A program made the translations under genes and the position numbers. The notes beneath the pieces are model-generated. The model was not told where the DNA came from and did not search any database. It was given only the letters and a program-made list of their open reading frames with translations. A DNA stretch of 64,000 bases, taken from IMG/VR virus record IMGVR_UViG_3300013383_000027, positions 1 through 64,000 of that record; one strand, written 5' to 3'. The stretch's first letter is position 1. Every line of letters starts with the position of its first letter. This stretch comes from a virus (Duplodnaviria; Caudoviricetes). Shown one piece after another: positions 1 through 64,000 of this stretch.

Positions 1-77
1 AAATATTATTAAAAAGTTTATTTAAAATAAAAATTTTAGTATTATATAAATATAAATAATTAAAGAATTTAATTAAT

Positions 78-193
78 TTAAATATAATCCGAAAATACGT
101 TTTTCTTTCTTAAAATTCCAATCGCACCATTTATGTCAGCATTCAGAATTTTGTTGCATGAAGATTCTGTGCGGTTCTCGTTTTTCCAATTTC
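78..193 (-). pseudogene. tnpB: 3' remnant of an IS200/IS605/IS607-type TnpB nuclease
   Basis: Translation ends KILNADINGAIGILRKKNVFSD, matching the TnpB C-terminal RuvC motif. There is no upstream TnpB body because a different gene occupies 194-712. Downstream 1-77 is extremely AT-rich. Confidence 0.6.
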
Positions 194-712
194 TCAGTGT
201 CCACAGAGTTTGGCGATAGCCTCTATTATCGACGCTCCATATGGGGAAAACCCAAGAATCGCCATTGCAATGTACGGATACGGCATTGTAAGGACTTTCT
301 TTATCGTCCCATTCCAAGACTGGTCCTTCTCTTCGAATTCCGGCTGGTTGTTGTCAATGCCAAGTGAGTGTTTGTACTCGTCAAGAATGCGCTAATGCTC
401 CTCCTTCTCTTCTTGGTTCTCGACATACTTCATAGCCTTGCAGGTGAGACACTGCGACCGGTTGGCTTTTTGAACGGTAACATTTATTTTCGCGTCAACC
501 TCAGTGACGAATGTACTTTGTGTGACCGCCAGAAGCTGTATGGCTTCCGTCATCTTCTAGATTTTCTCCTCTGGCGAAATTCCGTTGGTCGCCGTAGTCG
601 TCAGGTTGATGAGCTTAATATAAAGTTTCTTGTAGTTGTCGCTCATGTTCGAATTTGCAATGCGCGTCTTCGCAAACTCGGCGTCATCAATCATGTCTTT
701 TGTAGTTGACAT
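194..712 (-). CDS. Hypothetical protein (172 aa) with C-terminal hydrophobic segment; holin-like candidate; 2 in-frame TAG
   Basis: Absent from the ORF track. Manual translation: MSTTKDMIDDAEFAK...SPEEKI*KMTEAIQLL...EEH*RILDEY...VLTMPYPYIAMAILGFSPYGASIIEAIAKLCGH-TGA. Confidence 0.6.
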
Positions 713-736
713 CGGAGGTTCCGTTCCTTGGGTTGT

Positions 737-1579
737 TTATCTGTTTTCAGCGCCGTAGATGGACCCAACGAAGGTGTTCGGCGAGTTGAGCGTCAACGAT
801 CCCTCAACATTATAGTACTTGTTCGAGTTTGTTCCCACTACGAATCCGGTCGAGATGCGGAGCTTCAGACCGCGCTTCACCGGGAAGGTGAAACCGACAT
901 ACGAACAGAAGTTGTTTCCGATGAACGGCTGAAGCTGAAGAATCCTCCACTCGTTCGAGTCTCCGGTCGTTATGTTTCCCTCAAGCGAAACCCACCTCGT
1001 TGCGTTGTTCTTCCTTTTGTTTTCCGGTTCGTCAAGCCACCCAAAGCAGGTAAAAACACCGGATGTCTGACAGGTGATTTCATTTGAAACGCGTCCTTGC
1101 ACAATCATTCTGTATGCCGTGTTGTACTCTTTTGATGTTGTGAGCTTCCCGTCGGTTACCGCATCCGCACCAATAAACAGCGGGGAGTTTTCCTCGGTGA
1201 ATATCTTCATCGCCTATACGTTGACGACATTGTTAAGATCTGATTCACCCGTGGTTGTCGTTGGGCATGTGAGCTTGTCCTTGAACACCTTCTCTCCCTG
1301 GAATGCGTTTCCGTCCTTGCAGTCAAGCTTGTATATCCTCTACACGGTATTACTCAGGTCTCGGAAGTCGGAGAGTTCCTACATGCTGCCGGATTCCTTT
1401 AGGAGGTCCTTCATGTTCCGGTTCACGGTGCTCTTGAGATCACCTACGCTGACGTGCTTGCTCATGTACTTCCTCACGCCGCTTGCGTCGACATCGACCG
1501 GCACGGAGACCTCAATAAACGAACTGTCGACCGGATTTTTCGCGGTCGGCAATTGGGAAACTGACCTGACAAGACCCAT
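737..1579 (-). CDS. Tail-fibre-associated virion protein (280 aa); 3 in-frame TAG
   Basis: Track ORFs 1379-1579 and 737-1210 join in frame through TAGs (...NNVVNV*AMKIFTEE). It ends in TAA and is preceded by a GTAAATA motif. The N-terminus resembles those of other fibre proteins in the window. Confidence 0.65.
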
Positions 1580-1606
1580 TTATACCTGACTTTCCTTGAT
1601 TTAAGA

Positions 1607-1665
1607 TATTTACATAAAAAATAACGAGAAAGATGCCAGGTCTTTAGCCTGGCATAGAGTTCACA
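1607..1665 (-). repeat. Hairpin repeat cassette copy 1 plus GTAAATA late-promoter motif
   Basis: Plus strand: tatttac...acgagaaag ATGCCAGG tctttag CCTGGCAT agagttcac. It lies 12 nt after the TAA of the GT32 gene. Confidence 0.9.
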
Positions 1666-1677
1666 TTTTTGAAGGTC

Positions 1678-2403
1678 TTATCGAAGCAATTTGTCGTATT
1701 TGCAAAATGGAATTGATGACACATTGGACGACGCCCAGCTAAACGAGTTGAAATGGTCGATGTAGAAGTCAGGAGAAAGTGACCATTTCCCATATCTGAG
1801 CGAACAACGCCTAAACTTGATTCTGTTTCCGACAAATCTCAGGTTCGAGTGCCAGTTCGGAGTCGTCTGCAGTAGTTCAACAACATCTTCACGTCTTCTA
1901 AGCGGAAATTCCCAAAAACCAGTTGGTGATGACGGCTCTGAGCCCATGAAATAGTTGTCCGGGAATATATTGTTGGCTTCATAGTGTCTCGTGACGCAGA
2001 ATCTTCCAGATGAAAGAAGTTCATCATCAAACGGCTTCACAGGAAATGTGTCGCAGTCTAGATATATTCCACCATACTCATTCATGAGTTCCATTCGAAC
2101 AATGTCGGAAAGGATTTGGATGAATCTCAGGTTCTTTCCATAAACATTCTTCTGTTTCCAGATATACTCTCCGTAAAAGTCGTTCCTTCCGAGAAGCGAG
2201 TCGATGCATCTGCGTATCTGGACGTCATATCTTGAATTAAAATCGAAATCTGCCGAACCAATTCTTTCGATTTCCCTAACTGAACGGAAAACCCTGACTA
2301 TCTCGAAATCAGGGTTCACCTCCTTGAAGTTTCCTATCGAGAACTCGACATAATCTGGCATCGAGTTCCCAAACCAGACGAAAAACAACCTCTTCGGAAT
2401 CAT
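1678..2403 (-). CDS. Glycosyltransferase, GT32/DXD sugar-binding family
   Basis: MIPKRLFFVWFG start and DIVRMELMNEYGGIYLDCD motif typical of GT32. Confidence 0.85.
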   Translation of the reverse strand: MIPKRLFFVWFGNSMPDYVEFSIGNFKEVNPDFEIVRVFRSVREIERIGSADFDFNSRYDVQIRRCIDSLLGRNDFYGEYIWKQKNVYGKNLRFIQILSDIVRMELMNEYGGIYLDCDTFPVKPFDDELLSSGRFCVTRHYEANNIFPDNYFMGSEPSSPTGFWEFPLRRREDVVELLQTTPNWHSNLRFVGNRIKFRRCSLRYGKWSLSPDFYIDHFNSFSWASSNVSSIPFCKYDKLLR

Positions 2404-3170
2404 TGCGCCTTTGAACGGAACTTCTCGTTGAGTTCCTTCAGAGGTTCTATCAGTTTTCCAAGCGGCGTATCGTGATATTCGTCAGAAAGGGCGTTCACGT
2501 CCTTCGGGAAGCACTTTCCTCCGTATCCGAAGCATCCGTCAGGACCTGGAACCTGCGTATGGGTCTTGTTTATGTAACCGGAAAGGAGGATTCCGTCCCT
2601 AACATTCCCGAAATCGAGACTATCGCGTTCGCATATGTCATTTATCGCGTTGAAATACGTGACCTTGAGCGCCCCGAAGACGTTATGTGCGTACTTTGCA
2701 AGCGAAGCCTCCATACTCGACATGCAAATGTGCTCCTTTCCGGGGAAAATCCGCTCAAGAAGCCCGATGTTGCCAGTAAAAACCATTTTCTGGCGACGAA
2801 AATCCTCAATATAAGTCCTTTCCGTGAGAAATTCCGGCATATGATGGACTTTTTCGTTGATTTCCTTCAGTTTTTTGAGATTTTTTGGAAGAGTCGTCGT
2901 CCGAATCCAGATGTCCTTGCCTTTTGGAATCATTCTTATGATGTCCTCAAGCACGCCGATGTCCTGCTTGCCGTTTTCAAGAGTTGGAACATGAATCTGA
3001 ATAAAAAATGCATCAATTTCCTCGTTTTCGTATACATTTTCATCATAACCCTTTGCCGGATCCGAAATGTGGAGGATGACATTCGGGTTGTTTTCCTCCA
3101 GCCAGACCTTTAGTGCCGTCCCGATGAAACCACATCCAACCAAACCAACATCAATTTTTTCTGATTTCAT
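2400..3170 (-). CDS. UDP-glucose/GDP-mannose dehydrogenase family protein (short form, C-terminal domain absent)
   Basis: VGLVGCGFIG Rossmann motif, PEFLTE, AKYAHNVFGALKVTYFN and GFGYGGKCFPKD catalytic motif. Confidence 0.9.
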   Translation of the reverse strand: MKSEKIDVGLVGCGFIGTALKVWLEENNPNVILHISDPAKGYDENVYENEEIDAFFIQIHVPTLENGKQDIGVLEDIIRMIPKGKDIWIRTTTLPKNLKKLKEINEKVHHMPEFLTERTYIEDFRRQKMVFTGNIGLLERIFPGKEHICMSSMEASLAKYAHNVFGALKVTYFNAINDICERDSLDFGNVRDGILLSGYINKTHTQVPGPDGCFGYGGKCFPKDVNALSDEYHDTPLGKLIEPLKELNEKFRSKAQ

Positions 3171-4080
3171 TGATAACCTCCAATATTTTGTCGTTTTCTG
3201 TAAGATTTAAACAGTTAATGTCATTTTTGCAGTCGTTGTAGCGGACCTGAAGCCCAATGTCGACATAGTTCAGGTCTATCATGACCTCCTTGTCATGAAG
3301 AAAACACTCCGTGACAAGCCTGGGGCTGCAGTCGAATCGCCTTTTAACCGGTGTATAAATGTACTTGTCGAACTTGTCGAAAAGATTCTCAACCGGAGCC
3401 TCCACCTGCTCTATGTCGTCAAGGTTATCATATTCGGGAAGAAGCTTCGGAACGATGAGAATGCTCCTGCTGCACCCCGAATTGCGGTGGTATTCCTGTA
3501 TGACCTCCGGAGTCACCTTTCTACACGCAAACGTAACATAAAACATTCCCGTGTTGTCATATGTCCTGTTTGGCTTCCTGTAGTACACAAACGGAAGCTT
3601 TTTCACATAATCGAATGTCCTGTAGTAATTATTCGGCTTATAGATTCGGTAGTCCTTCAAGTACACCATGTTCCTGTAGATCGGGGACCTTGTGTTGATT
3701 GCCTCGTCCTTCTCTCCGCACATGAATCCTATCAGGTGTTTTGACATCAAGAGAATGCCATACAATTCAAGCTGGTGGATATTCCCGTCACAGAGCAATA
3801 CGACGGTATCCTTCCCGAACACATACACCTTCTCCCGCTTGAACTCATCAGGTGTTATGTAGGTTATGTCATCTACTATATCATCAAACGATATGTTGTA
3901 TTTCGACTCGAATGCAACCCTTATCTTTTCCCTGCTCATTCCCCCGAAGAAGATTATTCCAGCCTTCATGTAATTCCTAAGGAACAGGTAATAGTCAAAA
4001 CACTCGAACAGATGTCCGGTTATCTCGTCGATTGGAGAATATGTCAGAATTATGTCGTATGACGACTCTATCTTTCGCAT
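3151..4080 (-). CDS. Hypothetical protein (309 aa), possibly a glycosyltransferase-like fold
   Basis: Long ORF overlapping both neighbours in the operon. No diagnostic motif recognised. Confidence 0.6.
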   Translation of the reverse strand: MRKIESSYDIILTYSPIDEITGHLFECFDYYLFLRNYMKAGIIFFGGMSREKIRVAFESKYNISFDDIVDDITYITPDEFKREKVYVFGKDTVVLLCDGNIHQLELYGILLMSKHLIGFMCGEKDEAINTRSPIYRNMVYLKDYRIYKPNNYYRTFDYVKKLPFVYYRKPNRTYDNTGMFYVTFACRKVTPEVIQEYHRNSGCSRSILIVPKLLPEYDNLDDIEQVEAPVENLFDKFDKYIYTPVKRRFDCSPRLVTECFLHDKEVMIDLNYVDIGLQVRYNDCKNDINCLNLTENDKILEVINEIRKN

Positions 4081-4991
4081 CAGATTATCGAGTTCCTGTT
4101 GTTCCTATTGCAGTATTCTACGACTCTCATGTTGCAATAGCGGCAGCATTCGCATTTTCCGGAAAGTATGTCGTCGTAATTTCCGTCCCAACCCGTCAGG
4201 TTGTTTTCCTCCATGTGGACATAGCATGGATAGATATCACCAAACGCGTCAATCTGCAAGGAATAATCTTTTATGCTTTGACAATAAATATCTGTCTTCC
4301 CCATTTTTCTGTAGAAATCAACCAGGGAATTTATTTTTTTGTATGTATCATATATATCTTTTGGCGGAAGAAAATCTAAATACTCAAAATTGTTTTTGTA
4401 ATCATCTTGTGGAGATGGATAACAAGTGTCAAGGTATTCAATCTTATGAAATCCAACTAACATGTTTTTAAATTTGTTTGATTTTATATCATCGTTATTG
4501 TATGAAAACCTAATGCATTTCGCACAATCTATATTTCTTATTCTACGTATGCATGATGCATGTCTAAGAATACGTTCTAGATTCGTATTTACCCTGTAAT
4601 GTTCGTGATTTTTCTGGTTGCTTCCACACAATGTAAACCAGATCTCGTCATTATCATCCATTAAATCGCCAAGTCTATTCCAATATTCATCCTCATGCAA
4701 ATCTCCATTCGTGCATATTTTTATCTTTAAACCACGTTTCTTTATCTCATTTACGATCTCATGAAATTCTGGGTGAGTTGTCGGCTCAGATAATTGACCA
4801 ATCAAATAAACTGTCTTCAAATTTGGAAAAGAAAAAATCTGTTTCAGGACTTTTTCTCCGTTTCTATAGAACGGTTTCTTGTATTTTTCACTGAAAGATA
4901 TTTTGTTTCTATAGCAAAGCGGACATTTCGCATTGCATATTGTCGTCAAATCGAGCTCCACCAACTGTACTTCATTGTATTTCAAATGCAT
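4080..4991 (-). CDS. Radical SAM protein with SPASM/twitch-type C-terminus
   Basis: CNAKCPLC (CxxxCxxC), IGQLSEPTTHP, TNG, C-terminal CQS...IDAFGDIYPC...CECCRYC. Confidence 0.9.
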   Translation of the reverse strand: MHLKYNEVQLVELDLTTICNAKCPLCYRNKISFSEKYKKPFYRNGEKVLKQIFSFPNLKTVYLIGQLSEPTTHPEFHEIVNEIKKRGLKIKICTNGDLHEDEYWNRLGDLMDDNDEIWFTLCGSNQKNHEHYRVNTNLERILRHASCIRRIRNIDCAKCIRFSYNNDDIKSNKFKNMLVGFHKIEYLDTCYPSPQDDYKNNFEYLDFLPPKDIYDTYKKINSLVDFYRKMGKTDIYCQSIKDYSLQIDAFGDIYPCYVHMEENNLTGWDGNYDDILSGKCECCRYCNMRVVEYCNRNNRNSII

Positions 4992-5599
4992 TGTACCCTC
5001 TCAAAATCTTTATCGTGTATCATACGTTTTATTGATTCTTTTGTCATTCTATCTGAAAATTTCGATATGATTTCATGTTTCCTTTTTTCAGACAATATCG
5101 GTCCTGTCTGTTCATGGAAGAAAGATGATGGAATCAAATCAAACAAAATATCCCTGTTTATTTCAAGAAAATTTCCAAGACGGCATATATTGTCATCTGT
5201 GACAACAATGACATATCTAACATTATACTCGTCGTGTTTTTCAATTTGTTCTTTTTCAAACAAATCTTGCGAGCAATGATATAATATCTCAAAAGTTTTT
5301 TCACACAATCTAGGATACTTGAAAAACATCCCGTTCGTTTCTATGTATATTTTACATTCCTTTTCTTGCAAGTTCTTAAAATATTCTTCAAGTATATCTT
5401 CCTGTACAAGTCCTGGTTCTCCACCAAATATGGTAACGTTTGATTTTTCTGGAATTGTTTTTAATCTTGAAATTATATTTTCTGCATCACAATTGGCATT
5501 CATGTCCACTTTATTTCTTACTGCACAATAAGGACAATTCCAATTGCATTTTGTTGTTATCAAGATTGAATAATCATTTTCTACATTAAGAATTGGCAT
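4982..5599 (-). CDS. Radical SAM protein (short, 205 aa)
   Basis: CNWNCPYC, FGGEPGL, IETNG. Confidence 0.9.
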   Translation of the reverse strand: MPILNVENDYSILITTKCNWNCPYCAVRNKVDMNANCDAENIISRLKTIPEKSNVTIFGGEPGLVQEDILEEYFKNLQEKECKIYIETNGMFFKYPRLCEKTFEILYHCSQDLFEKEQIEKHDEYNVRYVIVVTDDNICRLGNFLEINRDILFDLIPSSFFHEQTGPILSEKRKHEIISKFSDRMTKESIKRMIHDKDFERVQCI

Positions 5600-6374
5600 T
5601 TAAAAATCTCTTTGAATTTTTTAAGTCTAACATGAAGTCAGAAATGGTCTTGTGTTTATCCTCCAGATAAAAATCAGAAAGATGCAACTTTATGTTTGTT
5701 TCGCTCATTCTGTCTTTTCTTTCTTTGTAGCGTTCTATCTTTCTGCATAGACCAATATCGTGAAAATGAAAACATTTTATTTTATTTGTTTGTATACATT
5801 TGCCACATATTTCTGGTTTTGATTCATAACATCCGGGAAGATAATTCGTCTCTTTTACTAGATTTGGATTAAAAACCAACATTTTTTGTTTCTTTCCAAA
5901 TCTATCATATTTTTTATCTATATCATTGTAGTATTTCCATTCATCTATATAAAAAGTATCAACTATATTGTGCATCAATCTACCATCATATTTTGGAAAA
6001 ACATATGAAATCAAATTTAGGAATTCTGGTGTTATTGTCGCGATGTTTTCATTCTTCATTTCTCTTAAAATCAGTTCTGGTTCATCTATAAACAAACATT
6101 CGTCCATGTCTGAAACTATAACAAAATCCGTTTTACCAACAACATTTTTCCAACACATGTTTTTTATTCTCAAGAGTTCCATGTCATCGAGAATACCATT
6201 TGTTTTCCACACCTTGACAGTAACGAAAGGTATTTTTTTGAGAAATTCATATGAACCATCGTTTGATTCGTTGTCATAAACCGTAACATGCGCATTCATA
6301 TGCTTCCAATAATCGACAACAAACGGAAGTATTTGGATTTCATTATAGCAAAACGTGAACCATTCAACGATCAT
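5586..6374 (-). CDS. Glycosyltransferase (GT2/GT92-like)
   Basis: TFCYNEIQILPF, VYDNESNDGS and FVIVSDMDE (DXD) motifs. Confidence 0.8.
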   Translation of the reverse strand: MIVEWFTFCYNEIQILPFVVDYWKHMNAHVTVYDNESNDGSYEFLKKIPFVTVKVWKTNGILDDMELLRIKNMCWKNVVGKTDFVIVSDMDECLFIDEPELILREMKNENIATITPEFLNLISYVFPKYDGRLMHNIVDTFYIDEWKYYNDIDKKYDRFGKKQKMLVFNPNLVKETNYLPGCYESKPEICGKCIQTNKIKCFHFHDIGLCRKIERYKERKDRMSETNIKLHLSDFYLEDKHKTISDFMLDLKNSKRFLNANS

Positions 6375-7257
6375 GAATTTCTCCGTTTCCTATTGTTACC
6401 CCGAAATTTCCATGTCTACAAAATGGACATTTGCAGACAACAGTTGTGTATTTTTCAACATCAAATCCATCTTTTATGTTATATAAGGGTTTGTCTCCAT
6501 AGTAAAATTCATTTTGACATGGATATACATTCCCATTTACGTGAATATACAATGTATCAACACCGGCGGTACATTCATTTCCGGAATAATCATCCATATA
6601 CACAGCCGAAAAATCATCAAAGATAGATTTATATATGTCCTTGTGCCCAATATGCTTTTTTACGTCAACAAAACCATTTTTAATGAGAATTGAAGAAAAA
6701 TTACGAATATCATCATCTGAATATTGAAATACACCACTTGGTTTATATAAAAGCCACGGAACAATAACGTTTTTATACTTTTCTTTCAAAGTATAAATTA
6801 CATTTCCCCATCTATCTGAATTTCCAAACTCATACATCATGGCTATTTCAATTATGTTGGCTTGGTTTATTCCAGTTAGACCGTTCAAGAATGATACGAA
6901 TGTTGTGTCGTTTGTTTCAGTGTGCCACGATACTGAAAACTTCACATTTTTTGAAAGCAATTCAGCATAATCACATCTAGCGACAGAAAGATTTGTATAC
7001 ATATCCACACTACATACATTTTTTATATTGAATGATCTTGTTACAAGTTCTGAAACCTTTGGATGTAGTGATGGTTCTCCACCTATTAAAGACAATTTTA
7101 TATTTCGTCCGGTTTTCTCTGAAATTTGCGCAAGGAAATTCAAGAGAATGTCAATATCAATAAAATTCCCACTTCTTGGCTGTCTGTTGTAGCAATACGA
7201 ACATTTAAAATTACACGCGTCAGAAATATAAACAAGAATTGTTAACTCAGTATTCAA
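6364..7257 (-). CDS. Radical SAM/twitch protein, paralog of 8320-9279
   Basis: CNFKCSYC, IGGEPSLHP, CTAGVDTLYIHVNGNVYPC...CKCPFC. Confidence 0.9.
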   Translation of the reverse strand: MNTELTILVYISDACNFKCSYCYNRQPRSGNFIDIDILLNFLAQISEKTGRNIKLSLIGGEPSLHPKVSELVTRSFNIKNVCSVDMYTNLSVARCDYAELLSKNVKFSVSWHTETNDTTFVSFLNGLTGINQANIIEIAMMYEFGNSDRWGNVIYTLKEKYKNVIVPWLLYKPSGVFQYSDDDIRNFSSILIKNGFVDVKKHIGHKDIYKSIFDDFSAVYMDDYSGNECTAGVDTLYIHVNGNVYPCQNEFYYGDKPLYNIKDGFDVEKYTTVVCKCPFCRHGNFGVTIGNGEIHDR

Positions 7258-8323
7258 TATATTCGTCCTCTCTTATGAGATCAAGTGTCGAACAATGTAT
7301 ACCGCCAGCAAATATCTCACCATTATCCAATTCAACCTCAATGATATCGAATCCATTCTGTTCAAGTGCCTTTTTAACACCATATGCTTTTTTGTTCACA
7401 AGTACGGTATGCTCATCCAGACTTAAAACATTTATATCCATTCCACGACTTGATGCAAGACGTATATCAATATCTGTCATTCCTCTAACATCAAGTTGTT
7501 CTGTTAGATCCTCTGGGATAATGAAGTTCCATTTTTTGAATTTTTCTGGCAACATGTCTCTTACACAAGCGAATTTAGGATTCAACAGGAATGTCCCAGG
7601 TTTAAGACACACAAGTTCACCATCAATATGCGAATCTGCGCATTTGACAACGTGGAATTTCGATTCTGGGAACAACGACTTGACCCATTTGTATCCAAGA
7701 TATTGATTTTGTGTGGCTACATTTACAATAACATCCTTTCCTATTGTCAAAAAATTTGGAGCATCAATCGACATCTCATATCTCGCATTCGCGTTCGTGA
7801 AATCTCTGTCTTCCTTCCAGTCGACCAAATCGTACGTTTCCTTAATCAAATGGGTGTTCGGAGCCTTTATCCACTTACCGCCATTCCCGTTATCAAACGC
7901 CCTCTGGAATATTCTGTACATCTGCAGGTTCTCAAAAACCCTGTTCCTCAGACATATCGGTGTCTCCACAATCGTGTCGTTGTAGACCAGTGTGAGATCC
8001 CTGACATTGTTGGCCGAACTCATCTCGGTGTCATATGTCGGGGTCTTTATCTTGTGAACTCCAATTACCCTGTCCGGCCGGAAAACGGTTACACCAAGAC
8101 TTTCAAGGACACCTGCAAGCGCGTCAAGCTGTTCCACCCTTCTCTGCAATATATTCTCGGTTATTGAATACAACTCATGTCGGCTGTTGTAGAGTCCCTC
8201 GGGGAGAAGGTTCTCCCTGAAGAAATTCCTGAACGTAAAATCGATCAGACGACGGCTTATTTCAAGCTCACGCCCGACAATAACCTCCCGCAACTTCCCA
8301 AAAGTCGTATTACAGTGAATCAT
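7247..8323 (-). CDS. Amidinotransferase (glycine / inosamine-phosphate amidinotransferase family)
   Basis: FGKLREVIVGR, NVRDLTLVYNDTIVETP, DAPNFLTIGKD, SHIDGELV, C-terminal GGIHCSTLDL with the catalytic Cys. Confidence 0.9.
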   Translation of the reverse strand: MIHCNTTFGKLREVIVGRELEISRRLIDFTFRNFFRENLLPEGLYNSRHELYSITENILQRRVEQLDALAGVLESLGVTVFRPDRVIGVHKIKTPTYDTEMSSANNVRDLTLVYNDTIVETPICLRNRVFENLQMYRIFQRAFDNGNGGKWIKAPNTHLIKETYDLVDWKEDRDFTNANARYEMSIDAPNFLTIGKDVIVNVATQNQYLGYKWVKSLFPESKFHVVKCADSHIDGELVCLKPGTFLLNPKFACVRDMLPEKFKKWNFIIPEDLTEQLDVRGMTDIDIRLASSRGMDINVLSLDEHTVLVNKKAYGVKKALEQNGFDIIEVELDNGEIFAGGIHCSTLDLIREDEYIEY

Positions 8324-9279
8324 TTCTTCACACCCTTCAGTATCTTCTCCTTGCGGACGTCGAAGTCACACGAGCAGTAATCAACAGAACATATGCACGG
8401 CTTGAACAGTTCCCTCCTGTACTCTCCATTCGTCTCCATAAGGTTGCAAATTGGCTTCCTTCTATGCTCATAATAACTCTGGCAATTGTATACGTTTCCA
8501 TCGGCATGCACATACACGTAGTCAAGCCCAGCATTACACTTCCAAAGATGGAAATTGACAAGGGGGTTAAGGTACATGTCATTGAAAGAAACCTGCTTCT
8601 CCGTTCCATCACTGTACCTCAGAGTGAAGAAATCCCTGACATACTTGAGTTCTCTCGTGAACCTGTGGTAGAGATCGAGCTGTTCCTGCGTATAGTTATA
8701 CGGCTGTCCATTCTTATCCGTGAGCAGGCTTATCTCAATCCATTTCTTGTAGCGCGGAACGAGAAGCTCATATGTCCTTACCGAGTTCTTCCAGTTGTCC
8801 TTCTCAAACATTATGCGGACTTCGATCAAATCCTTCTCGAAATACATCATCGGTATCGCAAGCATCTTCGAGATGTATTTGTTGTTCGCCGGATCGCACT
8901 TCGTTCCGTGCCACGACGCGGCAATCTTGATGTTCCGCACAAGAAGCCATTTCGCATATTCGAGGTCAAACGTGAAATTTGTTATTATCTCAACCTATAT
9001 ATCGTCGAGGGTGTTTAAGTGTTCAAGGAATCTTTTCAAATCCGGGTGGAGTGTCGGCTCACCTCCTATAAGCGAAACGTTGAGCCTTCTGCCCGTTTTC
9101 CGTTTCATGTCTTCGACAAACCTAAACATAAGTTCGAGATTGGCAAGACCACTTGTTCTCGGAAAGAAGTTATAGCAGTATGGGCAACTGAAGTTGCACC
9201 TGTCTGCGACAAACAACAAAACGTTTATCACAGACACGTCCTGCTTGACGTATTGTTCAATCGGGTATATGTCGTTCAT
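8320..9279 (-). CDS. Radical SAM/twitch protein; 1 in-frame TAG at 8995
   Basis: Track ORFs 8995-9279 (CNFSCPYC, IGGEPTLHP) and 8320-8940 (CNAGLDYVYVHADGNVYNC) join in frame through LDDI*VEIITNF. The joined gene is colinear with paralog 6364-7257. Confidence 0.9.
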
Positions 9280-10115
9280 TTAATCCTTTTGAAAAATTTC
9301 AAACGCTCTGCGACCGGATCGTACTCGTCCGGAAACTCGCCATTCCTGTATATGTGCTCATGTAGAAACGAAATCGTATCAACCTCGTCATCTGCATACA
9401 GGTCGACGGAAGGATACCCCTCGCCGAACTGGTAGTTCTGGACTGGGCGCATGTGAAACTCGCCGTTGAGGAACATTGTGTCGATTACATATTCCTCCAG
9501 CGAGTACCACCCACTCTCCTTGTAGAGTCTCTTCCACCCGTCGCTTTCAAGTATCGACTTGTCCATGCAAAGCGAAAAATATCGTTCATAGAATCCGTTG
9601 TTGAGCCCCGATACGATGAAATTCGTGTCAAACGGAAGATGCCCGTTTAGGGTGGTCCTCTGTCCTTTTGCGGATCTCTCGTCGTACTGTCCGATTACGA
9701 TTTCGTCGTCAAACGGGAGGAGTGACGCGTCAAGTGGTCTCAAAACCTGCATGTCAAGATCAATCTTTATCGAAACCCTGTTCCTCATCTCCGGAAATTG
9801 GCTGAAATAATATCCACAGAGCGGTTCATTGAGAAACCCAATCTTGAAGTCATCGGCACATTCTTGTGGGTCATCAATGTACCTGACTCCAAGATTGCTC
9901 AGCCTTGAAACCGTTTCAGCCTTTACAAACGTCTTGTTGAGGTGTACACAGCAGATGTCAATGTCTTTTAGGATTCCTGCGTTTTTCCGCCACGAACCAA
10001 AACAACGTACAGCCTCCTCCTCGAAAAACCGCGAAACGCTCTTCCCGCCAACAGTTACTTTCTTGTTGGCGTCTATCGGGGAAATAAGCACGAAATCTTC
10101 TGGTTTCAATTCCAT
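9276..10115 (-). CDS. Putative glycosyltransferase-like protein (GT-A, DXD)
   Basis: IKIDLDM DXD-like motif and FDTNFIV segment, plus operon context. Confidence 0.55.
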   Translation of the reverse strand: MELKPEDFVLISPIDANKKVTVGGKSVSRFFEEEAVRCFGSWRKNAGILKDIDICCVHLNKTFVKAETVSRLSNLGVRYIDDPQECADDFKIGFLNEPLCGYYFSQFPEMRNRVSIKIDLDMQVLRPLDASLLPFDDEIVIGQYDERSAKGQRTTLNGHLPFDTNFIVSGLNNGFYERYFSLCMDKSILESDGWKRLYKESGWYSLEEYVIDTMFLNGEFHMRPVQNYQFGEGYPSVDLYADDEVDTISFLHEHIYRNGEFPDEYDPVAERLKFFKRIK

Positions 10116-10762
10116 ACCGGCAGGAGGCTGATATCCGGATATTCGTCATAACAGATCTCCCTGAATGGTGGAAGCAGTTCGTCCTGGTTCAGTTTGCATA
10201 TTCCAAGAGCGGCTCGCTCAGGCTCCATGTAGCAGTGGTATCCCATGATAATGTCCTTTTTTGTCATGACAGATTCCTTGATGAACGGAATCCTAGGGTT
10301 CCTGCCGTCGTGGCGCATCCTCCTGAGGAGTTCGAGATATCTCTCGCTATTGAATAGAATGGCTCCTCCGCGTCCAAGCGAAAGCCTCTTCTTCTGCTGA
10401 AATGAAACACACACAAGGAAATCCTCGCAGATGAAGTCGTTTAACATCATGTTCTCGTTGAAACCAACAGCGGCATCAAAAACACCGGTTCCCTTGCCAA
10501 CCTCATACGAGATGTGCCATTCAACAAGCTCAAATGATATGTTCCACCCGTTGTTCTTCAGGGTCATCGGAACGCTGAGATACGTGTTCTTTGGAATCAC
10601 AAGCGGCTCATCCTTGTTTATCTCACCGAGTCGTCTCTTAGCCTCAAGTGAAAGAAGAATTGCATTTGTGCAACAGTCAACGCATACTGCATATTCGAAC
10701 TGCGTATACCTCACCAACTTCCTTTCGAATTCCTCAACTAGATCAAAATTGTTGTCAAACAC
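10106..10762 (-). CDS. DegT/DnrJ/EryC1/StrS-family PLP aminotransferase (short form)
   Basis: AVCVDCCTNAILLSL, TYLSVP, VFDAA, SFQQKKRLSLGRGGAI (PLP lysine motif), RHDGR. Probable start is GTG at 10762 after GAGAGGGGG. The track's TTG at 10930 would overlap the epimerase by 175 nt. Confidence 0.85.
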   Translation of the reverse strand: MFDNNFDLVEEFERKLVRYTQFEYAVCVDCCTNAILLSLEAKRRLGEINKDEPLVIPKNTYLSVPMTLKNNGWNISFELVEWHISYEVGKGTGVFDAAVGFNENMMLNDFICEDFLVCVSFQQKKRLSLGRGGAILFNSERYLELLRRMRHDGRNPRIPFIKESVMTKKDIIMGYHCYMEPERAALGICKLNQDELLPPFREICYDEYPDISLLPVWN

Positions 10763-11681
10763 CGACAAACCCCCTCTCAAGTTCGGAAACCCATTTTCCG
10801 ACAAGTTTCTTGACGTGGATGGCGGAATCGCGATCCGGCCGATATATACACCTTGTCCAGACGAAACAATCTTGATTTCGCTCAACGATTTTGACACGTT
10901 CTCCCGTAATCTTCTCAACCTCTTTTCCAATCAATGTGGCAAGAACACACATTGACACGCTTCCGTTTCTGTCAACGATATTTGCTGTCTTGTCATGTGT
11001 ACATAGAATCTCGTCGACCCCCCTCTTGCTCGCATAGTCTATGTCGGTCATCGTGCGGAGCGTGTCCTTCGAATACCATATGCTCTTCTCGACAAACGCA
11101 TCCCTGAACATCTCGAACACGACGCCACGTTTCTGCCCGGCACCAGAAATGTTGAACGGTCTTAATATCTTAAGATGGGAAATCGCCCCAAAATTACGAA
11201 GCGTAGAAAACATCGTCTCATCAGCAAGCTTCTCGATTGCGTACAGGGTGCGAGGGTTCTTTGTGTCTATTGTCAGGTCAACCGTTTTGGCATTGCAGCG
11301 CCCTTCACAATTCCCGTACACTTCAGATGAGGAGTAATATGTAAAGTCTACGGGCTTCTTCCCCGCATAGAAACGTTTCGTAAGAGCTTGCGCCACGTTG
11401 AACGAAATCAAGTGGTTCCGCTCCGCATGTACAATCGGGGATGCCTGATTTCCCTTATCGGCATCGAAGAGTTTCCTGCCAACATTGGCCGCAAGAAGAA
11501 CAACATTCGTATATCTTCCGATTATCTTTGACAGCGAATCGATATTGTTATTGTCCGTCAGGTCGAGATCGAAAATGTCAATCGACCTGTATGCAACATT
11601 GCGTCTCTTCAGCTCGCGACAAAGACCCGAACCGATAAAACCATGACCCCCAATGAGAAGAACGCGTGTTTTCTTTTCCAT
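10755..11681 (-). CDS. NAD-dependent epimerase/dehydratase (extended SDR)
   Basis: GGHGFIGS, YSSSEVYG, YAIEK (YxxxK), LRPFNISG. Confidence 0.9.
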   Translation of the reverse strand: MEKKTRVLLIGGHGFIGSGLCRELKRRNVAYRSIDIFDLDLTDNNNIDSLSKIIGRYTNVVLLAANVGRKLFDADKGNQASPIVHAERNHLISFNVAQALTKRFYAGKKPVDFTYYSSSEVYGNCEGRCNAKTVDLTIDTKNPRTLYAIEKLADETMFSTLRNFGAISHLKILRPFNISGAGQKRGVVFEMFRDAFVEKSIWYSKDTLRTMTDIDYASKRGVDEILCTHDKTANIVDRNGSVSMCVLATLIGKEVEKITGERVKIVERNQDCFVWTRCIYRPDRDSAIHVKKLVGKWVSELERGFVGV

Positions 11682-11712
11682 ACTCCATAGTATACCGTTT
11701 TCGAGAAAAAAA

Positions 11713-12801
11713 TCAAGGTCTTTTTGGATATTTTCTCAAATACAAAAGTTCTGTCTCATTACCGATAAATTCCATTGGGTTCTTGACTATTTTTCCGGGT
11801 TCTGGAACGGCATATTTCAGAATTGAATGATCACACGTCTTCTCTACACCATCACATATGAGATAGTATCGGCATCTCAAACATTCCTCACCTTTCTCAT
11901 AGAACTGGTTTCTCGTCCTTGTGACACTTTCAAGTGACCTGCTGCCATACGGTCCGAACGTCTTTGGATCGGTTCCCGAGTCTACGAGATCAAGAAGCGT
12001 CGTCCCGTCCAGCTCCCTGTTCCAGTCGAACCAGTCGTACATATGCTGGAGATGTCCAACAATGTGTCGTTCATATCCCTTCATGTCACAAAACGGAAAA
12101 TACCTTATGTAGACAAGGCAATTCGGAAGCTTTTCCCGTATTACACCGATATTCCTCTTCAATATGGGGCGAAGCTTTCCATAATCTATATACCGTGACA
12201 TTTCTCCAGCCTGTTCAAACGTATTAACCGGGAGGAAGTTGATGACGGACGGCCCGAACTTCACAAGATCGTCAACTATCAGATCAAGACCGCCCATGTT
12301 GAATGTCGCAACAACGGTGTTGAACCTCAGCAACTTTCCGTGTGTTTTGGCTTTCTCGACCGTCTTATTCACCTTGTCAAATGTATCGCCAAGCGGAAAC
12401 ATCGCCCTGTCCATGTTCATGTCCCTGCGACTTATGTGATAGCTGATTAAAACCTCGTCTATTATATCCCACACATCACTCCTCCACAACCCGCCATTGG
12501 TTATCACGGCTATCCTGGAAGACATGTTCCGTGATTTTATGTATTCGCAGACGTGGCGGAGCTCTTGATATTCAGAAGGTTCCCCTCCTGTTATCTCAAA
12601 ATCCCGTATTCCGTAGCCAAGACAGAAATCGATTTGTTTTCTGATGTAGTCGAGTGGAAACATCTTTTCATTGCATCTGTTCACATAGTAGCAGAATCCG
12701 CACTTCTGGTGGCATTGGAACCCGACGTATATCTGCGAACGCCTTGGCTGCACAAATCCCGGAGTGTTTTTCCTTATTACTCCTTCAAGGTTGATGTTCA
12801 C
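11713..12801 (-). CDS. Radical SAM protein
   Basis: CHQKCGFC, ITGGEPS, ITNG, C-terminal CLRCRYYLICDG. Confidence 0.9.
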   Translation of the reverse strand: MNINLEGVIRKNTPGFVQPRRSQIYVGFQCHQKCGFCYYVNRCNEKMFPLDYIRKQIDFCLGYGIRDFEITGGEPSEYQELRHVCEYIKSRNMSSRIAVITNGGLWRSDVWDIIDEVLISYHISRRDMNMDRAMFPLGDTFDKVNKTVEKAKTHGKLLRFNTVVATFNMGGLDLIVDDLVKFGPSVINFLPVNTFEQAGEMSRYIDYGKLRPILKRNIGVIREKLPNCLVYIRYFPFCDMKGYERHIVGHLQHMYDWFDWNRELDGTTLLDLVDSGTDPKTFGPYGSRSLESVTRTRNQFYEKGEECLRCRYYLICDGVEKTCDHSILKYAVPEPGKIVKNPMEFIGNETELLYLRKYPKRP

Positions 12802-13430
12802 TTCAAAAGATCCTCAATTTCAATTCGTCTCGAATTCCTTCCGGCAAAGATATACCTGAACCCAAACTCCTTCAGTATTCTGTCTGAAATGAAGAAGTCA
12901 TATGCATACGGATATACGAAAATGTCGGTATCAAACCCAAGTTCACCAAGCCTCCCGACACCCGCAGAAACATCCTTCCGGAAATCACCAGCAATATCGA
13001 TTTTCCCCTTTCCGAGGCTCTCGTCCAATTCAAGGTTCAGGTGCGTCCCTCCGTGGAACGCAAGAAACACGTTTTCACCTTTAAGAAGTTCTTTGACCTC
13101 CTGAACGCTCATGAACCCATTCAAAGCCGTCATGTCTCCCGAATGTATGCGGTCGTGAAGTTCCGAAGAAACAGAAACGAAGTCTGGGCTGCACGAATGG
13201 TCGCGGACGAGAAACGAGGACAACCCAAGCACAACGCCGATTCCACGGCTCAGAAGTTTCTTGCCGTGTTCCTTAAGAAACAAATATTGCGAATATAGGC
13301 AATCGTCCAAGAAGAGAAGGTCGCCGTTATTGAGGCGACCCATCGGGTTTCCCACCGTGTGTGGTTGGTGCATGACGACCCTCCGTCCGGATGACTTCAG
13401 AACCAAACGGAAATCCTTCTTTCCCGTCAT
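12798..13430 (-). CDS. Polysaccharide deacetylase-like (NodB-fold) protein
   Basis: LFLDDCLYSQ, AFHGGTHLNL and FVYPY resemble NodB metal-binding motifs. Confidence 0.6.
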   Translation of the reverse strand: MTGKKDFRLVLKSSGRRVVMHQPHTVGNPMGRLNNGDLLFLDDCLYSQYLFLKEHGKKLLSRGIGVVLGLSSFLVRDHSCSPDFVSVSSELHDRIHSGDMTALNGFMSVQEVKELLKGENVFLAFHGGTHLNLELDESLGKGKIDIAGDFRKDVSAGVGRLGELGFDTDIFVYPYAYDFFISDRILKEFGFRYIFAGRNSRRIEIEDLLK

Positions 13431-14122
13431 GTCGTGAAGTCCTGTAGCTTCTTGAGGTATTCGTCCATTGCGAAATCAACCTCCTCGACCGTCTTTGACG
13501 CGAGAACTTTCTGACGTGTACCATCCATCAAATCGTATACGTACTTGACCCTTGCGATACGGTCATATGCGTTCAGATACTTCTCGAGCGTCGACAGGTT
13601 TTCCTTTGCTTCCGTATAATTTCGCATCATGGTCGCATGTTTCTGTTCCTGGTCGAACGTTGGGTTTTCTGGAAGTGGATCCGGCTCTGGGTTGTCCTGG
13701 GACTTTTCGATGATCTCGAAGTACTTGTCCTCGCGGTTGGAGTCGGTGATGAAATATCCTGCATTCAGGAGTTTTATGTAATTGTTCATGTATTCCATGA
13801 CGTCGATAACGGACACGCCGATTATCATCTGCTGCATAGCAGTTGAGATGTCGTTAACAGCAACCCGAATTCTCGTCGTCAATTCATCAGATTGGATTTC
13901 GATTATGTCGGAAAGTTGAGCCTCCGGAAACTGCATCATCTTCGGAAAGCCGACGGCAACACCCTTCGCAAGAAGTTCCTTGACCTTCGCTATCGTCAGA
14001 AGGCTCGCTTTCAGAACCTTCGAGCCTGGTTCGGGGTTCATTGCATTCGAATACGACGTTCCGACGACCCTCCAGTGGTCGCCGTCGTCCCTCACGAGAA
14101 GCGTCTCATAGTCCATTTTCAA
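13427..14122 (-). CDS. Hypothetical protein (231 aa), helical, directly downstream of the Cys-rich protein
   Basis: Clean ORF with an ATGA overlap to the next gene. No family recognised. Confidence 0.7.
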   Translation of the reverse strand: MKMDYETLLVRDDGDHWRVVGTSYSNAMNPEPGSKVLKASLLTIAKVKELLAKGVAVGFPKMMQFPEAQLSDIIEIQSDELTTRIRVAVNDISTAMQQMIIGVSVIDVMEYMNNYIKLLNAGYFITDSNREDKYFEIIEKSQDNPEPDPLPENPTFDQEQKHATMMRNYTEAKENLSTLEKYLNAYDRIARVKYVYDLMDGTRQKVLASKTVEEVDFAMDEYLKKLQDFTT

Positions 14123-14140
14123 TTCCTCCGTTTTGAAAAG

Positions 14141-14707
14141 TCAGTAGTTGTTGCAGTATCCGTAGCAGTTGCACTTGTAGTATGCTGTGCAATCGGAGTA
14201 GCATATGCAGTCGCCCATCGCGAGCGAAACCTCTGTCTGCATGTTCGCAATCGACTCTGCAAGGGTCTTGTTTCCCTTGTTGAAATCCGATGTCTCATCG
14301 TCAATGCGGTGCATCTCGTTGACAATCTCCTCAAGTTTCGCAACCGGGTTTCCGACGACGACATCACCTTTTGCGGTAGGGTTCAAGTCACCATTCGATC
14401 TAAGTTTCGTCTCCCTCTCCATGTTCCCGTTGAAGCTGTCGGAAAGCGGCCACCTGTGGAGATTCCTACGAGCAATCTCCTGCTCGATTGCTGACTTGAG
14501 GGTGTTTATGTTTCCAGTCTCTATTATCTCGTTATCAACCGGCTTGTCGAAATCGTATGAATCAACCCCCTTGTCCCTGTGACCTGTGCAGAACCCGTAC
14601 TGGACCTTTCTCCCCTTGCTCGGCCAGCCGTCCGTGTCCGTCGAACAAACGCCGTTCTTCGGAAAACCAATCTTTGACTTGCCTCTTTCTGGATTACACC
14701 GTGCCAT
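14141..14707 (-). CDS. Protein with Cys-rich C-terminus (CxC-x3-C-x5-CxC-x3-C); candidate radical SAM substrate
   Basis: Ends GDCICYSDCTAYYKCNCYGYCNNY-TGA and lies 12 nt downstream of a SPASM radical SAM gene. Confidence 0.75.
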   Translation of the reverse strand: MARCNPERGKSKIGFPKNGVCSTDTDGWPSKGRKVQYGFCTGHRDKGVDSYDFDKPVDNEIIETGNINTLKSAIEQEIARRNLHRWPLSDSFNGNMERETKLRSNGDLNPTAKGDVVVGNPVAKLEEIVNEMHRIDDETSDFNKGNKTLAESIANMQTEVSLAMGDCICYSDCTAYYKCNCYGYCNNY

Positions 14708-14719
14708 TCGAAAACTCCT

Positions 14720-15814
14720 TCAGCTTATAAAATATTTACGGTTGGACAGGGCAAGAAAAAGAGCCTTCGTCACCTTTCCGAAGTGCTTCATGAACCTGCA
14801 TTTTGAGAGATCCTTTCCGACTGCCGTGTTCCACCTGTCCATCCCGTCATTCCTCCCAAGACATTTCACATGACAAGTGACGCAGTATGCCGCACCACAG
14901 CCAATACAACCATCAATCGGTCCTGACGAGTCGAGTTGGTTGTTCTCGTACACCTTCACGAGGTCATCGACATCTTCTATCGTGCCAAGAACGAACCTTT
15001 CGTTGTTTTCAGCATACGGTCCACCATGACAGCAGTATATCATGCCGTCAGTGTGGAGGTGTAGGTTGTTGTCCATCCTGCATCTTGCTCGTCCATCCCT
15101 CTGGAACCACCCCATCAAAAACCTTCCATGTTCCATGTAGAAGCGACATTCCCTCTTCGCAAGTTCAAATGTAGCCTTTTTCCACTCGTCAAACATTGAG
15201 TCATCACTCATTGTTGTGTCGAGTGTCGGAACATACTGTACGAAATCACCAAACTCTTCATACAATTTCCTATAGGATTCCCACATTTCCGGAAGTTTGG
15301 GAATCATGTCATACGTCAGCGTAGGCTTGAAGTTTATCTCGATGCCGTTCTCAAGAAGGAGCCTGGCGGTCTCGAATATGAGCGAACTGTTGTCTCCGCG
15401 CTTCTCCGTGTGCTGCGGTTCGCCGTCGTATGAGAGCTGTATGTGAAGACGACCGCCCTTCAGGCTGTCGATATAGTCCGAATTCACAAGCCTCCTGAAG
15501 TTCTCGACGAGCGTTCCGTTCGTGTAGCAATGGTAATTGACGAAATCATACTTGTAAGTTTCCCTGATGAGATGGTCGAGAAACTGGAAATTCAGGAATG
15601 GTTCTCCTCCCCAGAAGGTAAGTTCAAGGGAATGCAGCTTTTCCGGATTCCAGTTCTCGCAGAGATTCCTGATGACACGGATTTCATCGCCCTCATTCCT
15701 CGGATTCTTCACACAGATCTTGTCAAGACCCTCCATGCAGTACGAGCAGTGGCAGTTGCATCCGTCCGTAACCGTCACTTCAAGTGAAATTGACTGTTTC
15801 CTGTCAAATTTCAC
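14720..15814 (-). CDS. Radical SAM/SPASM peptide-maturase-like enzyme
   Basis: CNCHCSYC, FWGGEPFL, YTNGT, QLSYDG, SPASM Cys set RCRMD...YCCHG...CIGCGAAYCVTCHVKC...KC. Confidence 0.9.
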   Translation of the reverse strand: MKFDRKQSISLEVTVTDGCNCHCSYCMEGLDKICVKNPRNEGDEIRVIRNLCENWNPEKLHSLELTFWGGEPFLNFQFLDHLIRETYKYDFVNYHCYTNGTLVENFRRLVNSDYIDSLKGGRLHIQLSYDGEPQHTEKRGDNSSLIFETARLLLENGIEINFKPTLTYDMIPKLPEMWESYRKLYEEFGDFVQYVPTLDTTMSDDSMFDEWKKATFELAKRECRFYMEHGRFLMGWFQRDGRARCRMDNNLHLHTDGMIYCCHGGPYAENNERFVLGTIEDVDDLVKVYENNQLDSSGPIDGCIGCGAAYCVTCHVKCLGRNDGMDRWNTAVGKDLSKCRFMKHFGKVTKALFLALSNRKYFIS

Positions 15815-16020
15815 TTGTTTTCCTCATTTTCCGATATTTTCTTTGTCATGTCCAACATTTCAGAAACCTCATCTTCGTTGACATTGAACATCTTAAGTAG
15901 CCCATCTGCAAGTTCAAGAAGGACATTACTTGTCTTCGGCTGTATTTCGAGAAGATTTGAACTCGCTTCGCGAAGATGAAGCACTGCACTTACAACATTG
16001 ATGTTGTCATTAGTATTCAT
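15811..16020 (-). CDS. Small hypothetical protein (69 aa), first gene of the radical SAM operon
   Basis: ATG lies 7 nt after a sigma70 -10 box. GTGA overlap with the SPASM gene. Confidence 0.7.
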   Translation of the reverse strand: MNTNDNINVVSAVLHLREASSNLLEIQPKTSNVLLELADGLLKMFNVNEDEVSEMLDMTKKISENEENK

Positions 16021-16027
16021 AACAATA

Positions 16028-16056
16028 ATTTTAGATTTTTCTTACAAAAAAGTCAA
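16028..16056 (-). promoter_or_regulatory. Sigma70-type promoter TTGACT-N17-TAAAAT driving the radical SAM/sugar operon
   Basis: Minus strand reads TTGACT TTTTTGTAAGAAAAATC TAAAAT TATTGTT ATG. Confidence 0.8.
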
Positions 16057-16068
16057 GATATTTTTATC

Positions 16069-16093
16069 AAAAACCCGAGCCATGGGGCTCGGG
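16069..16093 (-). terminator. Intrinsic terminator ending the upstream late operon
   Basis: Minus strand reads CCCGAGCC ccat GGCTCGGG TTTTT. Confidence 0.85.
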
Positions 16094-16112
16094 ACGGTCT
16101 TTGGTCTTAAAA

Positions 16113-16346
16113 TCACGACCACCTTGCGGCTCTAGCTGTCCCGTCTATTTCCTGGTTAAACTTCCACTTTCCGCTTATCGTAACATTTCCGGTATCTGCC
16201 ATCAGCTTCCGCATGAAATATGCGTAGAGATCAGACATCGTCGTCGCATATGAGACCTTTCGACTACCCTCATAGTGCGAGATGAGGATTTCATCGGTAT
16301 CCCTGATGTCGGAGAAGTTCTTCAGCTCTGATATCTGTACGTTCAT
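16113..16346 (-). CDS. Small fibre-associated protein (77 aa)
   Basis: Start MNVQISELKNFSDIRDTDEILIS chosen to avoid overlap with the upstream gene. Shares an N-terminal motif with other fibre proteins. Confidence 0.6.
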   Translation of the reverse strand: MNVQISELKNFSDIRDTDEILISHYEGSRKVSYATTMSDLYAYFMRKLMADTGNVTISGKWKFNQEIDGTARAARWS

Positions 16347-16351
16347 GGTTT

Positions 16352-17137
16352 TCAGATCCTCATTTGCACGACACACTCAACAAGACCGATCTCATCGGCA
16401 TTCTTATCCTTAAGTGCTTTCCCAACAAGTATTCCGGTGTTTCCCGTGTTCTCGGCACATCCTATTCCTGGTGTGTTACTCAAAAATATCCTGTCAAACT
16501 TCCTGACCTTCCCAAACACCTTCACTGGAACGCGCCCGACTAGGGCGATTCCCTGATAGGAACCACTATCTTTGTATTCAACCCCGAGGACGAGTCCTGG
16601 TGTTGACGTTATGACCGCGTTCGCCTCGGTGTCGGCCAGCGTGATTTCCCTATCTCCCCCGAACTTCACGATTGTTCCTGGCTCATATTCCCTGTCTGTC
16701 TCGTACAACTCCGCAAGATCCGACCACATCGCTGACATTGCAGTTCCGTGGATGGCGTTTGCGAAAAACGCCCCATACGAAAGGTTATGTTTGGGTCCGC
16801 AGTTTCCTAGTACACTCAAAGCCCCGTTTATGATGACATCGGCCCCGAACGTGACGTCGCGTCCGGTGTCGAACGTAATGTCTCCAGTAAACGTCTTGTT
16901 GCCTCCGATCTCGATGTCTCCAGTCAGGATGTTCTGGATGTCCTTCCTGACCTGGTACGTGACTATACCAGACAAGTCATCAAGCCGTATTGAGTTCGAG
17001 TCATAATATGTAGGTACCTCGTCAATCTCCCCCTTAAAACGAGAGATTTCAAATAATGACTGCTTCATCTTATCGGAGTCAGCCATCAGTTTATCTGCTG
17101 TTATGCCATCAAGCTCGGATATTCGCCTTATCGCCAT
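16352..17137 (-). CDS. Tail fibre protein with C-terminal intramolecular chaperone (peptidase G2-like) domain
   Basis: DLAELYETDREYEPGTIVKFGG...AVITSTPGLVLG...IALVGRVPVKVFG pattern. Confidence 0.75.
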   Translation of the reverse strand: MAIRRISELDGITADKLMADSDKMKQSLFEISRFKGEIDEVPTYYDSNSIRLDDLSGIVTYQVRKDIQNILTGDIEIGGNKTFTGDITFDTGRDVTFGADVIINGALSVLGNCGPKHNLSYGAFFANAIHGTAMSAMWSDLAELYETDREYEPGTIVKFGGDREITLADTEANAVITSTPGLVLGVEYKDSGSYQGIALVGRVPVKVFGKVRKFDRIFLSNTPGIGCAENTGNTGILVGKALKDKNADEIGLVECVVQMRI

Positions 17138-17150
17138 TGTCTTCTCTTCC

Positions 17151-17157
17151 TATTTAC
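17151..17157 (-). promoter_or_regulatory. GTAAATA late-promoter motif overlapping the upstream TAA stop
   Basis: AAACCGTAAATAGGAAG, 13 nt before the ATG of 16352-17137. Confidence 0.6.
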
Positions 17158-19004
17158 GGTTTGGCTGGAGCCGACACTTCCTCGAACACATTCTTCTAGT
17201 CCACCCACTTGAAGGTGTAGCCGTCCGAGGTTATCACCGTGCAGTCGTGACCTATGTTTCCGAAGGTGAACGGCTTGACGTCAGACACGTCGGATGTCGT
17301 TTTGGAGACATTGGTCGTTTTGTTGGATGTCATAGAATTGTATCCACAGTCCCCATCCACGTATTTCAACATTGCCATCTCTTTCTCGAGTGCATCGTTG
17401 CCACCAAACCCAGTTTGAAGCCTGTAAACCATCTTTGCCTTATAGAAATCGTCAACACCACACTCGAAGTTCCTTTTTGAAATGTAATTCTGCATCTTGG
17501 AATAATCCCCTCCGATCATGTCGGGGTTTATGATCCACCTTGTCCCCCCTTTATACGTATAGACTCTCTCATCTTTATAGTATCTTCCTGTAGCAGTAGT
17601 TCCTGGAGAATAACCGATTTCAAATATCTTTTTATCATATTTCTACTTATCTGATATCTTGGCTCCAGAACTTTCTGAATAGGAGACATAGCTACCATAT
17701 ACCGTTCCGTCACTCGAATCATTCTCCGGATCCTTGTAGTTCTCTATCGTTTTTTTCTTGATCGCTGTGCTATTCTTACCCTTAGCGGCATATTGAGCGG
17801 TTGACATTCCGTAGTACATCAGGTTGACATGATGCCACTCGCCATGTCCTCCTCCATATATTACAATAAGCTTCTGCTGACTGAGAAACTCCTGGAACCT
17901 GTCGGTATTCAGGACATTCTTCTTATAGGTGGCACACATTGAGCATCCGTTCCAACACGCAATGACCATGATCGGAAGGTTGTTCTTCATTGCGGTTCCG
18001 AACACCTCCATCACCTGTGCGTCTTTGCTGACTTCATAGATCTTTCCGAACTCGAGACCGTCTGTCGAGAAAACGGCTTGTGTCGGATTCGATGAACTGA
18101 GCGCTGAATACTTCAAAAGCTCATCTCTCGACACACCATTCAACGTAATCCGCGAGAGGGACGATCCGTACAGAGAGTATTCGTCAAATGCATTTAGCGT
18201 AGTGACCCCCCTTGGAAATGTGATTTCGCTCAGTGAATTGCACCCGAAGAACGCCCTGTCCTGTATTCCCATGAACGCGTTTCCATTAGACAATTCCGAG
18301 TCGCTCGGTTCGGCAACCTTCACGTCATTGAGATTCGCGCATCCATTGAACATGTCTGGTGAGAACAGCTTGAACCTGGATGGAAACTATATCGAACTTA
18401 ACCCGGTGCAGTTCTGGAACGCCTTCTCCCCGACACACGAACCCAGGTTTCTCTCAAACCGGACAGAACTCAGGTTCGTGCAGTTCCTGAACATTCCGTT
18501 CCCAAGCTCGTTTGAATTCACGAAGCCAACGTCCGTAAGTCTTTCACATTCCAGAAATATGTCCTCGCCAAGGTAGGGTCCAACCTACGGCTCAACCGAA
18601 CGACACTCGTCAAGTAGTTCCTCCGTAGCCCCATCTCCAGACAGTGAGATGTATGCCATCTCCAATTCGCTCCTGGCAAAAGCCCGATCGTCAATCGAGA
18701 ACATGATGTGCGTTCCGTCGAGAAGGTCGTTTTTTTTGCCGGAACACCCGTAGAACGACTGCTTGCCGATATGCCGAACGTTTTCAGCATCCTTTAGCGT
18801 TATCGCCGTGTCGTTGGTTGCAAAACATTTGTCACCTATCCATCTAACGTTCTTCCCGAACCTGACTTCGCGTATTTTATCTATGGAACCATTTCCCATT
18901 ATGGATATTGACGAAACAGTGTCTGAGACGCTTAGGTCGACAAGTTTCTTCCCGTCCTGCACCTGGTATTCAAGATTCTCCGTAATCGCGTAGCTCTTCT
19001 GCAT
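17154..19004 (-). CDS. BspA-type leucine-rich-repeat protein with a thioredoxin-like segment (616 aa); 4 in-frame TAG
   Basis: Track ORFs 18585-19004, 17643-18353 and 17196-17519 join in frame. LRR_5 repeats: IGKQSFYGC, VGEKAFQNCTGLSSI*FP, IQDRAFFGCNSLSEITFP. Thioredoxin-like segment IACWNGCSMC. Confidence 0.75.
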
Positions 19005-19005
19005 T

Positions 19006-22000
19006 TCAGACCTCGTTTGTCATGATTATCGTCGTGTTCTGGTCGTCAATCGAACTCACCTTGTTGATTGTGACGGTCTCGCCTCCATCAATCGGCTTCG
19101 CGTACGTTATCCTCGTGAAGTCGTCCCAGTTGTACTTCTCGAATATCGGGTACAGCGTGAGGCTTATGTCGTCGTCCGAAGTCGGCTCGATGTGACCCAT
19201 GTCTGGATACATGACCGTGGACGACTCAGGATCCGTCGTCCACCCCTTGAACAGGTATCCGTCCTTCGTGAACATGTTCCTGCGGATCTCGAAGTACGGA
19301 ACGTCGTACCCGAGAGAAACCACCTGATCCGGCATCTCCCCCCCAAGGTCCTGATTGTTGACGAAGCGTATGGTCGCTGTCGGGTAAGCCTGCGCTATGA
19401 ACCGTATCGACTGCTCGTCTGTCCCGTAGACGGCGAACTCCAGTACGATATTGTTCGAGTCCTTCTCGATCAGCCTCCCGACGTTGTTCCCGTCCTGCTC
19501 TATCGGAATAGTCATCGTCAAGGACGGCTGTATTACCGAATGGTACATGCCGTCGAACCCAGAGCACGGGTGGTCGGTGTCGGCGTAGACCTTTAACGGA
19601 AGCGATGTCCCGTTGATCTGTATCGCCGTTATGCTCTTCAGGTTGAAGTGGCTCTGGTCGATGTAGATCCTGAGCCTCGTGTATTTCTCGTTCAGCTTGT
19701 TGTCCGTGACGGTGCCGTCTATGTTCTTCCTCTCGACCGTCGTGTCCTCGTAGCGGCAGTTCCCGAAACCCGCAACGTGGTTCATGTAGTACGTCATCGT
19801 CGTTGGGACGTGGATGAAGAACTCCATCTTGCCGTTGTTCCATCTCTTGACGATGTAGTCGAGCTTGAACGTGTCGAGCGTACCGATGTCCGTGTCGTTC
19901 ATCCTGTTGGCAAACCCACCGGAATAGACCTCTTTCGCAGCCTTTTTCTGAGTGAAGAAGTTTCTCACGCCGCCGCGTATGTACTGGTACTCGTCGTTGA
20001 ACTCTATCGACTGCGGGACGTTTGCGTATTTCGGTGGAAGCGTCACGTTCGTCATCGACGTGTCGGCGTGCTTGGCGATTTTCTGTATGAAGTCCTCGTC
20101 ACGGTGGTTTTCAGCTATGTGGTGGGCTTCTGCATGGTCGTAGAAGTCCTGAATCCACCTGTTGAACTCCTTGAACGACTGCGTGTTTATGTCGTCCCTG
20201 AGCTCGTATATGCTCTTCGTGTAGTACAGACCCCTCGACGTCGGAATGATGAAGTCCCTGTCCCCGACATTCAGTATCTGGTTGATCCTGAGGCTTTCCG
20301 GGAGCGTCTCAATAATGGGGTTGAATCCAATCAGGTCATTCGTCTCGAATATCCTCGTCCCCTGGTTAACATAGTACGACTTTCCGTCAGTGACCGTGTT
20401 GTTTCCGCTGCCGATTGCCGTGACTGGAAGGTTGATTCGGACACCGTACGACGTGTTGTAGTACGACCTTATCACGACATTGTCCCTGAAGAACTTGAAT
20501 CCACCGTAATAGCCTATCAGGAAGTTCGCGTCGTCAATCTTCAGGAAATGATACCCACCGTCAGCCTCGGAAGCGAGGTTGTTAAGGTTCTCGAGCTCGT
20601 TCCGGCATCCTCCGAAATGCCTGACACGACCAATTTCGCCAGTCTTTACAACGAACTGACCGACGACGTATACGACTGAATCGTTGTCATACTTGACAAT
20701 GTTAGAGATGTCGTCACCCGTCGTCTCGTTGCCGAACCTGAAGCCAATCCACTCGCCGTTCTGCTGGCTGTTGAATATGCAGCCGTCGTCAGAGACGGCA
20801 AGCAGGGTCTAGATTCCGAAATTGTTTTCTGGATTGACGATATACGTGCTTCGGAAGACGCTGAAGTTTCCTCTGTAGAACACGCTTCCATCCGAGACGT
20901 TGACGACTCCTGATTCGGTCAGCGCAAGCACCGAATCGTTCCCTCCGTCATCCTTGAAATGCTCAAGACCGAGAACCTTCGTTCCCGTGATGTGCGTATT
21001 CACGTATTTCGGAATGTTTGTGAACTCAGGCTTGTACGTCCTGTCTGAAGCAACGAACAGCGTACCGCCTCCGGACGTGGTTCTCCTTATTGTCAAATGG
21101 CTGTCCGTCGCAGATGTGAACGGAAGCTTGCCGCCTTCCTCTGTCATTAGTATCGAAATGCCGTTCGAGTATACGCAGTTACTTCCGTCGTCGAGAAACA
21201 CGCCAGAACCACTTCGTGTAATCCGCGTCATCTTCGAGTCAACCGGCATGTCGCATTCGTACAACCTGCGTGTGACCATCACGTCGCGGTTGTCTCCGTC
21301 TCCCTCCTGTACCTGAGTAATGTAGTTCTTTCCGTCTGCGTAATTCAACACGACGACCCGTGAACCGACCGTGGCGATGCTGTGGCAATCGTCAATGATG
21401 TCAGAATGTGTAAGGTCCAGTTGTATCGACGGATTAAGCTAGTAGATTCCGCCCGTCGTCGGAACGAACACGACATGTCCCCCGTCAACCATAACGTCAG
21501 ACACCTTTCCTGTCTGGACGATTCCACCCAGCGACCTTCGTGACAGTATCTTGTAATCCGAGCCTATGTTGATGTTCACGTATTCTGTGTCCGTGAATGC
21601 AATCAGCGTTCCGGAGTTGGCATATATCCTCCGTATTCCGTTGACCCCGCTTGGTGTTATGTCAGTCCACCTGTACGTTCCCTTGAAATTGGAAATCGCT
21701 GGACACGTGTACACCGCTCCGTCAGCGACACAGTACGCGGCTGAATCCGTAACGGCGATTGAAGTGACGTTCTTCGTTCCAAGCGCACTATCCTTCTTCG
21801 GGTCGCTTGAGAACATGACGAACTGGCACTTCATCGGTCTCTCATCAATTCCGGTGGCGTCAAGTACTAAGTTGACAACCTTGTTCTCGTTTCCGTTTAC
21901 AAGCTTTACCTGTGACTGCGCGAGGAATACTCCGTTTGTCCTGTCATATCTCGTCTTGTCAAGATCTTGATATATCGTCTCAATGTTCGCTCCGTCGATC

Positions 22001-25000
22001 TTGTAGACCCCAAACGCACCTCTGTTGTTGCCCTTGAAGAATATCCCCCCTTCGGTGAAGATTTCCTCTGCGTTGAGATCCTCGCGCCATTTACCCTGAA
22101 GGGAACCCGAAAACGAATACTTGCAGAATCCCTTTTCCGTCGCCACATAGACATAGTTCCCGTCGACGGCGAAGTCGTTGACTCCTACACCAAGCTCAGG
22201 TGATAGTCTGTTAAAGGACGTCAGAACAACTCCCGTCGTCGGAAGCCCAGGATACTCCATCAGTGCGTCGCCGGAAAGCACAAGAAGCTTGCTCCCGGCT
22301 ATTCCGACTCTCCTTAGCTCTGTTTTGCTGGACAATATAAGCGCTTCACTTGTCTGGTAGTTTATCCTATTCAGGCTGTATGTCGTTCCGCTCTTCCTGA
22401 TTACATACGAACCGGTAAGAGTGTCAAGCGCATAGAGATCTCTTATGGCCAGATCAACGGTGTCCTTCAGGTTGTTCTGACTGGTCTGCCACCACGGATA
22501 GTCGATCAGGTCGTTCGTTGTCCTGATTCCTCCACTTGTCAATACAAGCGCACTTTTTGCTCCTGTACGAATGACCCGGCGGATCGTCTCAGAACTGCTG
22601 ATGCTTCCCATTTTGTGTGTCTTGAACGAATACCTGTCTTCTGCCTCTGGATCGTCAACTATTCCAGTTGCGACGTGATATTCTCCACCCTTGGAGTAGA
22701 TCATCATGATGTTGCTGTCACACGATACATCAGTTGGATATGTCGACGCAAAGATCCCGGTTCCACCCACAGTAGCATCGTCATCGTTTGAAAACGAGTC
22801 CTCGAAATACACCGCTGTCGTGGCCGTATAAAGACCGTCAGACGCTCCTATCAGCTTCACCAGACCATTTGATGCCGACAGATCTGCCATGTCGTTCACC
22901 TGTCTTCCGCCCAGGTAGGGACCATCGACATACTCAAGCGTTGCGTCAATCTCGTAATATCCGCTGTCCGTTCCGATGTAGTTCTGGGGAATCTCTCCTG
23001 GAATGGATGTGCATGCGCATTTCAGAGAGCGGCTCGTCAATCCACCAAACGTATTGACGACACCTCCGGTCTTTGGATCTATCTGGGTCCAGTTTCCGCT
23101 TCCAGCTGCGTTCCTGATGCAGCAAACCCCGCTTCCGAAGTAGTGTACCTGAGACACGTTCCCGAAGCCAGATCCGAGCAGGGATTCGTATTCTGGATTT
23201 GAGACAATCTGATAGTCTCCGACGTTTCCAAGCGACCGCAGGACACCACCTGAGATGACGAGCAGAGAGTTTGCCATGGCATACGCAGCCGTAACTTCAT
23301 CGTCAAACTCAAACCTTGACATCATCCGGCGTCCTGTCATCAGGTATACGTATTTCCCGCCGTATGCGTATGCATGGTTTCCAAAACTTGCCACTACATC
23401 ACACCCTCCGACACCCTGAATGTACGTTGCCAGACCGCCGTCAAGCACCGCTACTCCACTGTTTGTTGCAACATACATCGGGGTTGTCGAAACCACGTCT
23501 TCTGTTTCTGACTCCTGTGCAGTCATTATCGTCGCGACATCGTTTATCCTCGTCGAGACATCTGGAAACTGGAATAACTGCTCGAGCTTTCCACCTACAA
23601 CCTGATACAGTATCGGATTGTCATCGAACGAGACCAATGTCCTCCCGACGTCATTCTTCATCATCCGGAGCGTGTTGCTGTTCAGCCTCGAGTCAACGGT
23701 CGAATCGTTCGGAATGAGCATCATCGACTCTCTGATGAGGTATTCGTCAACCCCATCGTTGCGACCAACGTGAAGACCCCCGGAATAGTCCGTGTCAAAG
23801 TCCTCCTCGCGGTCAAAGCATGTCGGATTCGTCCCGTTACTCAGGCGATACCACTTTCCGATGCTGTTTACATTGGCGTAGTACACGGAATTCCCTTCGA
23901 CTGCGGCGAAGATGAATGCTCCGCGAGCCGATATGTCAGCTATCTTTCCATTGTCAAGGTCCGAAATGCCACTTTGAATCTTCTCAAATGTCATTTCCAG
24001 GCGATTCCTGACATACAGTCCAGCATCCGTTCCGCAGAGAATCGGGAAATATTCGGAATCAGCCCCGACTATCTCATCCATGAACGCCATGACCCTGCTG
24101 ACGTTCATTCCGCTTGAACTCGGAACGATTTCTGGTCCCACATTTCCGTTTGTGCACTCGTACAGTCCGCCACTCGTTCCGATGTACAATGCACTGTTGT
24201 CCTCGGTCACGTCGTGTATCGCCACGCCTATCTTCGTGAAATCGGCAACCACATCCTGGTTCAGCGGGTTGTACTCGCCGTACGACTGCTGAATCCTGTC
24301 ATAGCCTCCGACGACAATCCTGTTCTCCTCGGGTTGCGAGCCGATGTGCATGATGTCGCTTGCCGACGTCACGTCGCGTTCCCTTCTGAGGTTCTCCCCG
24401 TCAAACGAAGAAAGACCGGTGTTCTCACCCCTATCGTTGAGAAGGAACATCTCTCCATCTATCACATCGATTTTCGTCACCTGGATGCCGTCGACAAGCA
24501 GGTTCCACGAAAGCGTGTCGCCGTTATCTCGCAGACCATAAAGACCACCATCCGTACCGATGTAATATTCACACCCATTCAACCAGTTGTCGGACTCTAT
24601 CCTGTTTCCGTAATCGTCGTTGATGTAATAACAGAAAACGTTCGTTCCGCCGAGACTTCCGAAAATCCGATTTCCATTCCCGTCTGTCCTGTCGAATCTG
24701 GACAAGTCGAAGTTCTGTCCGGACGCATACAGCCCATCGCTCGTTCCGACTATGTACCTCGACTTGTACTCAAACACGAAATTAACCTGGAGATTTTCCA
24801 AGCCTGCCGAAGACGACAGGGTAGACGGATCGGAAAGGGGGATGTCGTACTTCTGGAGTATTGAAAGCTGCGATTCGCCGAGACCTCCAAACACCTTGTA
24901 TCCATTCTCCCTTGTCGCAAGGTTCTCGTCTCCGCCGGAAAGATTTGGACCGTCGGCGTATCCTCTCCGTACAACCGCCAACCTCTCGTTGAATAGGTCG

Positions 25001-25146
25001 TTGTCGGTCATCTTCTAAAAAGCGTTATTTATCGAGGTGTAGATTATTTGGTTAGCCTTGAGGGATATGCCGGAACCGTCCCTGTTTGGAAGGGTTGTCT
25101 TCCTGTCTATTCCAAGCCTTACATTCTTTACCTTCAAGTTGTTCAT
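19006..25146 (-). CDS. Giant virion protein (~2046 aa) with beta-propeller repeats and a Listeria-Bacteroides-type repeat; 3 in-frame TAG
   Basis: The frame is open from ATG 25146 (ATGA overlap) to TGA 19006 except for TAG at 25015, 21439 and 20809. More than 10 repeats of the YIGTxxGLY type, and FTKDGYLFKGWTT near the C-terminus. Confidence 0.8.
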
Positions 25147-26225
25147 TTGTCACACCTTCCGACTATCTGGCACCTGAATACAAGATTCGGATCAATCGCT
25201 ATCTGCCTGACGTCCCTCTCCGAGAACTCAGGCTTTATGTACAGGGCGGTTATCGTTCCCTTCATCTTGTTCACATACACGATGTCATTTACCGACTTCT
25301 CGGGCTTGTCAGTGAAAACCATGTACGACACGTCCCTGAACGGAACAGGAAGGACTATCTTTCCGGCATATGCGTTCTGCTGCTTGTTGATGTTCCTGTA
25401 TGTCACGCCGTTCGCGACGAAATCCTCCGTTCCGTCCTGCTGAAATATCTCATAGTCCGAATCCTCCATGAAATACAGCCTGTTCTCCTGATACTCGTCA
25501 GAGGAAAGCGGAACCTCAACGCCATAGGAGTTCTCGATTGACAAGGTGTTAGCCACTATCGTCTCCGAATCGACATATCCGACCCTGTACCTTATGTCAT
25601 ACTCGAGAAGCCCGTTGTCCCACTTCCTGTAGAACCCGCCGACTATCACGCCATCAGGCTTCAGGTTCACTGTCTCGTACGGGAATATGATCCTGCTCCT
25701 GCCCCTGTTCCTATTCGTTAGGTCGGACTTCATCACCTTCCGCTCGTACTCCTGGACTGACGAGAGCGTCCCGAAATGGTGATATGTGTCGGACTGGTCG
25801 TGACCGTACGTGATGTCGTGCGACAGCCGTTCCTAGACATACCTTCCGAGATACGTGTTGTAGAGAGAGCTGAACTTGCACTGGTCGCTCCATCCCGAGC
25901 CCGTGAACGATTCCGTCCCGTCTGTCAGGGTCTCCCTTTTCGGGGGCGTCGTGTTCCCGTCCGTCATGGACTTGAGTATGTACAGGTCGATATCACCCGT
26001 CGTGTCGTTGTATTCCCTGAACCACACGGTCTCGTCCTTGGAATACGTCTGACCCTCGACGAAGGCACGTATCCTCGCGACGTTCGAGTAGTTCTGCTGA
26101 TATTCCTCAATCCTTGTGTCGTTGTCGAGCAGCCTCTTGAAGTTCCTGTTGAGCGAAGCCCTCGTCATCGGCTCGTTGCCGGTGACGTCGTTTCCGACGA
26201 CGTTCCCTATGATTGTCCTGCTCAT
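25143..26225 (-). CDS. Tail/baseplate-associated structural protein (360 aa); 1 in-frame TAG
   Basis: Track ORFs 25833-26225 and 25143-25736 join through GRYV*ERLSH. ATGA overlaps at both ends. Confidence 0.7.
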
Positions 26226-27442
26226 CTTCTGACAAACCCTTTCGTGGAGAACGAGAAATACTCGGGAATCTTCCTTGCGTTTGAGTCGACTGAAATCGAG
26301 AATCCTCCCGTCCTGACGTTTATCAGGCTGTACGTCAGGAAGTTCTGCTCCGACGACAGTATGGTGTCCGGATACGGACCGTCGGAAACGTCGATTATCT
26401 CAAACGAACTAACGTCGCCGGTCGTCGTGACAACTATCGTGGAGAGACCTGTGTCCGGATCGGTCTCCTTTATCCTCGTCGTCTTGTAGTGCCTGTCCAC
26501 CGAGAGCTCGAACCCGAACGGGGATACGCATATCGTGTAGTCGGCGTTGAGATACCTGTAGTCCGATGGGAACGACACGACGGCGACACCGTTCGAGCCG
26601 ACCGCTACCGTCCCGTCGTTTTCAACAAGACCCGAGTTCCATTTCCTTGACCTGAACTTCGCTATGTGCATTCTGTTCAGTTCCGGAAGGTTCAGGGTAT
26701 CGACATCGAGGTTCGGATACGTTATGTCGGTCGATATCATGCAATCGTACCCGGAAACCGAATAGTCTGGCTCGTAGCTTCCGTACCTCTGGAGGGTCAC
26801 GTTTCCGAAGTCCTTCAGCAGCCTGTCATCAGTGTTCAGGGACGACAGGTTCATGTGATATGCGCTCAGGTGGTTGTCTATGAGGGTTGACATCGTGTTG
26901 CAGAGCTGCGCATCGACGACATCCGACACCTCGTCCATTCTTGCGAACACGCTCTTCCAGTACCTGTCGTCGGTGACTGGATGCTTGTTGTCGTCAACTC
27001 TCGAAATCCTGATCTGGGTAGCCCTCTCCTGGTCCCCGAGGTAAAACAGGGCTGAAAGGGGATGAGCCATTCCATCGGTATAGTAACCGCTCAGGATGTT
27101 CCTATACAAAGAGATTTGGGATGGATCCTCCGAAAGCGGCTTTATAGAATTCCCGATGTACGGGTTGTTCACACCGTAGTTATAGATCGTGTCAGCCTTG
27201 GCGGTTATGAACGACTGCTCGTTCTCCGTGTTGAGCCAGCATGCATCACCCTTCGAATACCCCCTTATGGTCTGATCGTTGTACCACCTGCATTCCCATA
27301 TCGTCGGGGCGAGTCCAACGTCTCCACCAATATAGAAATCGTTCCTCAAGAGCTTCGCGAATATCCCGTTCAATACCTGCTCGTTCTTCTTCTGAGAAGG
27401 GTGAATTGTAACGTCTGTCGCGGACGGAAACGGAATATCCAT
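26222..27442 (-). CDS. Tail fibre-like structural protein (406 aa)
   Basis: C-terminal FRSRKWNSGLVENDGTV...VVSFP pattern like fibre-tip lectin domains. Overlaps both neighbours. Confidence 0.6.
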   Translation of the reverse strand: MDIPFPSATDVTIHPSQKKNEQVLNGIFAKLLRNDFYIGGDVGLAPTIWECRWYNDQTIRGYSKGDACWLNTENEQSFITAKADTIYNYGVNNPYIGNSIKPLSEDPSQISLYRNILSGYYTDGMAHPLSALFYLGDQERATQIRISRVDDNKHPVTDDRYWKSVFARMDEVSDVVDAQLCNTMSTLIDNHLSAYHMNLSSLNTDDRLLKDFGNVTLQRYGSYEPDYSVSGYDCMISTDITYPNLDVDTLNLPELNRMHIAKFRSRKWNSGLVENDGTVAVGSNGVAVVSFPSDYRYLNADYTICVSPFGFELSVDRHYKTTRIKETDPDTGLSTIVVTTTGDVSSFEIIDVSDGPYPDTILSSEQNFLTYSLINVRTGGFSISVDSNARKIPEYFSFSTKGFVRR

Positions 27443-28620
27443 CAGTTCACCTCCACATCGAACAGGTGTGTGTTAACTGGACATATGCTTTCTGTCAGTT
27501 CGCGTATCTTGTTCCTAATGTCCTGCTTCAACATCTCGCGCATCCTAACGTTCTTCTCGCTGTACATGTCTCCTCCGGAGAAGTTTGTCGAGTCAAGTCC
27601 CATCTGGTTTATCCGCACCGAATAGAAGTTTGACCTGTGAACATTCTGTGTGTTGAACCTGTTGATAGACTGTATAACCTCCACCTTCTGGTATGTCCTC
27701 TTTCCAATCGTCTTAACCATGTGCACGGATGTCGGCTCTCCGTCCGACGAGATTCCTGGAGTGTAGCCTATATTATCATAGTACTTCAGGTATGTCAGAC
27801 CTCCGCAAGTTCCTATTCCACAGTATTCCCTGCATCCAGAAAACCTCATTCCGTCTCTAATGTCAATCGAATACGTCGAATCATATGTGTTTTTCCCAAG
27901 AAACACGTCGCCCTGTATGTCGCCGGAATCATAATCGTTGTACGTGTCGGAGTTCAGTGGAACCTCATACAAACAGTTGTATACAATGCCGTCGGCGTTT
28001 CTCACCGGGACGAACAATTCCTGAGCCAATTCGGACGAAATCGAAGGATTCAGTTCAAGATACTGCCCATATGACGACAGTTGCATTCCTGTCTCTTCAG
28101 AAAGATCGGTAAGCGTCCTATACAAGTACGTCCCGATGCTCCTTCCGCTGTCGACCATCTCCCTATACGAATAGTCGTTTACCTCTTCGTTCGACTTGAG
28201 ATCCTCCCTGCGCTCCTCGAGATTCGTCCCCTTGACATTCGGCTGCTCGGTGTCACTGTCCGCAAGACCGTATGCATAATCTCCGTTCTGTGAGAACCCA
28301 AGCGGGTTTTTCTTCATCTGTGGAGCGTATATGTCAATGAAATTGTCCGATTTCCCGCGTTCACCATCAATTGTCGCCTTGTAAACCTTGCTCTTCAGTG
28401 CAACGTCGCGTATGTCGAAGAGAGGGTATATAACATCTCCACCAGAAAGGGTCTCATATGCATACTTGTTATAGTGGTCAAACCAGCCTTTCCTGTCGGT
28501 TCCGACGACAAGCGTCACGTTGGGCTCAAGTTTCCCGTCCCTTGAGATGTCAACGTTTATCAGCGACTGGGTTTTACCTGAAACAACGTAATTCAACTAC
28601 TCGATACCAATACGCGCCAT
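27442..28620 (-). CDS. Baseplate-region structural protein (392 aa); 1 in-frame TAG
   Basis: True start MARIGIE*LNYVVSG at 28620, 6 nt after a GTAAATA motif. Confidence 0.7.
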
Positions 28621-28626
28621 CCCCCT

Positions 28627-28633
28627 TATTTAC
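28627..28633 (-). promoter_or_regulatory. GTAAATA late-promoter motif
   Basis: AAACCGTAAATAAGGGGG-ATG. Confidence 0.6.
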
Positions 28634-28687
28634 GGTTTTGAGTAGGTGGCAATACATGGTCGAGGATGTTCAAAACGTCTTCTGGAA

Positions 28688-28858
28688 TTATCCGTCAAGA
28701 CCGATTTTCAGAAAGTCAAGTATAACCTTAAGCGATACCTTCCTTCCGCTGTACGTCCCATTTGTATTCTTCTTCACGACATAGAGGAAATCGTCAAGCG
28801 TAAGGTCGCTCGCCTGCTAAATCTCTGTCATTGCAGATACCATCTGTCCTGTAGCCAT
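28688..28858 (-). CDS. Small protein (56 aa) with the fibre-type N-terminal motif; 1 in-frame TAG
   Basis: MATGQMVSAMTEI*QASDLTLDDFLYVVKKNTNGTYSGRKVSLKVILDFLKIGLDG-TAA. ATG lies 1 nt after the upstream TAA. Confidence 0.55.
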
Positions 28859-28859
28859 T

Positions 28860-31800
28860 TTACTTCACTTTCCTTTTCTTTGTATTTCCAGCCCTCTTTA
28901 AAACGGTTTTACGTTTCTTGACGTTCTCCGGTTTTGTTGTGGAAAGTCTCGTACGTGTTTTTCTCGATCCAGTCTCAACCCCTATTGCGGTGAACGTATC
29001 CGTATTCTCGGACACAAGATACGTAAACCTTGTCCCGTTTACAGCATTTTCTTCCTTGTCAGAGTCTTCAGTAAGAATTGCATAGTCGATTTCTGGAACC
29101 TCGAACGGAATCGTGAGATTCCTTCTCTTCAACTCGTCGGAGACATTTGCCCTCGACAACGACTTTCCTGGTCTTCCGATGTTATTGTCGATGTCGTTCT
29201 CCGTAATGAGGTGACCAATCATCGATCTGTTTCCTACAAAGAAGAACTCGATCTTTCCGGGATGAATGATTGTCTAGATGCTGTTCCCGAACTCATCTAT
29301 TGTCCACCCTTTCACAAGATCTATGTAGACCTAAGCTCGTTCTGTGCCAGAATCGACCTTATACCCAGGGTGCATAATAAATGTAATGTATGCATCTTCA
29401 GTGTTCTCATTGGATTTAAACTCGACATACCCATCACCAAAATTTGTTATCTCACATCCGACCGTCTTCGGCTTTCCATCGTTTCCGTATGACAGCTCTA
29501 TCAGTCCATTCTGATGGTCGTACATGAAGTATGCCCCGAACTCCCTGGGGTCAGCTCCGCATATGTCCTCTATGTGTACCTTAAACTCGATATCCCTCGA
29601 GGTGTGGAACGTCGCATCAAGCGCGTTATCAATACTGAGCTCCTGACTTTCCGCGATTATATGCGATCTGACACCGCTTCCGGTGAAGTCTATGTAATCA
29701 AGCCTTCCAGGTCCTTCTAGAGTCTTCCTTAGAACGAACTTCGGCTTGTCGTCCGATACGTTCGTTATCTCATATGAGGCGAATACCGCCGTCCTCTGCC
29801 CGATCAACTGCTTGTTGTGGTTGAAAACCTTGAACTGTAGGATTATGTCGAGCTTTCCGGTCTATCCGGATTCGACCTTCAGGTATGTAGAGTCAATGTA
29901 CATGGCGCACGTGTCGCCAGTCGTCTTACTCCTAAACACATACGGCGTGTTGAAGAGGTTGTTGCAGTTGAAGTAAAGAGTCCTGTCTGCGTCATAAGAG
30001 ACGAACATGTTGAAGAACTCGTCAAGCTATCCGACTGAAAGCTCATATTCTGCATATCCAACACCAACCGCAATGTCGTTGCTCTCAGTTGCCCCACCGA
30101 AAAGACCGTACTTTACGCTGAGTTCTTCCTAAACCTCCGAAAATGTGCTTCCGTACAGGCTCGACAGCCAGATGCCGGTTCCGTCGTCGGAACTCATCGC
30201 ATCAGACGAAACCGTCGCCGTATCCGAGAACTTCATGTACTGGGCGAACTCCCTGTCGTCCTCTTCAATTGAATACATGACACTAAGGTAATCCTCGTAT
30301 ACCCTTGTCTCCTCATCAAGAGCTATATCAAGCGGTATCTTTACCTTAGTAAGCGTCTTCACCATCTCAGGGGAGGTCACCTGTACGATATAGGTATTAG
30401 ATATGCTGAACACACCGGACGACGAGTACTGTATATTAAGCTTGTCGCTGAGTTCTGTGTCCTTGTCAGTCGGTCCTATCTCGTAATACTCGAACGGGAA
30501 ATCGTAGTCCCTCGTCGGGAAGTTCTCGTCAGCCTTGAACGAGAGAACTTTCTACTTGAACTTTCCGGTCAGTACACTGAGTCCGTCGAACTTCGTGTAG
30601 TCGGATGATCCGGGTCTTGCCCCGTCGTACACACGACCGCTGAGAATCGGTATCTCTGACAGGTCATCATATCTGAAAAACGGATACATCGCAAGTTCTG
30701 GTCCGTCCTTCATTATCCTCTCGGTAACCCTGCAGTTCCTGAACGTATCAAGGAAATGGTACTGCTCGAAGTTCTCAAGCATTCCGGCATGGAAGATGTA
30801 CAGCTTGAGCTGACCCTTCTTGATTATTGTGTTTCCACGAAGCTCATCTGGAACATGGTCTCCGGTGTCGACATAGAACCTGAACGTCAGCGTCTTGCTG
30901 GGGAGATTCACATCGACATCAACTCCGGAAATGTTGAATATGTGGTTCGACTCGTCGTTATATGACCTCGTTTCGTCCGTGAAGCAGTTCTATATTCCAC
31001 CGACTTCAATGATCTGTCCGCCATATGCGCGATTCTCATAGTAGTCCTTGTCGAACTTCGTCGGTTCAATATTGTACCACAGGGATTCCTTCAGGTTAGA
31101 CAACGTTCCGTTGAAGATTGGATTCCTGTTCGACGTCTGTCTGTTCAGGAGGACGCACTGGTATTCGCCGAGTATGTCCTACTTGAGATCCGAAAGGCTT
31201 ACTACCCACTCGTAATAGGGTTTGTTTCCTCCGTGAAGCTTCAACAGACCGAACGACGGGCTGGACTCAATCTTTGCAGACCTCGTCCCATTCTCCGTGT
31301 AGTCCTCATATACACGAAACGCACCATCCCCGAGCAATTCTTCCGTGGATACGTCCGTTAAGTACTCAATTTCACCCTGGATGTAGGACTTCAGATTCTG
31401 TTCCTTTTTTGCCACGAGTTCCTTCAGTTCCCTGTTGTCGTATCCGAGAAGCTCGAACGAAAAGAAGTCCGCACTTGAGTATTCTGGGACGATGTGCGTC
31501 TTAATCCTTCCGTCCTCTCCGCTATAGAGAGGAATGTAGGATATATCTCCGTTGAGGTTGTGATGTCTGACGTCAACCGTCCTGCTCACAATGTCATAGC
31601 CCACAACATCGAACTGCACTGTTGTCACATGCTTGTTGAAATAGTCTATTGATGTCTCTGCGTCCTCCGCATCAACCGAACTCTCGTATAACCGCATCTT
31701 TCCTTCCGCAAGGCTGTCATCGGAATTCCTCCCTACGAAGTTGCATATCTCTCCATGATCCTTGTTGTTCGGTTCCGTCAGGAATGCGAAGACGAAGTGA

Positions 31801-34715
31801 TTCCCCGTGTACTGAACCCTGAAGTCTGTTCCATCAACGATCTTCCTTCCGATATCAGACGGTCTGAACACATAGTCGGAATGTATGATTGGAGTCTTCC
31901 GTCTGTGATATGTTGCGGTGCGGATGTGCAGTGTTCCGTCTTCAAGAACCTTCGTAGAAGCAACACCAAGAGTCTGTTTATCGCAGAAATACCCAGCGAA
32001 AAGGTATCCCGAGCCAACATCTATCCTCGTCGTGTTGGAGTCCTTGTCGACGCCAAGCTGGTATTTCCTCCGCATTTCCGACGGGCTGTAGTCGAAATAC
32101 TGCCCCGAGACGAGCACAAGGTGTATTGAGTCACGATACCCGGAACGCACAACATTTCCGTCGGAGTCCGTCACGTCGTCCTGTACGCTTGCCACGGCAA
32201 CCCTTCGCGTCGAGTCGAACTCGAAGTCGTAGAACCTTATCAACCTGTCGTTGTTTTGGTCGTTGTAGTTTCCAAGAAGCCATTTCCCGAGAAGCGAATT
32301 TACCTTGCCGTTTGTATCGTTGTCCTTCTCGACGTTGACCTGCGGATACGCTCCAGAATATGCCGGGAATGCAAACGGATGGTGTGCAACCCTCATCCAA
32401 AGCTCCCCCGGAGTCTCCAGCTTCTACGAATACGTCTCGTCTTGTTGGACACTCTTGACGATCATTATGCTGTTGCCGTAGGCGTCGAGACCGTACTTGA
32501 ACACATCGAACACATTCTCGTCGTCTCCTCGTTCTGAGGTGATTTCAAGAATCCTGTCCCCGTACTGGTCGAGCTGCTTCGCTATGCGATAAAGCTCCTC
32601 GTCCGTCAGAGAGAGATGGGAGTAGTATCTCTCGAAGTACCCGAAACCACCCTCTCCACGGCTCCTGACGTCATCAATGAAGTTCCTCTTGTCCCTTGCG
32701 AAGTCCTCTACGGCCGGAGGATAGAACATTCCGTCATAGTCGATACACCCGTTCACCTTACCGACGTCATCCGCAAGCACATGTGAACTTTTCTCGTATC
32801 TCGACATCCATCCACTATAATCCCTAACGTTGTGAAGCCACACGTCGACGCTGTTCCCGTTCGGTCCGATGTGCCTGTCGACAAGTCCCTTCGCTATGTC
32901 GTCCTCGAGGTTCTCGTTCGCGTCGTTGTAGAACGCGTTGACTATCGGGTATGCAAGCTGCGAACTCTCGATGAACTTCCTGAGATAGGGATGAACTTGG
33001 TATGAAGGATGTGCGACATTCTTGTAGTTCGCGTACGGCTGGTATCCGACGTCCTGCCCGTTGAACTTCAGAAACAACTGCTCTGTTCTGGCGTTCGCCT
33101 CGTTGTTCTCTGAACTCAGGATCTGCGGCTCACCGGTGTCCTTTGATGTGAATGAAACACTTGCTCCGAGATCGTATATGACGGTAAGGAAATCGTCTAG
33201 ATCCGTCTTTCCGTCACCAACATTCAGTGTGTCAAGATAGTACTTCTCTATTTCGCTTGCCGAAAAAGCAAATCCCGAATTGCCCAAGAAGCCAGAACCA
33301 ACCTCCTCCCAGAACCTCTGGTTTGTCGTGTCCCCACTCAACGCAACGCCGTCCGTCTGTGTCTTGATGTTAAAATACTCCGTCGTGTCGTCATACTCAA
33401 CAACCTGTATGTTCTCAGAGTCGAAGTTTCTGAGTGTGGAAAGTTCAGGATATCGTAACGCGACATTCTTGACGAGATACTCGTTTATGATGTAGGAGAG
33501 TAGCGTGAATGTTCCACGCATGTGGTATCTCTGAGCCTCTGTCTTTAAACGTTCTCGTATCTCCGAAATCGCGATGCAGATGTCCTTCAAGATTTTTGAC
33601 GTTTGAACGACATACTCGTCGTGGTATGTCCCGTCCCTGGTAAGTAGCTCGACCGTCGGAGAGCTTATCTCGATGTAGTTCCTGTCGACGTCGTATACGC
33701 TGGCATCATTCAACAGTCCAGCCTGCTTGTCTATAAACGAGGAATATTCGGATTGTATGAAGTCGAAGTACTCCTTGACTTTCTGCTCCCTGTAGTAGGA
33801 GTATCGCGTCTGTAGCTTGTTTGCGTCCGTATCGTTCTCAGACCGGGAGTTCACGATCTTATACTCATCCCTGAAGACGGAGCTTCTCTTCTCGAACTCT
33901 ATGTCTAGAATCGTGCGCCTGATTCCCGTATAGTTGTCAAGGAAATCATCCCCTTTGTCTATGTCGTCAGCTATCCTCTGGTTCGAGAATCCCGTTATCC
34001 CATGCTTTAACTTAAGCTGTCGTATCCGCTCGTCGTACGTCTCGTATTTCGTTATCCCGGTATCGTTCTCATATACCAGCTCGCCAGAAATCTGCGACAT
34101 CACGCTGACTTTGTCATATGGATACTGGTACATCATCTTCGTCATCGAGTCGAGAAGACCGTAGAACGCATCCTGTATGTATTTCTCGTACTTCTCGTTA
34201 TCGACACGGTACGAGAATCCAGGAGATGGTCGTTCTTTCCCATCGAACCCAGAAAGCTAGTTCGCAACATCGTCATTTTCCGTGGAGACGAAAAAACCAT
34301 CCATTCCGCTCAAGGTCTAGGATGACACGAACTCACGGTCAACATAGAACCTCCTGTTGACAGAGAATATGTCTATGAGATCCAGAACCTCCTGCGGACA
34401 TGTCTAGATTTGATCGAGGATTGCGTACTTAACACCAATCATCTTCGCTATTGACCTGAGAGCCTTAATGCCACATGTGTCTATGTTCGACACGTTGTCA
34501 ATGTAGTTCAGGACGTTCTGGTACACCGTATCCCCGACGATGTCACCTATCGCGGAAAGCGTCTCCCACACGTACGTCTCGTTCGTCCTGTTTCCTGACT
34601 TAAGGGAATCGTATCCCCTCCTGAAGTTCCTGTTGCCGACGAACGAAGCGAGCGTATCGACGTAATTGAAGTCGTTCGAGTTCTTCCTGATCTTGTCCCA
34701 GTTTACGCTTCCCAT
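28860..34715 (-). CDS. Large baseplate wedge protein, T4 gp7-like by position (~1951 aa); 12 in-frame TAG
   Basis: Seven track fragments share one frame broken only by TAG. It directly follows the gp6-like gene. N-terminal NIDTCGIKALRSIAKMIG segment. Confidence 0.75.
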
Positions 34716-34725
34716 TTTCCGATCC

Positions 34726-36645
34726 TTAGTACTGCACCTGGTTCAATGTGGTGATGGACTTCTTGATAACCTTCACGTTCACGTCACCATAGAAATTCGG
34801 GAACTGAAACGGCTCGAGGCTCTTCGATGTGTTTGACACCTCCATGTCATCACCTTGATCGACGAATCCACCAGACCATGTTGCGAAGCACAGACCGTTG
34901 CGTACGACCTGCGAATACTCGTCGTCAGACGAGCGGTATACCGTGCGAATCCTACTGACACCGTTGATTGCGTAAATTTTCGCCATCATATCGTTGTAGT
35001 CGACCGTCTACCCGAGCCTGAAGTTCCCCTCGTCGAAGAACTCCCTGATGATTTTTCTGACGTTGGACTGTATCTGAGAATTCACAAACAGTGCGTTAGA
35101 GTCCATCGTTATCTCGACATACGAACTGTCGAAGGGGTTCGTTCCATCTTCGGTAATTCCTTGCTCGACGAACCTCGCAACGATGTCGTCAGATGCCGCA
35201 CACAGCGCAAAGTTGACCGTTATCGGAGGAAGAATGACTGGGTCTGCGGTAATTGTCTTCAGTGCGTCGAACTCGTCGAGCCAACTGTCTGTGTTCGTCA
35301 GGTCGCCGTATGTCTTGACCCAGAGATAGACGTTATTCGAGTCTGAGGCGTCGGACATCCTGTATCCATAGCGTGACATCATGTTCTGGTTGAGATAATA
35401 CCTTCCATTGCCGTGCTTCTGCTTGCCGATGTCGTAAAGCCACTTGTAGAAGGTGGCAAGGTACTCGGAGTTCCCCATACATCTGACATCGATTATGTCT
35501 CCCCTGTGCGAGGAGTTCCTGAGGTAGTACTCATAGTCTCCCTTCGTGACGAGCCTTCCACCAGTCTTGAACCATATCGGGGCGTTTTCGCGTATCTCAT
35601 CTACCGTCTCCTCCTCTTTCGGCTGCGTAGCAATCGAGACGCTTCCAACCGACGCACCATTTGTCTGGTCATATATGAGGTCTTCGTCCTGCCCTTCAGA
35701 TGCGAACCCAGGAATCGAGTCGTAGAGCTCGTCCGTTATTCCGAACATGCTGGCGTCATGCCGCAACTTCAGGTCCTGGAGGTCGTCAATTCCTACCTGG
35801 ATGTCAGAACCGTTTGACTCAAGGTAGAAGATGTAGACGAGATCCCCCTCGTCAAGCTTCGTGCAGCACGTACCGTCTCCGAACTTGATCTCGTAGTTCT
35901 TCTCCTAGTTCAACCTAATATTGTATACGGCGTCGTTTCCAGTGTATATGGACGGATTCTCGATATCCGTGTTCTTGAATAGGTTGTTGTGTGTAGCCGC
36001 AAACGGAACCAGCGTGTCCTTCCCAACCTTTTTCACGTAGACGTCGACGAAGCTGTCGGAAACGAACTTTCCGTTCTCCGAGTCTGAACCGATGTTGAGT
36101 GTAAATGTCTCGAAATTGTACCCGGAAGCTGTGAAAACAGTCGGATACAGCTTCCACTTCCCATTGTATGCAACGAAATCAAACTCCTGCTCGTCATTCA
36201 CGGTGAGAGACTTTTTCCCGGTCGAGAAGTTTATCTCATTTCCGTCCGAATCGTACATTCCGGTGGAAATCAGCGTATACGGCTTAATCCTACAACCCCT
36301 GAACGAGGATGACATAACATCACCAACGGCATCCATGGTTTCGTTGCTGAAGGAAAGCCTTATTTCGGACGGATTCATCCCCCTCGGATTGTACCCTATC
36401 ATCGAGACGAGCCTGTTTATGTTCTCGTAGACCTGTGTGTCCTTGAACATCGACTCTGATGCGGCGTTGTTCAGCTGGTAGACGAGACACTGGTACATGT
36501 ATGCTACAAGATCTATTAGAACGTTTATGTTCGACCCCTCGTAGATCTGATCCGTGAACCTGCTGTCCTCGGACAGCTTCCGGATTATCAACTCCTTTAT
36601 TGAATATGGTGAAAACCTTACGAAATCTGTACTTTGACCTGCCAT
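34726..36645 (-). CDS. Baseplate wedge subunit, T4 gp6-like (639 aa); 2 in-frame TAG
   Basis: FTDQIYEGSNINVLIDLVAY, YEIKFGDG, RLVTKGDYEY. Three fragments join via TAG at 35905 and 35008. The length matches gp6. Confidence 0.9.
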
Positions 36646-36666
36646 TGCCGACTTTCCACTTTCAGA

Positions 36667-36725
36667 TATTTACGAAAAATTTAACAAGAAAGATGCCAGG
36701 TCTTCAGCACGACACAGAGTTCACA
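36667..36725 (-). repeat. Hairpin repeat cassette copy 2 (degenerate arm) plus GTAAATA
   Basis: tatttac...aagaaag ATGCCAGG tcttcag CACGACAC agagttcac. Confidence 0.8.
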
Positions 36726-36734
36726 TTTTAGATC

Positions 36735-38792
36735 TCAGTCATTGACTTTGCTAACTTTGTTTGTAGCCTGGTTTTCTATGGTAGCCTTGTTTGACATGGC
36801 ATCGTTCTGAAACTTCAATATAAGTGCAATGTTGTTTTTGTTCTCCAGTTCAAGCAGCATAGATTTGGCTGCAGCATCCTCGGAAAAGGACCCTCCAAGA
36901 TCTTTCAACGAACTCACAAATCCATTTCCAAACGAACTATACATATCATCCTTGGCTTTCTCGATTTCCTGTGACGATTTCTCGCGTTCCGCAAGTATTT
37001 TTTCGTTATTCTTCGCCGTCTCAAGATCTTTCTTCTCTTTTTCAGCTTTGATTTTTTCTGTCATTGCTTTTTTTATCTGTTCTGGGCACTGAACTGTTGG
37101 AAATGAAGTAAACAACTGGCTTATCTAACCACCATAACCCATAGATGCAACCTACATCTGCGCCGCCATTTCTTTGAGTTTCTTCTTCCCAGCCTCATAC
37201 ATCACCTATGGCATTGTCTTCATCAACGAAAATATCTTTGGCATTAACTCGATTGCCGTATCTAAAAGATTTAATGGATACGGAAGTGGTAATTCTCCGC
37301 CGGTTACCGCTGACCAAAGATTTTTTACAATAGAAATCAATGCATTAATCATGTTGAATATAAGCTAAACGAGCAAAGTTGGCAACATCATCATAAGAAG
37401 ATTGATGGTCTGCATCATTGACGAAAGGGACTATTTCCATGTATCTGGAATCTAAGCCTTATCCTTCCACTTTTCTATCAACTTCTTCTAGTCGTCCGTC
37501 AACGTAGAAGTATCTGAACTTTTACTTGACATCATCTTTAATATATCTGATATTGGCGATGCAACCGGAGGAAGTGGCAACTTTAATTTCGTAACGCCAT
37601 CAAACACAGGATCCATCATTGATTGCAATTTTTGAAGTACTGAGTCCACATCACCCTTTATATCCAACGACGGAATATTACGCAAAAAACCAGTTACAAC
37701 AAGAAACAATATGCTTTCAAGTTTATCAAAATCCTTCATTAAATCTTGTGGCAGTTTGGCAAATTTCTTGGCGGCATCTTCAAGCATCTGGAAATTCTTC
37801 AACTTATCAAGTGAAGATACATCCATTTCTTGCACTTCAATTTGTTTTTTGCAAGCTTTTAAGACTTTCTCATTCATCTTCTCAGCCATCGAAGCTGCCT
37901 TATTAAGCGATTTTTCATATGATGAACATATCTATCTAAAAGCAGCCTAAACATTTTGAAGGAATTGTTTTTGAATCCCCTGTATCTGCTTCTGCATGGA
38001 TTTCATCTACGCCTGGTTTTTTGCAACCTCATCCAATGTTCCTCCGGATTTGTTAAGGTTGTTAATCTTCGCCGCTATCTCACATGCTTCTGTATCAACA
38101 TCCTTGAATTCATCTGAACTTTCTATTGTCGCAAACAACGACTCTGTCACAGCCCCGGTAGAATACACTATCGGAGGTGTTGATGTATCTGATGTAGCCT
38201 TCCCATATTCTGTTATATGAACAGAACTCCATTTAATCAACACACCACCGTCATTACTACCTTCAAGCTGATAATTGTAATACGGATATTTTTTATCGGC
38301 ATATTCATTTACACGTTCAATAAACTTGGAAATATCCTAGTTTATCTGTTTCTTTGTGTCTCCAAATTTTTTCTATAACTCCTCCAGTGTAATATTCGAA
38401 CTGTCTCCACCTGGGGTCAGCTGTTTAACAAGATAATCATATATTGTAACCTAAAGCTTTGTCGTTATATCGGCGTTTTTCTCGACTTCTGCTACAACAT
38501 CTTTTGCCGTAAGCATTTCAAGTTGTTTTTGTAGGTACTTTTTCTGTGCTTCAAGATTTCCGTCATAGTTCTTGGAACATGCGTCTGTTGCCATTTTGGT
38601 CAACATGTCAGCAAGAACCTTTTTGTTCTCTTCTGTTTCAAGGATAGGACCACCGCCGGACTTCACCATTGTGTTTATCCGGTTTTGCATCTGTTCGATA
38701 TTCTTCTGTGTCGCCCCATACTTCCGTCTAAAATCGTTCTTGGCTTTTTCTTTGCTGAGATTTGCTTTTACCTATGCTTTCGTAAGTGCCAT
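36735..38792 (-). CDS. Alpha-helical hypothetical protein (685 aa) between gp5-like and gp6-like genes; 14 in-frame TAG
   Basis: The frame is open from ATG 38792 (GGAGG RBS) to TGA 36735 except for 14 TAG. It contains hydrophobic amphipathic stretches. Confidence 0.75.
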
Positions 38793-38857
38793 TGTTTCCT
38801 CCAAAAATATTTTATTTCGCTTACCAAAAAAGGGACCATTTTCAGTAGTTGCCAGCT

Positions 38858-39625
38858 TCAAACACAGTGCAGACCATTAGGAAGCGATACTGCCGTTATA
38901 TAACCATCCGGAACATCCATTGTTACTGTATCACTGATTATTGTTACACCATTTTGACCGGTCTTACTTATACTGCTCTTTTTTGACGTGTTATCCTTTG
39001 TGTTGAATGTTATATATGGCGATGAAAACTTCATCTGTTTTGATGCATCGACCGTAAATGTCTCCGTCTCAAGCATGATGCTCTTCGTACCATATATCTA
39101 GACACAACCATTCTCGTCCATTTCAATCTACGCAATCCTCTCTTCATTTGTCTTTGTGTCTTTACAATGGTTCTTTATGGTGACATGCCCAAGCTCCGAA
39201 ATCATAACCGTACTGTTTCCGCATGTTATTTTGTGTACATATGCACCACCACTTGGACCGACCAGGTCGTCTTTTGTCGGGAGTTTTTGTTCACATGTGG
39301 CAAACTATCCGGCCGAATTTGTAGTACCTGGGCACGCCGCAAAGTACACCGGGAAATTTGGATCTCCATTCTGAAAAAAACACCAGACAACAGAACCTTC
39401 GTTTGGATACGAAAACATACCATTTCCGTCATTGCATCCACCGAATAAAGGAGAAGCTTGCTCACAATCTGGAAGATTTGTCGCCTTGTCCAAGTTATTG
39501 AATTCTTCGGGATATACGCCAGGAATAAATACTTTTAAAAATCCCTTTCCGTTTTTAGATCTGGCAAGAACCTTTCCACGATAAAACCCAATGAGCTTAT
39601 TCCCCGTCGTTGTGTTCTGAGTCAT
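38858..39625 (-). CDS. Baseplate spike, gp5/VgrG-like N-terminal OB-fold protein without a lysozyme domain (255 aa); 3 in-frame TAG
   Basis: FYRGKVL...LKVFIPGV...PNEGSVVWCFFQNGDPNFPVYF, followed by short beta-repeat-like segments. Confidence 0.85.
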
Positions 39626-39637
39626 TTCTCACCCCCC

Positions 39638-40213
39638 TCACTGATGCGTATTCACCACAAGTGTCTTCCTGAACCTTATATCTTCAAGACCCCGTATCTG
39701 ATAGTATATCTCAAGCCGTACCGTGTTCTCCTCGGTGTCATCCGTGCTCGACGCATTTGAAACCCGTACATTGATGACCCTTGGCTCGCACCTCTGTATC
39801 GAGTTCCTGATGTCGGCCACTATCCTCTCTTCCGTCAGATCCGTTATACCCTCATACAGGAGGGTGTAAATTCCGGTCCCGAACTCCGGATCAAGTACCC
39901 TTTCTCCCGGGATCCACGAGAAAATGTTGTCTATTGCGTTCTGCACAGCCCTTACGTTAACCGACTTGTCTATTGCATAGTTGGACTTGGACAGACCATC
40001 CCTGTACCACGCCGTCTGGACCTGAAGCGAGTTGTACCGCTCGTCTGTCAGCTCGCTCCCATCGTAGTCTCCAAGCACGTGAAACGGGTATGCTTCTTGT
40101 TTCGACACTTTCCTTGACGGCTTCGACGTCATATTAAGATCTGTGTAGACCTCACTGTTCTGCCGTTCGAGAAATGTCTTCTTCCTACCAAGCTGAATTA
40201 CTCTGTTTGACAT
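39638..40213 (-). CDS. Baseplate wedge protein, T4 gp25-like
   Basis: AVQNAIDNIFSWIPGERVLDPEFGTGIYTLLYE. Confidence 0.9.
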   Translation of the reverse strand: MSNRVIQLGRKKTFLERQNSEVYTDLNMTSKPSRKVSKQEAYPFHVLGDYDGSELTDERYNSLQVQTAWYRDGLSKSNYAIDKSVNVRAVQNAIDNIFSWIPGERVLDPEFGTGIYTLLYEGITDLTEERIVADIRNSIQRCEPRVINVRVSNASSTDDTEENTVRLEIYYQIRGLEDIRFRKTLVVNTHQ

Positions 40214-40225
40214 GACTTACCGGAA

Positions 40226-40261
40226 TATTTACGGAAAATGCCCAGGTTAACCTGGGCATTT
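40226..40261 (-). terminator. Palindromic terminator (variant of the repeat stem) fused to a GTAAATA late-promoter motif
   Basis: AAATGCCCAGG ttaa CCTGGGCATTT with T-runs on both strands. GTAAATA at 40226-40232. Confidence 0.75.
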
Positions 40262-40284
40262 CAATTTTGTGCCGTCTACACATC

Positions 40285-41001
40285 TCACAGTCCGGAGATG
40301 AGCGCCTTCATCTCTGATGATGTGTCCGAACCAACATAGAAACAAACGGTTATATCGGCATATGTCGCTTTCAGGGACTGATTCTTGATTTTCGAAATCA
40401 CATTGGTCTTGTACGTGATAGCATCATCCTTAGTCCCGCTCCAGTTCATGACGTTTATCATCTTTAGGGACGGAATGTTCCTGAACGCAGTCTTTTCGAA
40501 TGCCGTGGAAGTGAGGTTCTGGGAAAGCGTAATCTTCGCAAGCGCAGTGCAGTTCACGATGGTACCAACACCTTCGAATTCGGTGATGTTCCTTATGTCA
40601 AGTTCCGTCAATTCTGGACAGTTGCGGATCGCATCCTTGCCGAGTGCTGTAAGGCTCGTGACAGGCGAAAGATCTATTTTCGTTATCGCGGTCAGCCCTT
40701 TAAAAGTGCATATCGCCGGAGTCCACGTCGAATCGCCCATGAATTCAATCGACTTGAGGCTCGTGCAGTCCTGGAATGTGCTCGTTCCTCCGATCCTCTT
40801 GACGGTCGCCGGAATCGTGACGCTTTCGAGTTTCGCGCATCCGCAGAAGCAGTACTCCACGAGACTTGCGACGCCTTTTCCGATTTCAACCGCCTTGAGG
40901 ATGGCGGCGGAAGCAGGGACGGTCTTCGCCCCGAACCCAATCTCGTCTATCGTATCGGTGACATGTTTGGAATTATTTACTTTCGTCGCATTCCGAAGCA
41001 A
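40285..41001 (-). CDS. BspA-type leucine-rich-repeat protein (start uncertain)
   Basis: CFCGCAKLESVTIP, TFQDCTSLKSIEF, AIRNCPELTELDI, IVNCTALAKITL. Confidence 0.75.
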   Translation of the reverse strand: MLRNATKVNNSKHVTDTIDEIGFGAKTVPASAAILKAVEIGKGVASLVEYCFCGCAKLESVTIPATVKRIGGTSTFQDCTSLKSIEFMGDSTWTPAICTFKGLTAITKIDLSPVTSLTALGKDAIRNCPELTELDIRNITEFEGVGTIVNCTALAKITLSQNLTSTAFEKTAFRNIPSLKMINVMNWSGTKDDAITYKTNVISKIKNQSLKATYADITVCFYVGSDTSSEMKALISGL

Positions 41002-41110
41002 GCCTCTCGACGACCTTGCGGGTGAGGATCTTCTTCAGGATCTTCCCTGCGTCGTCCTTCTTACCCTCGCCTATCTTCCGTATCAATTCCTTGATGTCCT
41101 CGTTCTTCAT
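40973..41110 (-). CDS. Small helical protein (45 aa)
   Basis: MKNEDIKELIRKIGEGKKDDAGKILKKILTRKVVERLASECDESK-TAA. ATGA overlap with the upstream gene. Below the track's length cutoff. Confidence 0.6.
   Translation of the reverse strand: MKNEDIKELIRKIGEGKKDDAGKILKKILTRKVVERLASECDESK
40974..40980 (-). promoter_or_regulatory. GTAAATA late-promoter motif
   Basis: Exact match to the motif seen 13 times on the minus strand at gene boundaries. Confidence 0.5.
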
Positions 41111-41793
41111 TTGTTCTCAGCCCTGTCAAATATGAGGTTGTAGCCGATTTTGAACCCAACCCTCGGCTTCTGGGTTCCGGACTTGCCCTTCGTCACGTTT
41201 CCGCTTTTGTCTGTCTTGTCCTGCCTGTCGGTGAAATACTGAACCTGAGCCTTAAGTTCCATGTTCTGGATTTTGTACTTGCTTATCTTCACGGCTCGTC
41301 CGTTGTAGTCCGGAATGAAGGTGTCAATGTCGTCAACCCCTATGCCGTCGAACGACTTTTCGCCGGAAAACCACCTGAAGTACTCCTTTATGCCCTCGTA
41401 AGACCTTTCCCTAAGGAGCTTGAGACCTTCCTTGTTGAACTCGCTGATCCTCTCCATTATCTTCTCGGGTTCCTTTATCCCGGAGATGTCTGCGGTCTTG
41501 AAATCCGTGAACTCGAGCACGATTCCAAGCTCGTAATGCCCGGTTCCCCTGAAGAACTTCGCACTAGCCTTCTTCAGGATCTTGTCTGCAACCGAATTGC
41601 CATCATCTGACACTCCGGTATTGATTATGGTCGCTCCGATTTCGCTGTCGTTGAACTGTATTCCAAGCTTCTTAGCCGCGTTTTGAGCAGCAGCGACGTG
41701 AAGATTCAGGAAAATCTGCTCGGATGACGTCTCGAAGCACGGCTTTGTGTCCGCGCTCTATATGTTGGTGTCCGTCTTGATGTTGTCAGCCAT
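41107..41793 (-). CDS. Hypothetical protein (228 aa); 1 in-frame TAG
   Basis: MADNIKTDTNI*SADTKPCF... continues in frame into track ORF 41107-41613. ATG lies 6 nt after GTAAATA. Confidence 0.75.
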
Positions 41794-41799
41794 TTCAAA

Positions 41800-41857
41800 T
41801 ATTTACAGAAAACTTGACGAGAAAGATGCCAGGTCTTTAGCCTGGCATAGAGTTCAC
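41800..41857 (-). repeat. Hairpin repeat cassette copy 3 plus GTAAATA
   Basis: tatttacagaaaacttgacgagaaag ATGCCAGG tctttag CCTGGCAT agagttcac. Confidence 0.9.
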
Positions 41858-41864
41858 CTTCCTG

Positions 41865-44552
41865 TCAAGACTTGTATGCGCTGTCGTTGGCGGTTGCAAC
41901 AACAGTACCGTCGCTTCTCCTGATCTCCTTGTTCGGGTTGTCAGACATCCTCTTGAGCTTCTTGTTGGGGACGATGTATAGATCCTTCCGGTCTCCTGGA
42001 TTCCTCTCCTGTTCGGAACCGTCCTGTTTTGCGTCACCGGTTTTGTCGGCATCGTTCTCCATGGTGAACGGATCCGGGAGAATGAGTACAAACGTCATCG
42101 TGTATGAGTCACCGACCGGGATTTCCTCCGGCTGGTTGACCTCGTTCTCGCCGATGTCGAACGGCTTGACCCATGCGTCAATGAGTGTCTCGACCCTCTT
42201 GTTCCTGCTCCTGTCGCGGTTGTATCCGAGCGAAACCTCGAAGAGCTCGCCTGGTCTGCCCTTCCTGTTAGTCGGATTGCACTGGAGGACCGAGACCGCA
42301 TCGTCGTGGTTTCCGAAAGTCCTGTCGAAAACACCCTCGACGACATCCGTGGTGAAGAACCTGTTACCCTGCGTACCCCTGAACTCGGTTCCGTCAAGAT
42401 CCCGCTTGGCGATGACTATCGCGGCATACTTCTTCGCGAGAATGGCATCATGCTAATCCTTTCCGCCAATCTGGTGGGCGGTCATGTAGTCGACGACGCG
42501 CTGTGACGTCGTGACTGCCGCATACGGGGAGGCTTGCCACATCTCGTCTCCAGTTCCCTCCCTTGCCGCCTGAATCAGGTTGTTCCTGATTTCGGTGTTG
42601 TATGCAATGATTTCGTTCGGGATGTCGCCAGTGTGCTGGCTCTGGACTCCTGGTGCCAGTGTAGACGAACCCTCTATGACGCTCCGGACGACTTCGCGTA
42701 TCTGCTCCTCCTCGTTCGTCTTCTCGTCGCCGGTGAAGTACGTGCCAATTCTCATGTTGAGGCTCACGCTTCCGACGTCAAGCGACCTCTCCTTTATCGT
42801 GTCATAGATGGCGTTCTGGAACACCTTCAGACACTTTGGCTTGAGCTCCTTCTGAGTCTTCTTCAGGAGCTTCATCTTCTCAACCTGCGCGTCCACGACC
42901 TTCCGAACCTTTGCATCGTCATCCTTGTTGCCGGTGATGTTCGCATCTCCTAGCTTCATCTGCTCCGCCGTGGGTTCCGGAGTGTCGACCGAACCATGTT
43001 CGGCATCGGTCTCGTCAAGACCGAGTTCCTCAAGAAGAAGCCTGCAGATGACATTGAAAACCATTTCCTGTTCCGATTCGTTGAGTTTCCCACCATTGAC
43101 CCTCCGCTTCACGGCGAAATGGTAGACGACCTTGCCCTCCCTCTCAAGGTCGAACGCAAGCTTTGAATCGTTGAGATTCTTGAACTCGTCACTTTTGACA
43201 TAATCCTCCGTCTTAGATACCTCAGGAGCCGCGACATCCATCCCAGAGAACTCCTTGTCAACCTGCTCCTTCAACTTCTCGACAACCGTCTTCAGAGTAT
43301 CCTAGACGTTTTTTTCATCGTCAGCATTGTTATCACCACTTTCCGCGCTGTCACCTTCAGCTTCCTTCAGGCTCTTGGATTTCTTCTTGGCGTCCCCACC
43401 CGTTGTCTTTTGGTCATATGATGACGTGTACTTGTCGTTGTCGTCGCAGTTCTCTATCTTGATGACCTCCTTCGGGTCGACCTTATTCCAATCGACACCC
43501 TTATTCTCAGCGGTTCCAAACGCATCTGTACAAATCTGCGCAATCATCTTCTGTCCGTATTTCGGGTAGTTGGGGTCCCGACTGTCGACCATTATGGAGA
43601 CCGAATACTCGGACTTGTCTATCTCCGATTTGTACTGCGGTGTGTTCTTTCCACGACGATTCAGGAACGTATTGAGTTCTCCCCTCTCCCAGACCTTCAC
43701 GTGAACGTCTGAATTTGGATACCTCTTGTCAAATATGTTTCTGATATTGTCAGGGGCTGTCTCAACATTTATGTCGTGTTTCCCGACGAGCTGCTTCCAT
43801 TGTTCCTTGTCAAAAATCTTCCCTATATTCACGGGTTTTCCGTAGACGGTAACCTTAATGCTCTTGAGGTCCGACCACACATCGTCGAACCATCCGCGCT
43901 TGCGCCCCCCAAACGAGTTGCTTACCGCTCCGTTCTTATTGTCGTCTGAAATATCGAACTTGTACTTTACGGAATAGCCTATCGTTTTGTCGCTTGTCCC
44001 GATATCGCCGGAATCGTCCTGCGTCTCTTCATTTCCCTCTGCGCCAACCATCGGCTCTGTCGCCACGTTATCTTCCGTTTTTTCATTGGTCTCATCTTCA
44101 AACAACAAATTCAAGAACCCACGGTTCATGAACTATGCGTAGGACTCTGACGCCTGGGTTGTTTCGGTCTCCGTACCTTTTTGTTCTTGTTTCTCTGATA
44201 TTTCCCGACTGTTCTGTGAGGTTTCGTCCCCCTCGTCACCGCCTCGGGCATCCAAGATTGGAAGAAGCATCTCCCCCTTGACGTACTGGGCTTCATCCCC
44301 TCCAACAAAATATGTGGTGTATTCCCTGACCGCATCAAGAAACACAGATTTCTGCGGCACGTTTTCCTCGTCCTTCGCCTTCATCACGATTTGGTATTCA
44401 TTATTCTTCGTGTAGATGAGAGCGTTGGCGTCATCGTTGATCATCAGATTATCGATGATGACGTCTGGCGCCTTGCCCGACGCCCGTTCCTTCGCAACCT
44501 TGTCAAGTTGGAGGATTATGTTTGGAAAACTTACTGAAACATCCTTTGACAT
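41865..44552 (-). CDS. Large acidic hypothetical protein (895 aa); 3 in-frame TAG
   Basis: Track ORFs 44133-44552, 43302-44129, 42453-43274 and 41865-42098 share one frame broken only by TAG at 44133, 43302 and 42453. Confidence 0.75.
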
Positions 44553-44558
44553 CCGACA

Positions 44559-44618
44559 TATTTACATAAAATTTGACGAGAAAGATGCCAGGTCTTCAGC
44601 CTGGCATATGAATCGTCA
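44559..44618 (-). repeat. Hairpin repeat cassette copy 4 plus GTAAATA
   Basis: tatttacataaaatttgacgagaaag ATGCCAGG tcttcag CCTGGCAT atgaatcgtca. Confidence 0.9.
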
Positions 44619-44741
44619 TTCTTTCACATTGTTTTTTTGTAAATAATTTCGTACCGACGGAACATCGGGAAATTACGCTTGTGGAGTTCAAGACCTCTGT
44701 CAACGATGCTTGTAGTGTTGTTGATAAGTCTGAACGATGAA

Positions 44742-44781
44742 ACAAGAAGATGCCATGTTTTTAGCATGGCATAGAGTTCAC
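44742..44781 (-). repeat. Hairpin repeat cassette copy 5 (compensatory stem variant, no promoter motif)
   Basis: acaagaag ATGCCATG tttttag CATGGCAT agagttcac. Confidence 0.9.
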
Positions 44782-44795
44782 GGTTTCCCAGGACG

Positions 44796-46046
44796 TCAGA
44801 ATGTCTTCGTGTTTCTTATGAGTGCCACATTCTGACGGAAAAGGCTCTTGTGCGGCGTGAAGAATGTCCTGACCGATGATGCCACCCAAGAACCGCTCAT
44901 GCTGTTGTACTTCTTTGTCGACGGGAGTCCCCCAGATGGCATTCTCTTCTGGAACATGTCGTCCACGTGCATGTCGACATTCACTCCACACCCCGGGAAA
45001 AGACCAAGGTGACCCTGCATGTTGACTATGAGCGACCCGTTGTCGAGAAGGGAAAACATCTGTTTCCTGTACGTGTCGCTGTTGTTGTCCCATGTCGATT
45101 CGTTAATAGAGTACAGGTTGCTTGCACCCATCTTCGTGATTCTCGACGTCTCGGCTTCGCTCCTGAACAGTCCGGCTATCTCAGACGAATCGATTTCATC
45201 GTGGCTGAACTTGTTCTCGTCAAGATTGTACTTCCAAAATATCCTTCTTGTCGTGTCAAGGGATATCTGCGTCCTCCCCTTCCTGACAACATATGCAATG
45301 TTTACCGGGGTGTCCTCAAGTATGTTCGGCTAGTTGGACACCTGCGACACTTGCACACCGAAAGACTTCTGGAACGACTTCTGCTTCGCCATGTCAAACA
45401 AGTGAATTTTGTCTGCATACTCGTCATAGACGAAGAATTTCAGAGATTTTTCCCTTGCCGAGTCTCCCCCATAGAACATTCTGCTGTACAGATAGTTCAG
45501 CGCGGTCTCTACGTTCTCATTCCCCGATGTTATGAACTGTATCGAATTTGCGCTTCCGCTGGTCTTGAACGACTCCGCATCGACCGGATATCCAGTATTA
45601 GAAAGAATCTTTAGCATGATGTCCAGAATCGATTCCGGACCTGTGGAGTAGTTCGAGTACTGCACACTCTTTCTGTAATTCTCCCACGTATTTCCAACCA
45701 ACTTCAGCTCGTATGTTATCTTCCCCGGCTCGTTCCTTACGATTCCGATGTTGTCGACGAAGAAGCCAAACTGATGTTGCTCGATTGTCGTGTTCCCATC
45801 CTTGTCTCCATATCTCGCAACCTGCACGGTGCAATTCACGTACTGCTTGTCGAGAAACTTGTCTATTTTCGCGTCATCGTCAAGATACTCGATTGTTCCG
45901 GTGGTGTGAAGCTCGCCCATCCTGTTCAGAGTCTCGAAGCGGAGGAGATTGTTCGAGTCGAGTGTCACGGTGTTCGTCTCGTGATCTGTTAAGACCGCGA
46001 AAACACCATAGTGCTACCCGTTCTTTGTCGTGAATATCCCGTTCAT
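44796..46046 (-). CDS. Baseplate hub protein, T4 gp27-like by position (416 aa); 2 in-frame TAG
   Basis: Joined from ATG 46046 (ATGA overlap) through TAG near 46014 and at 45330. It follows the gp53-like gene. Confidence 0.65.
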
Positions 46047-46381
46047 GACCTGACCCCGTTCATGACAAGAGTGAGTTCCTCACCGTCTATGTACTTGACT
46101 GCCGTCGCGGCTTTCACGATGTCAAACATGTTCTTCGGACCTACACCATTCAACTTCATCAGGAGCCACGCGAGTCTCGTCGTCCCGTAGATGTTGTAGG
46201 AAATTGTCGTCCAGAACATATCCATCTTCGTCATGTAGTTCTTCACGGTTTCGTCAGAGAACGAGAGATAAATCGTGCTGTTCAGGTTATACGAATAATT
46301 CCCCTTCCTGTCCGTGTAGATCTGGAAAAAGTTCTCGAAGTCGTTGTCGTCGACGTTTACGTCTATGTCGTAGATTTTCAT
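46043..46381 (-). CDS. Baseplate wedge protein, T4 gp53-like (LysM-like)
   Basis: MFWTTISYNIYGTTRLAWLLMKLNG pattern and size. Confidence 0.75.
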   Translation of the reverse strand: MKIYDIDVNVDDNDFENFFQIYTDRKGNYSYNLNSTIYLSFSDETVKNYMTKMDMFWTTISYNIYGTTRLAWLLMKLNGVGPKNMFDIVKAATAVKYIDGEELTLVMNGVRS

Positions 46382-46404
46382 ATAAAAATACTCATTTTGA
46401 TGTT

Positions 46405-47808
46405 TTAAGTGCCATCTGAAAATTTAACATCAACCTTCACATCATCTTTTTCAACCGCTTTCTTTGCAGTCTCCATTAGTTTTTTTTGATTCCACTTAGT
46501 ATCGGCGTCTTTTCTACCACTTGCAAAATAACCCCCATCAGTGTTGTTATTCACTTCTTTGTCATCCGGTACGCAAGACATTATGGCGTTCTTGACATTC
46601 GTTGTATTATACCACACTTCAGTATTGAAAGGACTCAACTAAGTAAGTTGATTCTGTGCGGTAAACCCAAGCATATATGTGTTAAACACGTCCGGAAGCA
46701 ATGACTTGAAATCCAAATTCAATTCATATACGTCAGGAATCCTTACCATATCTTCAGGTAACTCCCATGATTCATCGTAGAAACTTGTATCTTTATTTTG
46801 GTATTTTTCGAGTTTTTCAAAAAACTTTTTTGATGGACGTCTTGACACCCCCTTGAACTTACAATCGAACTTTCCGGAACACATCATCAAGCGCTTCCCA
46901 CCCTCGATCTTGATGTCGTATGCGCATGGTGGCATCCTGAACACGCCATACTGAAATGACATGTTCTGTGGTATCAATGTGTTTATGAACAGGAAATTGT
47001 TAATGGCGTGGTCTATGGTATCGTTGAAAAGACTCAGGTTTATCGTGATATTGGATGTCGGATCCTGTGATGGAACCTGCCAGATTGGAGTCAGCGTGAA
47101 TCTAACGTTTGAACCCAACGCGCTTAGCAACCTTCCGACTATGGTGCTTTTGTTGTTTGAGAATCCATCGTTTCCGGCAGAATTGAAGCCAAGTTGACCG
47201 TCTGAAGTCAAGTAATCCGTACTGGCACAAGGAAGAACATAGAAGTTCGTTGTCTCGCTTCCTATTGTCTTGAAATACATATTCTCAACGTAATCCAACA
47301 CCAACTTTTTTTCAAATGAACCATTTTGACCATTAAAGAGACTGCTCCAAAAACTAGGGGATTTCAAACTTTCAAATGCATATCCTGCTTTGTACGCGGC
47401 CGCATTTATGATGTTTTCCGAGTTCTGTCCGCTTGCGTCTTCCTTTCCTGTTGACGCACCATCAACAAGATTTTTGAACAACGACACAATCGTATCGAAC
47501 TTCGTGTCCTGCTGATATTCGCGAATTACAATGCCGGGTATGTGGTTAAGAATATTATCCATGTCCCCCCCCGTTCCACCAAGTGCTGAAACAAGCTGCT
47601 TCACCCCGATGTCTCTCTTAAACATTTTCCTATGTTCCGGAAATATATTCAGAAGACATCCGTCGTTTTTAGGACGAAACGAAAATGTTGAACACGCACC
47701 TCCTTTATATTGGAACGGGAGCAAGTGATTCTTTGTATTACGAGTAAAATTTCCGTCACTAAAGATTGTAAACGATTCACTTGATTTGTTTGTATTTTCA
47801 CTTCCCAT
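46405..47808 (-). CDS. Baseplate tail-tube cap, T4 gp48-like (467 aa); 1 in-frame TAG
   Basis: Track ORFs 46639-47808 and 46405-46638 join directly via TAG. Tube-fold-like segment (FRMPPCAYDIKI) and synteny with gp53. Confidence 0.55.
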
Positions 47809-47873
47809 TCGACACCTCTCTCAGACACCAAAACTTTACAATATGAAAATTGATTCCACTTTTACGATGAAAA

Positions 47874-47931
47874 TATTTACAGAGAACTTGACGAGAAAGA
47901 TGCCAGGTCTTCAGCCTGGCATAGAGCTCAC
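47874..47931 (-). repeat. Hairpin repeat cassette copy 6 plus GTAAATA
   Basis: tatttacagagaacttgacgagaaag ATGCCAGG tcttcag CCTGGCAT agagctcac. Confidence 0.9.
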
Positions 47932-48048
47932 TTGAAGCTTGCAATCTCTGAAGACGATTGCCATTCAGCCTTATGGCAGCACCGCCGAGCCCCCGGTGAA
48001 AATCTTAACCAGTGGCGAAACAACATCGCCTCTATTTCGTAAATGTCC

Positions 48049-50880
48049 TCAGCCGTGGGTATCTGATTCTGCATCGTCATTTGGCTTCATCTCCTTGTCA
48101 TCCGGTTCCTGTTGAACAATCAGACTGGTGTCAATGCCAAGTTCTATGATCTTCTCAATAAGGCTCATGTTCTCCCGTCTCAGCTTGTCGTTCCTGATTC
48201 TTGACACAAATAGCGGATCGGTTTGATCTTCGTTTTCGTTTTTCTTATCGTCCAAGCCGAGACTCTTTTGTGCCTCGCTGCATTCCGCTGCGATTTCTGC
48301 ATCCACGTCCTTGTCTCCGCTGGGTGTCTTCAGAAACTCGAACAGTCCACCCAACACCTTGTCTATGGCAGGAGTGGTGTCGGACTCATCTTCGGGTGCC
48401 GACGTGTCTCTGAGAAGCGCAACGATATTTCTCTGCAATTCCCCATATGATTCACTGCCATTCTTTATGTCAGCATATGACCTTATGTTGTTTTTAATGA
48501 TAAAATCGCGGAACAACGACTGAATTACATCCCTGAATTTTTCGACATGTTCATTTGAAACGGGGTTGTTTCCCCTTGCTTTCTTGTATTGTGCTATAAA
48601 ATCATTTGTAAGAGACTCTATCGTGTCCTGCTGCCAGTCGGTAATCTGGAATCTGTCGGAAACCGTTTTGTTCATTAAATTCCACAAGTCATCAGAACTT
48701 TCCGTTTGCATATTAATAAAGTCATCTCTTCCAGACAGTATGTAATCTTTCAACGAGACACTTCCACCGGATGATATATATTTTGAAATATCACGCGATG
48801 CATAGCTACCGGCTCCAATACCGGCATTTCCCGAAAAGTTACGATATATCTTGCATTGAACCTTGTCCGCATATTCCAGCACCAGTCCATTTGCGACGGA
48901 CCGTATGTCAGAATATGGTATTAGCCCCTTCTGATATGCATCAACCGCGACGTTTAACGCATTTTGTTTTATTTGTAACAGACACTTATATGCTTTTAAT
49001 CTCTCCTGGGGAATATTGACCGCTGTCAACCCATTCTCATTGTAACTTATGTCCCCTCTTTCGGCCTGACTTATCACGGAGTCAACGGTGAAATCAAGAA
49101 GCTCTTTTGTTGTTCCGTCTTTGAATACCTTGAATATCGATTGTCCAACCTCTCTTCCCTGTTCCATTGTAAGAAGCTTCTGTATATTCTCAACTATAGC
49201 GGCATGCCGTTCCCTTTCCTAATCTTCCTCGTCATTGATAGTCATCGTTCCAGAGATGCCATCCAAGCGGTTCTTCAGTTCATCCCTCTACTTCGCAAAT
49301 TCCGACCTTTGTTTGTCATCATAGATCTTGTTGTTAGCCTTTTTGTCGAGCTCACCTATTTTGCCTTTCAAGTCCATCCGTATTCCACGGAGGTGTCTTT
49401 CCCTCTTCTGTTTGTACTTGTTCGTGACAGCGGCGATAAACATATTCTTCTGTCCGCGCTCACTCGCTGGCTTTTCCGGAACGCTCCCATATGCTTTTCC
49501 TATGTAATAACCAGCTATTGAGCCGAGCGCGGTTCCAACACCCATGATAATTGGCTGCAGCGGTCCGAAGAACGAGCCGACAAACCCTCCGACAACACGA
49601 CCGACCCATGCGCCAATCACACCGCCCGCAGAGCCCCCGATTGCACCAGCCAAACTGAAGGAATTCAACTGTATGCCCATCTTGAACATCTTTGTCTTGA
49701 ACGCCTTCATGTTAAGGTTTGCGATTGCAAGTTTGCGAAGATATGCCAGAAGAGGACTTTTCTTGAAGTATCCGGCTATATTCATTTTGATTTTGTGAAC
49801 ATCCCTTTTCTTGTCTTCCCACCATCCCCGGGCTTTATCCTTGTATTCCTTGTATTTTCCAACGATTTTCTGGTATATGAATCCAGCGACATAACCAACA
49901 ATGAACATTCCGGGTGGAGAAAGCAGAAATTTGCCGAACCGTTCAAGAAAACCGATATTAAGCCTTGCCACAAACGCCACAATTTTCTTGCAGACCCTAA
50001 ATACGCCGGTTACGATTTTGGTTGCCACCCCGAAAACGGTCTTCGTGGCACCAAGCGCAACCGACACGATGCCCCTTGTCAAGGAAAAGATTCCCTTCAA
50101 CATTCCCGAAACGATCTTGCCTATGCCGCCAAGTATGCCACCAATAAATCCAAGAACATTTTTGACCGTAAACAATTTCCTGATTCTGCGTATAATGGAA
50201 GACCCCCCCCATTTCGGTTGTTTTAACAACTCAGAACGCCGTTCCCGAGCCCGATTCACAACCTCAGAAAGCACGTTCTTGCTTCTGGATTGTTTCATTT
50301 TCTTGAGATTTCGTGTCAACCAATCCGACGCACCATACTGTTTTTTCGTTTGATTGTGTACGTTTTCTGTTGTCTGCCGTCCGGTGGTTTTTACGGAAAA
50401 ATCGCAAAAAGCCCTACTCAGCGTCTCCATCCTTTTGGTGTGACCCGTTTTGAGAACATTTATGCAGAAATCCGTTATCTTTTTAGCATATTCTGCGTTT
50501 TTTCCTATATTGTTTTTGGGAATTTGTGTGTGTACACTTTTTTTAGTCTTTACCCTGTTGTTCAGGACACTTTCTATGTCTTCTTCTAGCCGCTTCTTTG
50601 TGTCCTGTGAAACCCCGAACTCCTTGACAAGAATATCTTGAATCGTGTCTTTCAGGGTCTCCATGAATTTTTCATCACCAAGCTGCTGGAGAATGATGTT
50701 GGCGTTTCCGTCAAGGCACTTTACAAGCTCTATTCTCCTGTTCTTCTCCTCAAGATGATGGTTGAGGTATGCTGTCTTCACAAGCGTATGCATTGCATGG
50801 CTGATTTTCGCATGACGCTCGAAAACCATCTCAAAACTGACTGGTTTAGTCTTGTTCAGCCGCCCGTAATCTGATTTCAT
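48049..50880 (-). CDS. Tape-measure-like protein 2 (943 aa); 2 in-frame TAG
   Basis: Helical, with Gly/hydrophobic stretches (LAGAIGGSAGGVIGAWVG). Track ORFs 49288-50880 and 48049-49167 join in frame. Confidence 0.6.
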
Positions 50881-53411
50881 TTCGACTCTACCCTCTTTCC
50901 GGTTCTCTGTGATATCATCTCTCGCATTTTCTTGTTCTACTTCTCGAGTTTCCGGCTTTCCTCGTCAAGTTTGGTTATCTCCTCCATTCTTTTCTTTTCG
51001 TCTTCTTTCTTTCGTTCTTCCGAAATCCTTTTGTTTCGCTCCTTCCATTCTGCAATCATCTTGTCAAAAACCCGTTTCCTGTCCGAAAGAGACATTTTCT
51101 TCAACCTATCGATGTCTTCGGAGTTATATTTTGACAACATCGTGTTTCGAACTATCTCACTTTCGTTATCGTCAAGACCGCCAACCAGCTTTTTGATCTG
51201 CTTTTCTGAAACGACCTATGTTGGAACAATCCTTTCTATGCTGAACGCCTTGTTCGGATCTTTTCCATTCATTCTGCGCCTAATACGACCATTGTGTTTG
51301 TTTACTTGATAACGTGTGGTTTTTTTAGACTGGACATTGCCTACAATATCAGTATATTTCCTTAATTTATCTTGTAGATCATGCCACGGCATAAACCAAC
51401 GGTCTTTTCTAAGGTCTTTTGTATCTATCTGCAGTTTTTTGACAACATCGCTGGCAACGACGTTTCCACCATCAAACTTAGCAATCCTGTCAATCATATA
51501 CTGCAAATGCTTCGATGACACAGAAGTCGCAAGCGCGTTTTTCATTATGATCAATCGATTATAACGTTTCGACACGGCATCAGCTAGCATTTTAAGTTGG
51601 TCGATTACACTACTGTTTTTCGATCTTTTCCTAAAATTGTTGTATTCAGCCCTGTCGAACCCAAAAAGTTCAGAATCATAAACAGTCCTTACAAAATCAC
51701 CATAAAGCGCATTCAGATTTGTGTTTTTGTCATCATCGTTTTCAAAAACATCCCTCAAATTGTTTATGTCGTTCACAAGCTGTCCGAGTTCGGATTCCTC
51801 CACATTCATCTGTGATGTCAATGCATCATATTTCTTTTTCTCTTCTTGGGACAAGCCTTCTATGTTTATTTTATTTGCACTCCCGACACCGCTTGCTATT
51901 TCAGATTTTTCATTTGCAAGCTGAAACTTGTTTTTCCCGAAAACATAACTGAACAATCGCGGAACGACAAATGCGGACGCGAGAATTCCGGCGGCAATTA
52001 AAGCAGATAACGGACTTCCACAACATTTCAGAACTTTTGATGCTGGACCAAGTATCTGAAGAAGAGGTGGTACAATCTTCAACAGGGCAAGAATGGATGT
52101 AACAAGAACCGGGTGCTGAAGGACAAACCCAAGCATCGTTCCAACTATGTCAGATGTCTTCGTCGCTATCGGCTTGATGAAATCGACAAAAGGCTTGATG
52201 TAATCAAGATATATCGTATCAAAAACACCCTTTGTCTTTTCGACAACACCATTAAACCAGATTATCTGCGGTTCAAATGTCTTCTTCATCCAACCGACGA
52301 CCCCACCTTCATGGTTCTTGTCTATGTTCTTCTTCACCAGACCCCAAACATACCCAAGGGCATAGCCGATTGCAAACATTCCAGCAGGTGTCCTTATCAC
52401 CGCACAAAAAGAGTTCTATACAGCCTTCTTCGCAAGCTTGAAAATATCCCCGACAATGTTTACAACTCCACTCAAAAGCTTGTCAATTCTGAAAAATTTC
52501 AACGTCGAAACCAATACACCACCAAGTTTGCGGATTCCCTTTACGATTCCTCCGACAATTCCGGATAGGATCTTGACAATTACACTAACGGATATCGATG
52601 CAACTTTCTTGATGAAACTGCCAATTTTGAAGATATTTTGTATAGAACGAATTCCGCCAATTGACTCCCCCTGTTGTGCATTCTTCTTGAAGATCCCAAG
52701 CTGTCTCTTTGTGAGTTTCGGGGTCATGCCCGCCGCACGCTGCTGTGCATTCTTCTTGAAGATCCCAAGCTGTCTCTTTCGCATATTCTCAAGAATGTTC
52801 CTCTGTCCAGATGCAACAATTGAACTTCTGGCTCTTTTTCCCCCACTTTTCTTGGCGTAATCTTTGCAGTTCTTTCTGAACAGTTCTACGATTTCAGATG
52901 TATGTTTTTCCTATGTCCTTTCTATTTCTTTTCTGAACCTTGTCGGAAAATTCTTCTGATTTTCCAGCTATGACATTGCCTCGTCAAGACTGGTATCAGG
53001 GGAATCCTTCGTGTCTATAAGATTTGTGGTTTTGGAGGACTCTTTTTTTAGCTTCCGTATGGAAGACTTTATGCTCTTAAATACCTCATCGGCAACATTG
53101 TCCTGCAACCTCTTCGACTTCGCGATTTCCCGAACCGCCAACTATAGATCAACAGTCTTTGCGAAATTGTCGACATATGGTTTCAGGAGCTCCTAAAACC
53201 TATCCGTTATGTAGTGTACAAGTTTTTCGTTCCTCCCACTCTCGGTATCCTCCTCGCACTACCTGTACTTTTGCAATATGTCGGAAAGTGCGGAGATTAT
53301 GTCACGCTGTTCCTGTTCCCAGAAACCCTTAAGAACGGTTTTCTCGGCACGGGGAAGCGTGTTGACTTTCTTGTGCGAGTTTGGCAGAATGGAACGCGAA
53401 ACTTTTTTCAT
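50877..53411 (-). CDS. Tape-measure-like protein 1 (844 aa); 8 in-frame TAG
   Basis: The frame is open from ATG 53411 to TGA 50877 except for TAG, with ATGA overlaps at both ends. It follows the chaperone pair. Confidence 0.65.
52671..52779 (+). repeat. 40-bp direct repeat (52671-52710 and 52740-52779) encoding KRQLGIFKKNAQQ twice
   Basis: ctg(t/c)tgtgcattcttcttgaagatcccaagctgtctcttt, with one mismatch between copies. Confidence 0.9.
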
Positions 53412-53674
53412 CTCGGAGACGTGTTCTTGTACCTCATGTAATTTATAATGTCACCGATGGCGTAAAGCGACTTCACCATGTCGTTCCCATCATTCTTTCG
53501 CATGTTCTGCTCCTCCTCGTTGTCGGTGTTGAGCTTCTGGATGAACGACTGAAGATCCAACATTGTCATGTACTTCTCATCTCCATGTATCATAACCCTG
53601 TATCTCCTGAAGATTCCCATTTCGGCTTCGGCGACATATTGATACATCTTCCGATCAATTGCGCCGAGAATCAA
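53408..53674 (-). CDS. Tail/baseplate assembly chaperone C-terminal ORF (T4 gp51-like), in the -1 frame of the upstream gene
   Basis: Begins inside a T8 run overlapping the upstream TGA. Only a TTG start is available. Confidence 0.6.
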   Translation of the reverse strand: MILGAIDRKMYQYVAEAEMGIFRRYRVMIHGDEKYMTMLDLQSFIQKLNTDNEEEQNMRKNDGNDMVKSLYAIGDIINYMRYKNTSPR

Positions 53675-54552
53675 AAAAAATCAATAAGGTTCCCCATTCC
53701 CTCCTTGGTCTCGTATCCACAGTGTCCGCACTTCTCGTACTGGAACACAGAGTTGATCTTCTCGATGAATTCCTTCGCGATGTGCTTGAGAACACCATTC
53801 TCCTCGTCGAACATGATGTTCTGCGGAAAATACGACAAAAGCGTTTCAACGTCATCATATGGCATTATCGAGAGATCTGCCAACTTATGATCGTTTGGAT
53901 TCTTCTTGTTGATGAGTTCGACCTTCTTGATGAAGAGGTTAATGTACTCGATGTTCCCGAGGTCGTCAAGAGCCTCCTGCTCCTTCTTCGAGACGTTCCT
54001 GTAGTTCTTCATGTAGCCCTTGTAGAAATTCGAAACGGCGCGGACGGAAGGGTAGTTGAGCGTGAAGCTGTACACCCTGTTCCTGTCTTCGGTTGTGAAC
54101 TTAACATCCTGTAGGTCGAACGCGTTGAATTTCGCTAGAATCTTGTCGAAGTCGAGGATGTATGAGTTCTCACATCCGCATTCGGGGCACTTGTACGTTA
54201 TCTTGTCGTGGAAGTAATTCGATGAATAGATTTCCATGAGAATGCGAATCCTGTCGAACTCCGTGAGCCTGTAGACGCTGAAACCATCCTCTGCGCAGAC
54301 CTTGTTGATGAGGGCGCACTGCGTGTCGTAAACGATGTCCTTGCGGTTCTCGTTCTGGATCATCGTCTTCGAGAGAGACTTCTGGTCTGTGACACTGACC
54401 TCGTTGAACATGACCTCGCGCTTGAGCGAGTTCACGTATACCGGTATCTGGGAAGACGTGAGCTCCTGCTTGAACACATTCAGGATTTCGCTGTTGTTTT
54501 TCTCTGGTGTGGTGTTTTCAGCAACCACGGACTCTTTTACTTCATTTGACAT
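53671..54552 (-). CDS. Baseplate hub/tail assembly chaperone, T4 gp26-like
   Basis: FNEVSVTDQKSL, FDRIRILMEIYSSNY, zinc-ribbon TYKCPECG and C-terminal CGHCG. Confidence 0.75.
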   Translation of the reverse strand: MSNEVKESVVAENTTPEKNNSEILNVFKQELTSSQIPVYVNSLKREVMFNEVSVTDQKSLSKTMIQNENRKDIVYDTQCALINKVCAEDGFSVYRLTEFDRIRILMEIYSSNYFHDKITYKCPECGCENSYILDFDKILAKFNAFDLQDVKFTTEDRNRVYSFTLNYPSVRAVSNFYKGYMKNYRNVSKKEQEALDDLGNIEYINLFIKKVELINKKNPNDHKLADLSIMPYDDVETLLSYFPQNIMFDEENGVLKHIAKEFIEKINSVFQYEKCGHCGYETKEGMGNLIDFF

Positions 54553-54574
54553 GTTAACTCCTACCTTACAGAAA

Positions 54575-54633
54575 TATTTACAAAAAATTTGACGAAAAAG
54601 ATGCCATGTTTTCAGTCTGACACATAAATCGTC
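54575..54633 (-). repeat. Hairpin repeat cassette copy 7 (degenerate) plus GTAAATA
   Basis: tatttacaaaaaatttgacgaaaaag ATGCCATG ttttcag TCTGACAC ataaatcgtca. Confidence 0.75.
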
Positions 54634-54646
54634 AATACCATTTTTG

Positions 54647-54670
54647 GTGAACTCTATGCATAGAATTCAC
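54647..54670. repeat. 24-bp palindrome made of two head-to-head cassette arms
   Basis: gtgaactctatgcatagaattcac, with one mismatch. Confidence 0.75.
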
Positions 54671-54698
54671 AGTTCTGAAGAGTGTTCACACGAAAAAA

Positions 54699-55574
54699 TC
54701 AAAGTCCGAGGGTGTTTGCAACACCACCAACGAGCTTCTTGGCGGTGTCTTTCAGCTTGTCTTTCGCAGACTCACACGTATTAAAGTTTGACATGACAAA
54801 CATATAATCGAATGTGAACGATATGTTCCTTGTCGGGGTGGGAAGGTCGTTCGACGGAGTCAGAGTCTCGAGCTGGGTCGGTCTGCTACCGACAAAGAGG
54901 TACTTGAAGTCTGCATGCTTCTCGAAGCTGATTTCGACGTTCGCCGTCGTGTACGGCTGGTTGTCGTATGACCAATAGGGCAGTGTGATCTCCCTCATCC
55001 ATGGATAGAAAATGCGCTCAAGAAGGGGAACTTTCGTGTTGATGATGTTAAGCTGGAACGAATTCTGAGAAGGCTTCACGAACAGTCCGCTTGTCGGATA
55101 CTGTCCGAGCATCGTCTTGACATCCTCCACACCTTCCACCTATAGAGCTGGGACAGTCGCATTCTGAACATAATAACTGAGATTCAAAACAAGCTGTGGC
55201 TTTATTGGTCCGTCTGACGCACCCATGCCATCATCGGACAAAAGGTTGCCTCTCGCCACATAGTCAAGGAACGTGGTCTGCCCGAGCGAGTCACCCCCAC
55301 CCCAGTTGTCCCTGAGCTTCATGATGTCGACGTCGTTCAAGAGGGCGCCGAGCAATCCACCTGTCAAGTTGTTCACGGCGTTCATTGCTGCGGACTTCAC
55401 GCCGCTGACAACCTTATCGAACAAACCCTTCTTCTTACCACCAGAATCATCTTCTTCGATTTTCGGGAAGAAAGTGAACGTCACGTCAAATGTCGCGAGG
55501 GGGTCTATCTACTCGACCCACTTTCCCTACGCCGAGTTAAACTTCGAGAGGAATCCCTGTAGATTTGAAGCCAT
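54699..55574 (-). CDS. Tube-fold baseplate protein, T4 gp54-like (291 aa); 3 in-frame TAG
   Basis: MASNLQGFLSKFNSA*GKWVE*IDPLATF...NATVPAL*VEGVEDV. TGATG overlap with the upstream gene. Confidence 0.7.
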
Positions 55575-56167
55575 CAGCTGAATATACTCCCCAATGCCCC
55601 TACGACACCAGAAACTTTTCCAAGCTGCCCCGGCGTCACGCTGAAGTCTATCGCGGAACAGTTCATCGTGAACGTCTGTACGTCGCCGCCGCTGTGCTGG
55701 AAGGACAAGCCTGAGCAACTTTTCAGCCTAACACCGTTAAGCTTTATTATCGTCCCCTTGTGCTTGTCGTCTCCTATTGCCTTGATTGTGATTGTGTATC
55801 CGCTATTCGTGATCGCGCTACCAGAATCATTGACAAGGAAGTTTGTCAGTGCGGTGTAGATATATCCGGACGCGTCATTTATGACTGTCATGCTGAAATC
55901 ATGCTCGTACTCAAAGTTCTGCGGTATTTCAACGAGCTTTCCGTCAAAATACAGGTTTGTGACATTCTGCTTGACTCCAGGAGATGAAATTTGTGTAATG
56001 AAGAAAGACGACTGCGGTATTGCGGAGAACACGGCTTCGTACCGGCTCGTTATCTGGACGCCGAGAGAATCCATGGCTGACATGAACTTCTTCAGCGAGT
56101 TCTCCTTTCCGAATCCCGCCTGAATACTTGAAGCCGCACCTATCAGATTTCCCAACTCAAGACCCAT
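55574..56167 (-). CDS. Tail tube-fold paralog (gp19/gp54-like)
   Basis: SFFITQISSPGV...FEYEHDFSMTVIND is colinear with the tail tube protein. Confidence 0.7.
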   Translation of the reverse strand: MGLELGNLIGAASSIQAGFGKENSLKKFMSAMDSLGVQITSRYEAVFSAIPQSSFFITQISSPGVKQNVTNLYFDGKLVEIPQNFEYEHDFSMTVINDASGYIYTALTNFLVNDSGSAITNSGYTITIKAIGDDKHKGTIIKLNGVRLKSCSGLSFQHSGGDVQTFTMNCSAIDFSVTPGQLGKVSGVVGALGSIFS

Positions 56168-56184
56168 GACATCTACCTCTGAAA

Positions 56185-56242
56185 TATTTACAAAAAATTT
56201 GACAAGGAAGATGCCATGTCTTTAGCATGGCATAGAGTTCAC
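56185..56242 (-). repeat. Hairpin repeat cassette copy 8 (compensatory stem variant) plus GTAAATA
   Basis: tatttacaaaaaatttgacaaggaag ATGCCATG tctttag CATGGCAT agagttcac. Confidence 0.9.
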
Positions 56243-56271
56243 AAAAACCGTGCGGTCTCCCACACGGTTTT
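56243..56271 (-). terminator. Intrinsic terminator after the tail tube gene
   Basis: AAAACCGTG...CACGGTTTTT hairpin with flanking A/T runs. Confidence 0.7.
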
Positions 56272-56347
56272 ATAACTCCTATGCTGAGAAAAGGCAACCA
56301 TCTCCAGAGGCTACCAGCTTCAACGCACCTCATCAATTGGAAATCAA

Positions 56348-56923
56348 TCAGACCTGGTTCGAGAATGCACCCGCGTTTACCGAACCCTTCTCAATCTGCC
56401 AGTACGTGCTCCTGAAGGAAACCGTGAAGGTGGAAACACTGGCTTCTGTGTTCGACACCGTCAATGCTCCGACATCTGCGATCCTGACACCGACGAGCTT
56501 GTACGATTCGGAGATTGTCTCCATGTCGTTGTCTAGTAGGTTGATTCGCATTATGGAGCCTGTGTTGAGACGCCTGTCCCCTTTGAGAATCGAGCCACCT
56601 TCGATATCCGGATCCCATGTCTTCGACTGCCACGCGAGAAACGCCCTGCGGATTTCTCCGTTTGCGTCGGCGTTGACAGTCATTGAGTGTTCGTTCGTCA
56701 TTTGCTGGTTTGTCGGAATCGGGAATGCATACCCCTTGAACGATACGTCGGCATAGCTTGTTGTTCTGGACGGGATCTCGAATCCTTGTCCATACATCGT
56801 TATGTCCTTCAAAACCGCATCGACATCCGAATATCCGGACGTGATGTAAAGCTCGAACATGTTTGTCGTGCGGATCTGGTTCGTCGTCAGCTTGTTGAGA
56901 AATTCGTTTAGGGCTCGTGCCAT
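56348..56923 (-). CDS. Tail tube protein, T4 gp19-like
   Basis: RTTNMFEL, FEIPSRTTSYADVSFKG, HSMTVNADANGEIRRAFLAWQ, VSTFTVSF. Downstream of the sheath gene. Confidence 0.9.
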   Translation of the reverse strand: MARALNEFLNKLTTNQIRTTNMFELYITSGYSDVDAVLKDITMYGQGFEIPSRTTSYADVSFKGYAFPIPTNQQMTNEHSMTVNADANGEIRRAFLAWQSKTWDPDIEGGSILKGDRRLNTGSIMRINLLDNDMETISESYKLVGVRIADVGALTVSNTEASVSTFTVSFRSTYWQIEKGSVNAGAFSNQV

Positions 56924-56948
56924 TTTATGTCTCCTGTTTCTATAATAT

Positions 56949-56955
56949 TATTTAC
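56949..56955 (-). promoter_or_regulatory. GTAAATA late-promoter motif for the tail tube gene
   Basis: 25 nt upstream of the ATG, with a GGAG RBS in between. Confidence 0.65.
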
Positions 56956-57006
56956 AAAAAATGACGATTGTGGTTCGCCCCATGAATTTACAAAGAAAAA
57001 ACACAG

Positions 57007-57034
57007 TTGACGATTTAAACAAAAACCGTATAAT
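57007..57034 (+). promoter_or_regulatory. Sigma70-type promoter TTGACG-N16-TATAAT for the homing endonuclease
   Basis: ttgacg atttaaacaaaaaccg tataat, 31 nt before the ATG. Confidence 0.75.
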
Positions 57035-57065
57035 ACTTACTACTTAGCTTTATCTGGAAATTCCT

Positions 57066-58796
57066 ATGACATACAAAGAAATATCGCTCTTTCTCGAAAA
57101 CTTGAATATCGGAAAATCGAAACGTGAAATTTTCCTGAAAAACCACTGTCCAGATATTTTAAATGAAATTTTAAAAGCAACGAAGTTTCTCGATGAGACG
57201 AACAAGGACGACCGTGAGATAACTTTTGCTGAACGCGTTTTCTGCATCCTGCATAATATTCACGAACGTCCAAAATGCATACAATGTGGTTCTTATGTGA
57301 TGTTTGCTAAAGATCGTGGTTGCTATCGTGAATTTTGTTCTCAAACATGTTCGAGAAAAAGCGAACAGACAAAGACGAAACGAAAAACCACAACATTGGA
57401 ACGCTATGGAAGTGAAACATTCCACAACATCGAAAAAGCAAAGAAAACAAGATTTGAACACAACAAAGGCAAATGGCATTCAGATGATTTCTCTAAAAAA
57501 GTGAAAGAGACGAAATTTGGGAAATATGGAGATGAAAACTGGAGCAATCCTGAAAAAACATCAAAGACAAATATGGGAAAATATGGCGTAGTCTATCCAT
57601 TCCAATCAAAAGAAATAAGAAGCCGTGCCGTTGAGTCTTTTATGAAAAAACACAACGGAATATCTTGTGTGTTCAAACTTCCGTCTGTTATGAAAAAAAC
57701 ACACAAAGGAATAAGAAAAAGATCATACGGTTTCATTTTGGAAGATAAGAACATAACTCCGAATTTCACAGAAGAAGAGTACGTGAACGGTTCTTCCGAA
57801 ACCGAATTTGAATTCATATGCAGCAAATGTGGTTCGAAATTCAAATCGACATGGGAGCGTGGATTTTGCAAAAGATGTCCTACATGTTATCCTGAACCGT
57901 TTGGTATGTCGAATGCAGAATGTGAACTTTATGAATTCCTGAAAAACAACTGTGGTTCTAAATGGTCTGTTTTTCATCGCACAGATATAAACAAAAACAT
58001 TTTAAATAAACGTGAAATAGATATTGTCCTGAAAAGTGTTTCAGGACAATATCTATGTATAGAATATGATGGACTTTTCTATCATTCGGAAGAAAATGGA
58101 AAACACACAAACTATCACTTGTCCAAAACAGAAGAGTGTGAAAAATCTGGCATTCAGTTAATCCATATTTTCGAGAATGAATGGATTTCAAAACAAAAAA
58201 TAGTCGAATCGAGATTATTAAACCTACTCGGAATATACGAAAACACGGTGTATGCAAGAAAGTGTTCAATAAAAACAGTAGATAAAGATACAAAAGACAG
58301 ATTTCTTGATCAAAATCACATCCAGGGAAAATGTTCATCTAGTTTTAACTGTGGTTTATATTTTGAAAATGATTTAATTTCATTAATGACTTTTGGAAAA
58401 TCTCGCTTTTCAAAAAAATACGAATGGGAATTGATAAGATTCTGCAACAAAACGGGTTATCATGTTCCTGGTTCGGCCGGAAAACTGCTAAAATTCTTTG
58501 AAAAGACAATGAAGCCAAAATCAATTGTCTCTTATGCGGACAGAAGATGGTCTGTTGGAAAACTATACTATTCACTTGGATTCAATCTAGACCACACATC
58601 AAACCCAAACTACTGGTATTTCAAGCCAAATAAACCATATGTAATCTACAACCGAATTGGGTTTCAGAAGCACAAATTACCGAAACTGCTGAAAGAATAC
58701 GACCCAAAACTTTCCGAAACAAAAAACATGGAAAACAACGGATACATGAGACTGTGGGATTGTGGAAATCTGGTATTTGTGAAGACTTGTACTTAA
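57066..58796 (+). mobile_element. Free-standing Hef-like homing endonuclease gene between sheath and tube genes
   Basis: Repeated TLERYG/KFGKYG/NMGKYG DNA-binding motifs, a zinc ribbon, nuclease core EIDIVL...IEYDGLFYHS...LIHIFENEW and C-terminal SYADRRWS...LGF domain. AT-rich, on the opposite strand, no TAG. Confidence 0.85.
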
Positions 58797-58852
58797 GTGA
58801 ACTCTATGCCAGGCTAAAGACCTGGCATCTTTCTCGTCAAGTTTTCTGTAAA
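58797..58852 (+). repeat. Hairpin repeat cassette copy 9, inverted, abutting the endonuclease stop codon
   Basis: TAA-GTGAACTCT ATGCCAGG ctaaaga CCTGGCAT ctttctcgtcaagttttctgtaaa. Confidence 0.9.
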
Positions 58853-58883
58853 AAAGAAGACCCGGTCGGGTCTTCTTTTTTTT
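58850..58883. terminator. Bidirectional intrinsic terminator between the convergent endonuclease and sheath genes
   Basis: aaaaaGAAGACCC ggtc GGGTCTTC tttttttt. Confidence 0.85.
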
Positions 58884-58900
58884 GGTTTCTTTATTTTTTT

Positions 58901-61567
58901 TTAATTCATCTCATCCCACGAACCGCCAGTTCCAAGGGCGTAGAAGTCGATGAGGATGAATTCAGCCGTCTTCACTGGCTTAAGACCAATCTTGACCTTC
59001 AACTCATTGTTGTCAATTGTGTTTGCATCATTGATTGACTCGTCACAGATGATCTTGTAGTCATAGAGACCACCACCACATTTCACCTTGTAGAAGATTG
59101 GATCAAGTGTGTCAATGAGACGCTGACGGGTGTATGCGGTGTTTCCTTCATAGACAAAGTAGCGAGCAACTTTGAATGTCTGCCTTTCGAGGCGAAGGAA
59201 GAGGCGCCTCACGTTGACCCTATCGAAAGCACTGGGCTTGACTTGGAATGTCTTCTGTCCCTCAAGGACGATACCATCTGTCGGATAGTTGATTGCGTAG
59301 TTCCAGTTCTTCTCATAAATCGTTCCGGCTTGTTTTGAGGTTGGCGAGAACGCAACGTCGGTAGCCGAAACAAGACCACGGTTCAGTCCGGCTGGGGCGT
59401 CCCAGTAATTCGCATTGGAATCTGTGTAGATGTAGACACCCATAGCCTTTATGGAAGGGGGGCACCAGAAGAAGTCTCCTGTGAACTCATCGGCAACCTC
59501 AAACCAGTCCATGTATCCGGCGCCGTAGTTTGTGTTAAGACCGGTAATGTATTTGATATACGGAAGGATGTTGGTGTCGATGCTGTTTGTAGGCTTCGAC
59601 GGACGGACAATCTTCTTCTGTCCGTCGATAACGAGTGGACGAAGACCGTCTGCAATGAACATGCAATCCTTCCTGACATTCTTACAGAAATTGTCGTACT
59701 TCTGTTCGATCGACTTCCATGTCTTGACTGCAGAATCGTTCGAGTTGATCTTCCAGAGCGAGCACGCCGTTGCGCCCGTAGCCTCATTGACCATCGCGTT
59801 TAGATCATACTTGCCCTTTCCGCCATAGACTTTCTTGATAAATGAACCGATGTTGGCAAGTCCTGCGTCCACAACGATGTCTATGTCGCGCTCGTTTACG
59901 TCAGATACCTTGTTGAAGCTGCGCGTGATACCCTCGTAGATCGAGCGGTCAAGAGAGATGTCCTCTTCTGTCATGTACGAATAAAACCCGAGTGAGGCAG
60001 AATTGTCGGTCGGTTTCGAGATTATAATGTCGCACTTCTCGATATAATTTTTCTTGTCAGACGAGGTGTTGAAGCAGTTCGAGAAGACATTGATGTACTC
60101 AGATGTTGTATTGACTATGGTATCAATAAACGTCGTGACACCAGTGTTCGGATCGACGTCTTCCTTGTAGAGCGAGCCGACGAACGCCTCGACCGGCTCG
60201 AACGCAATCTTATTGCCCTCGGACGAATCGATGTAAGTTTTGAACACGACGATGCCGATCTTCTTGAAGTGGGTCCTGTCGAACCCCTCTCCGGTCTTGT
60301 CGAGTTCTATCGTGTTGAAGTACGCGTTGGCCACCTGTGAAATCGTCTCGGGAATGTCATCGTCGCCATCCTCTGCGTGAATTCCGGCATAACCATCCAG
60401 GTAGGAATATAGCTTTGAGACGGAAGTCTGACAGTCTCCAACCGTGCTGTCTTCCTCTATCCTAAGCTCATCAAGCGCATTGGCCTCCGCGATTAGTGAA
60501 TCGGAGTTAAGCTCGTCCGCTATCTTGAGCATCTGTGCCTTGACTGCATCGGCAGCGGCATTTATGAGTTCCGGCCATTCCCTTATTGAATCGGGTGCAC
60601 CGGAAAGACCGTTTTCCTCATAGTACTTCTTCACAATCTCGTCAAGACCGGAGAGCGTCGTGTCCTCCTTAAGCTGTTCCTGGACGAGGGTCATGCATTC
60701 GGCGAGCGTATCGTTTATCTGTCCTATCGTCTCAAGATTTGACGTAAGGCTCTCATACTTGACATAGAAGTGCTTGTAAACCGAGTTAAGCTGCTCGACG
60801 AGATCCGTGTTGTAAAGCTCAGCCATGCTCTTGTCGTTGTCTTCCTCATTCGTCGCATTTCCGGCGAGAATACCTCCGGTACCGGCTCTAAGCGTATCTA
60901 TCTTGCCGAGTGGCTCGTAGAATTTGACCCGATACGGCTTTACGTCGATTAGCGACTGGGTGTAAAGGGCATTTGCGGCGGTTGTGATGACAGGAACTAT
61001 TCCGAGCAACTCCCTCTGCATACCCTTGCGCGTGTCCGCGTCAATCATCTTGTAGGTGGCGCACGTTTTGTCGACGATTACGAATGTATTGCGCCCAACC
61101 TTCTCCTCGTTCGTCCTCCATGCATCGACGGATGCGGTATCGACAAGGTAGGGGGTATCGGCGGAATCGATGACATATGCATCCCTCACCGTTTTGTCGG
61201 AGTCGTGTATCTCGTGGAACCACCCGTTTTCCTTAAGCTCATTATAATCTTCCTTGAACGTGACGTTGTACTTGTGTGCTACCATCTTGTCACGCGCCTG
61301 ATTGTCATACGGAAGACGGGCGCAATAAAGAGTTCCGTTCTGGTTGATGACCTCCATGCAGGCATTGAAGAAATACCTCTCCGCCTCGTTGTCCGGTTCA
61401 CCGTAATAGTTTATCCACGCCGTGCGCGAAGAGAATTCCATCGGGACGTAGGGTTCGCCCTTGTTGGCGAATCCCATGACAAAGCACTTCGTGCCGGTCT
61501 CGGTTTTCGCGTACTGCGACTTGTCAATTTCTTTTATCTCAACTCCAGGAGCCTGAATAGTTCTCAT
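58901..61567 (-). CDS. Tail sheath protein, T4 gp18-like (888 aa, no TAG)
   Basis: MRTIQAPGVEIKEIDKS, YWDAPAGLNRG, GQKTFQVKPSAFDRVNVRRLFL. Confidence 0.95.
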   Translation of the reverse strand: MRTIQAPGVEIKEIDKSQYAKTETGTKCFVMGFANKGEPYVPMEFSSRTAWINYYGEPDNEAERYFFNACMEVINQNGTLYCARLPYDNQARDKMVAHKYNVTFKEDYNELKENGWFHEIHDSDKTVRDAYVIDSADTPYLVDTASVDAWRTNEEKVGRNTFVIVDKTCATYKMIDADTRKGMQRELLGIVPVITTAANALYTQSLIDVKPYRVKFYEPLGKIDTLRAGTGGILAGNATNEEDNDKSMAELYNTDLVEQLNSVYKHFYVKYESLTSNLETIGQINDTLAECMTLVQEQLKEDTTLSGLDEIVKKYYEENGLSGAPDSIREWPELINAAADAVKAQMLKIADELNSDSLIAEANALDELRIEEDSTVGDCQTSVSKLYSYLDGYAGIHAEDGDDDIPETISQVANAYFNTIELDKTGEGFDRTHFKKIGIVVFKTYIDSSEGNKIAFEPVEAFVGSLYKEDVDPNTGVTTFIDTIVNTTSEYINVFSNCFNTSSDKKNYIEKCDIIISKPTDNSASLGFYSYMTEEDISLDRSIYEGITRSFNKVSDVNERDIDIVVDAGLANIGSFIKKVYGGKGKYDLNAMVNEATGATACSLWKINSNDSAVKTWKSIEQKYDNFCKNVRKDCMFIADGLRPLVIDGQKKIVRPSKPTNSIDTNILPYIKYITGLNTNYGAGYMDWFEVADEFTGDFFWCPPSIKAMGVYIYTDSNANYWDAPAGLNRGLVSATDVAFSPTSKQAGTIYEKNWNYAINYPTDGIVLEGQKTFQVKPSAFDRVNVRRLFLRLERQTFKVARYFVYEGNTAYTRQRLIDTLDPIFYKVKCGGGLYDYKIICDESINDANTIDNNELKVKIGLKPVKTAEFILIDFYALGTGGSWDEMN

Positions 61568-61604
61568 TTTCGTCCTTTGCAGTCATTAAATCGTTATTCT
61601 CTGA

Positions 61605-61611
61605 TATTTAC
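61605..61611 (-). promoter_or_regulatory. GTAAATA late-promoter motif for the sheath gene
   Basis: Exact motif in the intergenic gap between the two sheath genes. Confidence 0.65.
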
Positions 61612-61641
61612 AAGAATCATCTCGGGAAGTGTTCCGAAAAA

Positions 61642-64000
61642 TCACAAGTTCCCAATCGTCACTTCCTCTACAGAAGCTCCTTGTGACGTACAGATGAAAT
61701 TAAGGACGATGAACTCCCCCGATTTCACAGGCTTGACCCCAAACGCGCAATGAAGCTCGTTGTTTTCAATCGTGTTCGCGTTGTTGTTCCTGTCGTCACA
61801 GACAATCCTGTAATCCTGTATTCCAAAACGGCTGACGGCATCGTCAAATATTGGGGACATCGTGTCAACAAACCTCTGCATCATGTAGTCTGTTATACCC
61901 TCGTAGATAAAGAACTTGGACAGATACCTGACCCTGCTCTCGAGACCGAGGAACAAGCGTCTCACATTAACCCTATCAAAAGCCGTCTTGTCGGACTGGA
62001 ACGTCTTCTGACCCTCAATGACTATCCCGTTTATCGGGTAGTTCATGGCATAGTTCCACGACGAGTTGTAGATAGCCCACGACTGCCTGTTTGTCGGGTT
62101 GAACGCGGTGTCGACAACGTCATTCGGGAGTACGCCACGATTGAGCCCGGCCGGGGCGTTCCAGTAGTTCGAGTATGCATCGGTGTAGAGGTACACGCCA
62201 GCAGCCTTGATTGATGGAGGACACCAGAAGAGGTCTCCGGTATGCCCGTCGACACACCTGAACCAGTTGCAATACCCAGCGCCATACGATGTATTGATTA
62301 CACCGGATATGTACTTCAGCTTCGGATGGATCTGGTTCTCGATTGTGTTCTGTGGGCTTGTGTCGCGCACAAGCTTCTCGTCCCCCTGCAGGCAGAACGG
62401 TCTCGGGGCGTCTGCGATGAACATGCAGTCCTTGCGGACGTTCTTGCAGAAATCGTCATACTTTTTGAGAATCATCTCCCATTCTACGGTATGGGTTTTC
62501 GAACTCAGCTTATGCTTGTACGATATCTTCGACAGGTTGTCATAATATCCTATCTCCCGCTAATAGACCGATTTTATGAACTGACCTATATTCGACACGC
62601 CCGCATCGACGACAAGATCAACCTCAGAGGTGTTGATATCCCTATTGTGGTCGAATATATAGTCTATTGCCCTGTTTAGAGAATTCTTTACGGATATGAG
62701 CTTATCGCTGTCCGACAAGTAAAGACCAAGCGAAACGGCATCGTTCTGTGATGCAATGAAAATTGATGCCTTGTCGGCGTCGTAGAGCTTGATGTTACCG
62801 TTCTCGGAGAACCTCACGTTGCTGAAGAACCTTATGTACCTCGACCCCTAGTTGACCATCGTGTCAAGGAAAATGGACGCTTTGGTAATCGGGTCGACAG
62901 CTTTGCGGTTCAACGAGCCGACGAACGATTCAACTGCGGAAAATGATATCTTATTGTTATTCGATCTATCGACGAACATCTGATAGACGACAACACCGAC
63001 TCTCTTTAGCAGGTCCGTATCGTAATGACCATCCCTTGTGGTTATCTCCGGGAAGCTGGAGGACGCCACTAGCGAAAGCGTCACCTGCCCATCCTGTACG
63101 TCATTCTCCCCTCCGATGTCTTGTGAAAATCCTGTTATCGTCAATATGTCATTGTTAAGACCAACAAGATCGTTTGAGACATCCGCGTATTTCTCGACAC
63201 CGTTCTCATCGACATATACATACCTGTTTGTCGACTTTACGTTGCTGATTGTGCCAACGGGAGAATAGTCCTTGTTGCCCTGCCTTGAACGACCGAGCTG
63301 ATTTTGTACGTACAGTGCGTTTGCGGCGGTCGTGAACACCGGGAGAATTCCCGCATATTCGAGATTCTTATTCTTGAACGTGTCAATCTGATATCTCTGC
63401 CTGGATATGTCCACAACGACAATCCGCCCGGTCTATACGGCAAGCCTGTTCGTCTGCAACTTGTCTAGTGTCTCCATCTCAAGCATACCAGACATCTTCC
63501 CCTCCTTCCGTCCAATTGACCTTATGCCAAGGTATGTCTATATGGACCCATCTGCCACCTTCAACTCGGTGAACTTTGTGTAGAGAAGTTCGTTTTCAAG
63601 GAACGAGCATATAACCTTGATGATCTTTTCTATGCAAACCTTGAACTACTTAGCCGCTTTTCTCGTTGCAACCAACAATACCTGTTTCTTGCTTGTTTCA
63701 AGAATTCCCTGACTTTGGGTTTTAAGCACTCTTTCTATCGAATAGTCCTCATCATACACGATTCCGGAAAGGAGATCCCTCAAGTCCTCAAGCTATGTCA
63801 CGTAGTAGCTCAAACCCTTACTCCTCGCGAAACGCTCGACCCACTTGTCTGCACTAGAGAGTTCGGTTGAAAGTGTCTTCTGGAGTTCGTCAAATCCAAC
63901 AATGCTTCCGTCGTCAAGACCGTATTTGGCACTGAGACCGAGAACCTCTTTGGGATTCTGCAAAACACTCAGGAGAACATCGTACTAGTTGTTCTAAAAG
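61642..64000 (-). CDS. Second tail sheath paralog (5' end outside the window); at least 8 in-frame TAG
   Basis: YWNAPAGLNRG and GQKTFQSDKTAFDRVNVRRLFL. Fragments join through TAG at 62560, 62848, 63433, 63538 and four more. The frame is open to the window edge. Confidence 0.9.

Follow-up and report, generated by a model that had tools for sequence, protein, structure and literature searches.

TAG as a probable glutamine codon in a lightly recoded T4-like jumbo myophage

The window analysed here, the first 64 kb (64,000 nucleotides) of the 83-kb viral contig IMGVR_UViG_3300013383_000027, raises the question of whether the in-frame TAG codons of its genes are terminators or are read as an amino acid and, in the latter case, which one and by what means. 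CheckV completeness puts the contig at ~32% of a genome, and the phage is a T4-like jumbo myophage whose full genome would measure roughly 260-280 kb. Profile matches recover a T4-type gene set in the contig (gp6, gp25, gp15, T4_baseplate, two sheath genes and SbcCD), as found in T4-like jumbo myoviruses; a terminase gene is absent from the contig. Once TAG is read as sense, the genes form a tidy, mostly minus-strand array with 4-nt ATGA overlaps between neighbors (e.g. 25143-26225/26222-27442, 36735-38861/38858-39625 and 48049-50880/50877-53411).

The curated gene set confirms that TAG is recoded in this contig. It contains 74 in-frame TAGs in 19 genes of the window and 86 in the contig as a whole, with no frameshifts and no in-frame TAA or TGA, such that 86 of 86 in-frame stops are TAG. 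A first-pass annotation had counted about 75 reassigned TAGs in 20 genes; the recoding stands and the count is slightly lower. Curation removed 4-5 first-pass TAGs: two in the plus-strand ORF 56166-56849, which was rejected as an antisense shadow of the TAG-free minus-strand gene 56348-56923, and three lying ahead of likelier start codons in 3151-4227, 16352-17191 and 56961-58796 (judged in 16352-17191 on start-codon context only). When non-overlapping gene sets were compared, coding coverage rose from 88.0% under code 11 (109 ORFs, mean 225 aa) to 93.1% with TAG as sense (69 ORFs, mean 376 aa), the kind of density gain the first-pass annotation had proposed as a check, while reading TGA or TAA as sense gave 89.9% and 89.8% respectively, with no comparable merging of ORFs. 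These sets replaced six-frame stop-to-stop ORF totals, which did not discriminate between codes and in which off-frame TGAs inflate the TGA-sense value. The earlier observation that genes never end in TAG becomes circular once TAG is treated as sense in calling them; a non-circular test on the 44 TAG-free genes, whose ORFs are identical under code 11, gives the same result, their first stop being TGA in 37, TAA in 7 and TAG in none.

Reading through TAG had also been noted to rebuild proteins of expected size and restore ATGA overlaps, and this is borne out by the 4-nt overlaps above, by ortholog alignments and by domains that run across TAGs. The 639-aa gp6-like baseplate wedge protein (34726..36645, minus strand) matches phrog_219 (residues 10-281) and phrog_6 (residues 318-567), crossing TAG codons 247 and 546, and also matches PF21379. 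Likewise, the Radical_SAM domain in the product of the radical SAM gene (8320..9279, minus strand) occupies residues 24-109 and crosses the TAG at codon 95. The second of two tail sheath paralogs (981 aa; minus strand, 61642..64000, the gene running to 64587 of the contig) carries 10 TAGs, 8 of them within the window, and matches phrog_23 (E = 3.8e-45); public code-11 gene calls break it into pieces of 188, 85 and 277 aa.

The distribution of TAG among genes is uneven, with recoded codons enriched in late and structural genes. TAG makes up 13.5% of the Gln-type codons in minus-strand late genes vs 1.0% in the sugar/radical-SAM operon (Fisher p = 3.7e-5) and 0% in plus-strand replication-type genes (p = 8.5e-5). 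The units that avoid TAG are of sigma70 type and include the replication-type genes, GroEL, SbcCD and the sugar operon itself, whose 18 genes (1678..16020, minus strand) follow a sigma70-like promoter (TTGACT-17-TAAAAT; 16056-16028, minus strand). The partition is not absolute: this operon has 1 TAG in 4,835 codons, the one in the radical SAM gene. Within the late class, the first tail sheath paralog (888 aa, PF17482; 58901..61567, minus strand), the probe by which relatives were found, has no TAG among its 20 Gln codons, which is not significant against the 13.5% share (p about 0.06). Late-promoter-like GTAAATAT motifs were found 10 times vs 1.43 expected (a count of 10 was reached in 0 of 100 shuffles), and every one is on the minus strand, at 1606, 14732, 36666, 40225, 41799, 44558, 47873, 54574, 56184 and 61604 (span 1606..61611). 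Most of them lie 5-40 nt ahead of structural-gene start codons; the motif at 1606-1613, for example, is upstream of a pair of late genes. Regulation is one possible cause of this partition, along the lines of the general model that Borges et al. put forward alongside their TAG-to-Gln assignment for other gut phages (bioRxiv 10.1101/2021.08.26.457843). An equally possible cause is plain purifying selection, acting on TAG wherever a gene is expressed ahead of the tRNA.

Neither a tRNA nor an RF-1/RF-2 domain nor a GlnRS/GluRS catalytic domain turned up anywhere in the contig, window included, which agrees with the first-pass remark that the window shows no suppressor tRNA or release factor gene and extends it to all 83 kb. 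The same annotation had suggested looking for tRNA-CUA, RF2 and GlnRS genes beyond the window. For the tRNA, this search succeeded in two relatives and failed in the contig, while RF2 and GlnRS were found neither in the contig nor in the relatives' examined sequence: PF00472 and PF00749 are absent from G000-G004, and RF2 and GlnRS are absent from the precomputed Pfam labels of a 281-kb scaffold at positions 3,035-109,203 and 269,845-281,252. This scaffold (L046; 281,252 bp) is a near-complete genome of the closest lineage and contains G001 (IMGVR_UViG_3300045988_186425), the closest relative, a 184-kb fragment that is collinear with our contig over its whole length at 52-95% amino acid identity. 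The scaffold was read directly at the positions just given, and the stretch between them should correspond to G001 sequence, examined separately, with identity checked at the G001 start and at two marker genes. The G001 fragment, like our contig, yielded no tRNA-CUA.

One tRNA-CUA lies in a more distant relative, G002, 1.6 kb downstream of the sheath gene, and has U1-A72, G2-C71, G10 and G73. The second, at L046:13054-13127, has an A1/A72 mismatch, G2-C71 and G73; it sits in the early-gene region of the closest lineage, a region absent from our contig, and follows a same-strand GTAAATAT motif by 37 nt. A ten-tRNA array in this genome has no CUA anticodon and is 4.6 kb away from the suppressor. 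Both tRNAs fold as ordinary cloverleaves that have G73 and G2-C71 and pair weakly or not at all at 1-72. The identity elements of E. coli tRNA-Gln include G73, G2-C71, G3-C70, G10, U35 and U38 (PMC1865053), and the match to this set is partial, with 3-70 and 38 differing in both tRNAs and 10 in one; U1-A72 is recognized by bacterial GatCAB (PMC2811023). Searches of genome, viral and metagenome contigs with pieces of the tRNA sequences returned known contigs and chance hits, with no host tRNA and none from the phage's own lineage. A relative also encodes a free-standing, GatB-tail-like YqeY protein, which might assist Gln charging of the suppressor.

The alternative that survives best, though we consider it quite improbable, is that the phage has no suppressor of its own and that the host or a co-infecting phage supplies one, or that the host itself reads TAG as Gln. 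The lack of a tRNA in the contig's 83 kb would fit this, as would surveys in which many recoded phages have no detectable suppressor tRNA (Borges et al., who detected one in about 40% of TAG-recoded genomes; PMC13037316). However, the contig covers only about a third of the genome, the closest lineage has its tRNA-CUA in a region that the contig lacks, and the more distant relative has one as well. The avoidance of TAG in early genes is, moreover, what would be expected if suppression were absent at the start of infection.

To ask which residue TAG specifies, we compared codons with G001 at 71 aligned TAG sites; the 943-aa and 844-aa proteins (48049..53411, minus strand; 2 and 8 TAGs), for which G001 has no close ortholog, were left out. 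Recoding extends to G001 and G002, which have 188 and 339 in-frame TAGs respectively. The G001 codon opposite TAG is CAG at 46 sites, GAG at 8, TAG at 7 and another sense codon at 10; it is never TAC or TAT, AAG, TTG or TGG, is TCG once, and is never CAA, which fits one C-to-T or T-to-C change. CAG and TAG together account for 75% of aligned sites, matching the self-conservation of Gln codons. Gln-type codons in G001 face 74% of late-gene TAG, 74% of CAA and 80% of CAG codons, and from this similarity it follows that TAG evolves like a synonymous Gln codon; by this sequence comparison it behaves like the minor Gln codon CAA. The GAG codons at 11% of TAG sites probably represent ordinary Gln/Glu exchange, since CAG sites show the same exchange, although a few sites may differ. 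The first-pass assignment of glutamine, made without homologs, is thus supported at codon level by alignment at TAG columns. Two other sources of homologs were set aside for the residue call: the sheath proteins of cultured phages (at most ~31% identity, aligning in a C-terminal domain without TAG sites) and relatives L004-L009 (40-56% identity), which have mixed residues at TAG columns, positions that are too variable at that distance.

The pattern recurs gene by gene along the minus strand. The late gene pair at 194..1579 (172 and 280 aa) has 2 and 3 TAGs, opposite which G001 has CAG, CAG, GCT, TAG and CAG, and the sole TAG of the sugar operon, in the radical SAM gene, faces CAG. A 616-aa BspA-type LRR protein, probably a tail-fibre or receptor-binding protein (17154..19004), has 4 TAGs. 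Among the large structural proteins, that of 2046 aa (19006..25146) has CAG in G001 at 3 of 3 TAG sites, and that of 1951 aa (28860..34715) has 12 TAGs facing CAG at 9, GAG at 2 and TAG at 1; between them lie structural genes for 360, 406 and 392 aa (25143..28620) with 1, 0 and 1 TAG. The gp6-like protein is 95% identical in G001, which has CAG at both sites. The adjoining 708-aa and 255-aa proteins (36735..39625) have 14 and 3 TAGs, the 14 facing CAG at 8, TAG at 2, GAG at 1 and other codons at 3, and are followed by a TAG-free gp25-like baseplate wedge protein (39638..40213; PF04965, E = 3.5e-16). Late genes for 228, 895, 416, 112 and 467 aa (41107..47808) have 1, 3, 2, 0 and 1 TAG. At 53671..55718, a TAG-free T4_baseplate-like protein is paired with a 339-aa protein whose 3 TAG sites are all CAG in G001, and the 10 sites of the second sheath paralog correspond to CAG at 6, GAG at 2, TCT at 1 and GGA at 1.

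These data bear directly on the possibility, which we regard as very remote, that TAG encodes some amino acid other than Gln (for example Glu, Tyr, Lys, Leu, Ser, Trp or pyrrolysine). Apart from GAG at 8 of the 71 sites, it can draw on the 'Pyl' label that ARAGORN gives the tRNA, a label assigned by anticodon alone. Against it, TAG faces 9.5% of the CAG codons of G001 vs 1.1% of GAG and 0% of AAG, TAC, TAT, TTG and TGG, the combined CAG and TAG share is that of Gln-codon self-conservation, and for pyrrolysine in particular both the Gln character of the TAG columns and the ordinary cloverleaves with G73 and G2-C71 are contrary. Finally, it is scarcely credible that the TAGs are nonsense mutations in the pseudogenes of a decaying, non-functional provirus or defective assembly: IMG/VR classes G001 as 'provirus' and public code-11 calls fragment the genes, but the all-TAG pattern refutes this reading, protein identity to G001 of 75-95% continues across the TAGs, three related lineages have TAGs at mostly different positions, the same phage occurs at high coverage in many samples, and relatives carry a tRNA-CUA. 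This exact lineage occurs in ENA assemblies ERZ26858495, ERZ26859189 and ERZ26859193 and in run SRR29834372.

With a probability of roughly nine in ten, we therefore consider that TAG encodes glutamine (NCBI code 15) in this T4-like jumbo myophage, of whose genome the contig represents about one third, and that the phage genes seem to have dropped TAG completely as a terminator. A phage-encoded suppressor tRNA with anticodon CUA would decode TAG, and we expect it, by extrapolation, outside the third of the genome that the contig covers, because both relatives examined have one. It would presumably be loaded by the host's glutamine-charging machinery, either GlnRS or a non-discriminating GluRS followed by GatCAB, and termination at TGA and TAA would proceed via host RF2 and RF1. 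Since the same late-promoter-like motif precedes the suppressor of the closest lineage, mRNAs that contain TAG may be translatable only once late transcription starts.

The relationship to T4-like myoviruses is evident in homologs of gp6, gp25, gp15, sheath and T4_baseplate, a gp46/47-like SbcCD and a UvsW-like helicase, with gp13 and gp19 in a relative. The T4 late promoter is TATAAATA. As in T4, late genes are immediately preceded by a short A/T-rich motif; unlike in T4, this motif is GTAAATAT rather than TATAAATA, there are two copies of the sheath gene, genome size is about 280 kb and TAG is sense. Classical amber suppression is carried out by tRNA-Gln(CUA), e.g. E. coli supE. The relatives' tRNAs resemble supE in the CUA anticodon with U35 kept, the G73 discriminator, G2-C71 and the weak 1-72 pair, and differ in being phage-encoded and in serving phages whose genes have apparently abandoned TAG as a terminator.

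TAG-to-Gln recoding is itself already well known in gut phages, and metaproteomic evidence is reported for crAss-like phages (PMC9523058). Several features are shared with the code 15 gut phages (Lak megaphages, crAss-like phages, the Agate, Garnet and related clades of Borges et al., and the recoded jumbo phages of PMC13037316): TAGs cluster in structural and late genes, early genes can be read with the standard code, Gln is the residue that aligns with TAG, a tRNA-CUA occurs within the lineage, human gut metagenomes are the source of the relatives examined, and close relatives differ in genetic code. Unlike in those phages, recoding here is light (1.0-1.2 TAG per kb), and the density gain of ~5 points is below the 10% threshold of PMC13037316. 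Accessory RF2 or GlnRS is optional and is seen in some Lak and Agate phages; in contrast to some code 15 phages, no RF2 occurs in this contig or in the relatives' examined sequence. Unlike in Jade phages, the tRNA-CUA of the closest lineage is located behind a late-promoter-like motif and not in an early 'code change module'.

A tentative suggestion, which we rate as less likely than not, is that the lineage shows codon capture in progress and not a tuned regulatory switch. In support of this, a relative's suppressor tRNA is itself behind a late-promoter-like motif, TAG and CAG replace each other in late genes in the manner of neutral synonymous codons, phages ~80% identical in protein have only ~10-15% of TAG sites in common, and related lineages span 1.0 to 3.7 TAG per kb. 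In practice, annotation, clustering and structure prediction of this widespread phage require code 15, and its small density gain shows how lightly recoded genomes can escape density-based detection. If codon capture is the true explanation, light recoders would lie under survey density thresholds and TAG recoding in jumbo phages would be more common than reported. The three related lineages, with their graded TAG density and fast CAG/TAG turnover, provide a natural series for the study of stop-codon capture.

TAG behaves as a sense codon for glutamine in this phage and is never used as a stop. When a greedy set of non-overlapping genes was built under each code, the standard code (code 11) gave 88.0% coverage in 109 ORFs with a mean of 225 aa, whereas TAG as sense gave 93.1% in 69 ORFs with a mean of 376 aa; the corresponding values were 89.9%, 91 ORFs and 276 aa with TGA as sense, and 89.8%, 111 ORFs and 226 aa with TAA as sense. 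As the first-pass annotation had claimed, read-through fuses the code-11 fragments into a compact array of genes with ATGA overlaps. Curation, in which antisense shadow ORFs were dropped and three start codons that had drawn in upstream TAGs were moved, left 74 in-frame TAGs in 19 genes in the window, close to the roughly 75 in 20 genes first proposed, and 86 in the whole contig. Every in-frame stop is TAG (TAA 0, TGA 0). One of the ORFs dropped, 56166-56849 (+), is an antisense mirror of a real TAG-free gene at 56348-56923 (-). The claim that no gene ends in TAG would be circular if genes were called with TAG as sense, but it is upheld by a test free of that circularity on the 44 genes without an internal TAG, whose ORFs are identical under code 11: they stop at TGA (37) or TAA (7), and none at TAG.

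The identity of the residue rests on codon comparison with a relative. Using the TAG-free sheath gene as probe, we retrieved seven related IMG/VR contigs, the closest of which, G001 (IMGVR_UViG_3300045988_186425, 184,635 bp), is collinear across the whole contig, with per-protein best-alignment identities of 52-95%, mostly 75-95%. Opposite 71 aligned TAGs, G001 carries CAG at 46, TAG at 7, GAG at 8 and other sense codons at 10, a comparison that rules out a pseudogene reading; in the gp15-like gene (321 codons), the TAG at codon 320 faces CAG. In a codon matrix of the late genes (pre-curation set, 70 aligned TAG sites), TAG is matched in G001 by CAG 45, CAA 0, TAG 7, GAG 8, GAA 1 and other 9; CAA by CAG 48, CAA 5, TAG 4, GAG 2, GAA 0 and other 18; and CAG by CAG 270, CAA 10, TAG 9, GAG 14, GAA 3 and other 53. 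Since the Gln-type share is 74% for TAG, against 74% for CAA and 80% for CAG, TAG evolves as a synonymous Gln codon, in agreement with the earlier Gln call. In G001 its sense Gln partner is CAG in every case and CAA in none, a pattern that fits a single C/T transition. The remaining codons one step away from TAG show no such link: no TAC, TAT, AAG, TTG or TGG codon in G001 faces TAG and only one TCG does, and on this comparison Tyr, Lys, Leu, Trp and Ser are very unlikely residues; Glu opposite TAG appears to be only the ordinary Gln/Glu exchange, as at CAG sites.

The contig (83,007 bp, of which the window is bases 1-64000) has the gene content of a T4-like myovirus, including a gp6-like wedge protein (34726-36645), gp25 (39638-40213) and a T4_baseplate protein (53671-54552), with the gp15-like protein, a UvsW-type helicase, GroEL and SbcCD in the rest of the contig. 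G+C is 46% in the window, which has no terminal repeat. Two tail-sheath paralogs lie in tandem on the minus strand, each with its own upstream GTAAATAT motif: one of 888 aa without TAG (58901-61567) and one of 981 aa with 10 TAGs (61642-64587), a difference in TAG count that is not statistically significant. The duplication is common to G001 and to a more distant relative, G002, and public code-11 gene calls for the same phage (L027-L032) split the second paralog into pieces of 188, 85 and 277 aa. The TAG-free sheath protein has letter-for-letter matches in 42 blocks of a public collection, with contig coverage to ~1260x, which shows the phage to be common. Between the sheath and baseplate genes, on the opposite strand, a 576-aa gene with DUF7487 and REase_MTES_1575-like domains (57066-58796, +) may encode a homing endonuclease. 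The segment downstream of the sheath gene differs among relatives, and holds a tRNA-CUA in G002. BspA-type LRR_5 repeats are present in the likely tail-fibre proteins (17154-19004 and 19006-25146, -), as is a Listeria-Bacteroides repeat whose match falls below Pfam's cut-off; we take both repeats to be associated with gut anaerobes.

Apart from a single exception, TAG is confined to genes of the late class. It makes up 85 of 629 TAG/Gln-type codons (13.5%) in the minus-strand late genes, compared with 1 of 99 (1.0%; Fisher p = 3.7e-5) in the sugar/radical-SAM operon and 0 of 74 (0%; p = 8.5e-5) in the plus-strand genes. The exception is in the radical SAM gene at 8320-9279, at codon 95; this position falls within the Radical_SAM domain, and G001 has CAG there. 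The window holds 10 copies of the GTAAATAT motif, where 1.4 would be expected (at least 10 in 0/100 shuffles); every copy is on the minus strand, and most are 5-40 nt upstream of structural-gene start codons. The T4 late promoter is TATAAATA, and by analogy we infer that GTAAATAT is a late promoter; sigma70-like TTGAC-N17-TAnAAT sites lie ahead of the sugar operon and plus-strand genes. Upstream of several late genes (~1633-1655, 41800-41850, 44560-44610; contig 70777-70830) is a repeated cassette of a G+C-rich hairpin (ATGCCAGG...CCTGGCAT), then CTTTCTCGT, then GTAAATAT, which resembles a fusion of a terminator with a late promoter.

The operon itself comprises 18 genes in the left 14 kb (1678-16020, -). 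They include six radical SAM enzymes (one with a SPASM domain), three glycosyltransferases, a DegT/StrS aminotransferase, an NAD epimerase, a UDP-sugar dehydrogenase and an amidinotransferase-like protein. The operon, which is kept in G001 at 61-90% amino acid identity, is preceded by a terminator (16093-16074) and a sigma70-like promoter; our guess is that its product is a modified sugar destined for either the virion or the DNA.

The first-pass annotation saw no suppressor tRNA or release factor gene in the window, and this extends to the rest of the contig: even relaxed thresholds yielded nothing resembling a tRNA, and neither an RF-1/RF-2 domain nor a GlnRS/GluRS catalytic domain was found. 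The 83-kb contig (32% complete by CheckV) has no tRNA-CUA, but two relatives each carry one. G002 (IMGVR_UViG_3300028048_000110, 91 kb), with a sheath 59% identical and the same sheath-GroEL-SbcCD order, is heavily recoded (339 in-frame TAGs; coverage 78% rising to 92.5% with TAG as sense) and encodes, 1.6 kb downstream of its sheath gene, a tRNA with a CUA anticodon; this tRNA has U1-A72, G2-C71, G10 and G73, and its CCA end is encoded. G001, with 188 in-frame TAGs, has no tRNA within its 184 kb, and exact-protein matches place it in a 281,252-bp human-gut scaffold (ENA ERZ28585934 scaffold_2), starting at position 96,215. The part outside G001 includes an early-type region of small genes and a ten-tRNA array (three Met/Ile-type CAU, Ala, two Arg, Asn, Thr, two Ser) in which a TilS-like PP-loop gene is embedded. 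A stand-alone tRNA-CUA (L046:13054-13127) lies 4.6 kb from the array, with an A1/A72 mismatch, G2-C71, G73 and CCA, and is followed by a hairpin. On its strand, 37 nt upstream, is a GTAAATAT motif; the 106 kb examined has just nine such motifs, both strands counted, and the chance of placement that close is ~0.003.

Identity elements of E. coli tRNA-Gln include G73 and G2-C71 (PMC1865053), and bacterial GatCAB recognises U1-A72 (PMC2811023). Compared with the E. coli set, 3-70 and 38 differ in both tRNAs and 10 matches in one; given this partial match, the tRNA features are consistent with Gln without proving it. The scaffold also encodes a free-standing YqeY protein (L055:15435-15863; PF09424, E = 6e-30), a domain that serves GatB and Deinococcus GlnRS as a tRNA-Gln-binding tail. 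The protein could aid Gln charging of the suppressor, although the Deinococcus domain is active only in cis (PMC1865053). Other scaffold genes encode a NusA-like protein, full IF3, two RNA ligases and a sigma70 r2/r4-like protein; together with the tRNA array, these occupy L045:15925-18065, L055:5259-5846, L053:3868-5154 and L053:6986-7780. A split TnpB (OrfB_IS605 and Cas12f1-like_TNB) lies at L040:12842-13759.

These features suggest a scheme in which a tRNA-CUA, encoded in the two thirds of this phage's genome that the contig lacks and charged with Gln by host enzymes, would be made alongside the late transcripts, which would leave TAG-containing messages readable only late, while termination would proceed through TGA (78% of stops) and TAA. 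Such a partition has been proposed to be adaptive regulation (Borges et al., bioRxiv 10.1101/2021.08.26.457843). It could equally reflect mere selection against TAG in genes whose expression precedes that of the tRNA: only 7-11 of 71-77 TAG sites are common to this phage and G001, and this high CAG/TAG turnover, together with the CAA-like behavior of TAG, is at least as compatible with a neutral explanation as with adaptive regulation.

The earlier observation of TAG reassignment and its interpretation are both correct, and the recoding itself is a known phenomenon. TAG-to-Gln recoding is already established in gut phages (Borges et al., bioRxiv 10.1101/2021.08.26.457843), among them jumbo and T4-portal types, and is described in a jumbo-phage survey (PMC13037316), in the Phassvirus group (PMC10607447) and, reportedly, in a metaproteomic study (PMC9523058). 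This phage is lightly recoded, its 5-point density gain being below the 10% cut-off of the jumbo-phage survey; among code-15 (TAG as Gln) gut phages its other particular features are that neither RF2 nor GlnRS was found, in its contig or in the examined sequence of the relatives, and that the suppressor tRNA of its closest lineage sits behind a late-promoter-like motif. Across the relatives, TAG density is 1.0, 1.2 and 3.7 per kb at G+C of 50%, 46% and 42%, respectively. The finding is of use for annotation and provides a small natural series for the study of stop-codon capture.

Follow-up and report, generated by a model that had tools for sequence, protein, structure and literature searches.

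The hairpin repeated through this phage DNA is, with a probability that we estimate at about 85%, a gene-less, non-autonomous miniature of an insertion sequence (IS) of the IS200/IS605 family with IS608-like ends. These IS200/IS605-type remnants insert next to TTTAC, the complement of the putative late-promoter core, and the hairpin units are therefore selfish DNA sitting at promoters; the phage did not build them as a regulatory cassette. This reading draws on the exact boundaries of the unit, the precision with which it is present or missing on the 3' side of TTTAC, no duplication being seen, its full-length parents in related phages, the covariation between guide and target, and decay in situ at two orthologous sites (1614 and 54582). 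The first-pass annotation had described the repeat as mobile DNA, which is upheld in the form of a transposon-derived element.

Copies and anatomy of the unit

The window, i.e. the whole stretch of 64,000 nucleotides that was analysed, belongs to an 83-kb contig (G000) that is 32% complete, and no near relative was found among GenBank phages. The comparison genome, G001, is a collinear relative of this contig, about 77% identical to it. All nine copies announced by the first-pass annotation are present where it had placed them, with hairpins at 1633-1655, 36693-36715, 41826-41848, 44585-44607, 44750-44772, 47900-47922, 54601-54623 and 56211-56233, and inverted at 58806-58828. The core pattern with at most two mismatches is matched by seven of the nine, against 0.01 expected from shuffles. 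The genome-wide count that had been suggested added seven copies or remnants in the rest of the same contig (64620-64940, 65849, 70803, 74108, 82574, 82683).

On the (+) strand, the unit reads TTTAC, then 19 nt ending in AAAG, an 8-bp hairpin with the loop TCTTYAG, and 9 nt ending in TCAC; the strand previously called "sense" is the bottom strand of the transposon. With these boundaries, which we consider established, the elements of the window are as follows:

1614..1664, + strand: 51-nt single-hairpin mini-element; TTTAC target 1609-1613, hairpin 1633-1655
36674..36724, + strand: 51-nt mini-element whose 3' arm is degenerate; it lies upstream of the baseplate-wedge gene 34726-36645; the G001 site is ATATTTAC followed by unrelated flank
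41807..41857, + strand: 51-nt mini-element identical to the copy at 58797-58847; not in G001, clean junction, no duplication
44566..44781, + strand: two-hairpin deletion derivative of 216 nt; left-end hairpin 44585-44607, right-end hairpin 44750-44772, tail to 44781
47881..47931, + strand: 51-nt mini-element
54582..54670, + strand: decayed derivative, left end with degenerate hairpin 54601-54623 and a palindromic remnant of the right tail; it lies upstream of the baseplate-hub-like gene 53671-54552
56192..56242, + strand: 51-nt mini-element whose insertion separates a canonical terminator from the promoter motif; G001 has ATATTTAC directly followed by the same terminator
58797..58847, - strand: 51-nt mini-element in opposite orientation; target TTTAC (58848-58852, - strand) from the T-run of a bidirectional terminator, no promoter there

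The 51-nt unit has no coding capacity, while both cleavage sites, the guide and the hairpin are retained. Some copies are degraded or atypical: the 3' arms are degenerate at 36693 and 54601, the promoter-side flank is missing at 44750, and a different box lies on the other side of the copies at 44585 and 54601. The two-hairpin derivative, which is entirely missing from G001, contains a GTAAATA motif (44639) and a remnant of the tnpB 3' end and omegaRNA, and its RNA fold has a z-score of -4.06. The number of copies varies from one, in a 252-kb genome that is complete, to about 15, in the present fragment of 83 kb, and the same family also occurs in a phage record of 24.6% GC.

Conservation of stem, loop and flanks

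Covariation was assessed on 96 copies from related phage DNA. Pairing is found in 93.4% of cells and all four Watson-Crick pairs occur in the upper stem, the seventh pair being UA in 26 copies, CG in 19, GC in 19 and AU in 10. Neither the pairing nor the covariation score observed was reached in any of 500 shuffles. This stem covariation bears out the earlier claim that the structure is under selection; the two-arm change on which that claim was based, AGG/CCT to ATG/CAT, is real. The strand of folding could not be read from wobble pairs (G.T 29 vs. A.C 35, no signal).

The 51-nt form folds as a single hairpin, with a stem of 8 bp including 4-5 G-C pairs and a DNA folding energy of -8.3 to -8.8 kcal/mol. 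A search of Rfam gave nothing at the gathering score and only one chance-level match (E = 0.07), so that the RNA part matches no family there, and no tRNA was found. Two types of promoter were also considered and rejected. The spacing does not suit a sigma-70 or ECF promoter that would span the hairpin, and no consistent -10 element follows TCGTCA. Hairpin promoters of phage N4 have much shorter loops, whereas the stem of 8 bp carries a 7-nt loop here, and a promoter of this type was rejected on that ground.

Empty sites and the promoter motif

At seven sites, the unit is present in G000 and missing from G001. In G001, (A)TATTTAC is there directly followed by the flank, without duplication and with the promoter motif retained, i.e. 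insertion occurred 3' of a fixed tetra- or pentanucleotide and did not duplicate the target. Among the related loci retrieved, only two matches spanned an empty junction, one of them being a G001 site already counted. According to the first-pass annotation, GTAAATA was part of the repeated unit and the hairpin was fused to a late promoter. Neither statement stands, as G001 retains GTAAATA at sites without a unit. Since the empty sites keep the promoter motif, and since guide, target and geometry match those of IS608, GTAAATAT is a pre-existing target lying outside the cassette.

TTTAC is the complement of the putative late-promoter core of this jumbo phage, and 10 of the 14 GTAAATAT motifs in the contig are occupied. 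Unoccupied motifs include:

14732..14739, + strand: unoccupied ATATTTAC (GTAAATAT on the - strand)
40225-40232: unoccupied motif
61604-61611: unoccupied motif upstream of the tail sheath gene

This high occupancy could also reflect a benefit to the phage. It is one of the observations that agree with the proposal of a regulatory cassette built by the phage, in which a terminator, an RNA-processing site or a protein-binding site travels with a late promoter and delimits modules. Moreover, units lie 0-14 nt after stop codons, a statement of the first-pass annotation that holds when genes are called with TAG=Q (0 nt at 58797, 7 at 41857, 10 at 36724 and 14 at 44781); the flanks are conserved, as had been noted, and the loop likewise in the 96-copy set; and the hairpin with its tail CTTTCTCGTC is flagged by a terminator scan, but only at the lenient 5-of-8 T rule. 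Canonical terminators adjoin the units at 56211, 58806 and 74108. However, the G001 empty sites still carry ATATTTAC/GTAAATAT, and at the G001 counterpart of 56211 an identical canonical terminator directly abuts the promoter motif without any unit in between, which contradicts a terminator-plus-promoter cassette. One copy (58797) was inserted at a non-promoter site, where the T-run of a terminator provides the TTTAC. In addition, boundaries and geometry are of the IS608 type, and full-length parents with tnpA and tnpB exist. We therefore regard such a cassette as improbable, while a secondary, acquired regulatory role of the units is possible.

Full-length parents in related phages

Genes for TnpB (430-445 aa), with scores over the cut-off for OrfB_IS605 and the TNB domain, were found in three related genomes (G001, G002 and G003), and the 3' end of each carries the hairpin and tail of the unit. 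The reading frame stops inside the unit in G002 and G003, and 8 nt before it in G001. The omegaRNA overlaps the 3' end of tnpB and runs into the right end. In the contig of the window, which is 32% complete, no tnpB above the cut-off was found, and two orphan omegaRNA remnants are present, one of them behind a GTAAATA motif.

A full IS of 1.9 kb with both tnpA and tnpB is located in G001, at the TTTAC orthologous to the 54582 site. Its left end consists of TTTAC, 19 nt ending in AAAG, the hairpin and AT. The search for a HUH/TnpA-like transposase that had been suggested was fruitful: a Y1_Tnp gene with a HIH motif lies beside tnpB in this copy, in divergent orientation, although broken by an in-frame TGA and a frameshift. 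The GTAAATA motif of the phage precedes tnpB. In this copy, as in the window's derivative at 44566-44781, the left and right hairpins have the same orientation and there are no terminal inverted repeats. At the orthologous site of 1614, the same TTTAC in G001 is followed by a two-ended derivative of roughly 280 nt. No intact tnpA was detected by Pfam searches in six phage records, by tblastn over the related loci retrieved or by a scan of IMG/VR; G002 has a remnant, and none was found in G000, G003, G004 and G005.

We also examined the HNH-like ORF at 57066-58796 as a candidate IscB or TnpB. It was rejected, its Pfam matches being DUF7487 and weak nuclease domains and its PHROGs assignment a homing endonuclease; the neighbouring unit is moreover wrongly oriented to be its guide RNA.

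Guide and target

The tetranucleotide directly 5' of the hairpin foot appears to pair, as a guide, with the cleavage or target site (AAAG with TTAC, ATAG with ATAC, and GAAG with TCAC at the right end). In the 96-copy set, guide AAAG goes with a TTAC target 38:0 and guide ATAG with ATAC 20:1. Among the 45 copies with the AAAG guide, 38 have TTAC at 17-20 nt from the hairpin foot, while 21 of the 23 copies with the right-end guide GAAG have no such target 19 nt away. The position that varies between guides corresponds to the IS608 pair formed by T-4 and the second guide base, and the register agrees with the IS608 pairs (PMC3201880). By sequence, there are two subfamilies, AAAG/TTAC and ATAG/ATAC, which differ at one guide base and at the target base predicted to pair with it. 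They would parallel, in nature, the retargeting of IS608 that was achieved in the laboratory.

Origin of the 51-nt form

The full-length parent is ordered as TTTAC, a left end (19 nt ending in the guide AAAG, the hairpin, then AT), tnpA and tnpB with its omegaRNA, and a right end, in which the guide GAAG and a near-identical hairpin are followed by a tail of 9 nt that ends in TCAC. The two hairpins are direct repeats of each other, and loss of the DNA from one to the other would leave the 19 nt of the left end, one hairpin and the tail of the right end, i.e. the 51-nt unit. A Y1 (HUH) TnpA acting in trans would then recognise the hairpin as single-stranded DNA, the 4-nt guide finding TTAC, and the mini-elements themselves would still be moving. 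As no intact transposase was found, we can only infer this mobility in trans. Copies would accumulate at GTAAATAT motifs as TTTAC complements the core of the motif. T4 late-type promoters require no upstream element; if the promoter is of this type, an insertion just upstream would be tolerated, whereas insertions at TTTAC within genes would be selected against. Several points count against this explanation. A unit with a single hairpin cannot by itself form the usual left-right synapse, and its guide AAAG has one mismatch to the right cleavage site TCAC. No intact tnpA was found in the six phage records, the contig is 32% complete and has no tnpB above the cut-off, the high occupancy of promoter motifs could have another cause, the G.T and A.C mismatches give no folding strand, and the hairpin with CTTTCTCGTC resembles a terminator on a lenient scan.

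Alternatively, each 51-nt unit might be a scar formed in place, a full-length insertion having lost the stretch from its left to its right hairpin, as in a solo LTR, and the mini-elements would be immobile. The G001 sites orthologous to 1614 and 54582 hold, respectively, the two-ended derivative and the full IS; the hairpins of the two ends repeat each other directly and almost exactly; and the guide AAAG of the mini-element mismatches its own right cleavage site TCAC at one position. These points speak for scars. Against this, identical or near-identical mini-elements occupy unrelated sites, the copies at 41807 and 58797 in G000 being identical at 51/51 positions. Three G001 copies (2157, 9511 and 149775) share one imperfect stem that is unlike either hairpin of the full-length copy of the same genome. 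Formation in place is a possibility that we consider doubtful, and we retain the miniature IS.

Comparison with known systems

IS608 inserts next to TTAC, 19 nt from the hairpin foot, with the left guide AAAG; its right end has the site TCAA and the guide GAAT, and the dinucleotides 3' of its hairpins are AT (left) and AG (right) (PMC3201880, PMC5934647). The phage elements share with IS608 of Helicobacter pylori insertion on the 3' side of TTAC with no duplication, a distance of 19 nt from the target to the foot of the left hairpin downstream of it, the left guide AAAG, the pairing pattern of site and guide at the right end (TCAC/GAAG here vs. TCAA/GAAT), the AT and AG directly 3' of the left and right hairpins, and the presence of tnpB together with a tnpA (Y1), the latter being interrupted in G001. 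They differ from it by residing in phage genomes, by perfect 8-bp stems with a conserved 7-nt loop where IS608 has imperfect palindromes, by the divergent tnpA and tnpB (G001), the 9-nt right tail and the position of tnpB behind the phage GTAAATA motif (G001), and by a natural second subfamily, ATAG with ATAC.

Palindrome-associated transposable elements (PATEs), known for example from Haloquadratum and Geobacillus stearothermophilus, are gene-less IS200/IS605 derivatives that keep the IS ends, some of them retaining the omegaRNA (PMC3119063, PMC10055086). The absence of protein-coding genes, the conserved IS ends and a mobilisation that would need supply in trans are common to both, and the derivative at 44566-44781, with both hairpins kept, fits this description. 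The common 51-nt form is set apart since PATEs have two end hairpins and it has one, which serves as the hairpin of both the left and the right end. It is also far shorter than the two-ended form, and concentrated at one promoter motif. We found no report in the literature of IS605-type mini-elements at phage promoters.

The single short hairpin, its many copies between genes and its theoretical recognition by a Y1 HUH enzyme also recall REP elements moved by a RAYT, which would not be IS remnants. A RAYT is a TnpA-like protein encoded by a single-copy gene outside any IS. In PF01797 searches, the sole Y1 gene found was the IS-borne tnpA, a result that is weak for G000 (32% complete), while the complete G002 has only a remnant. 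Furthermore, the flanking parts of the unit are the two ends, left and right, of an IS that bears tnpB, and insertion beside TTAC with an AAAG guide is as in IS608. A REP-like origin is therefore extremely improbable. The promoter/stem-loop cassettes (PeSL) of T4-type phages, reportedly described by Arbiol, Comeau and Krisch in 2010, are likewise dispersed intergenic stem-loops beside promoters in T4-like genomes. In PeSL, the repeated unit includes the promoter and is shuffled by recombination, whereas here the promoter motif is still there where a unit is missing, and the unit itself is the end of a transposon specific for TTAC.

Gene content and significance

The link to module shuffling put forward in the first-pass annotation found no support. 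G000 and G001 differ in gene content at seven places, of which three involve an element and the other four none. Elements occupy intergenic spacers, which is in any case where a module boundary has to fall.

What appeared to be a new regulatory punctuation in a recoded T4-like jumbo phage would thus be transposon ends, with a corrected unit of exact boundaries. As the target of the transposon coincides with a promoter core, an insertion is found at most of the putative late promoters of this fragment. This bears on the tolerance of phages to mobile DNA and on any consequence for late transcription. The 51-nt form, a very small unit keeping both cleavage sites and the guide, would be a natural intermediate on a plausible route from an IS to a REP-like repeat.

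It is unlikely, though conceivable, that the association with promoters is more than toleration and that this IS family is adapted to late transcription of the phage. The argument is that the target TTTAC, and hence the TAM of TnpB, complements the late-promoter core, and that tnpB (G001) and one omegaRNA remnant lie behind GTAAATA. If so, TnpB guided by its omegaRNA could serve, late in infection, as a homing nuclease that attacks co-infecting genomes without the insertion, and the orphan omegaRNA remnants point to RNA-guided homing between phages as an idea. Alternatively, promoter-proximal units might have been co-opted, for instance by a TldR-like repressor or as an insulator between terminator and promoter.

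Copies of the hairpin unit in phage genomes

The first-pass annotation had described nine copies of a dispersed hairpin cassette, placed after stop codons and fused to a late promoter. All nine coordinates proved correct when checked in the window, and the proximity to stop codons held for four units, with gaps of 0, 7, 10 and 14 nt when genes were called with TAG read as an amino acid. With a core pattern made of an 8-nt arm, a 7-nt loop and an 8-nt arm (two mismatches at most), we found 7 matches in the window vs. 0.01 expected from shuffled sequences, and a looser scan picked up the degenerate copies at 36693 and 54601. The window covers the first 64 kb of contig G000, a single phage record of 83,007 bp in IMG/VR with an estimated completeness of 32%, and seven further copies or remnants lie in the remaining part of this contig. 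An exact-word scan of IMG/VR identified the 51-nt unit, with different upper-stem pairs, in about ten other phage contigs. Copy number varies: a complete genome of 252 kb has a single copy and this 83-kb fragment, at the other extreme, about 15; the family is also present in a phage record of 24.6% G+C.

A probable IS608-like parent transposon

In the collinear relative G001 and in two related phage records (G002 and G003), the unit hairpin sits at the 3' end of a tnpB gene when the other strand is read, and a 9-nt tail with TCAC as its last bases comes after it. These genes encode proteins of 430-445 aa with OrfB_IS605 and TNB domains above cut-off, and their frames stop inside the unit in G002 and G003 and 8 nt before it in G001. 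In G001, tnpB is adjoined by a Y1_Tnp gene that has the HIH motif and is broken by one in-frame TGA and a frameshift; an intact tnpA was found in no record examined. The other end of the G001 element presents TTTAC, 19 nt ending in AAAG, a near-identical hairpin and then AT. The 51-nt unit of the window therefore combines the 19 nt of the left end with a single hairpin and the 9 nt of the right end, and is best read as a gene-less remnant of an IS200/IS605 element. Two derivatives have kept more of the parent:

Derivatives with remnants of tnpB
window 44566-44781: 216-nt derivative with both hairpins, an internal GTAAATA motif and a tnpB-3'/omegaRNA remnant
contig 64620-64940: another derivative of this kind, in which a faint Zn-ribbon remnant persists

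The tnpB-3'/omegaRNA remnant of the 216-nt derivative folds well (z-score -4.06).

IS608 inserts 3' of TTAC, with no bases gained or lost; the distance from this TTAC to the left hairpin foot, of which it is on the 5' side, is 19 nt. Cleavage on the right occurs at TCAA, about 10 nt 3' of the foot (PMC3201880, PMC5934647). The IS608 guides are directly 5' of the hairpins (AAAG left, GAAT right). The second guide base pairs with T-4 and the first with the -3 base, and triplets are formed by the dinucleotides that immediately follow each hairpin on its 3' side, AT for the left hairpin and AG for the right one (PMC3201880, PMC5934647). Like IS608, the phage element has TTAC at 19 nt, the guide AAAG, AT 3' of the left-type hairpin and AG 3' of the right-type hairpin. 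Its right site and guide, TCAC and GAAG, obey the IS608 pairing rule. The TAM expected for its TnpB would be TTTAC.

We then compared 96 non-redundant copies from six phage records, IMG/VR and metagenome loci. The guide AAAG is associated with TTAC in 38 copies and never with the alternative (38:0). In a second subfamily, the guide is ATAG and the flank ends in ATAC instead of TTAC (20:1); the change from AAAG to ATAG falls exactly at the pair between T-4 and the second guide base. In 21 of the 23 right-end hairpins, whose guide is GAAG, a motif of this kind is absent at the 19-nt distance, as expected because this position is internal. Of all stem positions in the 96 copies, 93.4% are paired; covariation affects pairs 6-8, pair 7 occurring in all four Watson-Crick types, and the loop and lower stem are conserved. 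In two units (G000 74108, i.e. L062:10108-10130 in the locus beyond the window, and 56622 in the related record G004), the 7-nt loop is flipped relative to its flanks, most probably through an inversion across the perfect 8-nt arms.

L138, a contig of 16.8 kb assigned by binning to a Sphaerochaetaceae genome (MAG), also has a full-length copy at 5833-7248, in which the left and right ends are both present and a single stop interrupts the tnpB frame. This copy is either a clue to the host or part of a mis-binned phage contig. A remnant of a second, unrelated TnpB family occupies contig 79717-79887 (L062:15717-15887), where a C-terminal DRDxNAAxNI-type motif is followed by a GC-rich structured stretch ending in TCAA; G001 lacks 213 nt including this remnant and has a clean junction there.

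Filled, empty and decayed sites

G001 and the window's contig are collinear, with about 75-85% nucleotide identity. Seven sites carry a unit in the contig and are empty in G001 (36674, 41807, 44566 with the 216-nt unit, 56192, 70784, 74089 and 82555). The empty sites read (A)TATTTAC or TATTTTAC, directly followed by the flank, with zero duplicated bases. In the case of 56192, a canonical terminator forms the flank and directly abuts the promoter motif in G001. Two other sites are occupied in both genomes at different lengths and therefore document decay in place: 1614 (51 nt in the contig vs. about 280 nt in G001) and 54582 (a decayed 89-nt copy vs. a full 1.9-kb IS).

The single-hairpin form may be only a deletion scar of this kind of element, or it may move by itself; movement is favoured by the presence of identical mini-elements at unrelated sites and by one imperfect stem that three G001 copies have in common. 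It is also conceivable that units act as weak terminators or have acquired another role. IS200/IS605 elements, TnpB/omegaRNA and gene-less PATEs are already known; our literature search turned up no description of a 51-nt derivative with a single hairpin, of natural guide/target subfamilies, or of an IS targeting a phage late-promoter core.

Putative promoter motifs as insertion targets

TTTAC is the complement of the core of GTAAATA, a motif found 20 times on the minus strand, which carries most genes of the contig, and 2 times on the plus strand. GTAAATA precedes the genes for the tail sheath, the sheath stabiliser, a baseplate wedge protein and a hub-like protein. As the contig also encodes UvsY, a UvsW-like helicase, GroEL and a gp47-like nuclease, 'T4-like late promoter' is a reasonable label for this putative promoter. 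The contig contains 126 TTTAC vs. only 14 ATATTTAC, all 14 on the plus strand; the left end of a unit follows 10 of these 14, and only two or three units of the contig are at other TTTAC-like sites. One target (58848-58852) is a TTTAC formed by the T-run of a terminator; insertion thus does not depend on a promoter as such. Most simply, TTTAC sites inside genes would be selected against and intergenic TTTAC would mostly be promoter cores. Insertion keeps GTAAATAT intact and replaces only upstream sequence; in T4-type late promoters, the upstream sequence is not needed. Many copies of the second subfamily are located at ATTATAC, the complement of GTATAAT, and the same logic may apply there to a different promoter type.

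At unoccupied promoter motifs (window 14733, 17151, 28627 and 40226), CC precedes GTAAATA, and in G001 GG follows ATATTTAC in 10 motifs. The native consensus may therefore be longer (CCGTAAATAT), in which case insertion would displace CC. A different hairpin with a related arm (window 40190-40225; 9-bp stem, 4-nt loop, T-run) abuts one of the unoccupied promoter motifs and has the appearance of an ordinary terminator.

Recoding and other features of the contig

Long frames in the contig need TAG to be read as an amino acid. Decoding TAG in this way joins many short frames of minus-strand genes in window 28860-53411 and elsewhere. No in-frame TAG is present in the plus-strand HNH-like ORF or in the tnpB genes of the relatives. 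Stop-codon recoding of the late genes looks real.

Frames in the window
28860-34715, minus strand: joined frame, 1951 aa, 12 TAG
36735-38861, minus strand: joined frame, 708 aa, 14 TAG
57066-58796, plus strand: 576-aa ORF, PHROG 'homing endonuclease', Pfam DUF7487 and weak nuclease domains

The 576-aa ORF, on the strand opposite to most genes, is preceded by a near-consensus sigma-70 promoter (57007-57034), and the corresponding place in G001 is filled by different content that is similar in length. Window 4001-8000 is a low-G+C island (33.8% vs. about 46%), of which about 1.8 kb (5455-7260) has no counterpart in G001. A second stretch specific to the contig (1.7 kb, 17181-18890) starts right beside the GTAAATA motif at 17151. 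About 360 nt at contig 65221-65584 (L062:1221-1584) share 96% identity with the otherwise unrelated contigs L031 and L185 and 90% with L166, and are probably another mobile piece. Finally, the first 75-80 nt of the contig (window 1-80) are the reverse complement of an AT-rich stretch (L062:18780-18860) about 150-230 nt from its other end; this could reflect either a genuine inverted repeat or an artefact of the assembly.

Follow-up and report, generated by a model that had tools for sequence, protein, structure and literature searches.

Radical SAM genes beside an amidinotransferase gene have been described in phage before. In the Campylobacter phages CP220 and CPt10, a module of radical SAM genes and a putative glycine amidinotransferase gene was called interchangeable and was suggested to provide a metabolic boost (Timms et al. 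2010; PMC2853527). We analysed a related locus in a 64,000-nucleotide stretch of viral DNA (IMG/VR record IMGVR_UViG_3300013383_000027, hereafter the window), which is carried by a T4-like gut phage. CP220 and CPt10 are likewise T4-like and, as here, have five radical SAM genes around the amidinotransferase; their amidinotransferases are 44% (CP220 gp086) and 31% identical to that of the window, their GT-A-like genes are homologous, and in both cases the cluster lies among baseplate and tail-fibre genes. In contrast to the present locus, the CP220 and CPt10 clusters have no DegT-like gene, no SDR and no recognisable Cys-ladder protein nearby. In CP220, a homologue of our partner protein F11 (gp015, directly after the baseplate hub gene), a short dehydrogenase and a SPASM radical SAM enzyme are found in a second cluster by the hub. 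The cyanophage S-SCSM2R (ORF305, 306 and 309; PMC12801897) combines in one block a short DegT-like protein (ORF305, 37% identical), a radical SAM enzyme, an amidinotransferase (25%) and several glycosyltransferases. In its aerobic host, 2OG-Fe(II) oxygenases replace most of the radical SAM genes, and the stretch of it examined showed no Cys-ladder protein.

Several other known systems offer partial parallels. Along its entire length the window's amidinotransferase is homologous to StrB1 and AGAT (PDB 1bwd and 1jdw), and it keeps the Cys-His-Asp triad, although sequence identity is low. As with StrB1 and StsC of streptidine synthesis, it is paired with a PLP enzyme of the DegT/StsC family; unlike in that pathway, the PLP enzyme is truncated and no inositol- or cyclitol-forming enzyme, kinase or phosphatase was found in the operon. 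The aminoglycoside analogy drawn in the earlier note is therefore partial. The window's GT-B enzyme, whose predicted fold matches BshA, MshA and PimA, recalls the pairs of a GT4 enzyme and a PIG-L deacetylase (BshA/BshB, MshA/MshB, BtrM/BtrD), and relatives of the window carry PIG-L. Relatives also have a Polysacc_synt_2 4,6-dehydratase adjoining the aminotransferase, as in PseB/PglF with PseC/PglE. The window itself lacks both PIG-L and the UDP-GlcNAc 4,6-dehydratase, identity to the solved enzymes is about 10%, and, in contrast to these systems, there is no thiol, inositol or undecaprenyl acceptor pathway here. Finally, as in PapB/PapA, NxxcB/NxxcA and QhpD/QhpC, a SPASM radical SAM enzyme (best model PapB) lies beside a Cys-rich candidate substrate with Asn/Asp-x-x-Cys motifs, a comparison drawn from work on ranthipeptide and thioether maturases (PMC9389541). 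Scores here, however, fall far under the curated cut-offs, the candidate substrate is the tip of a fibre-type protein of 150 aa that carries an S74 chaperone rather than a leader-core peptide, and a large sugar-tailoring kit accompanies the pair. We found no paper that identifies the operon's product.

Operon structure and expression signals

The earlier note had described one operon at 1678-13430 and named its enzyme families. Those families were matched gene by gene by Pfam, PDB and fold comparisons, but the range was too short: a single minus-strand operon of overlapping genes runs from 16020 to 1678, with terminators bracketing both ends (Table 1). The stretch beyond 13430 adds a sixth radical SAM gene to the five within, together with genes for a Cys-ladder fibre-type protein, its partner and a 69-aa protein for which a family search found nothing. 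The promoter and the terminator before it are, respectively, the top-scoring minus-strand promoter and the top-scoring terminator in a scan of positions 1-19500. A tail-fibre-like gene lies directly upstream of the operon, here and in four relatives.

Table 1. Genes and control signals of the operon, by ascending coordinate
Feature	Family	Coordinates	Strand	Evidence or remark
Terminator hairpin		1655-1633		operon end, after the GT32-like gene
DXD glycosyltransferase, GT32-like		1678..2403	minus	PF04488 at 2.9e-10; operon's final gene
Short nucleotide-sugar-dehydrogenase-like protein	F15	2400..3170	minus	PF00984 at 56.5 bits; TIGR03026 at 4e-24
Predicted GT-B glycosyltransferase, GT4-like	F5	3151..4080	minus	AF2 pLDDT 84.6, pTM 0.88
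Radical SAM	F0a	4080..4991	minus	PF04055; phrog_21308 at 5e-34
Radical SAM, small (205 aa), no auxiliary cluster	F0b	4982..5599	minus	PF04055
GT2-family glycosyltransferase, low-GC insert		5586..6374	minus	PF13704 at 1.4e-8; GC 0.30
Radical SAM/SPASM, low-GC insert		6364..7257	minus	PF04055, weak SPASM match; GC 0.32
L-arginine amidinotransferase, AGAT/StrB1 type	F2	7247..8323	minus	PDB matches
Radical SAM, C-terminal Cys cluster		8320..9279	minus	one in-frame TAG read as Gln
Predicted GT-A glycosyltransferase, GT8/GT24-like, DLD motif	F3	9276..10115	minus	AF2 pLDDT 91.4; phrog_23758
Short DegT-type PLP enzyme	F6	10106..10762	minus	PF01041 at 56.6 bits
NAD-dependent SDR epimerase/dehydratase	F4	10755..11681	minus	PF01370 at 1.5e-19
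Radical SAM, viperin/BlsE/MoaA neighbourhood	F1	11713..12801	minus	phrog_27238 at 9e-40
NodB-type deacetylase-like protein	F9	12798..13430	minus	clusters with L083:15434-15979
231-aa partner protein, no Cys	F11	13427..14122	minus	always follows F14
188-aa Cys-ladder fibre-type protein	F14	14141..14707	minus	invariant Cys tail
Radical SAM/SPASM, PapB/ranthipeptide-maturase-like	F7	14720..15814	minus	PF04055
69-aa acidic protein, operon gene 1		15811..16020	minus	4-nt overlap with next gene
Sigma-70-like promoter		16056-16028	minus	TTGACT, 17 nt, TAAAAT; consensus match only
Terminator hairpin		16093-16074		directly before promoter

The operon is nearly devoid of TAG; the flanking late structural genes are not. 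The radical SAM gene between those for the amidinotransferase and the GT-A enzyme is one gene only if its in-frame TAG decodes as Gln, and the nearest relative, L004, has Q at this position. With a host-type promoter and scarce TAG, an early function is no less plausible than virion maturation; a GTAAATA late-promoter core is present at 14733-14739, by the Cys-ladder gene. Early expression would also permit hypermodification of the phage genome, in which bases would carry an amino or guanidino sugar as protection against restriction. Every enzyme of the operon is soluble, as such a role would allow, and the DNA glucosyltransferases of T4 have the GT-B fold. We nevertheless regard this as very unlikely. 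No thymidylate-synthase-type hydroxymethylase occurs in this contig or in a 184-kb relative, both of which are incomplete, and the fibre protein, the S74 domain and the position of the island beside fibre genes in predatory bacteria would go unexplained. In CP220 DNA, moreover, the sole modification named in one published study is 7-amido-7-deazaguanine (100%), whose insertion is credited to DpdA3.

No protein of the operon contains a stretch hydrophobic enough to span a membrane, and this speaks against a host-surface polysaccharide. A product that leaves the cytoplasm, either an aminoglycoside-like antibiotic or metabolite or a surface polysaccharide altered to block superinfection, is very unlikely, even though the amidinotransferase, the aminotransferase, the GT4-like enzyme and the relatives' PIG-L recall aminoglycoside pathways in their combination, homologues are termed 'antibiotic synthesis genes' in a cyanophage study of 2025 (PMC12801897), and a PAP2 phosphatase lies downstream of the CP220 cluster. 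Besides a cyclitol synthase and kinase, the operon was found to lack any exporter, resistance gene, flippase, polymerase or initiating phosphoglycosyltransferase.

Sugar-active and radical SAM enzymes

Four glycosyltransferases are encoded, two recognised by Pfam and two, listed as possible in the earlier note, confirmed by the folds of their AF2 models. In Foldseek, the GT-B model also matches tll1591 and SPY, and the GT-A model matches the UGGT catalytic domain (2.5e-9), glycogenin and blood-group glycosyltransferases. The amidinotransferase, whose PDB matches are AGAT (1.4e-32), StrB1 (3.3e-30), SxtG and HsvA, is colinear with StrB1 over residues 8-351, and its catalytic Asp187, His232 and Cys344 are invariant across 21 homologues. 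The DegT-type enzyme (PF01041 cut-off, 19.8 bits) has a reading frame open to 10930 with a likely GTG start at 10762, giving a protein of about 210 aa in which the PLP Lys181 and Asp152 are invariant; the C-terminal domain is absent throughout its family. The dehydrogenase-like protein keeps the catalytic Cys motif GGKCFPKD and is missing the C-terminal UDP-binding domain, a short form also seen in CP220 gp019. Since both proteins lack the usual nucleotide-binding domains, their substrates may not be NDP-sugars. The SDR is found in 9 of 11 analysed loci. The deacetylase-like protein has no direct Pfam match and clusters with a Peredibacter protein that matches Polysacc_deac_1 at 4.2e-7; DD and H...H motifs are visible by eye.

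Among the radical SAM enzymes, F0a has four conserved C-terminal Cys residues (C237, C256, C283 and C286) and mostly occurs as three tandem copies in relatives, while the F0b profile is closest to QueE, MoaA and YydG, with one to four tandem copies. Compared with the PDB, the F1 profile matches viperins (1e-18), SkfB (5e-17) and BlsE (3e-15). The F7 SPASM enzyme, which adjoins the Cys-ladder protein in all relatives, matches NF047865 over its full length at 1.2e-11, under the curated cut-off. The many radical SAM enzymes could act on peptide rather than sugar.

The Cys-ladder protein and a proposed maturation scheme

The Cys-ladder protein has the invariant tail DCICxSDC..C.C...C..Y, directly followed here by the stop codon; in homologues the chain runs on into SDxRLK and a self-cleaving Peptidase_S74 chaperone. 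The tail ends in ...CxCNY, at the stop codon or the S74 cleavage site, in 18 of 19 sequences. The protein cluster is 99% viral, and a search started from it retrieves the same island every time. This protein is most likely the target of the island and is the best candidate for that role. The earlier note favoured a protein or surface target, and the case for a protein is strengthened by the pairing of the Cys-ladder protein with a SPASM maturase, by the lack of membrane proteins and by the position of the operon after a tail-fibre gene.

Enzyme families, catalytic residues, operon structure and conserved synteny are established. From these we tentatively favour, at somewhat less than even confidence, a two-part cytoplasmic maturation island (16020-1678) in which a fibre-tip protein and its maturases are combined with an amino/guanidino-sugar kit; we infer every substrate, the sequence of reactions and the target. 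The first part would comprise the fibre-type protein, whose mature C-terminus would be an invariant ladder of Cys-x-Cys pairs with Tyr as its last residue, the thioether-type SPASM enzyme, the partner protein and the GT-B enzyme; the second would comprise the SDR, the short DegT-type enzyme, the NodB-type deacetylase, the short dehydrogenase-like protein, the amidinotransferase, the GT-A enzymes and the further radical SAM enzymes. A UDP-HexNAc-derived sugar would first be oxidised or dehydrated, and transamination, de-N-acetylation or both would expose an amine, which the amidinotransferase would convert to a guanidino group with arginine as donor. Glycosyltransferases would then link the sugars to a phage protein, most likely the Cys-ladder fibre tip that the SPASM enzyme would also cross-link, and the other radical SAM enzymes may provide oxygen-free tailoring of sugar or peptide. 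The guanidino-sugar reading is supported only at the level of gene logic, and the earlier interpretation as a whole is partly supported; the purposes it proposed, defence evasion and superinfection exclusion, gained no support.

The free C-terminal Tyr, kept in two ways, by stop codon or by S74 self-cleavage, also recalls mycofactocin, whose precursor MftA ends in Val-Tyr and is served by the SPASM radical SAM enzyme MftC and the glycosyltransferase MftF. The C-terminus of the 188-aa protein could by analogy be the precursor of a small molecule, rebuilt by radical SAM enzymes and then transaminated, guanidinylated and glycosylated; SPASM enzymes are adjacent, glycosyltransferases are present, and an F7 paralogue matches a mycofactocin maturase model at 3e-10. 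We consider this quite unlikely, because PapB/QhpD-type models far outscore the mycofactocin model, no peptidase was found that would free a small product, a trimeric structural protein is indicated by the S74 domain and the 99% viral family, and the 4,6-dehydratase, PIG-L and SDR, classic sugar-nucleotide enzymes, would be left unexplained.

Conservation of the island in relatives

About 20 IMG/VR phage contigs share the gene kit, as do three chromosomes of predatory bacteria (Halobacteriovorax and Peredibacter), where an S74 fibre gene adjoins the island, as well as CP220/CPt10 and one cyanophage. Because the synteny recurs in many unrelated contigs, the grouping exceeds chance. The core order in relatives is F7-F14-F11-F13-GT-B-F1-radical SAMs-DegT-GT-A-amidinotransferase-SDR-PIG-L-NodB, with the GT-B enzyme conserved in the core. 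The earlier note was to be given up if its genes did not co-occur in relatives; they do. All 21 close loci have a GT-A-like gene together with the amidinotransferase, and most also have radical SAM genes, a DegT-like gene and a GT-B gene. Of 11 analysed loci, 8 carry PIG-L, and in L012 and L018 the UDP-GlcNAc 4,6-dehydratase (Polysacc_synt_2, 3.9e-71) directly precedes the DegT, GT-A and amidinotransferase genes. These two enzymes strengthen the sugar-level logic, matching known pathways in which a dehydratase is followed by an aminotransferase and a GT4 enzyme by PIG-L.

The distribution of the two parts also bears on whether they belong together. They might instead be independent systems that share a hypervariable locus, a SPASM-stapled fibre tip and a separate amino/guanidino-sugar pathway that glycosylates something else, such as other proteins of the virion or a molecule in the host cytoplasm. 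CP220 and CPt10, with radical SAM genes and amidinotransferase but no ladder, fit this alternative, as do the well-covered loci L106 and L112, where radical SAM genes accompany the Cys-ladder protein in an island without amidinotransferase. So does the window itself, whose genes depart from the canonical order and include two inserted low-GC genes, a GT2 gene with no homologue in any related locus and a radical SAM gene missing from L004. We nonetheless think it rather unlikely that the systems are separate, and prefer the single maturation island. In contigs lacking the amidinotransferase, the GT-B enzyme, the viperin-like radical SAM enzyme, SDR, PIG-L and NodB remain with the Cys-ladder protein; a diverged lineage, with an amidinotransferase 33% identical to that of the window, still keeps this enzyme, DegT and a SPASM radical SAM enzyme together with a giant Cys-repeat protein; and about 13 of the 15 amidinotransferase-island lineages with enough flanking sequence carry both modules.

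Extent and gene content of the operon

The operon runs on the minus strand from 16020 to 1678, and its genes are tightly packed, with overlaps of 1-20 nt or gaps of no more than 31 nt. The strongest terminator hairpin in this region directly precedes its best sigma-70-like promoter (TTGACT, 17 nt, TAAAAT), and a second terminator closes the gene series. Since the operon begins at 16020, the upper limit of 13430 placed on it by the earlier note omits four genes, namely the 69-aa first gene, a SPASM-type radical SAM (rSAM) gene, and the genes for a Cys-tailed protein and its partner. Every enzyme listed in that note is present within the extended limits. The 69-aa first gene was considered as a relative of CP220 gp020, and this was ruled out by the lack of BLASTP similarity.

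Features of the operon, its surroundings and selected related loci (window positions unless a locus is named)
Feature	Position	Strand	Description
Tail sheath gene	58901-61567		
HNH/homing endonuclease gene	57066-58796	plus	576 aa
Tail-fibre-like gene	16352-17191		upstream of the island
Upstream terminator	16093-16074		hairpin
Promoter	16056-16028		sigma-70-like
First gene	15811-16020	minus	69 aa
SPASM rSAM	14720-15814	minus	beyond the earlier limit
Late-promoter-type core	14733-14739		GTAAATA
Cys-ladder protein (F14)	14141-14707	minus	188 aa
Partner protein (F11)	13427-14122	minus	beyond the earlier limit
Deacetylase-like protein	12798-13430	minus	
Viperin-like rSAM	11713-12801	minus	
SDR epimerase	10755-11681	minus	
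Short DegT-type protein	10762 (start)	minus	probable GTG start
GT-A-type protein	9276-10115	minus	GT8/GT24 type
Recoded rSAM	8320-9279	minus	fragments 8995-9279 and 8320-8940
Amidinotransferase	7247-8323	minus	
rSAM of the putative inserted pair	6364-7257	minus	
GT2 glycosyltransferase	5586-6374	minus	Pfam match
Small rSAM	4982-5599	minus	
rSAM with C-terminal Cys	4080-4991	minus	
GT-B-type protein	3151-4080	minus	GT4-like
Short dehydrogenase	2400-3170	minus	
Glycosyltransferase	1678-2403	minus	Pfam match
Closing terminator	1655-1633		
Extended Cys-repeat protein	L021:7415-8485		356 aa
Pilin-S74 protein	L083:17331-18401		Peredibacter
CP220 second cluster	CP220 11829-17450 (L115)		gp015, gp019, gp023

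Enzymes of the proposed amino/guanidino-sugar kit

On its sequence, the amidinotransferase is a true L-arginine amidinotransferase of the AGAT/StrB1 type, with the pentein fold. It matches human AGAT (1.4e-32) and StrB1 (3.3e-30, over residues 8-351 of 358), as well as SxtG and HsvA, and its GGIHC, SHID and IDA motifs align with Cys407, His303 and Asp254 of AGAT. Each of 21 homologues keeps the corresponding catalytic residues D187, H232 and C344, so that both homology across the catalytic domain and an intact Cys-His-Asp triad bear out the original assignment.

Several of the other enzymes are clear by family (the SDR epimerase, the two Pfam glycosyltransferases and five rSAM genes), and others turn out to be shortened or more distant versions of what had been proposed. 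The DegT/StrS-type aminotransferase has the expected Pfam match (PF01041, 56.6 bits, cut-off 19.8) and the PLP Lys and Asp (K181 and D152, invariant in the family alignment), but not the full two-domain architecture. Judged against the full-length DegT proteins of the L083 and L021 loci, this family of about 200-218 aa, rather than about 370 aa, has no C-terminal domain and is short of an internal stretch of about 30 aa; the real start of the window's copy is probably the GTG at 10762. The nucleotide-sugar dehydrogenase is similarly partial: its central domain (PF00984, 56.5 bits) and catalytic Cys motif (GGKCFPKD) are in place, but the protein stops at residue 256, just past that domain, and the C-terminal UDP-binding domain is absent. 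This short form is also kept in relatives and in CP220 gp019. The deacetylase-like protein clusters with proteins whose Peredibacter member is a NodB-type deacetylase, although it has no direct family match of its own.

The two proteins that had been listed as possible glycosyltransferases are both upheld by fold matches of their predicted structures. One is modelled with a GT-B fold (pLDDT 84.6) whose best matches are BshA, PimA, MshA and other GT4 enzymes, and the other is modelled as a GT-A of GT8/GT24 type (pLDDT 91.4) matching the catalytic domain of UGGT and glycogenin. For the latter family, profile-versus-PDB and Pfam searches were empty, the fold search being the sole source of the assignment.

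The rSAM enzymes are more diverse. The viperin-like family has viperins, SkfB and the cytosylglucuronate decarboxylase BlsE as its nearest neighbours, and the substrates of viperins and BlsE are nucleotides or nucleoside sugars. The small rSAM is nearest to QueE, MoaA and YydG; the family of the rSAM at 4080-4991 has four conserved C-terminal Cys residues and only weak matches. None of the operon's rSAMs reaches a curated NCBIfam cut-off, and by sequence their substrate may be either a sugar or a peptide.

A sugar-tailoring pathway with an amidino step is the most economical reading of these enzymes, and to this extent the earlier interpretation stands. Its proposed resemblance to aminoglycoside or streptidine synthesis holds only in part: among the operon ORFs downstream of the 69-aa first gene, searches with Pfam, NCBIfam and PHROGs find no cyclitol-forming enzyme (inositol-phosphate synthase or 2-deoxy-scyllo-inosose synthase), kinase or phosphatase, and membership of such a pathway is ruled out by the missing cyclitol enzymes. 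An exporter and a resistance gene are likewise missing, as are the cyclitol synthase and kinase, which speaks against an aminoglycoside-like metabolite.

The island in relatives and its candidate fibre-tip target

Megablast of window positions 1-20000 against GenBank phages gives no match. Homologues of the amidinotransferase number in the hundreds in metagenomes, some of them on contigs of up to 452 kb; among GenBank phages, those with a homologue are the CP220/CPt10 group of Campylobacter phages and the cyanophage S-SCSM2R. We fetched 78 viral and 19 bacterial loci through the homologue alignment. The genes do co-occur, as the earlier proposal needed: where the amidinotransferase is at least 42% identical, a GT-A-like gene is present at all 21 loci, the paralogues of the rSAMs at 4080-4991 and 4982-5599 at nearly all, and the GT-B, viperin-like rSAM and short DegT genes at most. 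Bacterial carriers of the gene set include two Halobacteriovorax chromosomes and one from Peredibacter, all three of predatory bacteria, and one Sulfurovum MAG.

Clustering the ORFs of eleven loci, with four loci extended upstream, gives a canonical order. A tail-fibre-like protein, the short dehydrogenase and two SPASM rSAMs are followed by the Cys-ladder protein, the partner protein and one or two GT-B-like proteins; then come the viperin-like rSAM, three to nine further rSAMs and, in some loci, a Polysacc_synt_2 4,6-dehydratase (3.9e-71); then the short DegT, GT-A and amidinotransferase; and finally two proteins without a family, an SDR, a PIG-L and a NodB-like protein. In the window the order is rearranged, and PIG-L and the 4,6-dehydratase are absent. 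UDP-GlcNAc is normally turned into a 4-amino-4,6-dideoxy sugar by a 4,6-dehydratase and then an aminotransferase (Pse/Pgl), and glucosamine conjugates with a free amine are normally made by a GT4 enzyme and then PIG-L (BshA-BshB, MshA-MshB, BtrM-BtrD). Both logics are visible in the canonical island, and each of the two amines would suit the amidinotransferase as an acceptor; we infer that these amine-exposing logics are the best support for the idea of a guanidino-sugar.

The two modules, a fibre-tip protein with its maturases and the tailoring kit with the amidinotransferase, can separate. Two contigs (52.8 kb and 146.5 kb) carry the Cys-ladder island, GT-B and many rSAMs without the amidinotransferase, one of them also keeping SDR, PIG-L and NodB, and CP220/CPt10 have no recognisable Cys ladder near their amidinotransferase. 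We therefore read the amidinotransferase-DegT-GT-A trio as an optional tailoring add-on to a commoner fibre-tip island.

The Cys-ladder protein ends in DCICYSDC..C.C...C..Y, and its homologues (F14) share an invariant ladder of four Cys-x-Cys-x-x-x repeats ending Asn-Tyr, with Tyr last in 18 of the 19 sequences. A stop codon follows this Tyr in the window, in its nearest relative (L004), in both Halobacteriovorax and in loci L104 and L108; in the remaining homologues it is followed by Ser-Asp-x-Arg-Leu-Lys and a Peptidase_S74 domain. S74 domains act as self-cleaving trimerisation chaperones of tail spikes and fibres, and their cut site is the conserved Ser, here the one after the Tyr. With a cut at that Ser, the two gene forms share the same mature end to within one residue. 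The family is 99% viral (ESM Atlas cluster), and all ten viral loci recovered in a search from it belong to the same island. Beyond the S74 domain, Pfam, NCBIfam and PHROGs hold no family for the Cys-ladder protein, nor for families F10, F11 (the partner), F12 and F13.

In the window and for all homologues the Cys-ladder protein, a Cys-rich candidate substrate, lies beside a SPASM maturase, and a tail-fibre-like gene stands upstream of the island here and in four relatives. In a distant lineage (amidinotransferase 33% identical), a SPASM rSAM, Cys-repeat protein, partner, amidinotransferase and DegT still occur together. The L021 protein (also found in L022, L023 and L025) contains some 26 C-x-C-x-C-N-Y/H repeats in tandem, shares its N-terminal Cys/His motif with the Cys-ladder family of the window, and is encoded between a SPASM rSAM and the partner protein, 1.5 kb from an amidinotransferase. 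Each locus from the predatory bacteria (L082-L084) has an S74 fibre gene adjoining the island; the Peredibacter one combines a type IV pilin N-terminal methylation motif with a C-terminal Peptidase_S74 domain. S74 matches number 22 in the Peredibacter genome and 6 in each of the two Halobacteriovorax genomes. A pattern scan of bacterial genomes for the Cys-ladder protein gave no match, although L082-L084 encode one, which marks a limit of the pattern method. In CP220 the partner homologue gp015 follows the baseplate hub gene, within a second cluster that also holds a QueE-like rSAM, the short UDP-glucose-dehydrogenase-like gp019 and the SPASM-type rSAM gp023, with 27% identity to the first of the SPASM paralogues in the island.

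For the SPASM enzymes beside the ladder, the top-scoring models are those of PapB ranthipeptide maturases and of the cross-linking enzyme QhpD. The arrangement is like PapB-type systems in its Cys-rich substrate beside a maturase, but not in the match of the maturase itself, as the PapB model NF047865 gives 44 bits for the window and 85 bits for the L016 paralogue against a cut-off of 340. Known enzymes of the PapB/QhpD kind form Cys-to-Asn/Asp thioethers (PMC9389541).

Protein, DNA and the host surface had all been proposed as recipients of the sugar. Over windows of 19 residues, hydropathy in the operon proteins peaks at 1.55, which is below transmembrane strength and falls in the Rossmann N-terminus of the short dehydrogenase, and no Pfam family for a flippase or transporter, a polymerase or a membrane initiating transferase is found in the operon; soluble proteins and the lack of these functions argue against an undecaprenyl-linked surface glycan. 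As regards DNA, a thymidylate-synthase-type hydroxymethylase (PF00303) is absent from the 83-kb contig (32% complete) and from a 184-kb relative (69% complete), and one paper names 7-amido-7-deazaguanine as the sole DNA modification of CP220, its insertion being attributed to a DpdA3 enzyme. The likeliest recipient of the sugar pathway would be the island's own fibre-tip protein.

We put forward tentatively, as a possibility that we hold to be less likely than not, that phages and Bdellovibrio-like predators chemically build the tip of an adhesive fibre, as a SPASM-stapled Cys-x-Cys ladder with a free C-terminal Tyr and a cationic amino/guanidino-glycan cap. The Cys-x-Cys ladder would be stapled by the SPASM rSAMs, and the stapled tip would then be capped with a cationic amino and guanidino glycan made by the rest of the island. 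If true, virion proteins would be subject to a new class of post-translational chemistry, and this would explain the purpose of the Campylobacter-phage 'radical SAM cluster' of 2010. Host recognition in many uncultured phages would rest on enzyme-made chemistry hidden from the protein sequence, with a bearing on host-range prediction and on the engineering of phages in laboratory strains.

The kit has been known as gene content, and in the literature on its function we found only the descriptions of 2010 and 2025, with 'metabolic boost' and 'antibiotic synthesis' as guesses. For Timms et al. the clusters of CP220/CPt10 formed an interchangeable module with five rSAM genes, a putative glycine amidinotransferase and an unknown role (PMC2853527), and the cyanophage paper named the homologues 'antibiotic synthesis genes', the reason for carrying them being unclear (PMC12801897). 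The window shares with the former a cluster of five or more rSAM genes around a homologous amidinotransferase, in both cases in T4-like phages. S-SCSM2R (L003, 229-236 kb), which has an aerobic host, differs: its block with the amidinotransferase and short DegT holds five glycosyltransferases, several 2OG-Fe(II) oxygenases and one rSAM, and the oxygenases may replace radical SAM enzymes. Its published virion proteome includes a second amidinotransferase, ORF266. What is new is that one island is common to gut, marine and Campylobacter T4-like phages and predatory bacteria, that its proteins are all soluble, that its amidinotransferase part is optional, and that it centres on a conserved fibre-type protein with a fixed mature end. 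These four points reduce an annotation puzzle to one small protein open to experiment.

Recoding, expression signals and recent change

The window makes up the first 64 kb of an 83-kb fragment of a T4-like phage (completeness 32%, CheckV), and its late genes contain in-frame TAG codons. Reading TAG as Q joins two fragments of the operon into one 319-aa rSAM gene, and where the window has this TAG, near 8995, the L004 homologue (87% identical) has Gln, which supports recoding of TAG as Gln. This is the single TAG in the 14-kb operon, the other 18 genes having none; flanking late genes have 1-4 each, and the neighbours of the operon two to four. In IMGVR_UViG_3300013947_000036 (L013/L108) the amidinotransferase gene has 7 in-frame TAGs and the Cys-ladder gene one; recoding is thus common to other carriers of the island, and there reaches the island genes.

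Within the final part of the SPASM gene, 25 nt ahead of the Cys-ladder gene's ATG, is a GTAAATA core of late-promoter type. The window has 16 copies of this motif where 5.6 are expected, and 15 of these are on the gene strand. Taken together, the scarcity of TAG, the sigma-70-like promoter and the late-type core leave the timing of expression ambiguous.

The four genes in 4080-7257 have a GC content of 0.30-0.35, compared with 0.42-0.51 in the remaining operon. The nearest relative lacks both the rSAM at 6364-7257 and the GT2 gene and has its amidinotransferase directly beside the small rSAM. This pair of an rSAM and a glycosyltransferase gene looks recently inserted in the window. The window's island is a rearranged, partly low-GC variant with both modules in one operon.

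Elsewhere in the window, an HNH/homing endonuclease gene (phrog_3339, 1.5e-121) lies on the opposite strand and adjoins the tail sheath gene.

What the first reader, a model, noticed from the sequence alone, without database searches (positions are those of the whole stretch)
13427..16056. Radical SAM/SPASM maturase paired with a Cys-rich-tailed protein: candidate phage RiPP-like protein-modification system
Seen: the operon opens with a 69-aa protein, a SPASM radical SAM enzyme, a 188-aa protein ending CICYSDCTAYYKCNCYGYCNNY (two CxCxxxC units) and a 231-aa protein, next to the tail fibre genes. Established: SPASM enzymes install thioether or other crosslinks on Cys-rich peptides (sactipeptides, ranthipeptides), usually on short precursors. 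Inference: here the core is fused to a larger carrier whose middle (NINTLKSAIEQEIARR) looks like a fibre-type helix. The product could be a crosslinked or metal-binding virion tip, perhaps further tailored by the five other radical SAM enzymes and glycosyltransferases. I do not know of a characterised phage system with this layout, though similar clusters may exist unannotated.
Basis: partly seen in the sequence, partly recalled or inferred. Interest (0 to 1): 0.85.

Follow-up and report, generated by a model that had tools for sequence, protein, structure and literature searches.

The report
Radical-SAM module for cysteine-tailed fibre-like protein
A giant gut phage, many related phages and some predatory bacteria share a gene set in which an iron-sulfur "radical SAM" enzyme sits next to a protein ending in an almost invariant cysteine-rich tail, so the tail is probably chemically cross-linked, which I found in no paper.

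Summary
On the minus strand, a terminator and a promoter-like site are followed by a 69-aa helical protein, a 364-aa radical SAM enzyme, a 188-aa protein ending DCICYSDCTAYYKCNCYGYCNNY, and a 229/231-aa protein.

- **Enzyme:** it is a divergent SPASM type with seven invariant C-terminal Cys. Its best solved relative is CteB. It has no RRE domain.
- **Tail protein:** it founds an unannotated family of 89 clusters at 50% identity. Six Cys, one Asp (a C-x-x-D unit) and the final Tyr are invariant.
- **Linkage:** in 14 of 15 lineages the SPASM gene lies beside the tail gene.
- **Fibre link:** about 12 family representatives carry a self-cleaving Peptidase_S74 fibre chaperone straight after that Tyr. 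These are therefore trimeric, and their mature end equals the window protein's natural end.
- **Wider cluster:** six radical SAM enzymes plus sugar enzymes are shared with Halobacteriovorax, a predatory bacterium.

Best reading (about 0.5): the enzyme modifies the tail, probably with thioether links, as CrpC does to CrpA. The virion-tip role and the chemistry remain unproven. Earlier notes of this scan describe similar radical-SAM/Cys-tail pairings on other DNA. I found no paper describing this family.

The parts
16074..16093 (-). Terminator-like hairpin (8 pairs, 7 G-C, then a T run) that ends the preceding tail-fibre transcription unit
16028..16056 (-). Promoter-like site TTGACT-17-TAAAAT. 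It ends 7 nt before the ATG of the 69-aa gene, so the mRNA would be nearly leaderless. This is a consensus match only, and the host promoter type is unknown.
15811..16020 (-). 69-aa Cys-free protein with no family match; it looks helical from its sequence (not modelled here). It is a conserved helper: a 62-96-aa homolog sits directly upstream of the SPASM enzyme in phage and Bacteriovoracia loci. It is translationally coupled to the enzyme (GTGA overlap). It matches no RRE or PqqD family.
14720..15814 (-). 364-aa radical SAM enzyme with a divergent SPASM domain. The radical SAM cluster motif is C19-x3-C23-x2-C26. The auxiliary cysteines are C245-x11-G-x4-C262, C303-x2-C306-x4-C311-x2-C314 and C339. 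There is no N-terminal RRE.
14141..14707 (-). 188-aa Cys-tailed protein, the presumed substrate. Its N-domain has C21, a C40-x-G-H-R motif and a conserved helix (I67 N68 L70 I74 E77 R81). The model shows a helical core.
14144..14212 (-). The invariant C-terminal tail, residues 166-188 (DCICYSDCTAYYKCNCYGYCNNY). C167, C169, D172, C173, C179, C181 and Y188 are invariant and C185 is nearly so. C169-Y-S-D172 forms a C-x-x-D unit.
13427..14116 (-). 229-aa protein (231 aa if the TTG at 14122 is used) of unknown fold, with a G[YF]FIT..NRE.KY motif. It is the fourth conserved member of the core module, with homologs in most phage loci checked and in Halobacteriovorax; none is seen next to the tail gene in L020 or L040.
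12798..13430 (-). 210-aa protein of unknown function. It is conserved in the cluster, with a Halobacteriovorax counterpart at L038:11113-11703.
1678..12801 (-). The rest of the co-oriented cluster: five more radical SAM enzymes, an NDP-sugar epimerase, a DegT aminotransferase, an arginine-deiminase-fold protein, a UDP-glucose dehydrogenase-like protein and two glycosyltransferases. Ten of these genes have BLASTP counterparts in the Halobacteriovorax cluster.

Best explanation
The 69-aa protein, the SPASM radical SAM enzyme, the 188-aa Cys-tailed protein and the 229-aa protein form one conserved functional module.

The 188-aa protein is the dedicated protein substrate. The RRE-less SPASM enzyme, probably helped by the small helical protein, acts on the invariant 23-residue C-terminal tail. 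The most likely reaction is conversion of cysteine thiols into thioether (ranthionine-type) cross-links. The prime candidate is C169 to the side chain of the invariant D172, a C-x-x-D unit like the motif modified in CrpA.

The product would be a covalently stapled, reduction-proof C-terminal knob. Its free end right after the final Tyr matters. It would sit on an oligomeric, probably trimeric, fibre-like accessory protein. The other five radical SAM enzymes and the sugar enzymes of the cluster may decorate it further.

**Shown:** the gene anatomy, the SPASM-type cysteine pattern, the family-wide invariance of the tail, the conserved linkage, the S74 fusions and the sharing with predatory bacteria.

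**Inferred:** that the tail is the substrate, the thioether chemistry, the oligomeric state of the window protein, and any role on the virion.
For: **Linkage**
- The SPASM gene lies directly upstream of the tail gene in the window and in L002, L004, L006/12/13, L016, L017, L020, L021, L022, L024/25, L027 and L029. In L023 it is two genes away.
- Three tests that started from enzyme homologs (L039, L040/41, L042) all found a tail gene directly downstream. L039 and L040/41 also show the small helper upstream; L042 is cut off there.
- Six more Bacteriovoracia genomes show the same pair.

**Enzyme**
- It has seven invariant auxiliary Cys plus CxxxCxxC.
- The best solved relatives are the thioether-forming CteB (E 2e-19, aligned through the SPASM cysteines but not the RRE) and anSME.
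- The best NCBIfam alignment is full-length to PapB.

**Tail**
- Six Cys, D172 and the terminal Tyr are kept across 57-73 representatives that are otherwise 20-30% identical.
- The AF2 model leaves the tail disordered beside a helical core, as expected for an accessible peptide-like substrate.

**Precedent**
- CrpC installs thioethers on the C-terminal Cys repeats (C-X-X-Q/D) of the 29-kDa protein CrpA (PMC13692751).

**Fibre link**
- In about 12 of 89 representatives the Peptidase_S74 domain starts at the residue after the invariant Tyr.
- In T5 pb1 this domain cuts the bond before its Ser, and only in the trimer (PMC4690869).
- The phage and S74/Bacteriovoracia forms are homologous along their length (hhalign 99.3%, E 1e-20).
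Against: - No modification has been observed. Everything rests on gene context and homology.
- The window enzyme scores far below every curated family cut-off (PapB 44 bits against 340; TIGR04463 31 against 525). It misses Pfam SPASM, and its CX2CX4CX2C spacing is non-canonical.
- One lineage (L010/L011/L028) carries the tail gene with no radical SAM gene within -4.7/+5 kb.
- The cluster is rich in sugar enzymes, and some SPASM or twitch enzymes act on sugars (BtrN appears among the solved relatives).
- A CxC period-6 pattern in a trimer would also suit a metal-binding needle.
- The operon is a separate transcription unit and is TAG-poor compared with the structural genes, so late or virion expression is not established.
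Confidence: 0.5

Rival explanations
1. The tail is a metal-binding or Fe-S-binding module. In a trimer, the CxC pairs at a six-residue period would line the axis like the HxH iron sites of the T4 gp37 needle. Alternatively, the tail acts as a scaffold or electron carrier for the six radical SAM enzymes. In either case the adjacent SPASM enzyme works on another substrate, such as a sugar or nucleotide intermediate of the cluster or another protein.
For: - The tail follows a strict period-6 CxCxxx pattern, perfect four times over in the Bacteriovoracia/S74 forms.
- S74 fusions imply trimers.
- The cluster holds DegT, epimerase, UDP-glucose dehydrogenase, glycosyltransferases and a PIG-L deacetylase.
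- BtrN, a sugar-acting twitch enzyme, is among the solved relatives.
- The N-domain has its own conserved Cys and His residues.
Against: - The enzyme-tail adjacency survives when the sugar genes are not nearby (L040/41: radical SAM, helper, SPASM enzyme and tail gene only).
- The closest solved and curated relatives of the enzyme are Cys-thioether maturases and anSME, which act on peptides or proteins.
- The tail has no ferredoxin-type CxxCxxCxxxC motif and is rich in Tyr.
- The invariant Asp three residues after a Cys fits a known thioether acceptor motif.
- Metal binding and cross-linking are not mutually exclusive.
Confidence: 0.22
2. The system is a cofactor or RiPP-type pathway. The 188-aa protein is a long precursor whose C-terminal residues, including the terminal Tyr, are processed by the SPASM enzyme with its small partner, as in mycofactocin (MftA/B/C) or PQQ (PqqA/D/E). 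The product is then glycosylated and released as a small molecule.
For: - The final Tyr is invariant and is the last residue in 60 of 73 canonical members.
- A small partner gene sits directly upstream of a SPASM enzyme, the same order as pqqD-pqqE (from my own knowledge).
- Glycosyltransferases are present in the cluster. From my own knowledge, mycofactocin is glycosylated.
Against: - No peptidase that could release the tail was seen in the cluster.
- S74, where present, cuts after the tail, not before it.
- The N-domain is conserved as a folded unit with an invariant Glu and a near-invariant Arg, unlike a disposable leader.
- The small partner has no PqqD or RRE match.
- Mycofactocin and PQQ enzyme models are not among the enzyme's best matches.
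Confidence: 0.1
3. The pairing is only inherited synteny inside a large conserved cluster. The Cys tail forms ordinary disulfides or a zinc knot after release, with no enzyme-substrate relation.
For: - Most loci are related jumbo or megaphages that share the whole cluster order.
- One lineage lacks the adjacent enzyme.
Against: - Adjacency persists at 22-30% protein identity, across phages and bacteria, through changes in the surrounding genes, and in a minimal four-gene form.
- The phage relatives on record come from gut-type metagenomes. If those habitats are anoxic, as I assume, disulfides would be unreliable there.
Confidence: 0.1

Closest known systems
CrpC/CrpA(/CrpB) of Methanococcus voltae (Dieter et al. 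2026, PMC13692751; enzyme family TIGR04463)
   Same: A SPASM radical SAM enzyme with three [4Fe-4S] clusters is encoded beside a full-size protein (not a short peptide). That protein's C-terminal Cys-rich region carries C-x-x-D/Q units, and the enzyme gives it thioether links. A second small protein may help.
   Different: - CrpC has an N-terminal RRE; this enzyme has none, and a separate 69-aa helical partner is present instead.
- CrpA has ten 17-residue repeats; here there is one 23-residue tail ending at an invariant Tyr.
- The TIGR04463 score is 31 bits against a cut-off of 525, so this enzyme is not a member.
- Here the module lies in a cluster of six radical SAM enzymes plus sugar enzymes, in phages and predatory bacteria, and some members carry S74 fibre chaperones.
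Ranthipeptide maturases CteB/CteA (SCIFF, PDB 5WGG) and PapB/PapA (freyrasin, NF047865)
   Same: These are the best solved relative and the best curated relative. They are SPASM enzymes that link Cys sulfur to side-chain carbons, with Asp as the acceptor in PapA.
   Different: - Their substrates are short leader-core peptides recognised by an RRE, and the products are free peptides.
- Here the substrate is a 188-aa conserved protein and there is no RRE.
- Scores are far below the family cut-offs.
QhpD/QhpC (quinohemoprotein amine dehydrogenase maturation; TIGR03906)
   Same: A SPASM enzyme makes Cys-Asp and Cys-Glu thioethers in a protein subunit that stays part of a functional protein (from my own knowledge; the family appears among the weak matches).
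   Different: QhpC is a small enzyme subunit that carries a quinone cofactor. It has no homology to this tail protein and its context is different.
Phage fibres and spikes with the Peptidase_S74 intramolecular chaperone (K1F endosialidase, T5 pb1; PMC4690869), and the T4 gp37 HxH iron needle
   Same: About 12 family representatives carry S74 directly after the tail. Trimer-dependent cleavage before the Ser would leave the Cys tail as the mature C-terminal tip. The period-6 CxC pattern recalls metal-lined trimeric needles.
   Different: - The window protein has no S74 domain.
- Its predicted core is helical.
- I know of no described fibre that carries such a Cys tail or a dedicated radical SAM enzyme.

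Membership tests
Radical SAM superfamily (PF04055) | CxxxCxxC cluster motif and a core-domain match | tested here: met
   C19-x3-C23-x2-C26 is invariant. PF04055 scores 38.8 bits against a cut-off of 29.5.
SPASM subfamily (PF13186 / seven-Cys motif) | C-terminal CX9-15GX4C ... CX2CX5CX3C ... C motif that binds two auxiliary [4Fe-4S] clusters | tested here: inconclusive
   - Seven invariant Cys are present, including C245-x11-G-x4-C262.
- The middle unit is CX2CX4CX2C, shorter than the canonical spacing.
- The profile aligns onto the SPASM cysteines of CteB and anSME.
- PF13186 is hit by 3 of 38 relatives, not by the window protein.
- Cluster binding could not be tested.
RRE-dependent RiPP maturases (CteB, PapB and CrpC type) | N-terminal or partner RRE (PqqD-like) domain that binds a leader peptide | tested here: not met
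   The radical SAM motif starts at residue 19. The alignment to CteB covers residues 101-423 only. The 69-aa partner has no PqqD or RRE match in Pfam, NCBIfam or the PDB.
PapB family (NF047865) and CrpC family (TIGR04463) | Score above the curated equivalog cut-off | tested here: not met
   44.4 bits against 340, and 31 bits against 525.
Ranthipeptide/sactipeptide systems | Short precursor peptide with a disposable leader and a Cys-rich core | tested here: not met
   The presumed substrate is 188 aa (186-330 aa in relatives read in full here; 56-532 aa among the 89 representatives, some of them fragments). It has a conserved N-domain (C40-x-G-H-R, E77, R81) and a helical core.
Ranthipeptide/sactipeptide systems | Enzyme-installed Cys thioether cross-links | not testable with these tools
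   This needs mass spectrometry of the co-expressed protein. Only the C-x-x-D acceptor-like unit is seen.
Peptidase_S74 trimeric fibre proteins (PF13884) | C-terminal S74 domain with an S-x4-K dyad | tested here: not met
   It is absent from the window protein and from the whole 83-kb record. It is present in homologs P0038, P0070, P0071, P0079 and P0085, where it starts at the residue after the tail's Tyr.
Known anti-phage defence systems (PADLOC) | Match to a defence-system model | tested here: not met
   Only weak generic radical SAM similarity to pVip was found. There were no hits for the tail protein, the helper or the 229-aa protein.

The most novel reading that the evidence does not exclude
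TAG-recoded jumbo and megaphages and predatory Bacteriovoracia share a 15-25-gene pathway: six to eight radical SAM enzymes, an arginine-deiminase-fold enzyme and sugar-modifying enzymes. This pathway builds a multiply cross-linked, possibly glycosylated C-terminal tip on a trimeric fibre-like protein. Both kinds of attacker would use the tip to recognise or breach the envelope of their bacterial victims. That would be an enzymatically manufactured host-binding tip, a new principle in virion and predator biology.
Probability: 0.25. Interest if true: 0.9.

Novelty: new variant of a known kind. Interest (0 to 1): 0.74.

Why it matters
Radical SAM cross-linking of whole proteins has very few proven cases (QhpC, and CrpA in 2026), and I know of none in a virus. 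Here a well-defined, deeply conserved module points to such chemistry on a fibre-like protein.

- The module has four parts: a helper, an RRE-less SPASM enzyme, a 23-residue invariant Cys/Asp/Tyr tail and a fourth protein. It occurs in giant gut phages and in predatory bacteria.
- If confirmed, it would explain why large phages carry clusters of radical SAM genes.
- It would give a new way of recognising protein substrates without an RRE.
- It would show that host-binding or prey-binding appendages can be chemically manufactured, for example made stable where disulfides fail.
- The short invariant tail is also an attractive tag for enzymatic protein stapling.

Tried and rejected
- **Complex prediction:** Complex prediction on enzyme + 69-aa protein + 188-aa protein gave no answer (score 0.06). 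It is not evidence either way.
- **Tail-protein model:** the AF2 monomer has mean pLDDT 60, with four helices and a disordered tail. That is too weak to call the fold.
- **Phage GenBank collection:** no DNA or protein match.
- **IMG/VR:** only two related contigs.
- **Family libraries:** Pfam, NCBIfam, PHROGs and PADLOC gave nothing for the tail protein or the helper, and only weak PHROG hits (phrog_25260, E 4e-4) and a marginal NCBIfam hit for the 229-aa protein.
- **PDB profile searches:** no relatives for these three proteins.
- **Atlas:** only sub-threshold leads, one of them a CXXX-repeat radical SAM target family at 0.80.
- **Sequencing runs:** no RNA holder listed. Four DNA runs from one study hold the stretch, so there is no expression evidence.
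- **Tail-only alignment:** it was too degenerate for a genome scan.
- **L010 neighbours:** tested as hidden homologs of the enzyme or the 229-aa protein, and found not to be. The L010 record could not be searched whole.
- **Early-gene idea:** I considered 'TAG-free, so an early gene, so not structural'. The operon has 2 in-frame TAGs, and the relatives' tail and enzyme genes carry TAGs, so this argument is weak.
- **Literature:** searches found no description of this family.


Full report
**1. What is in the sequence**

The window is part of an 83-kb IMG/VR virus record that CheckV rates 32% complete. A relative lies on a 281-kb contig, so this is a jumbo phage.

Its structural genes read TAG as a sense codon, taken here as Gln. 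For example, 17154-19004 has 4 in-frame TAGs and 28860-34715 has 12. None of the 26 genes I checked ends in TAG.

On the minus strand the layout is:
- a strong terminator-like hairpin (16093-16074);
- a TTGACT-17-TAAAAT site (16056-16028) that ends 7 nt before an ATG;
- a 69-aa gene (16020-15811);
- a 364-aa gene whose GTG start overlaps the preceding TGA stop (15814-14720);
- a 188-aa gene (14707-14141);
- a 229-aa gene (ATG at 14116 with a GGAGG upstream; 231 aa if the TTG is used);
- fourteen more co-oriented genes down to 1678.

The upstream neighbours are tail-fibre-like: tail-fibre PHROGs for 16352-17191 and a BspA-type LRR protein at 17154-19004. They belong to another transcription unit.

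The 18-gene operon has 2 in-frame TAGs in about 4,970 codons. Eight upstream genes, mostly structural, have 22 in about 6,140 codons.

**2. The enzyme**

- It matches Radical_SAM and Fer4_12.
- In an alignment of 38 relatives at 32-43% identity, and in one that includes Bacteriovoracia orthologs at 27%, these cysteines are invariant: C19, C23, C26, C245, C262, C303, C306, C311, C314 and C339.
- This gives C-x11-G-x4-C, then C-x2-C-x4-C-x2-C, then a last C. That is the seven-Cys SPASM layout with a shortened middle unit.
- A profile of the family finds CteB (5WGG) at E 2e-19. The alignment covers CteB residues 101-423, so it runs through the SPASM cysteines and omits the RRE. anSME (4K37) follows at E 1e-14.
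- The best NCBIfam alignment is full-length to PapB, but at 44 bits against a cut-off of 340.
- Pfam SPASM is hit by 3 of 38 relatives and not by the window protein.

My conclusion: this is a divergent, RRE-less SPASM enzyme of the peptide or protein Cys-modifying branch. It is not a member of any curated family.

**3. The Cys-tailed protein**

It matches no Pfam, NCBIfam, PHROG, PADLOC or PDB family.

Close homologs (79-96% identical) and distant ones (about 30%) keep the tail letter for letter. A profile search of 1.84 billion representative proteins returned 89 clusters.

The tail consensus is [DE]-C-[IVL]-C-[YNH]-x-D-C-x5(-14)-C-x-C-[YH]-G-x-C-x(1-3)-Y.
- C167, C169, D172, C173, C179, C181 and Y188 are invariant, and C185 is nearly so.
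- 60 of 73 canonical members end exactly at the Tyr.

The pattern is a six-residue CxCxxx period. It is perfect four times over in one subfamily.

The N-domain is also conserved:
- C21;
- a C40-x-G-H-R motif;
- a helix with I67, N68, L70, I74, the invariant E77 and R81.

An AF2 monomer model is weak (pLDDT 60). It shows four helices and a disordered tail.

**4. The fibre link**

In about 12 representatives the tail is followed at once by SDxRLK and a Peptidase_S74 domain. Profile position 1 of S74 falls on the residue after the invariant Tyr in all five proteins tested.

In T5 pb1 this domain cuts the bond before its catalytic Ser, and only in the assembled trimer (PMC4690869). The S74 forms are therefore trimeric, and their mature end is ...C-x-C-N-Y. 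That is the same end the window protein has naturally.

The phage-type and S74/Bacteriovoracia-type proteins are homologous over the N-domain and the tail (hhalign 99.3%, E 1e-20, using non-overlapping alignments).

**5. Linkage**

Starting from tail-protein homologs:
- The SPASM gene is directly upstream in the window, L002, L004, L006/12/13, L016, L017, L020, L021, L022, L024/25, L027 and L029.
- In L023 it is two genes away.

Starting from enzyme homologs (L039, L040/41, L042):
- A tail gene is directly downstream in all three.
- The small helical gene is directly upstream in L039 and L040/41; L042 is cut off upstream of the enzyme.

In the Bacteriovoracia:
- Nine of 151 genomes sampled from the class of the Halobacteriovorax hit carry the tail gene.
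- The six new loci fetched from these genomes all have the enzyme next to it.

One lineage is the exception. L010/L011/L028 has the tail gene near the terminase gene, with no radical SAM gene within -4.7/+5 kb, and its neighbours are unrelated. The enzyme could lie elsewhere in that genome, but the record could not be searched.

L040/41 shows a minimal form with a radical SAM gene, the helper, the SPASM enzyme and the tail gene only.

The 69-aa helper and the 229-aa protein are conserved across phages and bacteria. Both have unknown folds.

**6. The wider cluster**

Twelve of the 18 operon genes have BLASTP counterparts in the Halobacteriovorax chromosomal cluster:
- the SPASM enzyme (30% identity);
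- the 229-aa and 210-aa proteins;
- all five other radical SAM enzymes, three with strong matches and two weaker;
- a 279-aa protein (39%);
- an arginine-deiminase-fold protein (55%);
- the epimerase and the 358-aa protein at 3151-4227.

The bacterial cluster also holds DegT, a PIG-L deacetylase, a UDP-glucose dehydrogenase, and a pilin-like protein with an S74 domain. The module is therefore part of a larger pathway that is not virion-specific.

**7. Mechanism**

The best-supported reading is that the tail is the substrate of the SPASM enzyme, and that Cys thiols become thioether links. The invariant C169-Y-S-D172 matches the C-X-X-Q/D units that CrpC cross-links in the 29-kDa protein CrpA (PMC13692751). 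It also resembles the Cys-Asp links made by PapB and QhpD (from my own knowledge).

The small helper may replace the missing RRE. The conserved N-domain may be the docking surface for several enzymes of the cluster.

The rivals are:
- a metal-lined trimeric needle, or an Fe-S scaffold, with the enzyme acting on another substrate;
- a cofactor-type pathway using the terminal Tyr, as in mycofactocin or PQQ;
- plain inherited synteny.

None can be excluded without mass spectrometry. Metal binding and stapling could also coexist.

**8. Novelty**

I found no paper on this family or on radical SAM modification of phage proteins. The kind of system, a SPASM enzyme with a Cys-rich protein substrate, has been known since 2026 in an archaeon. 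I therefore rate this a new variant of a known kind.

Earlier AI notes of this scan describe similar radical-SAM/Cys-tail pairings on other DNA. They are unchecked, and I did not use them as evidence.

- the definition of the DCICYSDC...CxCYGxCNxY family;
- the four-gene core module;
- the exact S74 junction after the invariant Tyr;
- the one lineage without an adjacent enzyme;
- the sharing of most of the pathway with predatory Bacteriovoracia.

Noticed in passing
window 16352-34715 (for example 17154-19004, 19006-25146, 28860-34715): The structural genes are open only if TAG is read as a sense codon (4, 3 and 12 in-frame TAGs). All 26 genes checked stop with TGA or TAA, never TAG. The radical SAM operon has only 2 in-frame TAGs, in 8320-9279 and 3151-4227.
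   Followed up: partly
L038:8487-10067 (-), Halobacteriovorax cluster: A 526-aa protein has a type IV pilin-like N-terminal methylation motif and a C-terminal Peptidase_S74 chaperone domain. It has no Cys tail and is encoded inside the bacterial multi-radical-SAM cluster.
   Followed up: partly
window 7247-8323 (-) versus L038:15851-16945 (-): The arginine-deiminase/amidinotransferase-fold protein is 55% identical between the phage and Halobacteriovorax (E 8e-144). It is by far the best-conserved gene of the shared cluster. It might act on a guanidino group of the protein product or of a sugar.
   Followed up: no
P0058, P0059, P0094 and L048 (tail region): Some homologs carry only a 10-12-residue SDxRLKxxIxY remnant after the tail. 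That is the first strand of an S74 domain without the rest. It could be a decayed chaperone or a site cut in trans.
   Followed up: no
L010:4728-5483, also L011 and L028: One TAG-recoded phage lineage has the Cys-tailed gene near the large terminase gene, flanked by unrelated 191-aa and 420-aa genes, with no radical SAM gene within about 5 kb.
   Followed up: partly
L021:4830-5440 (432-kb contig): A megaphage homolog has an extended tail with 12 cysteines (DCICYSDC... then several CxxxC units), next to a larger 413-aa SPASM enzyme.
   Followed up: no
L029:636-1958 (-): An IS605 OrfB / Cas12f-like TnpB gene lies just upstream of the cluster in a related TAG-recoded phage.
   Followed up: no
window 17643-18353 within 17154-19004 (-): The BspA-type LRR tail protein carries a weak thioredoxin-like match (PF13899, E 0.005) after the LRR repeats.
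   Followed up: no
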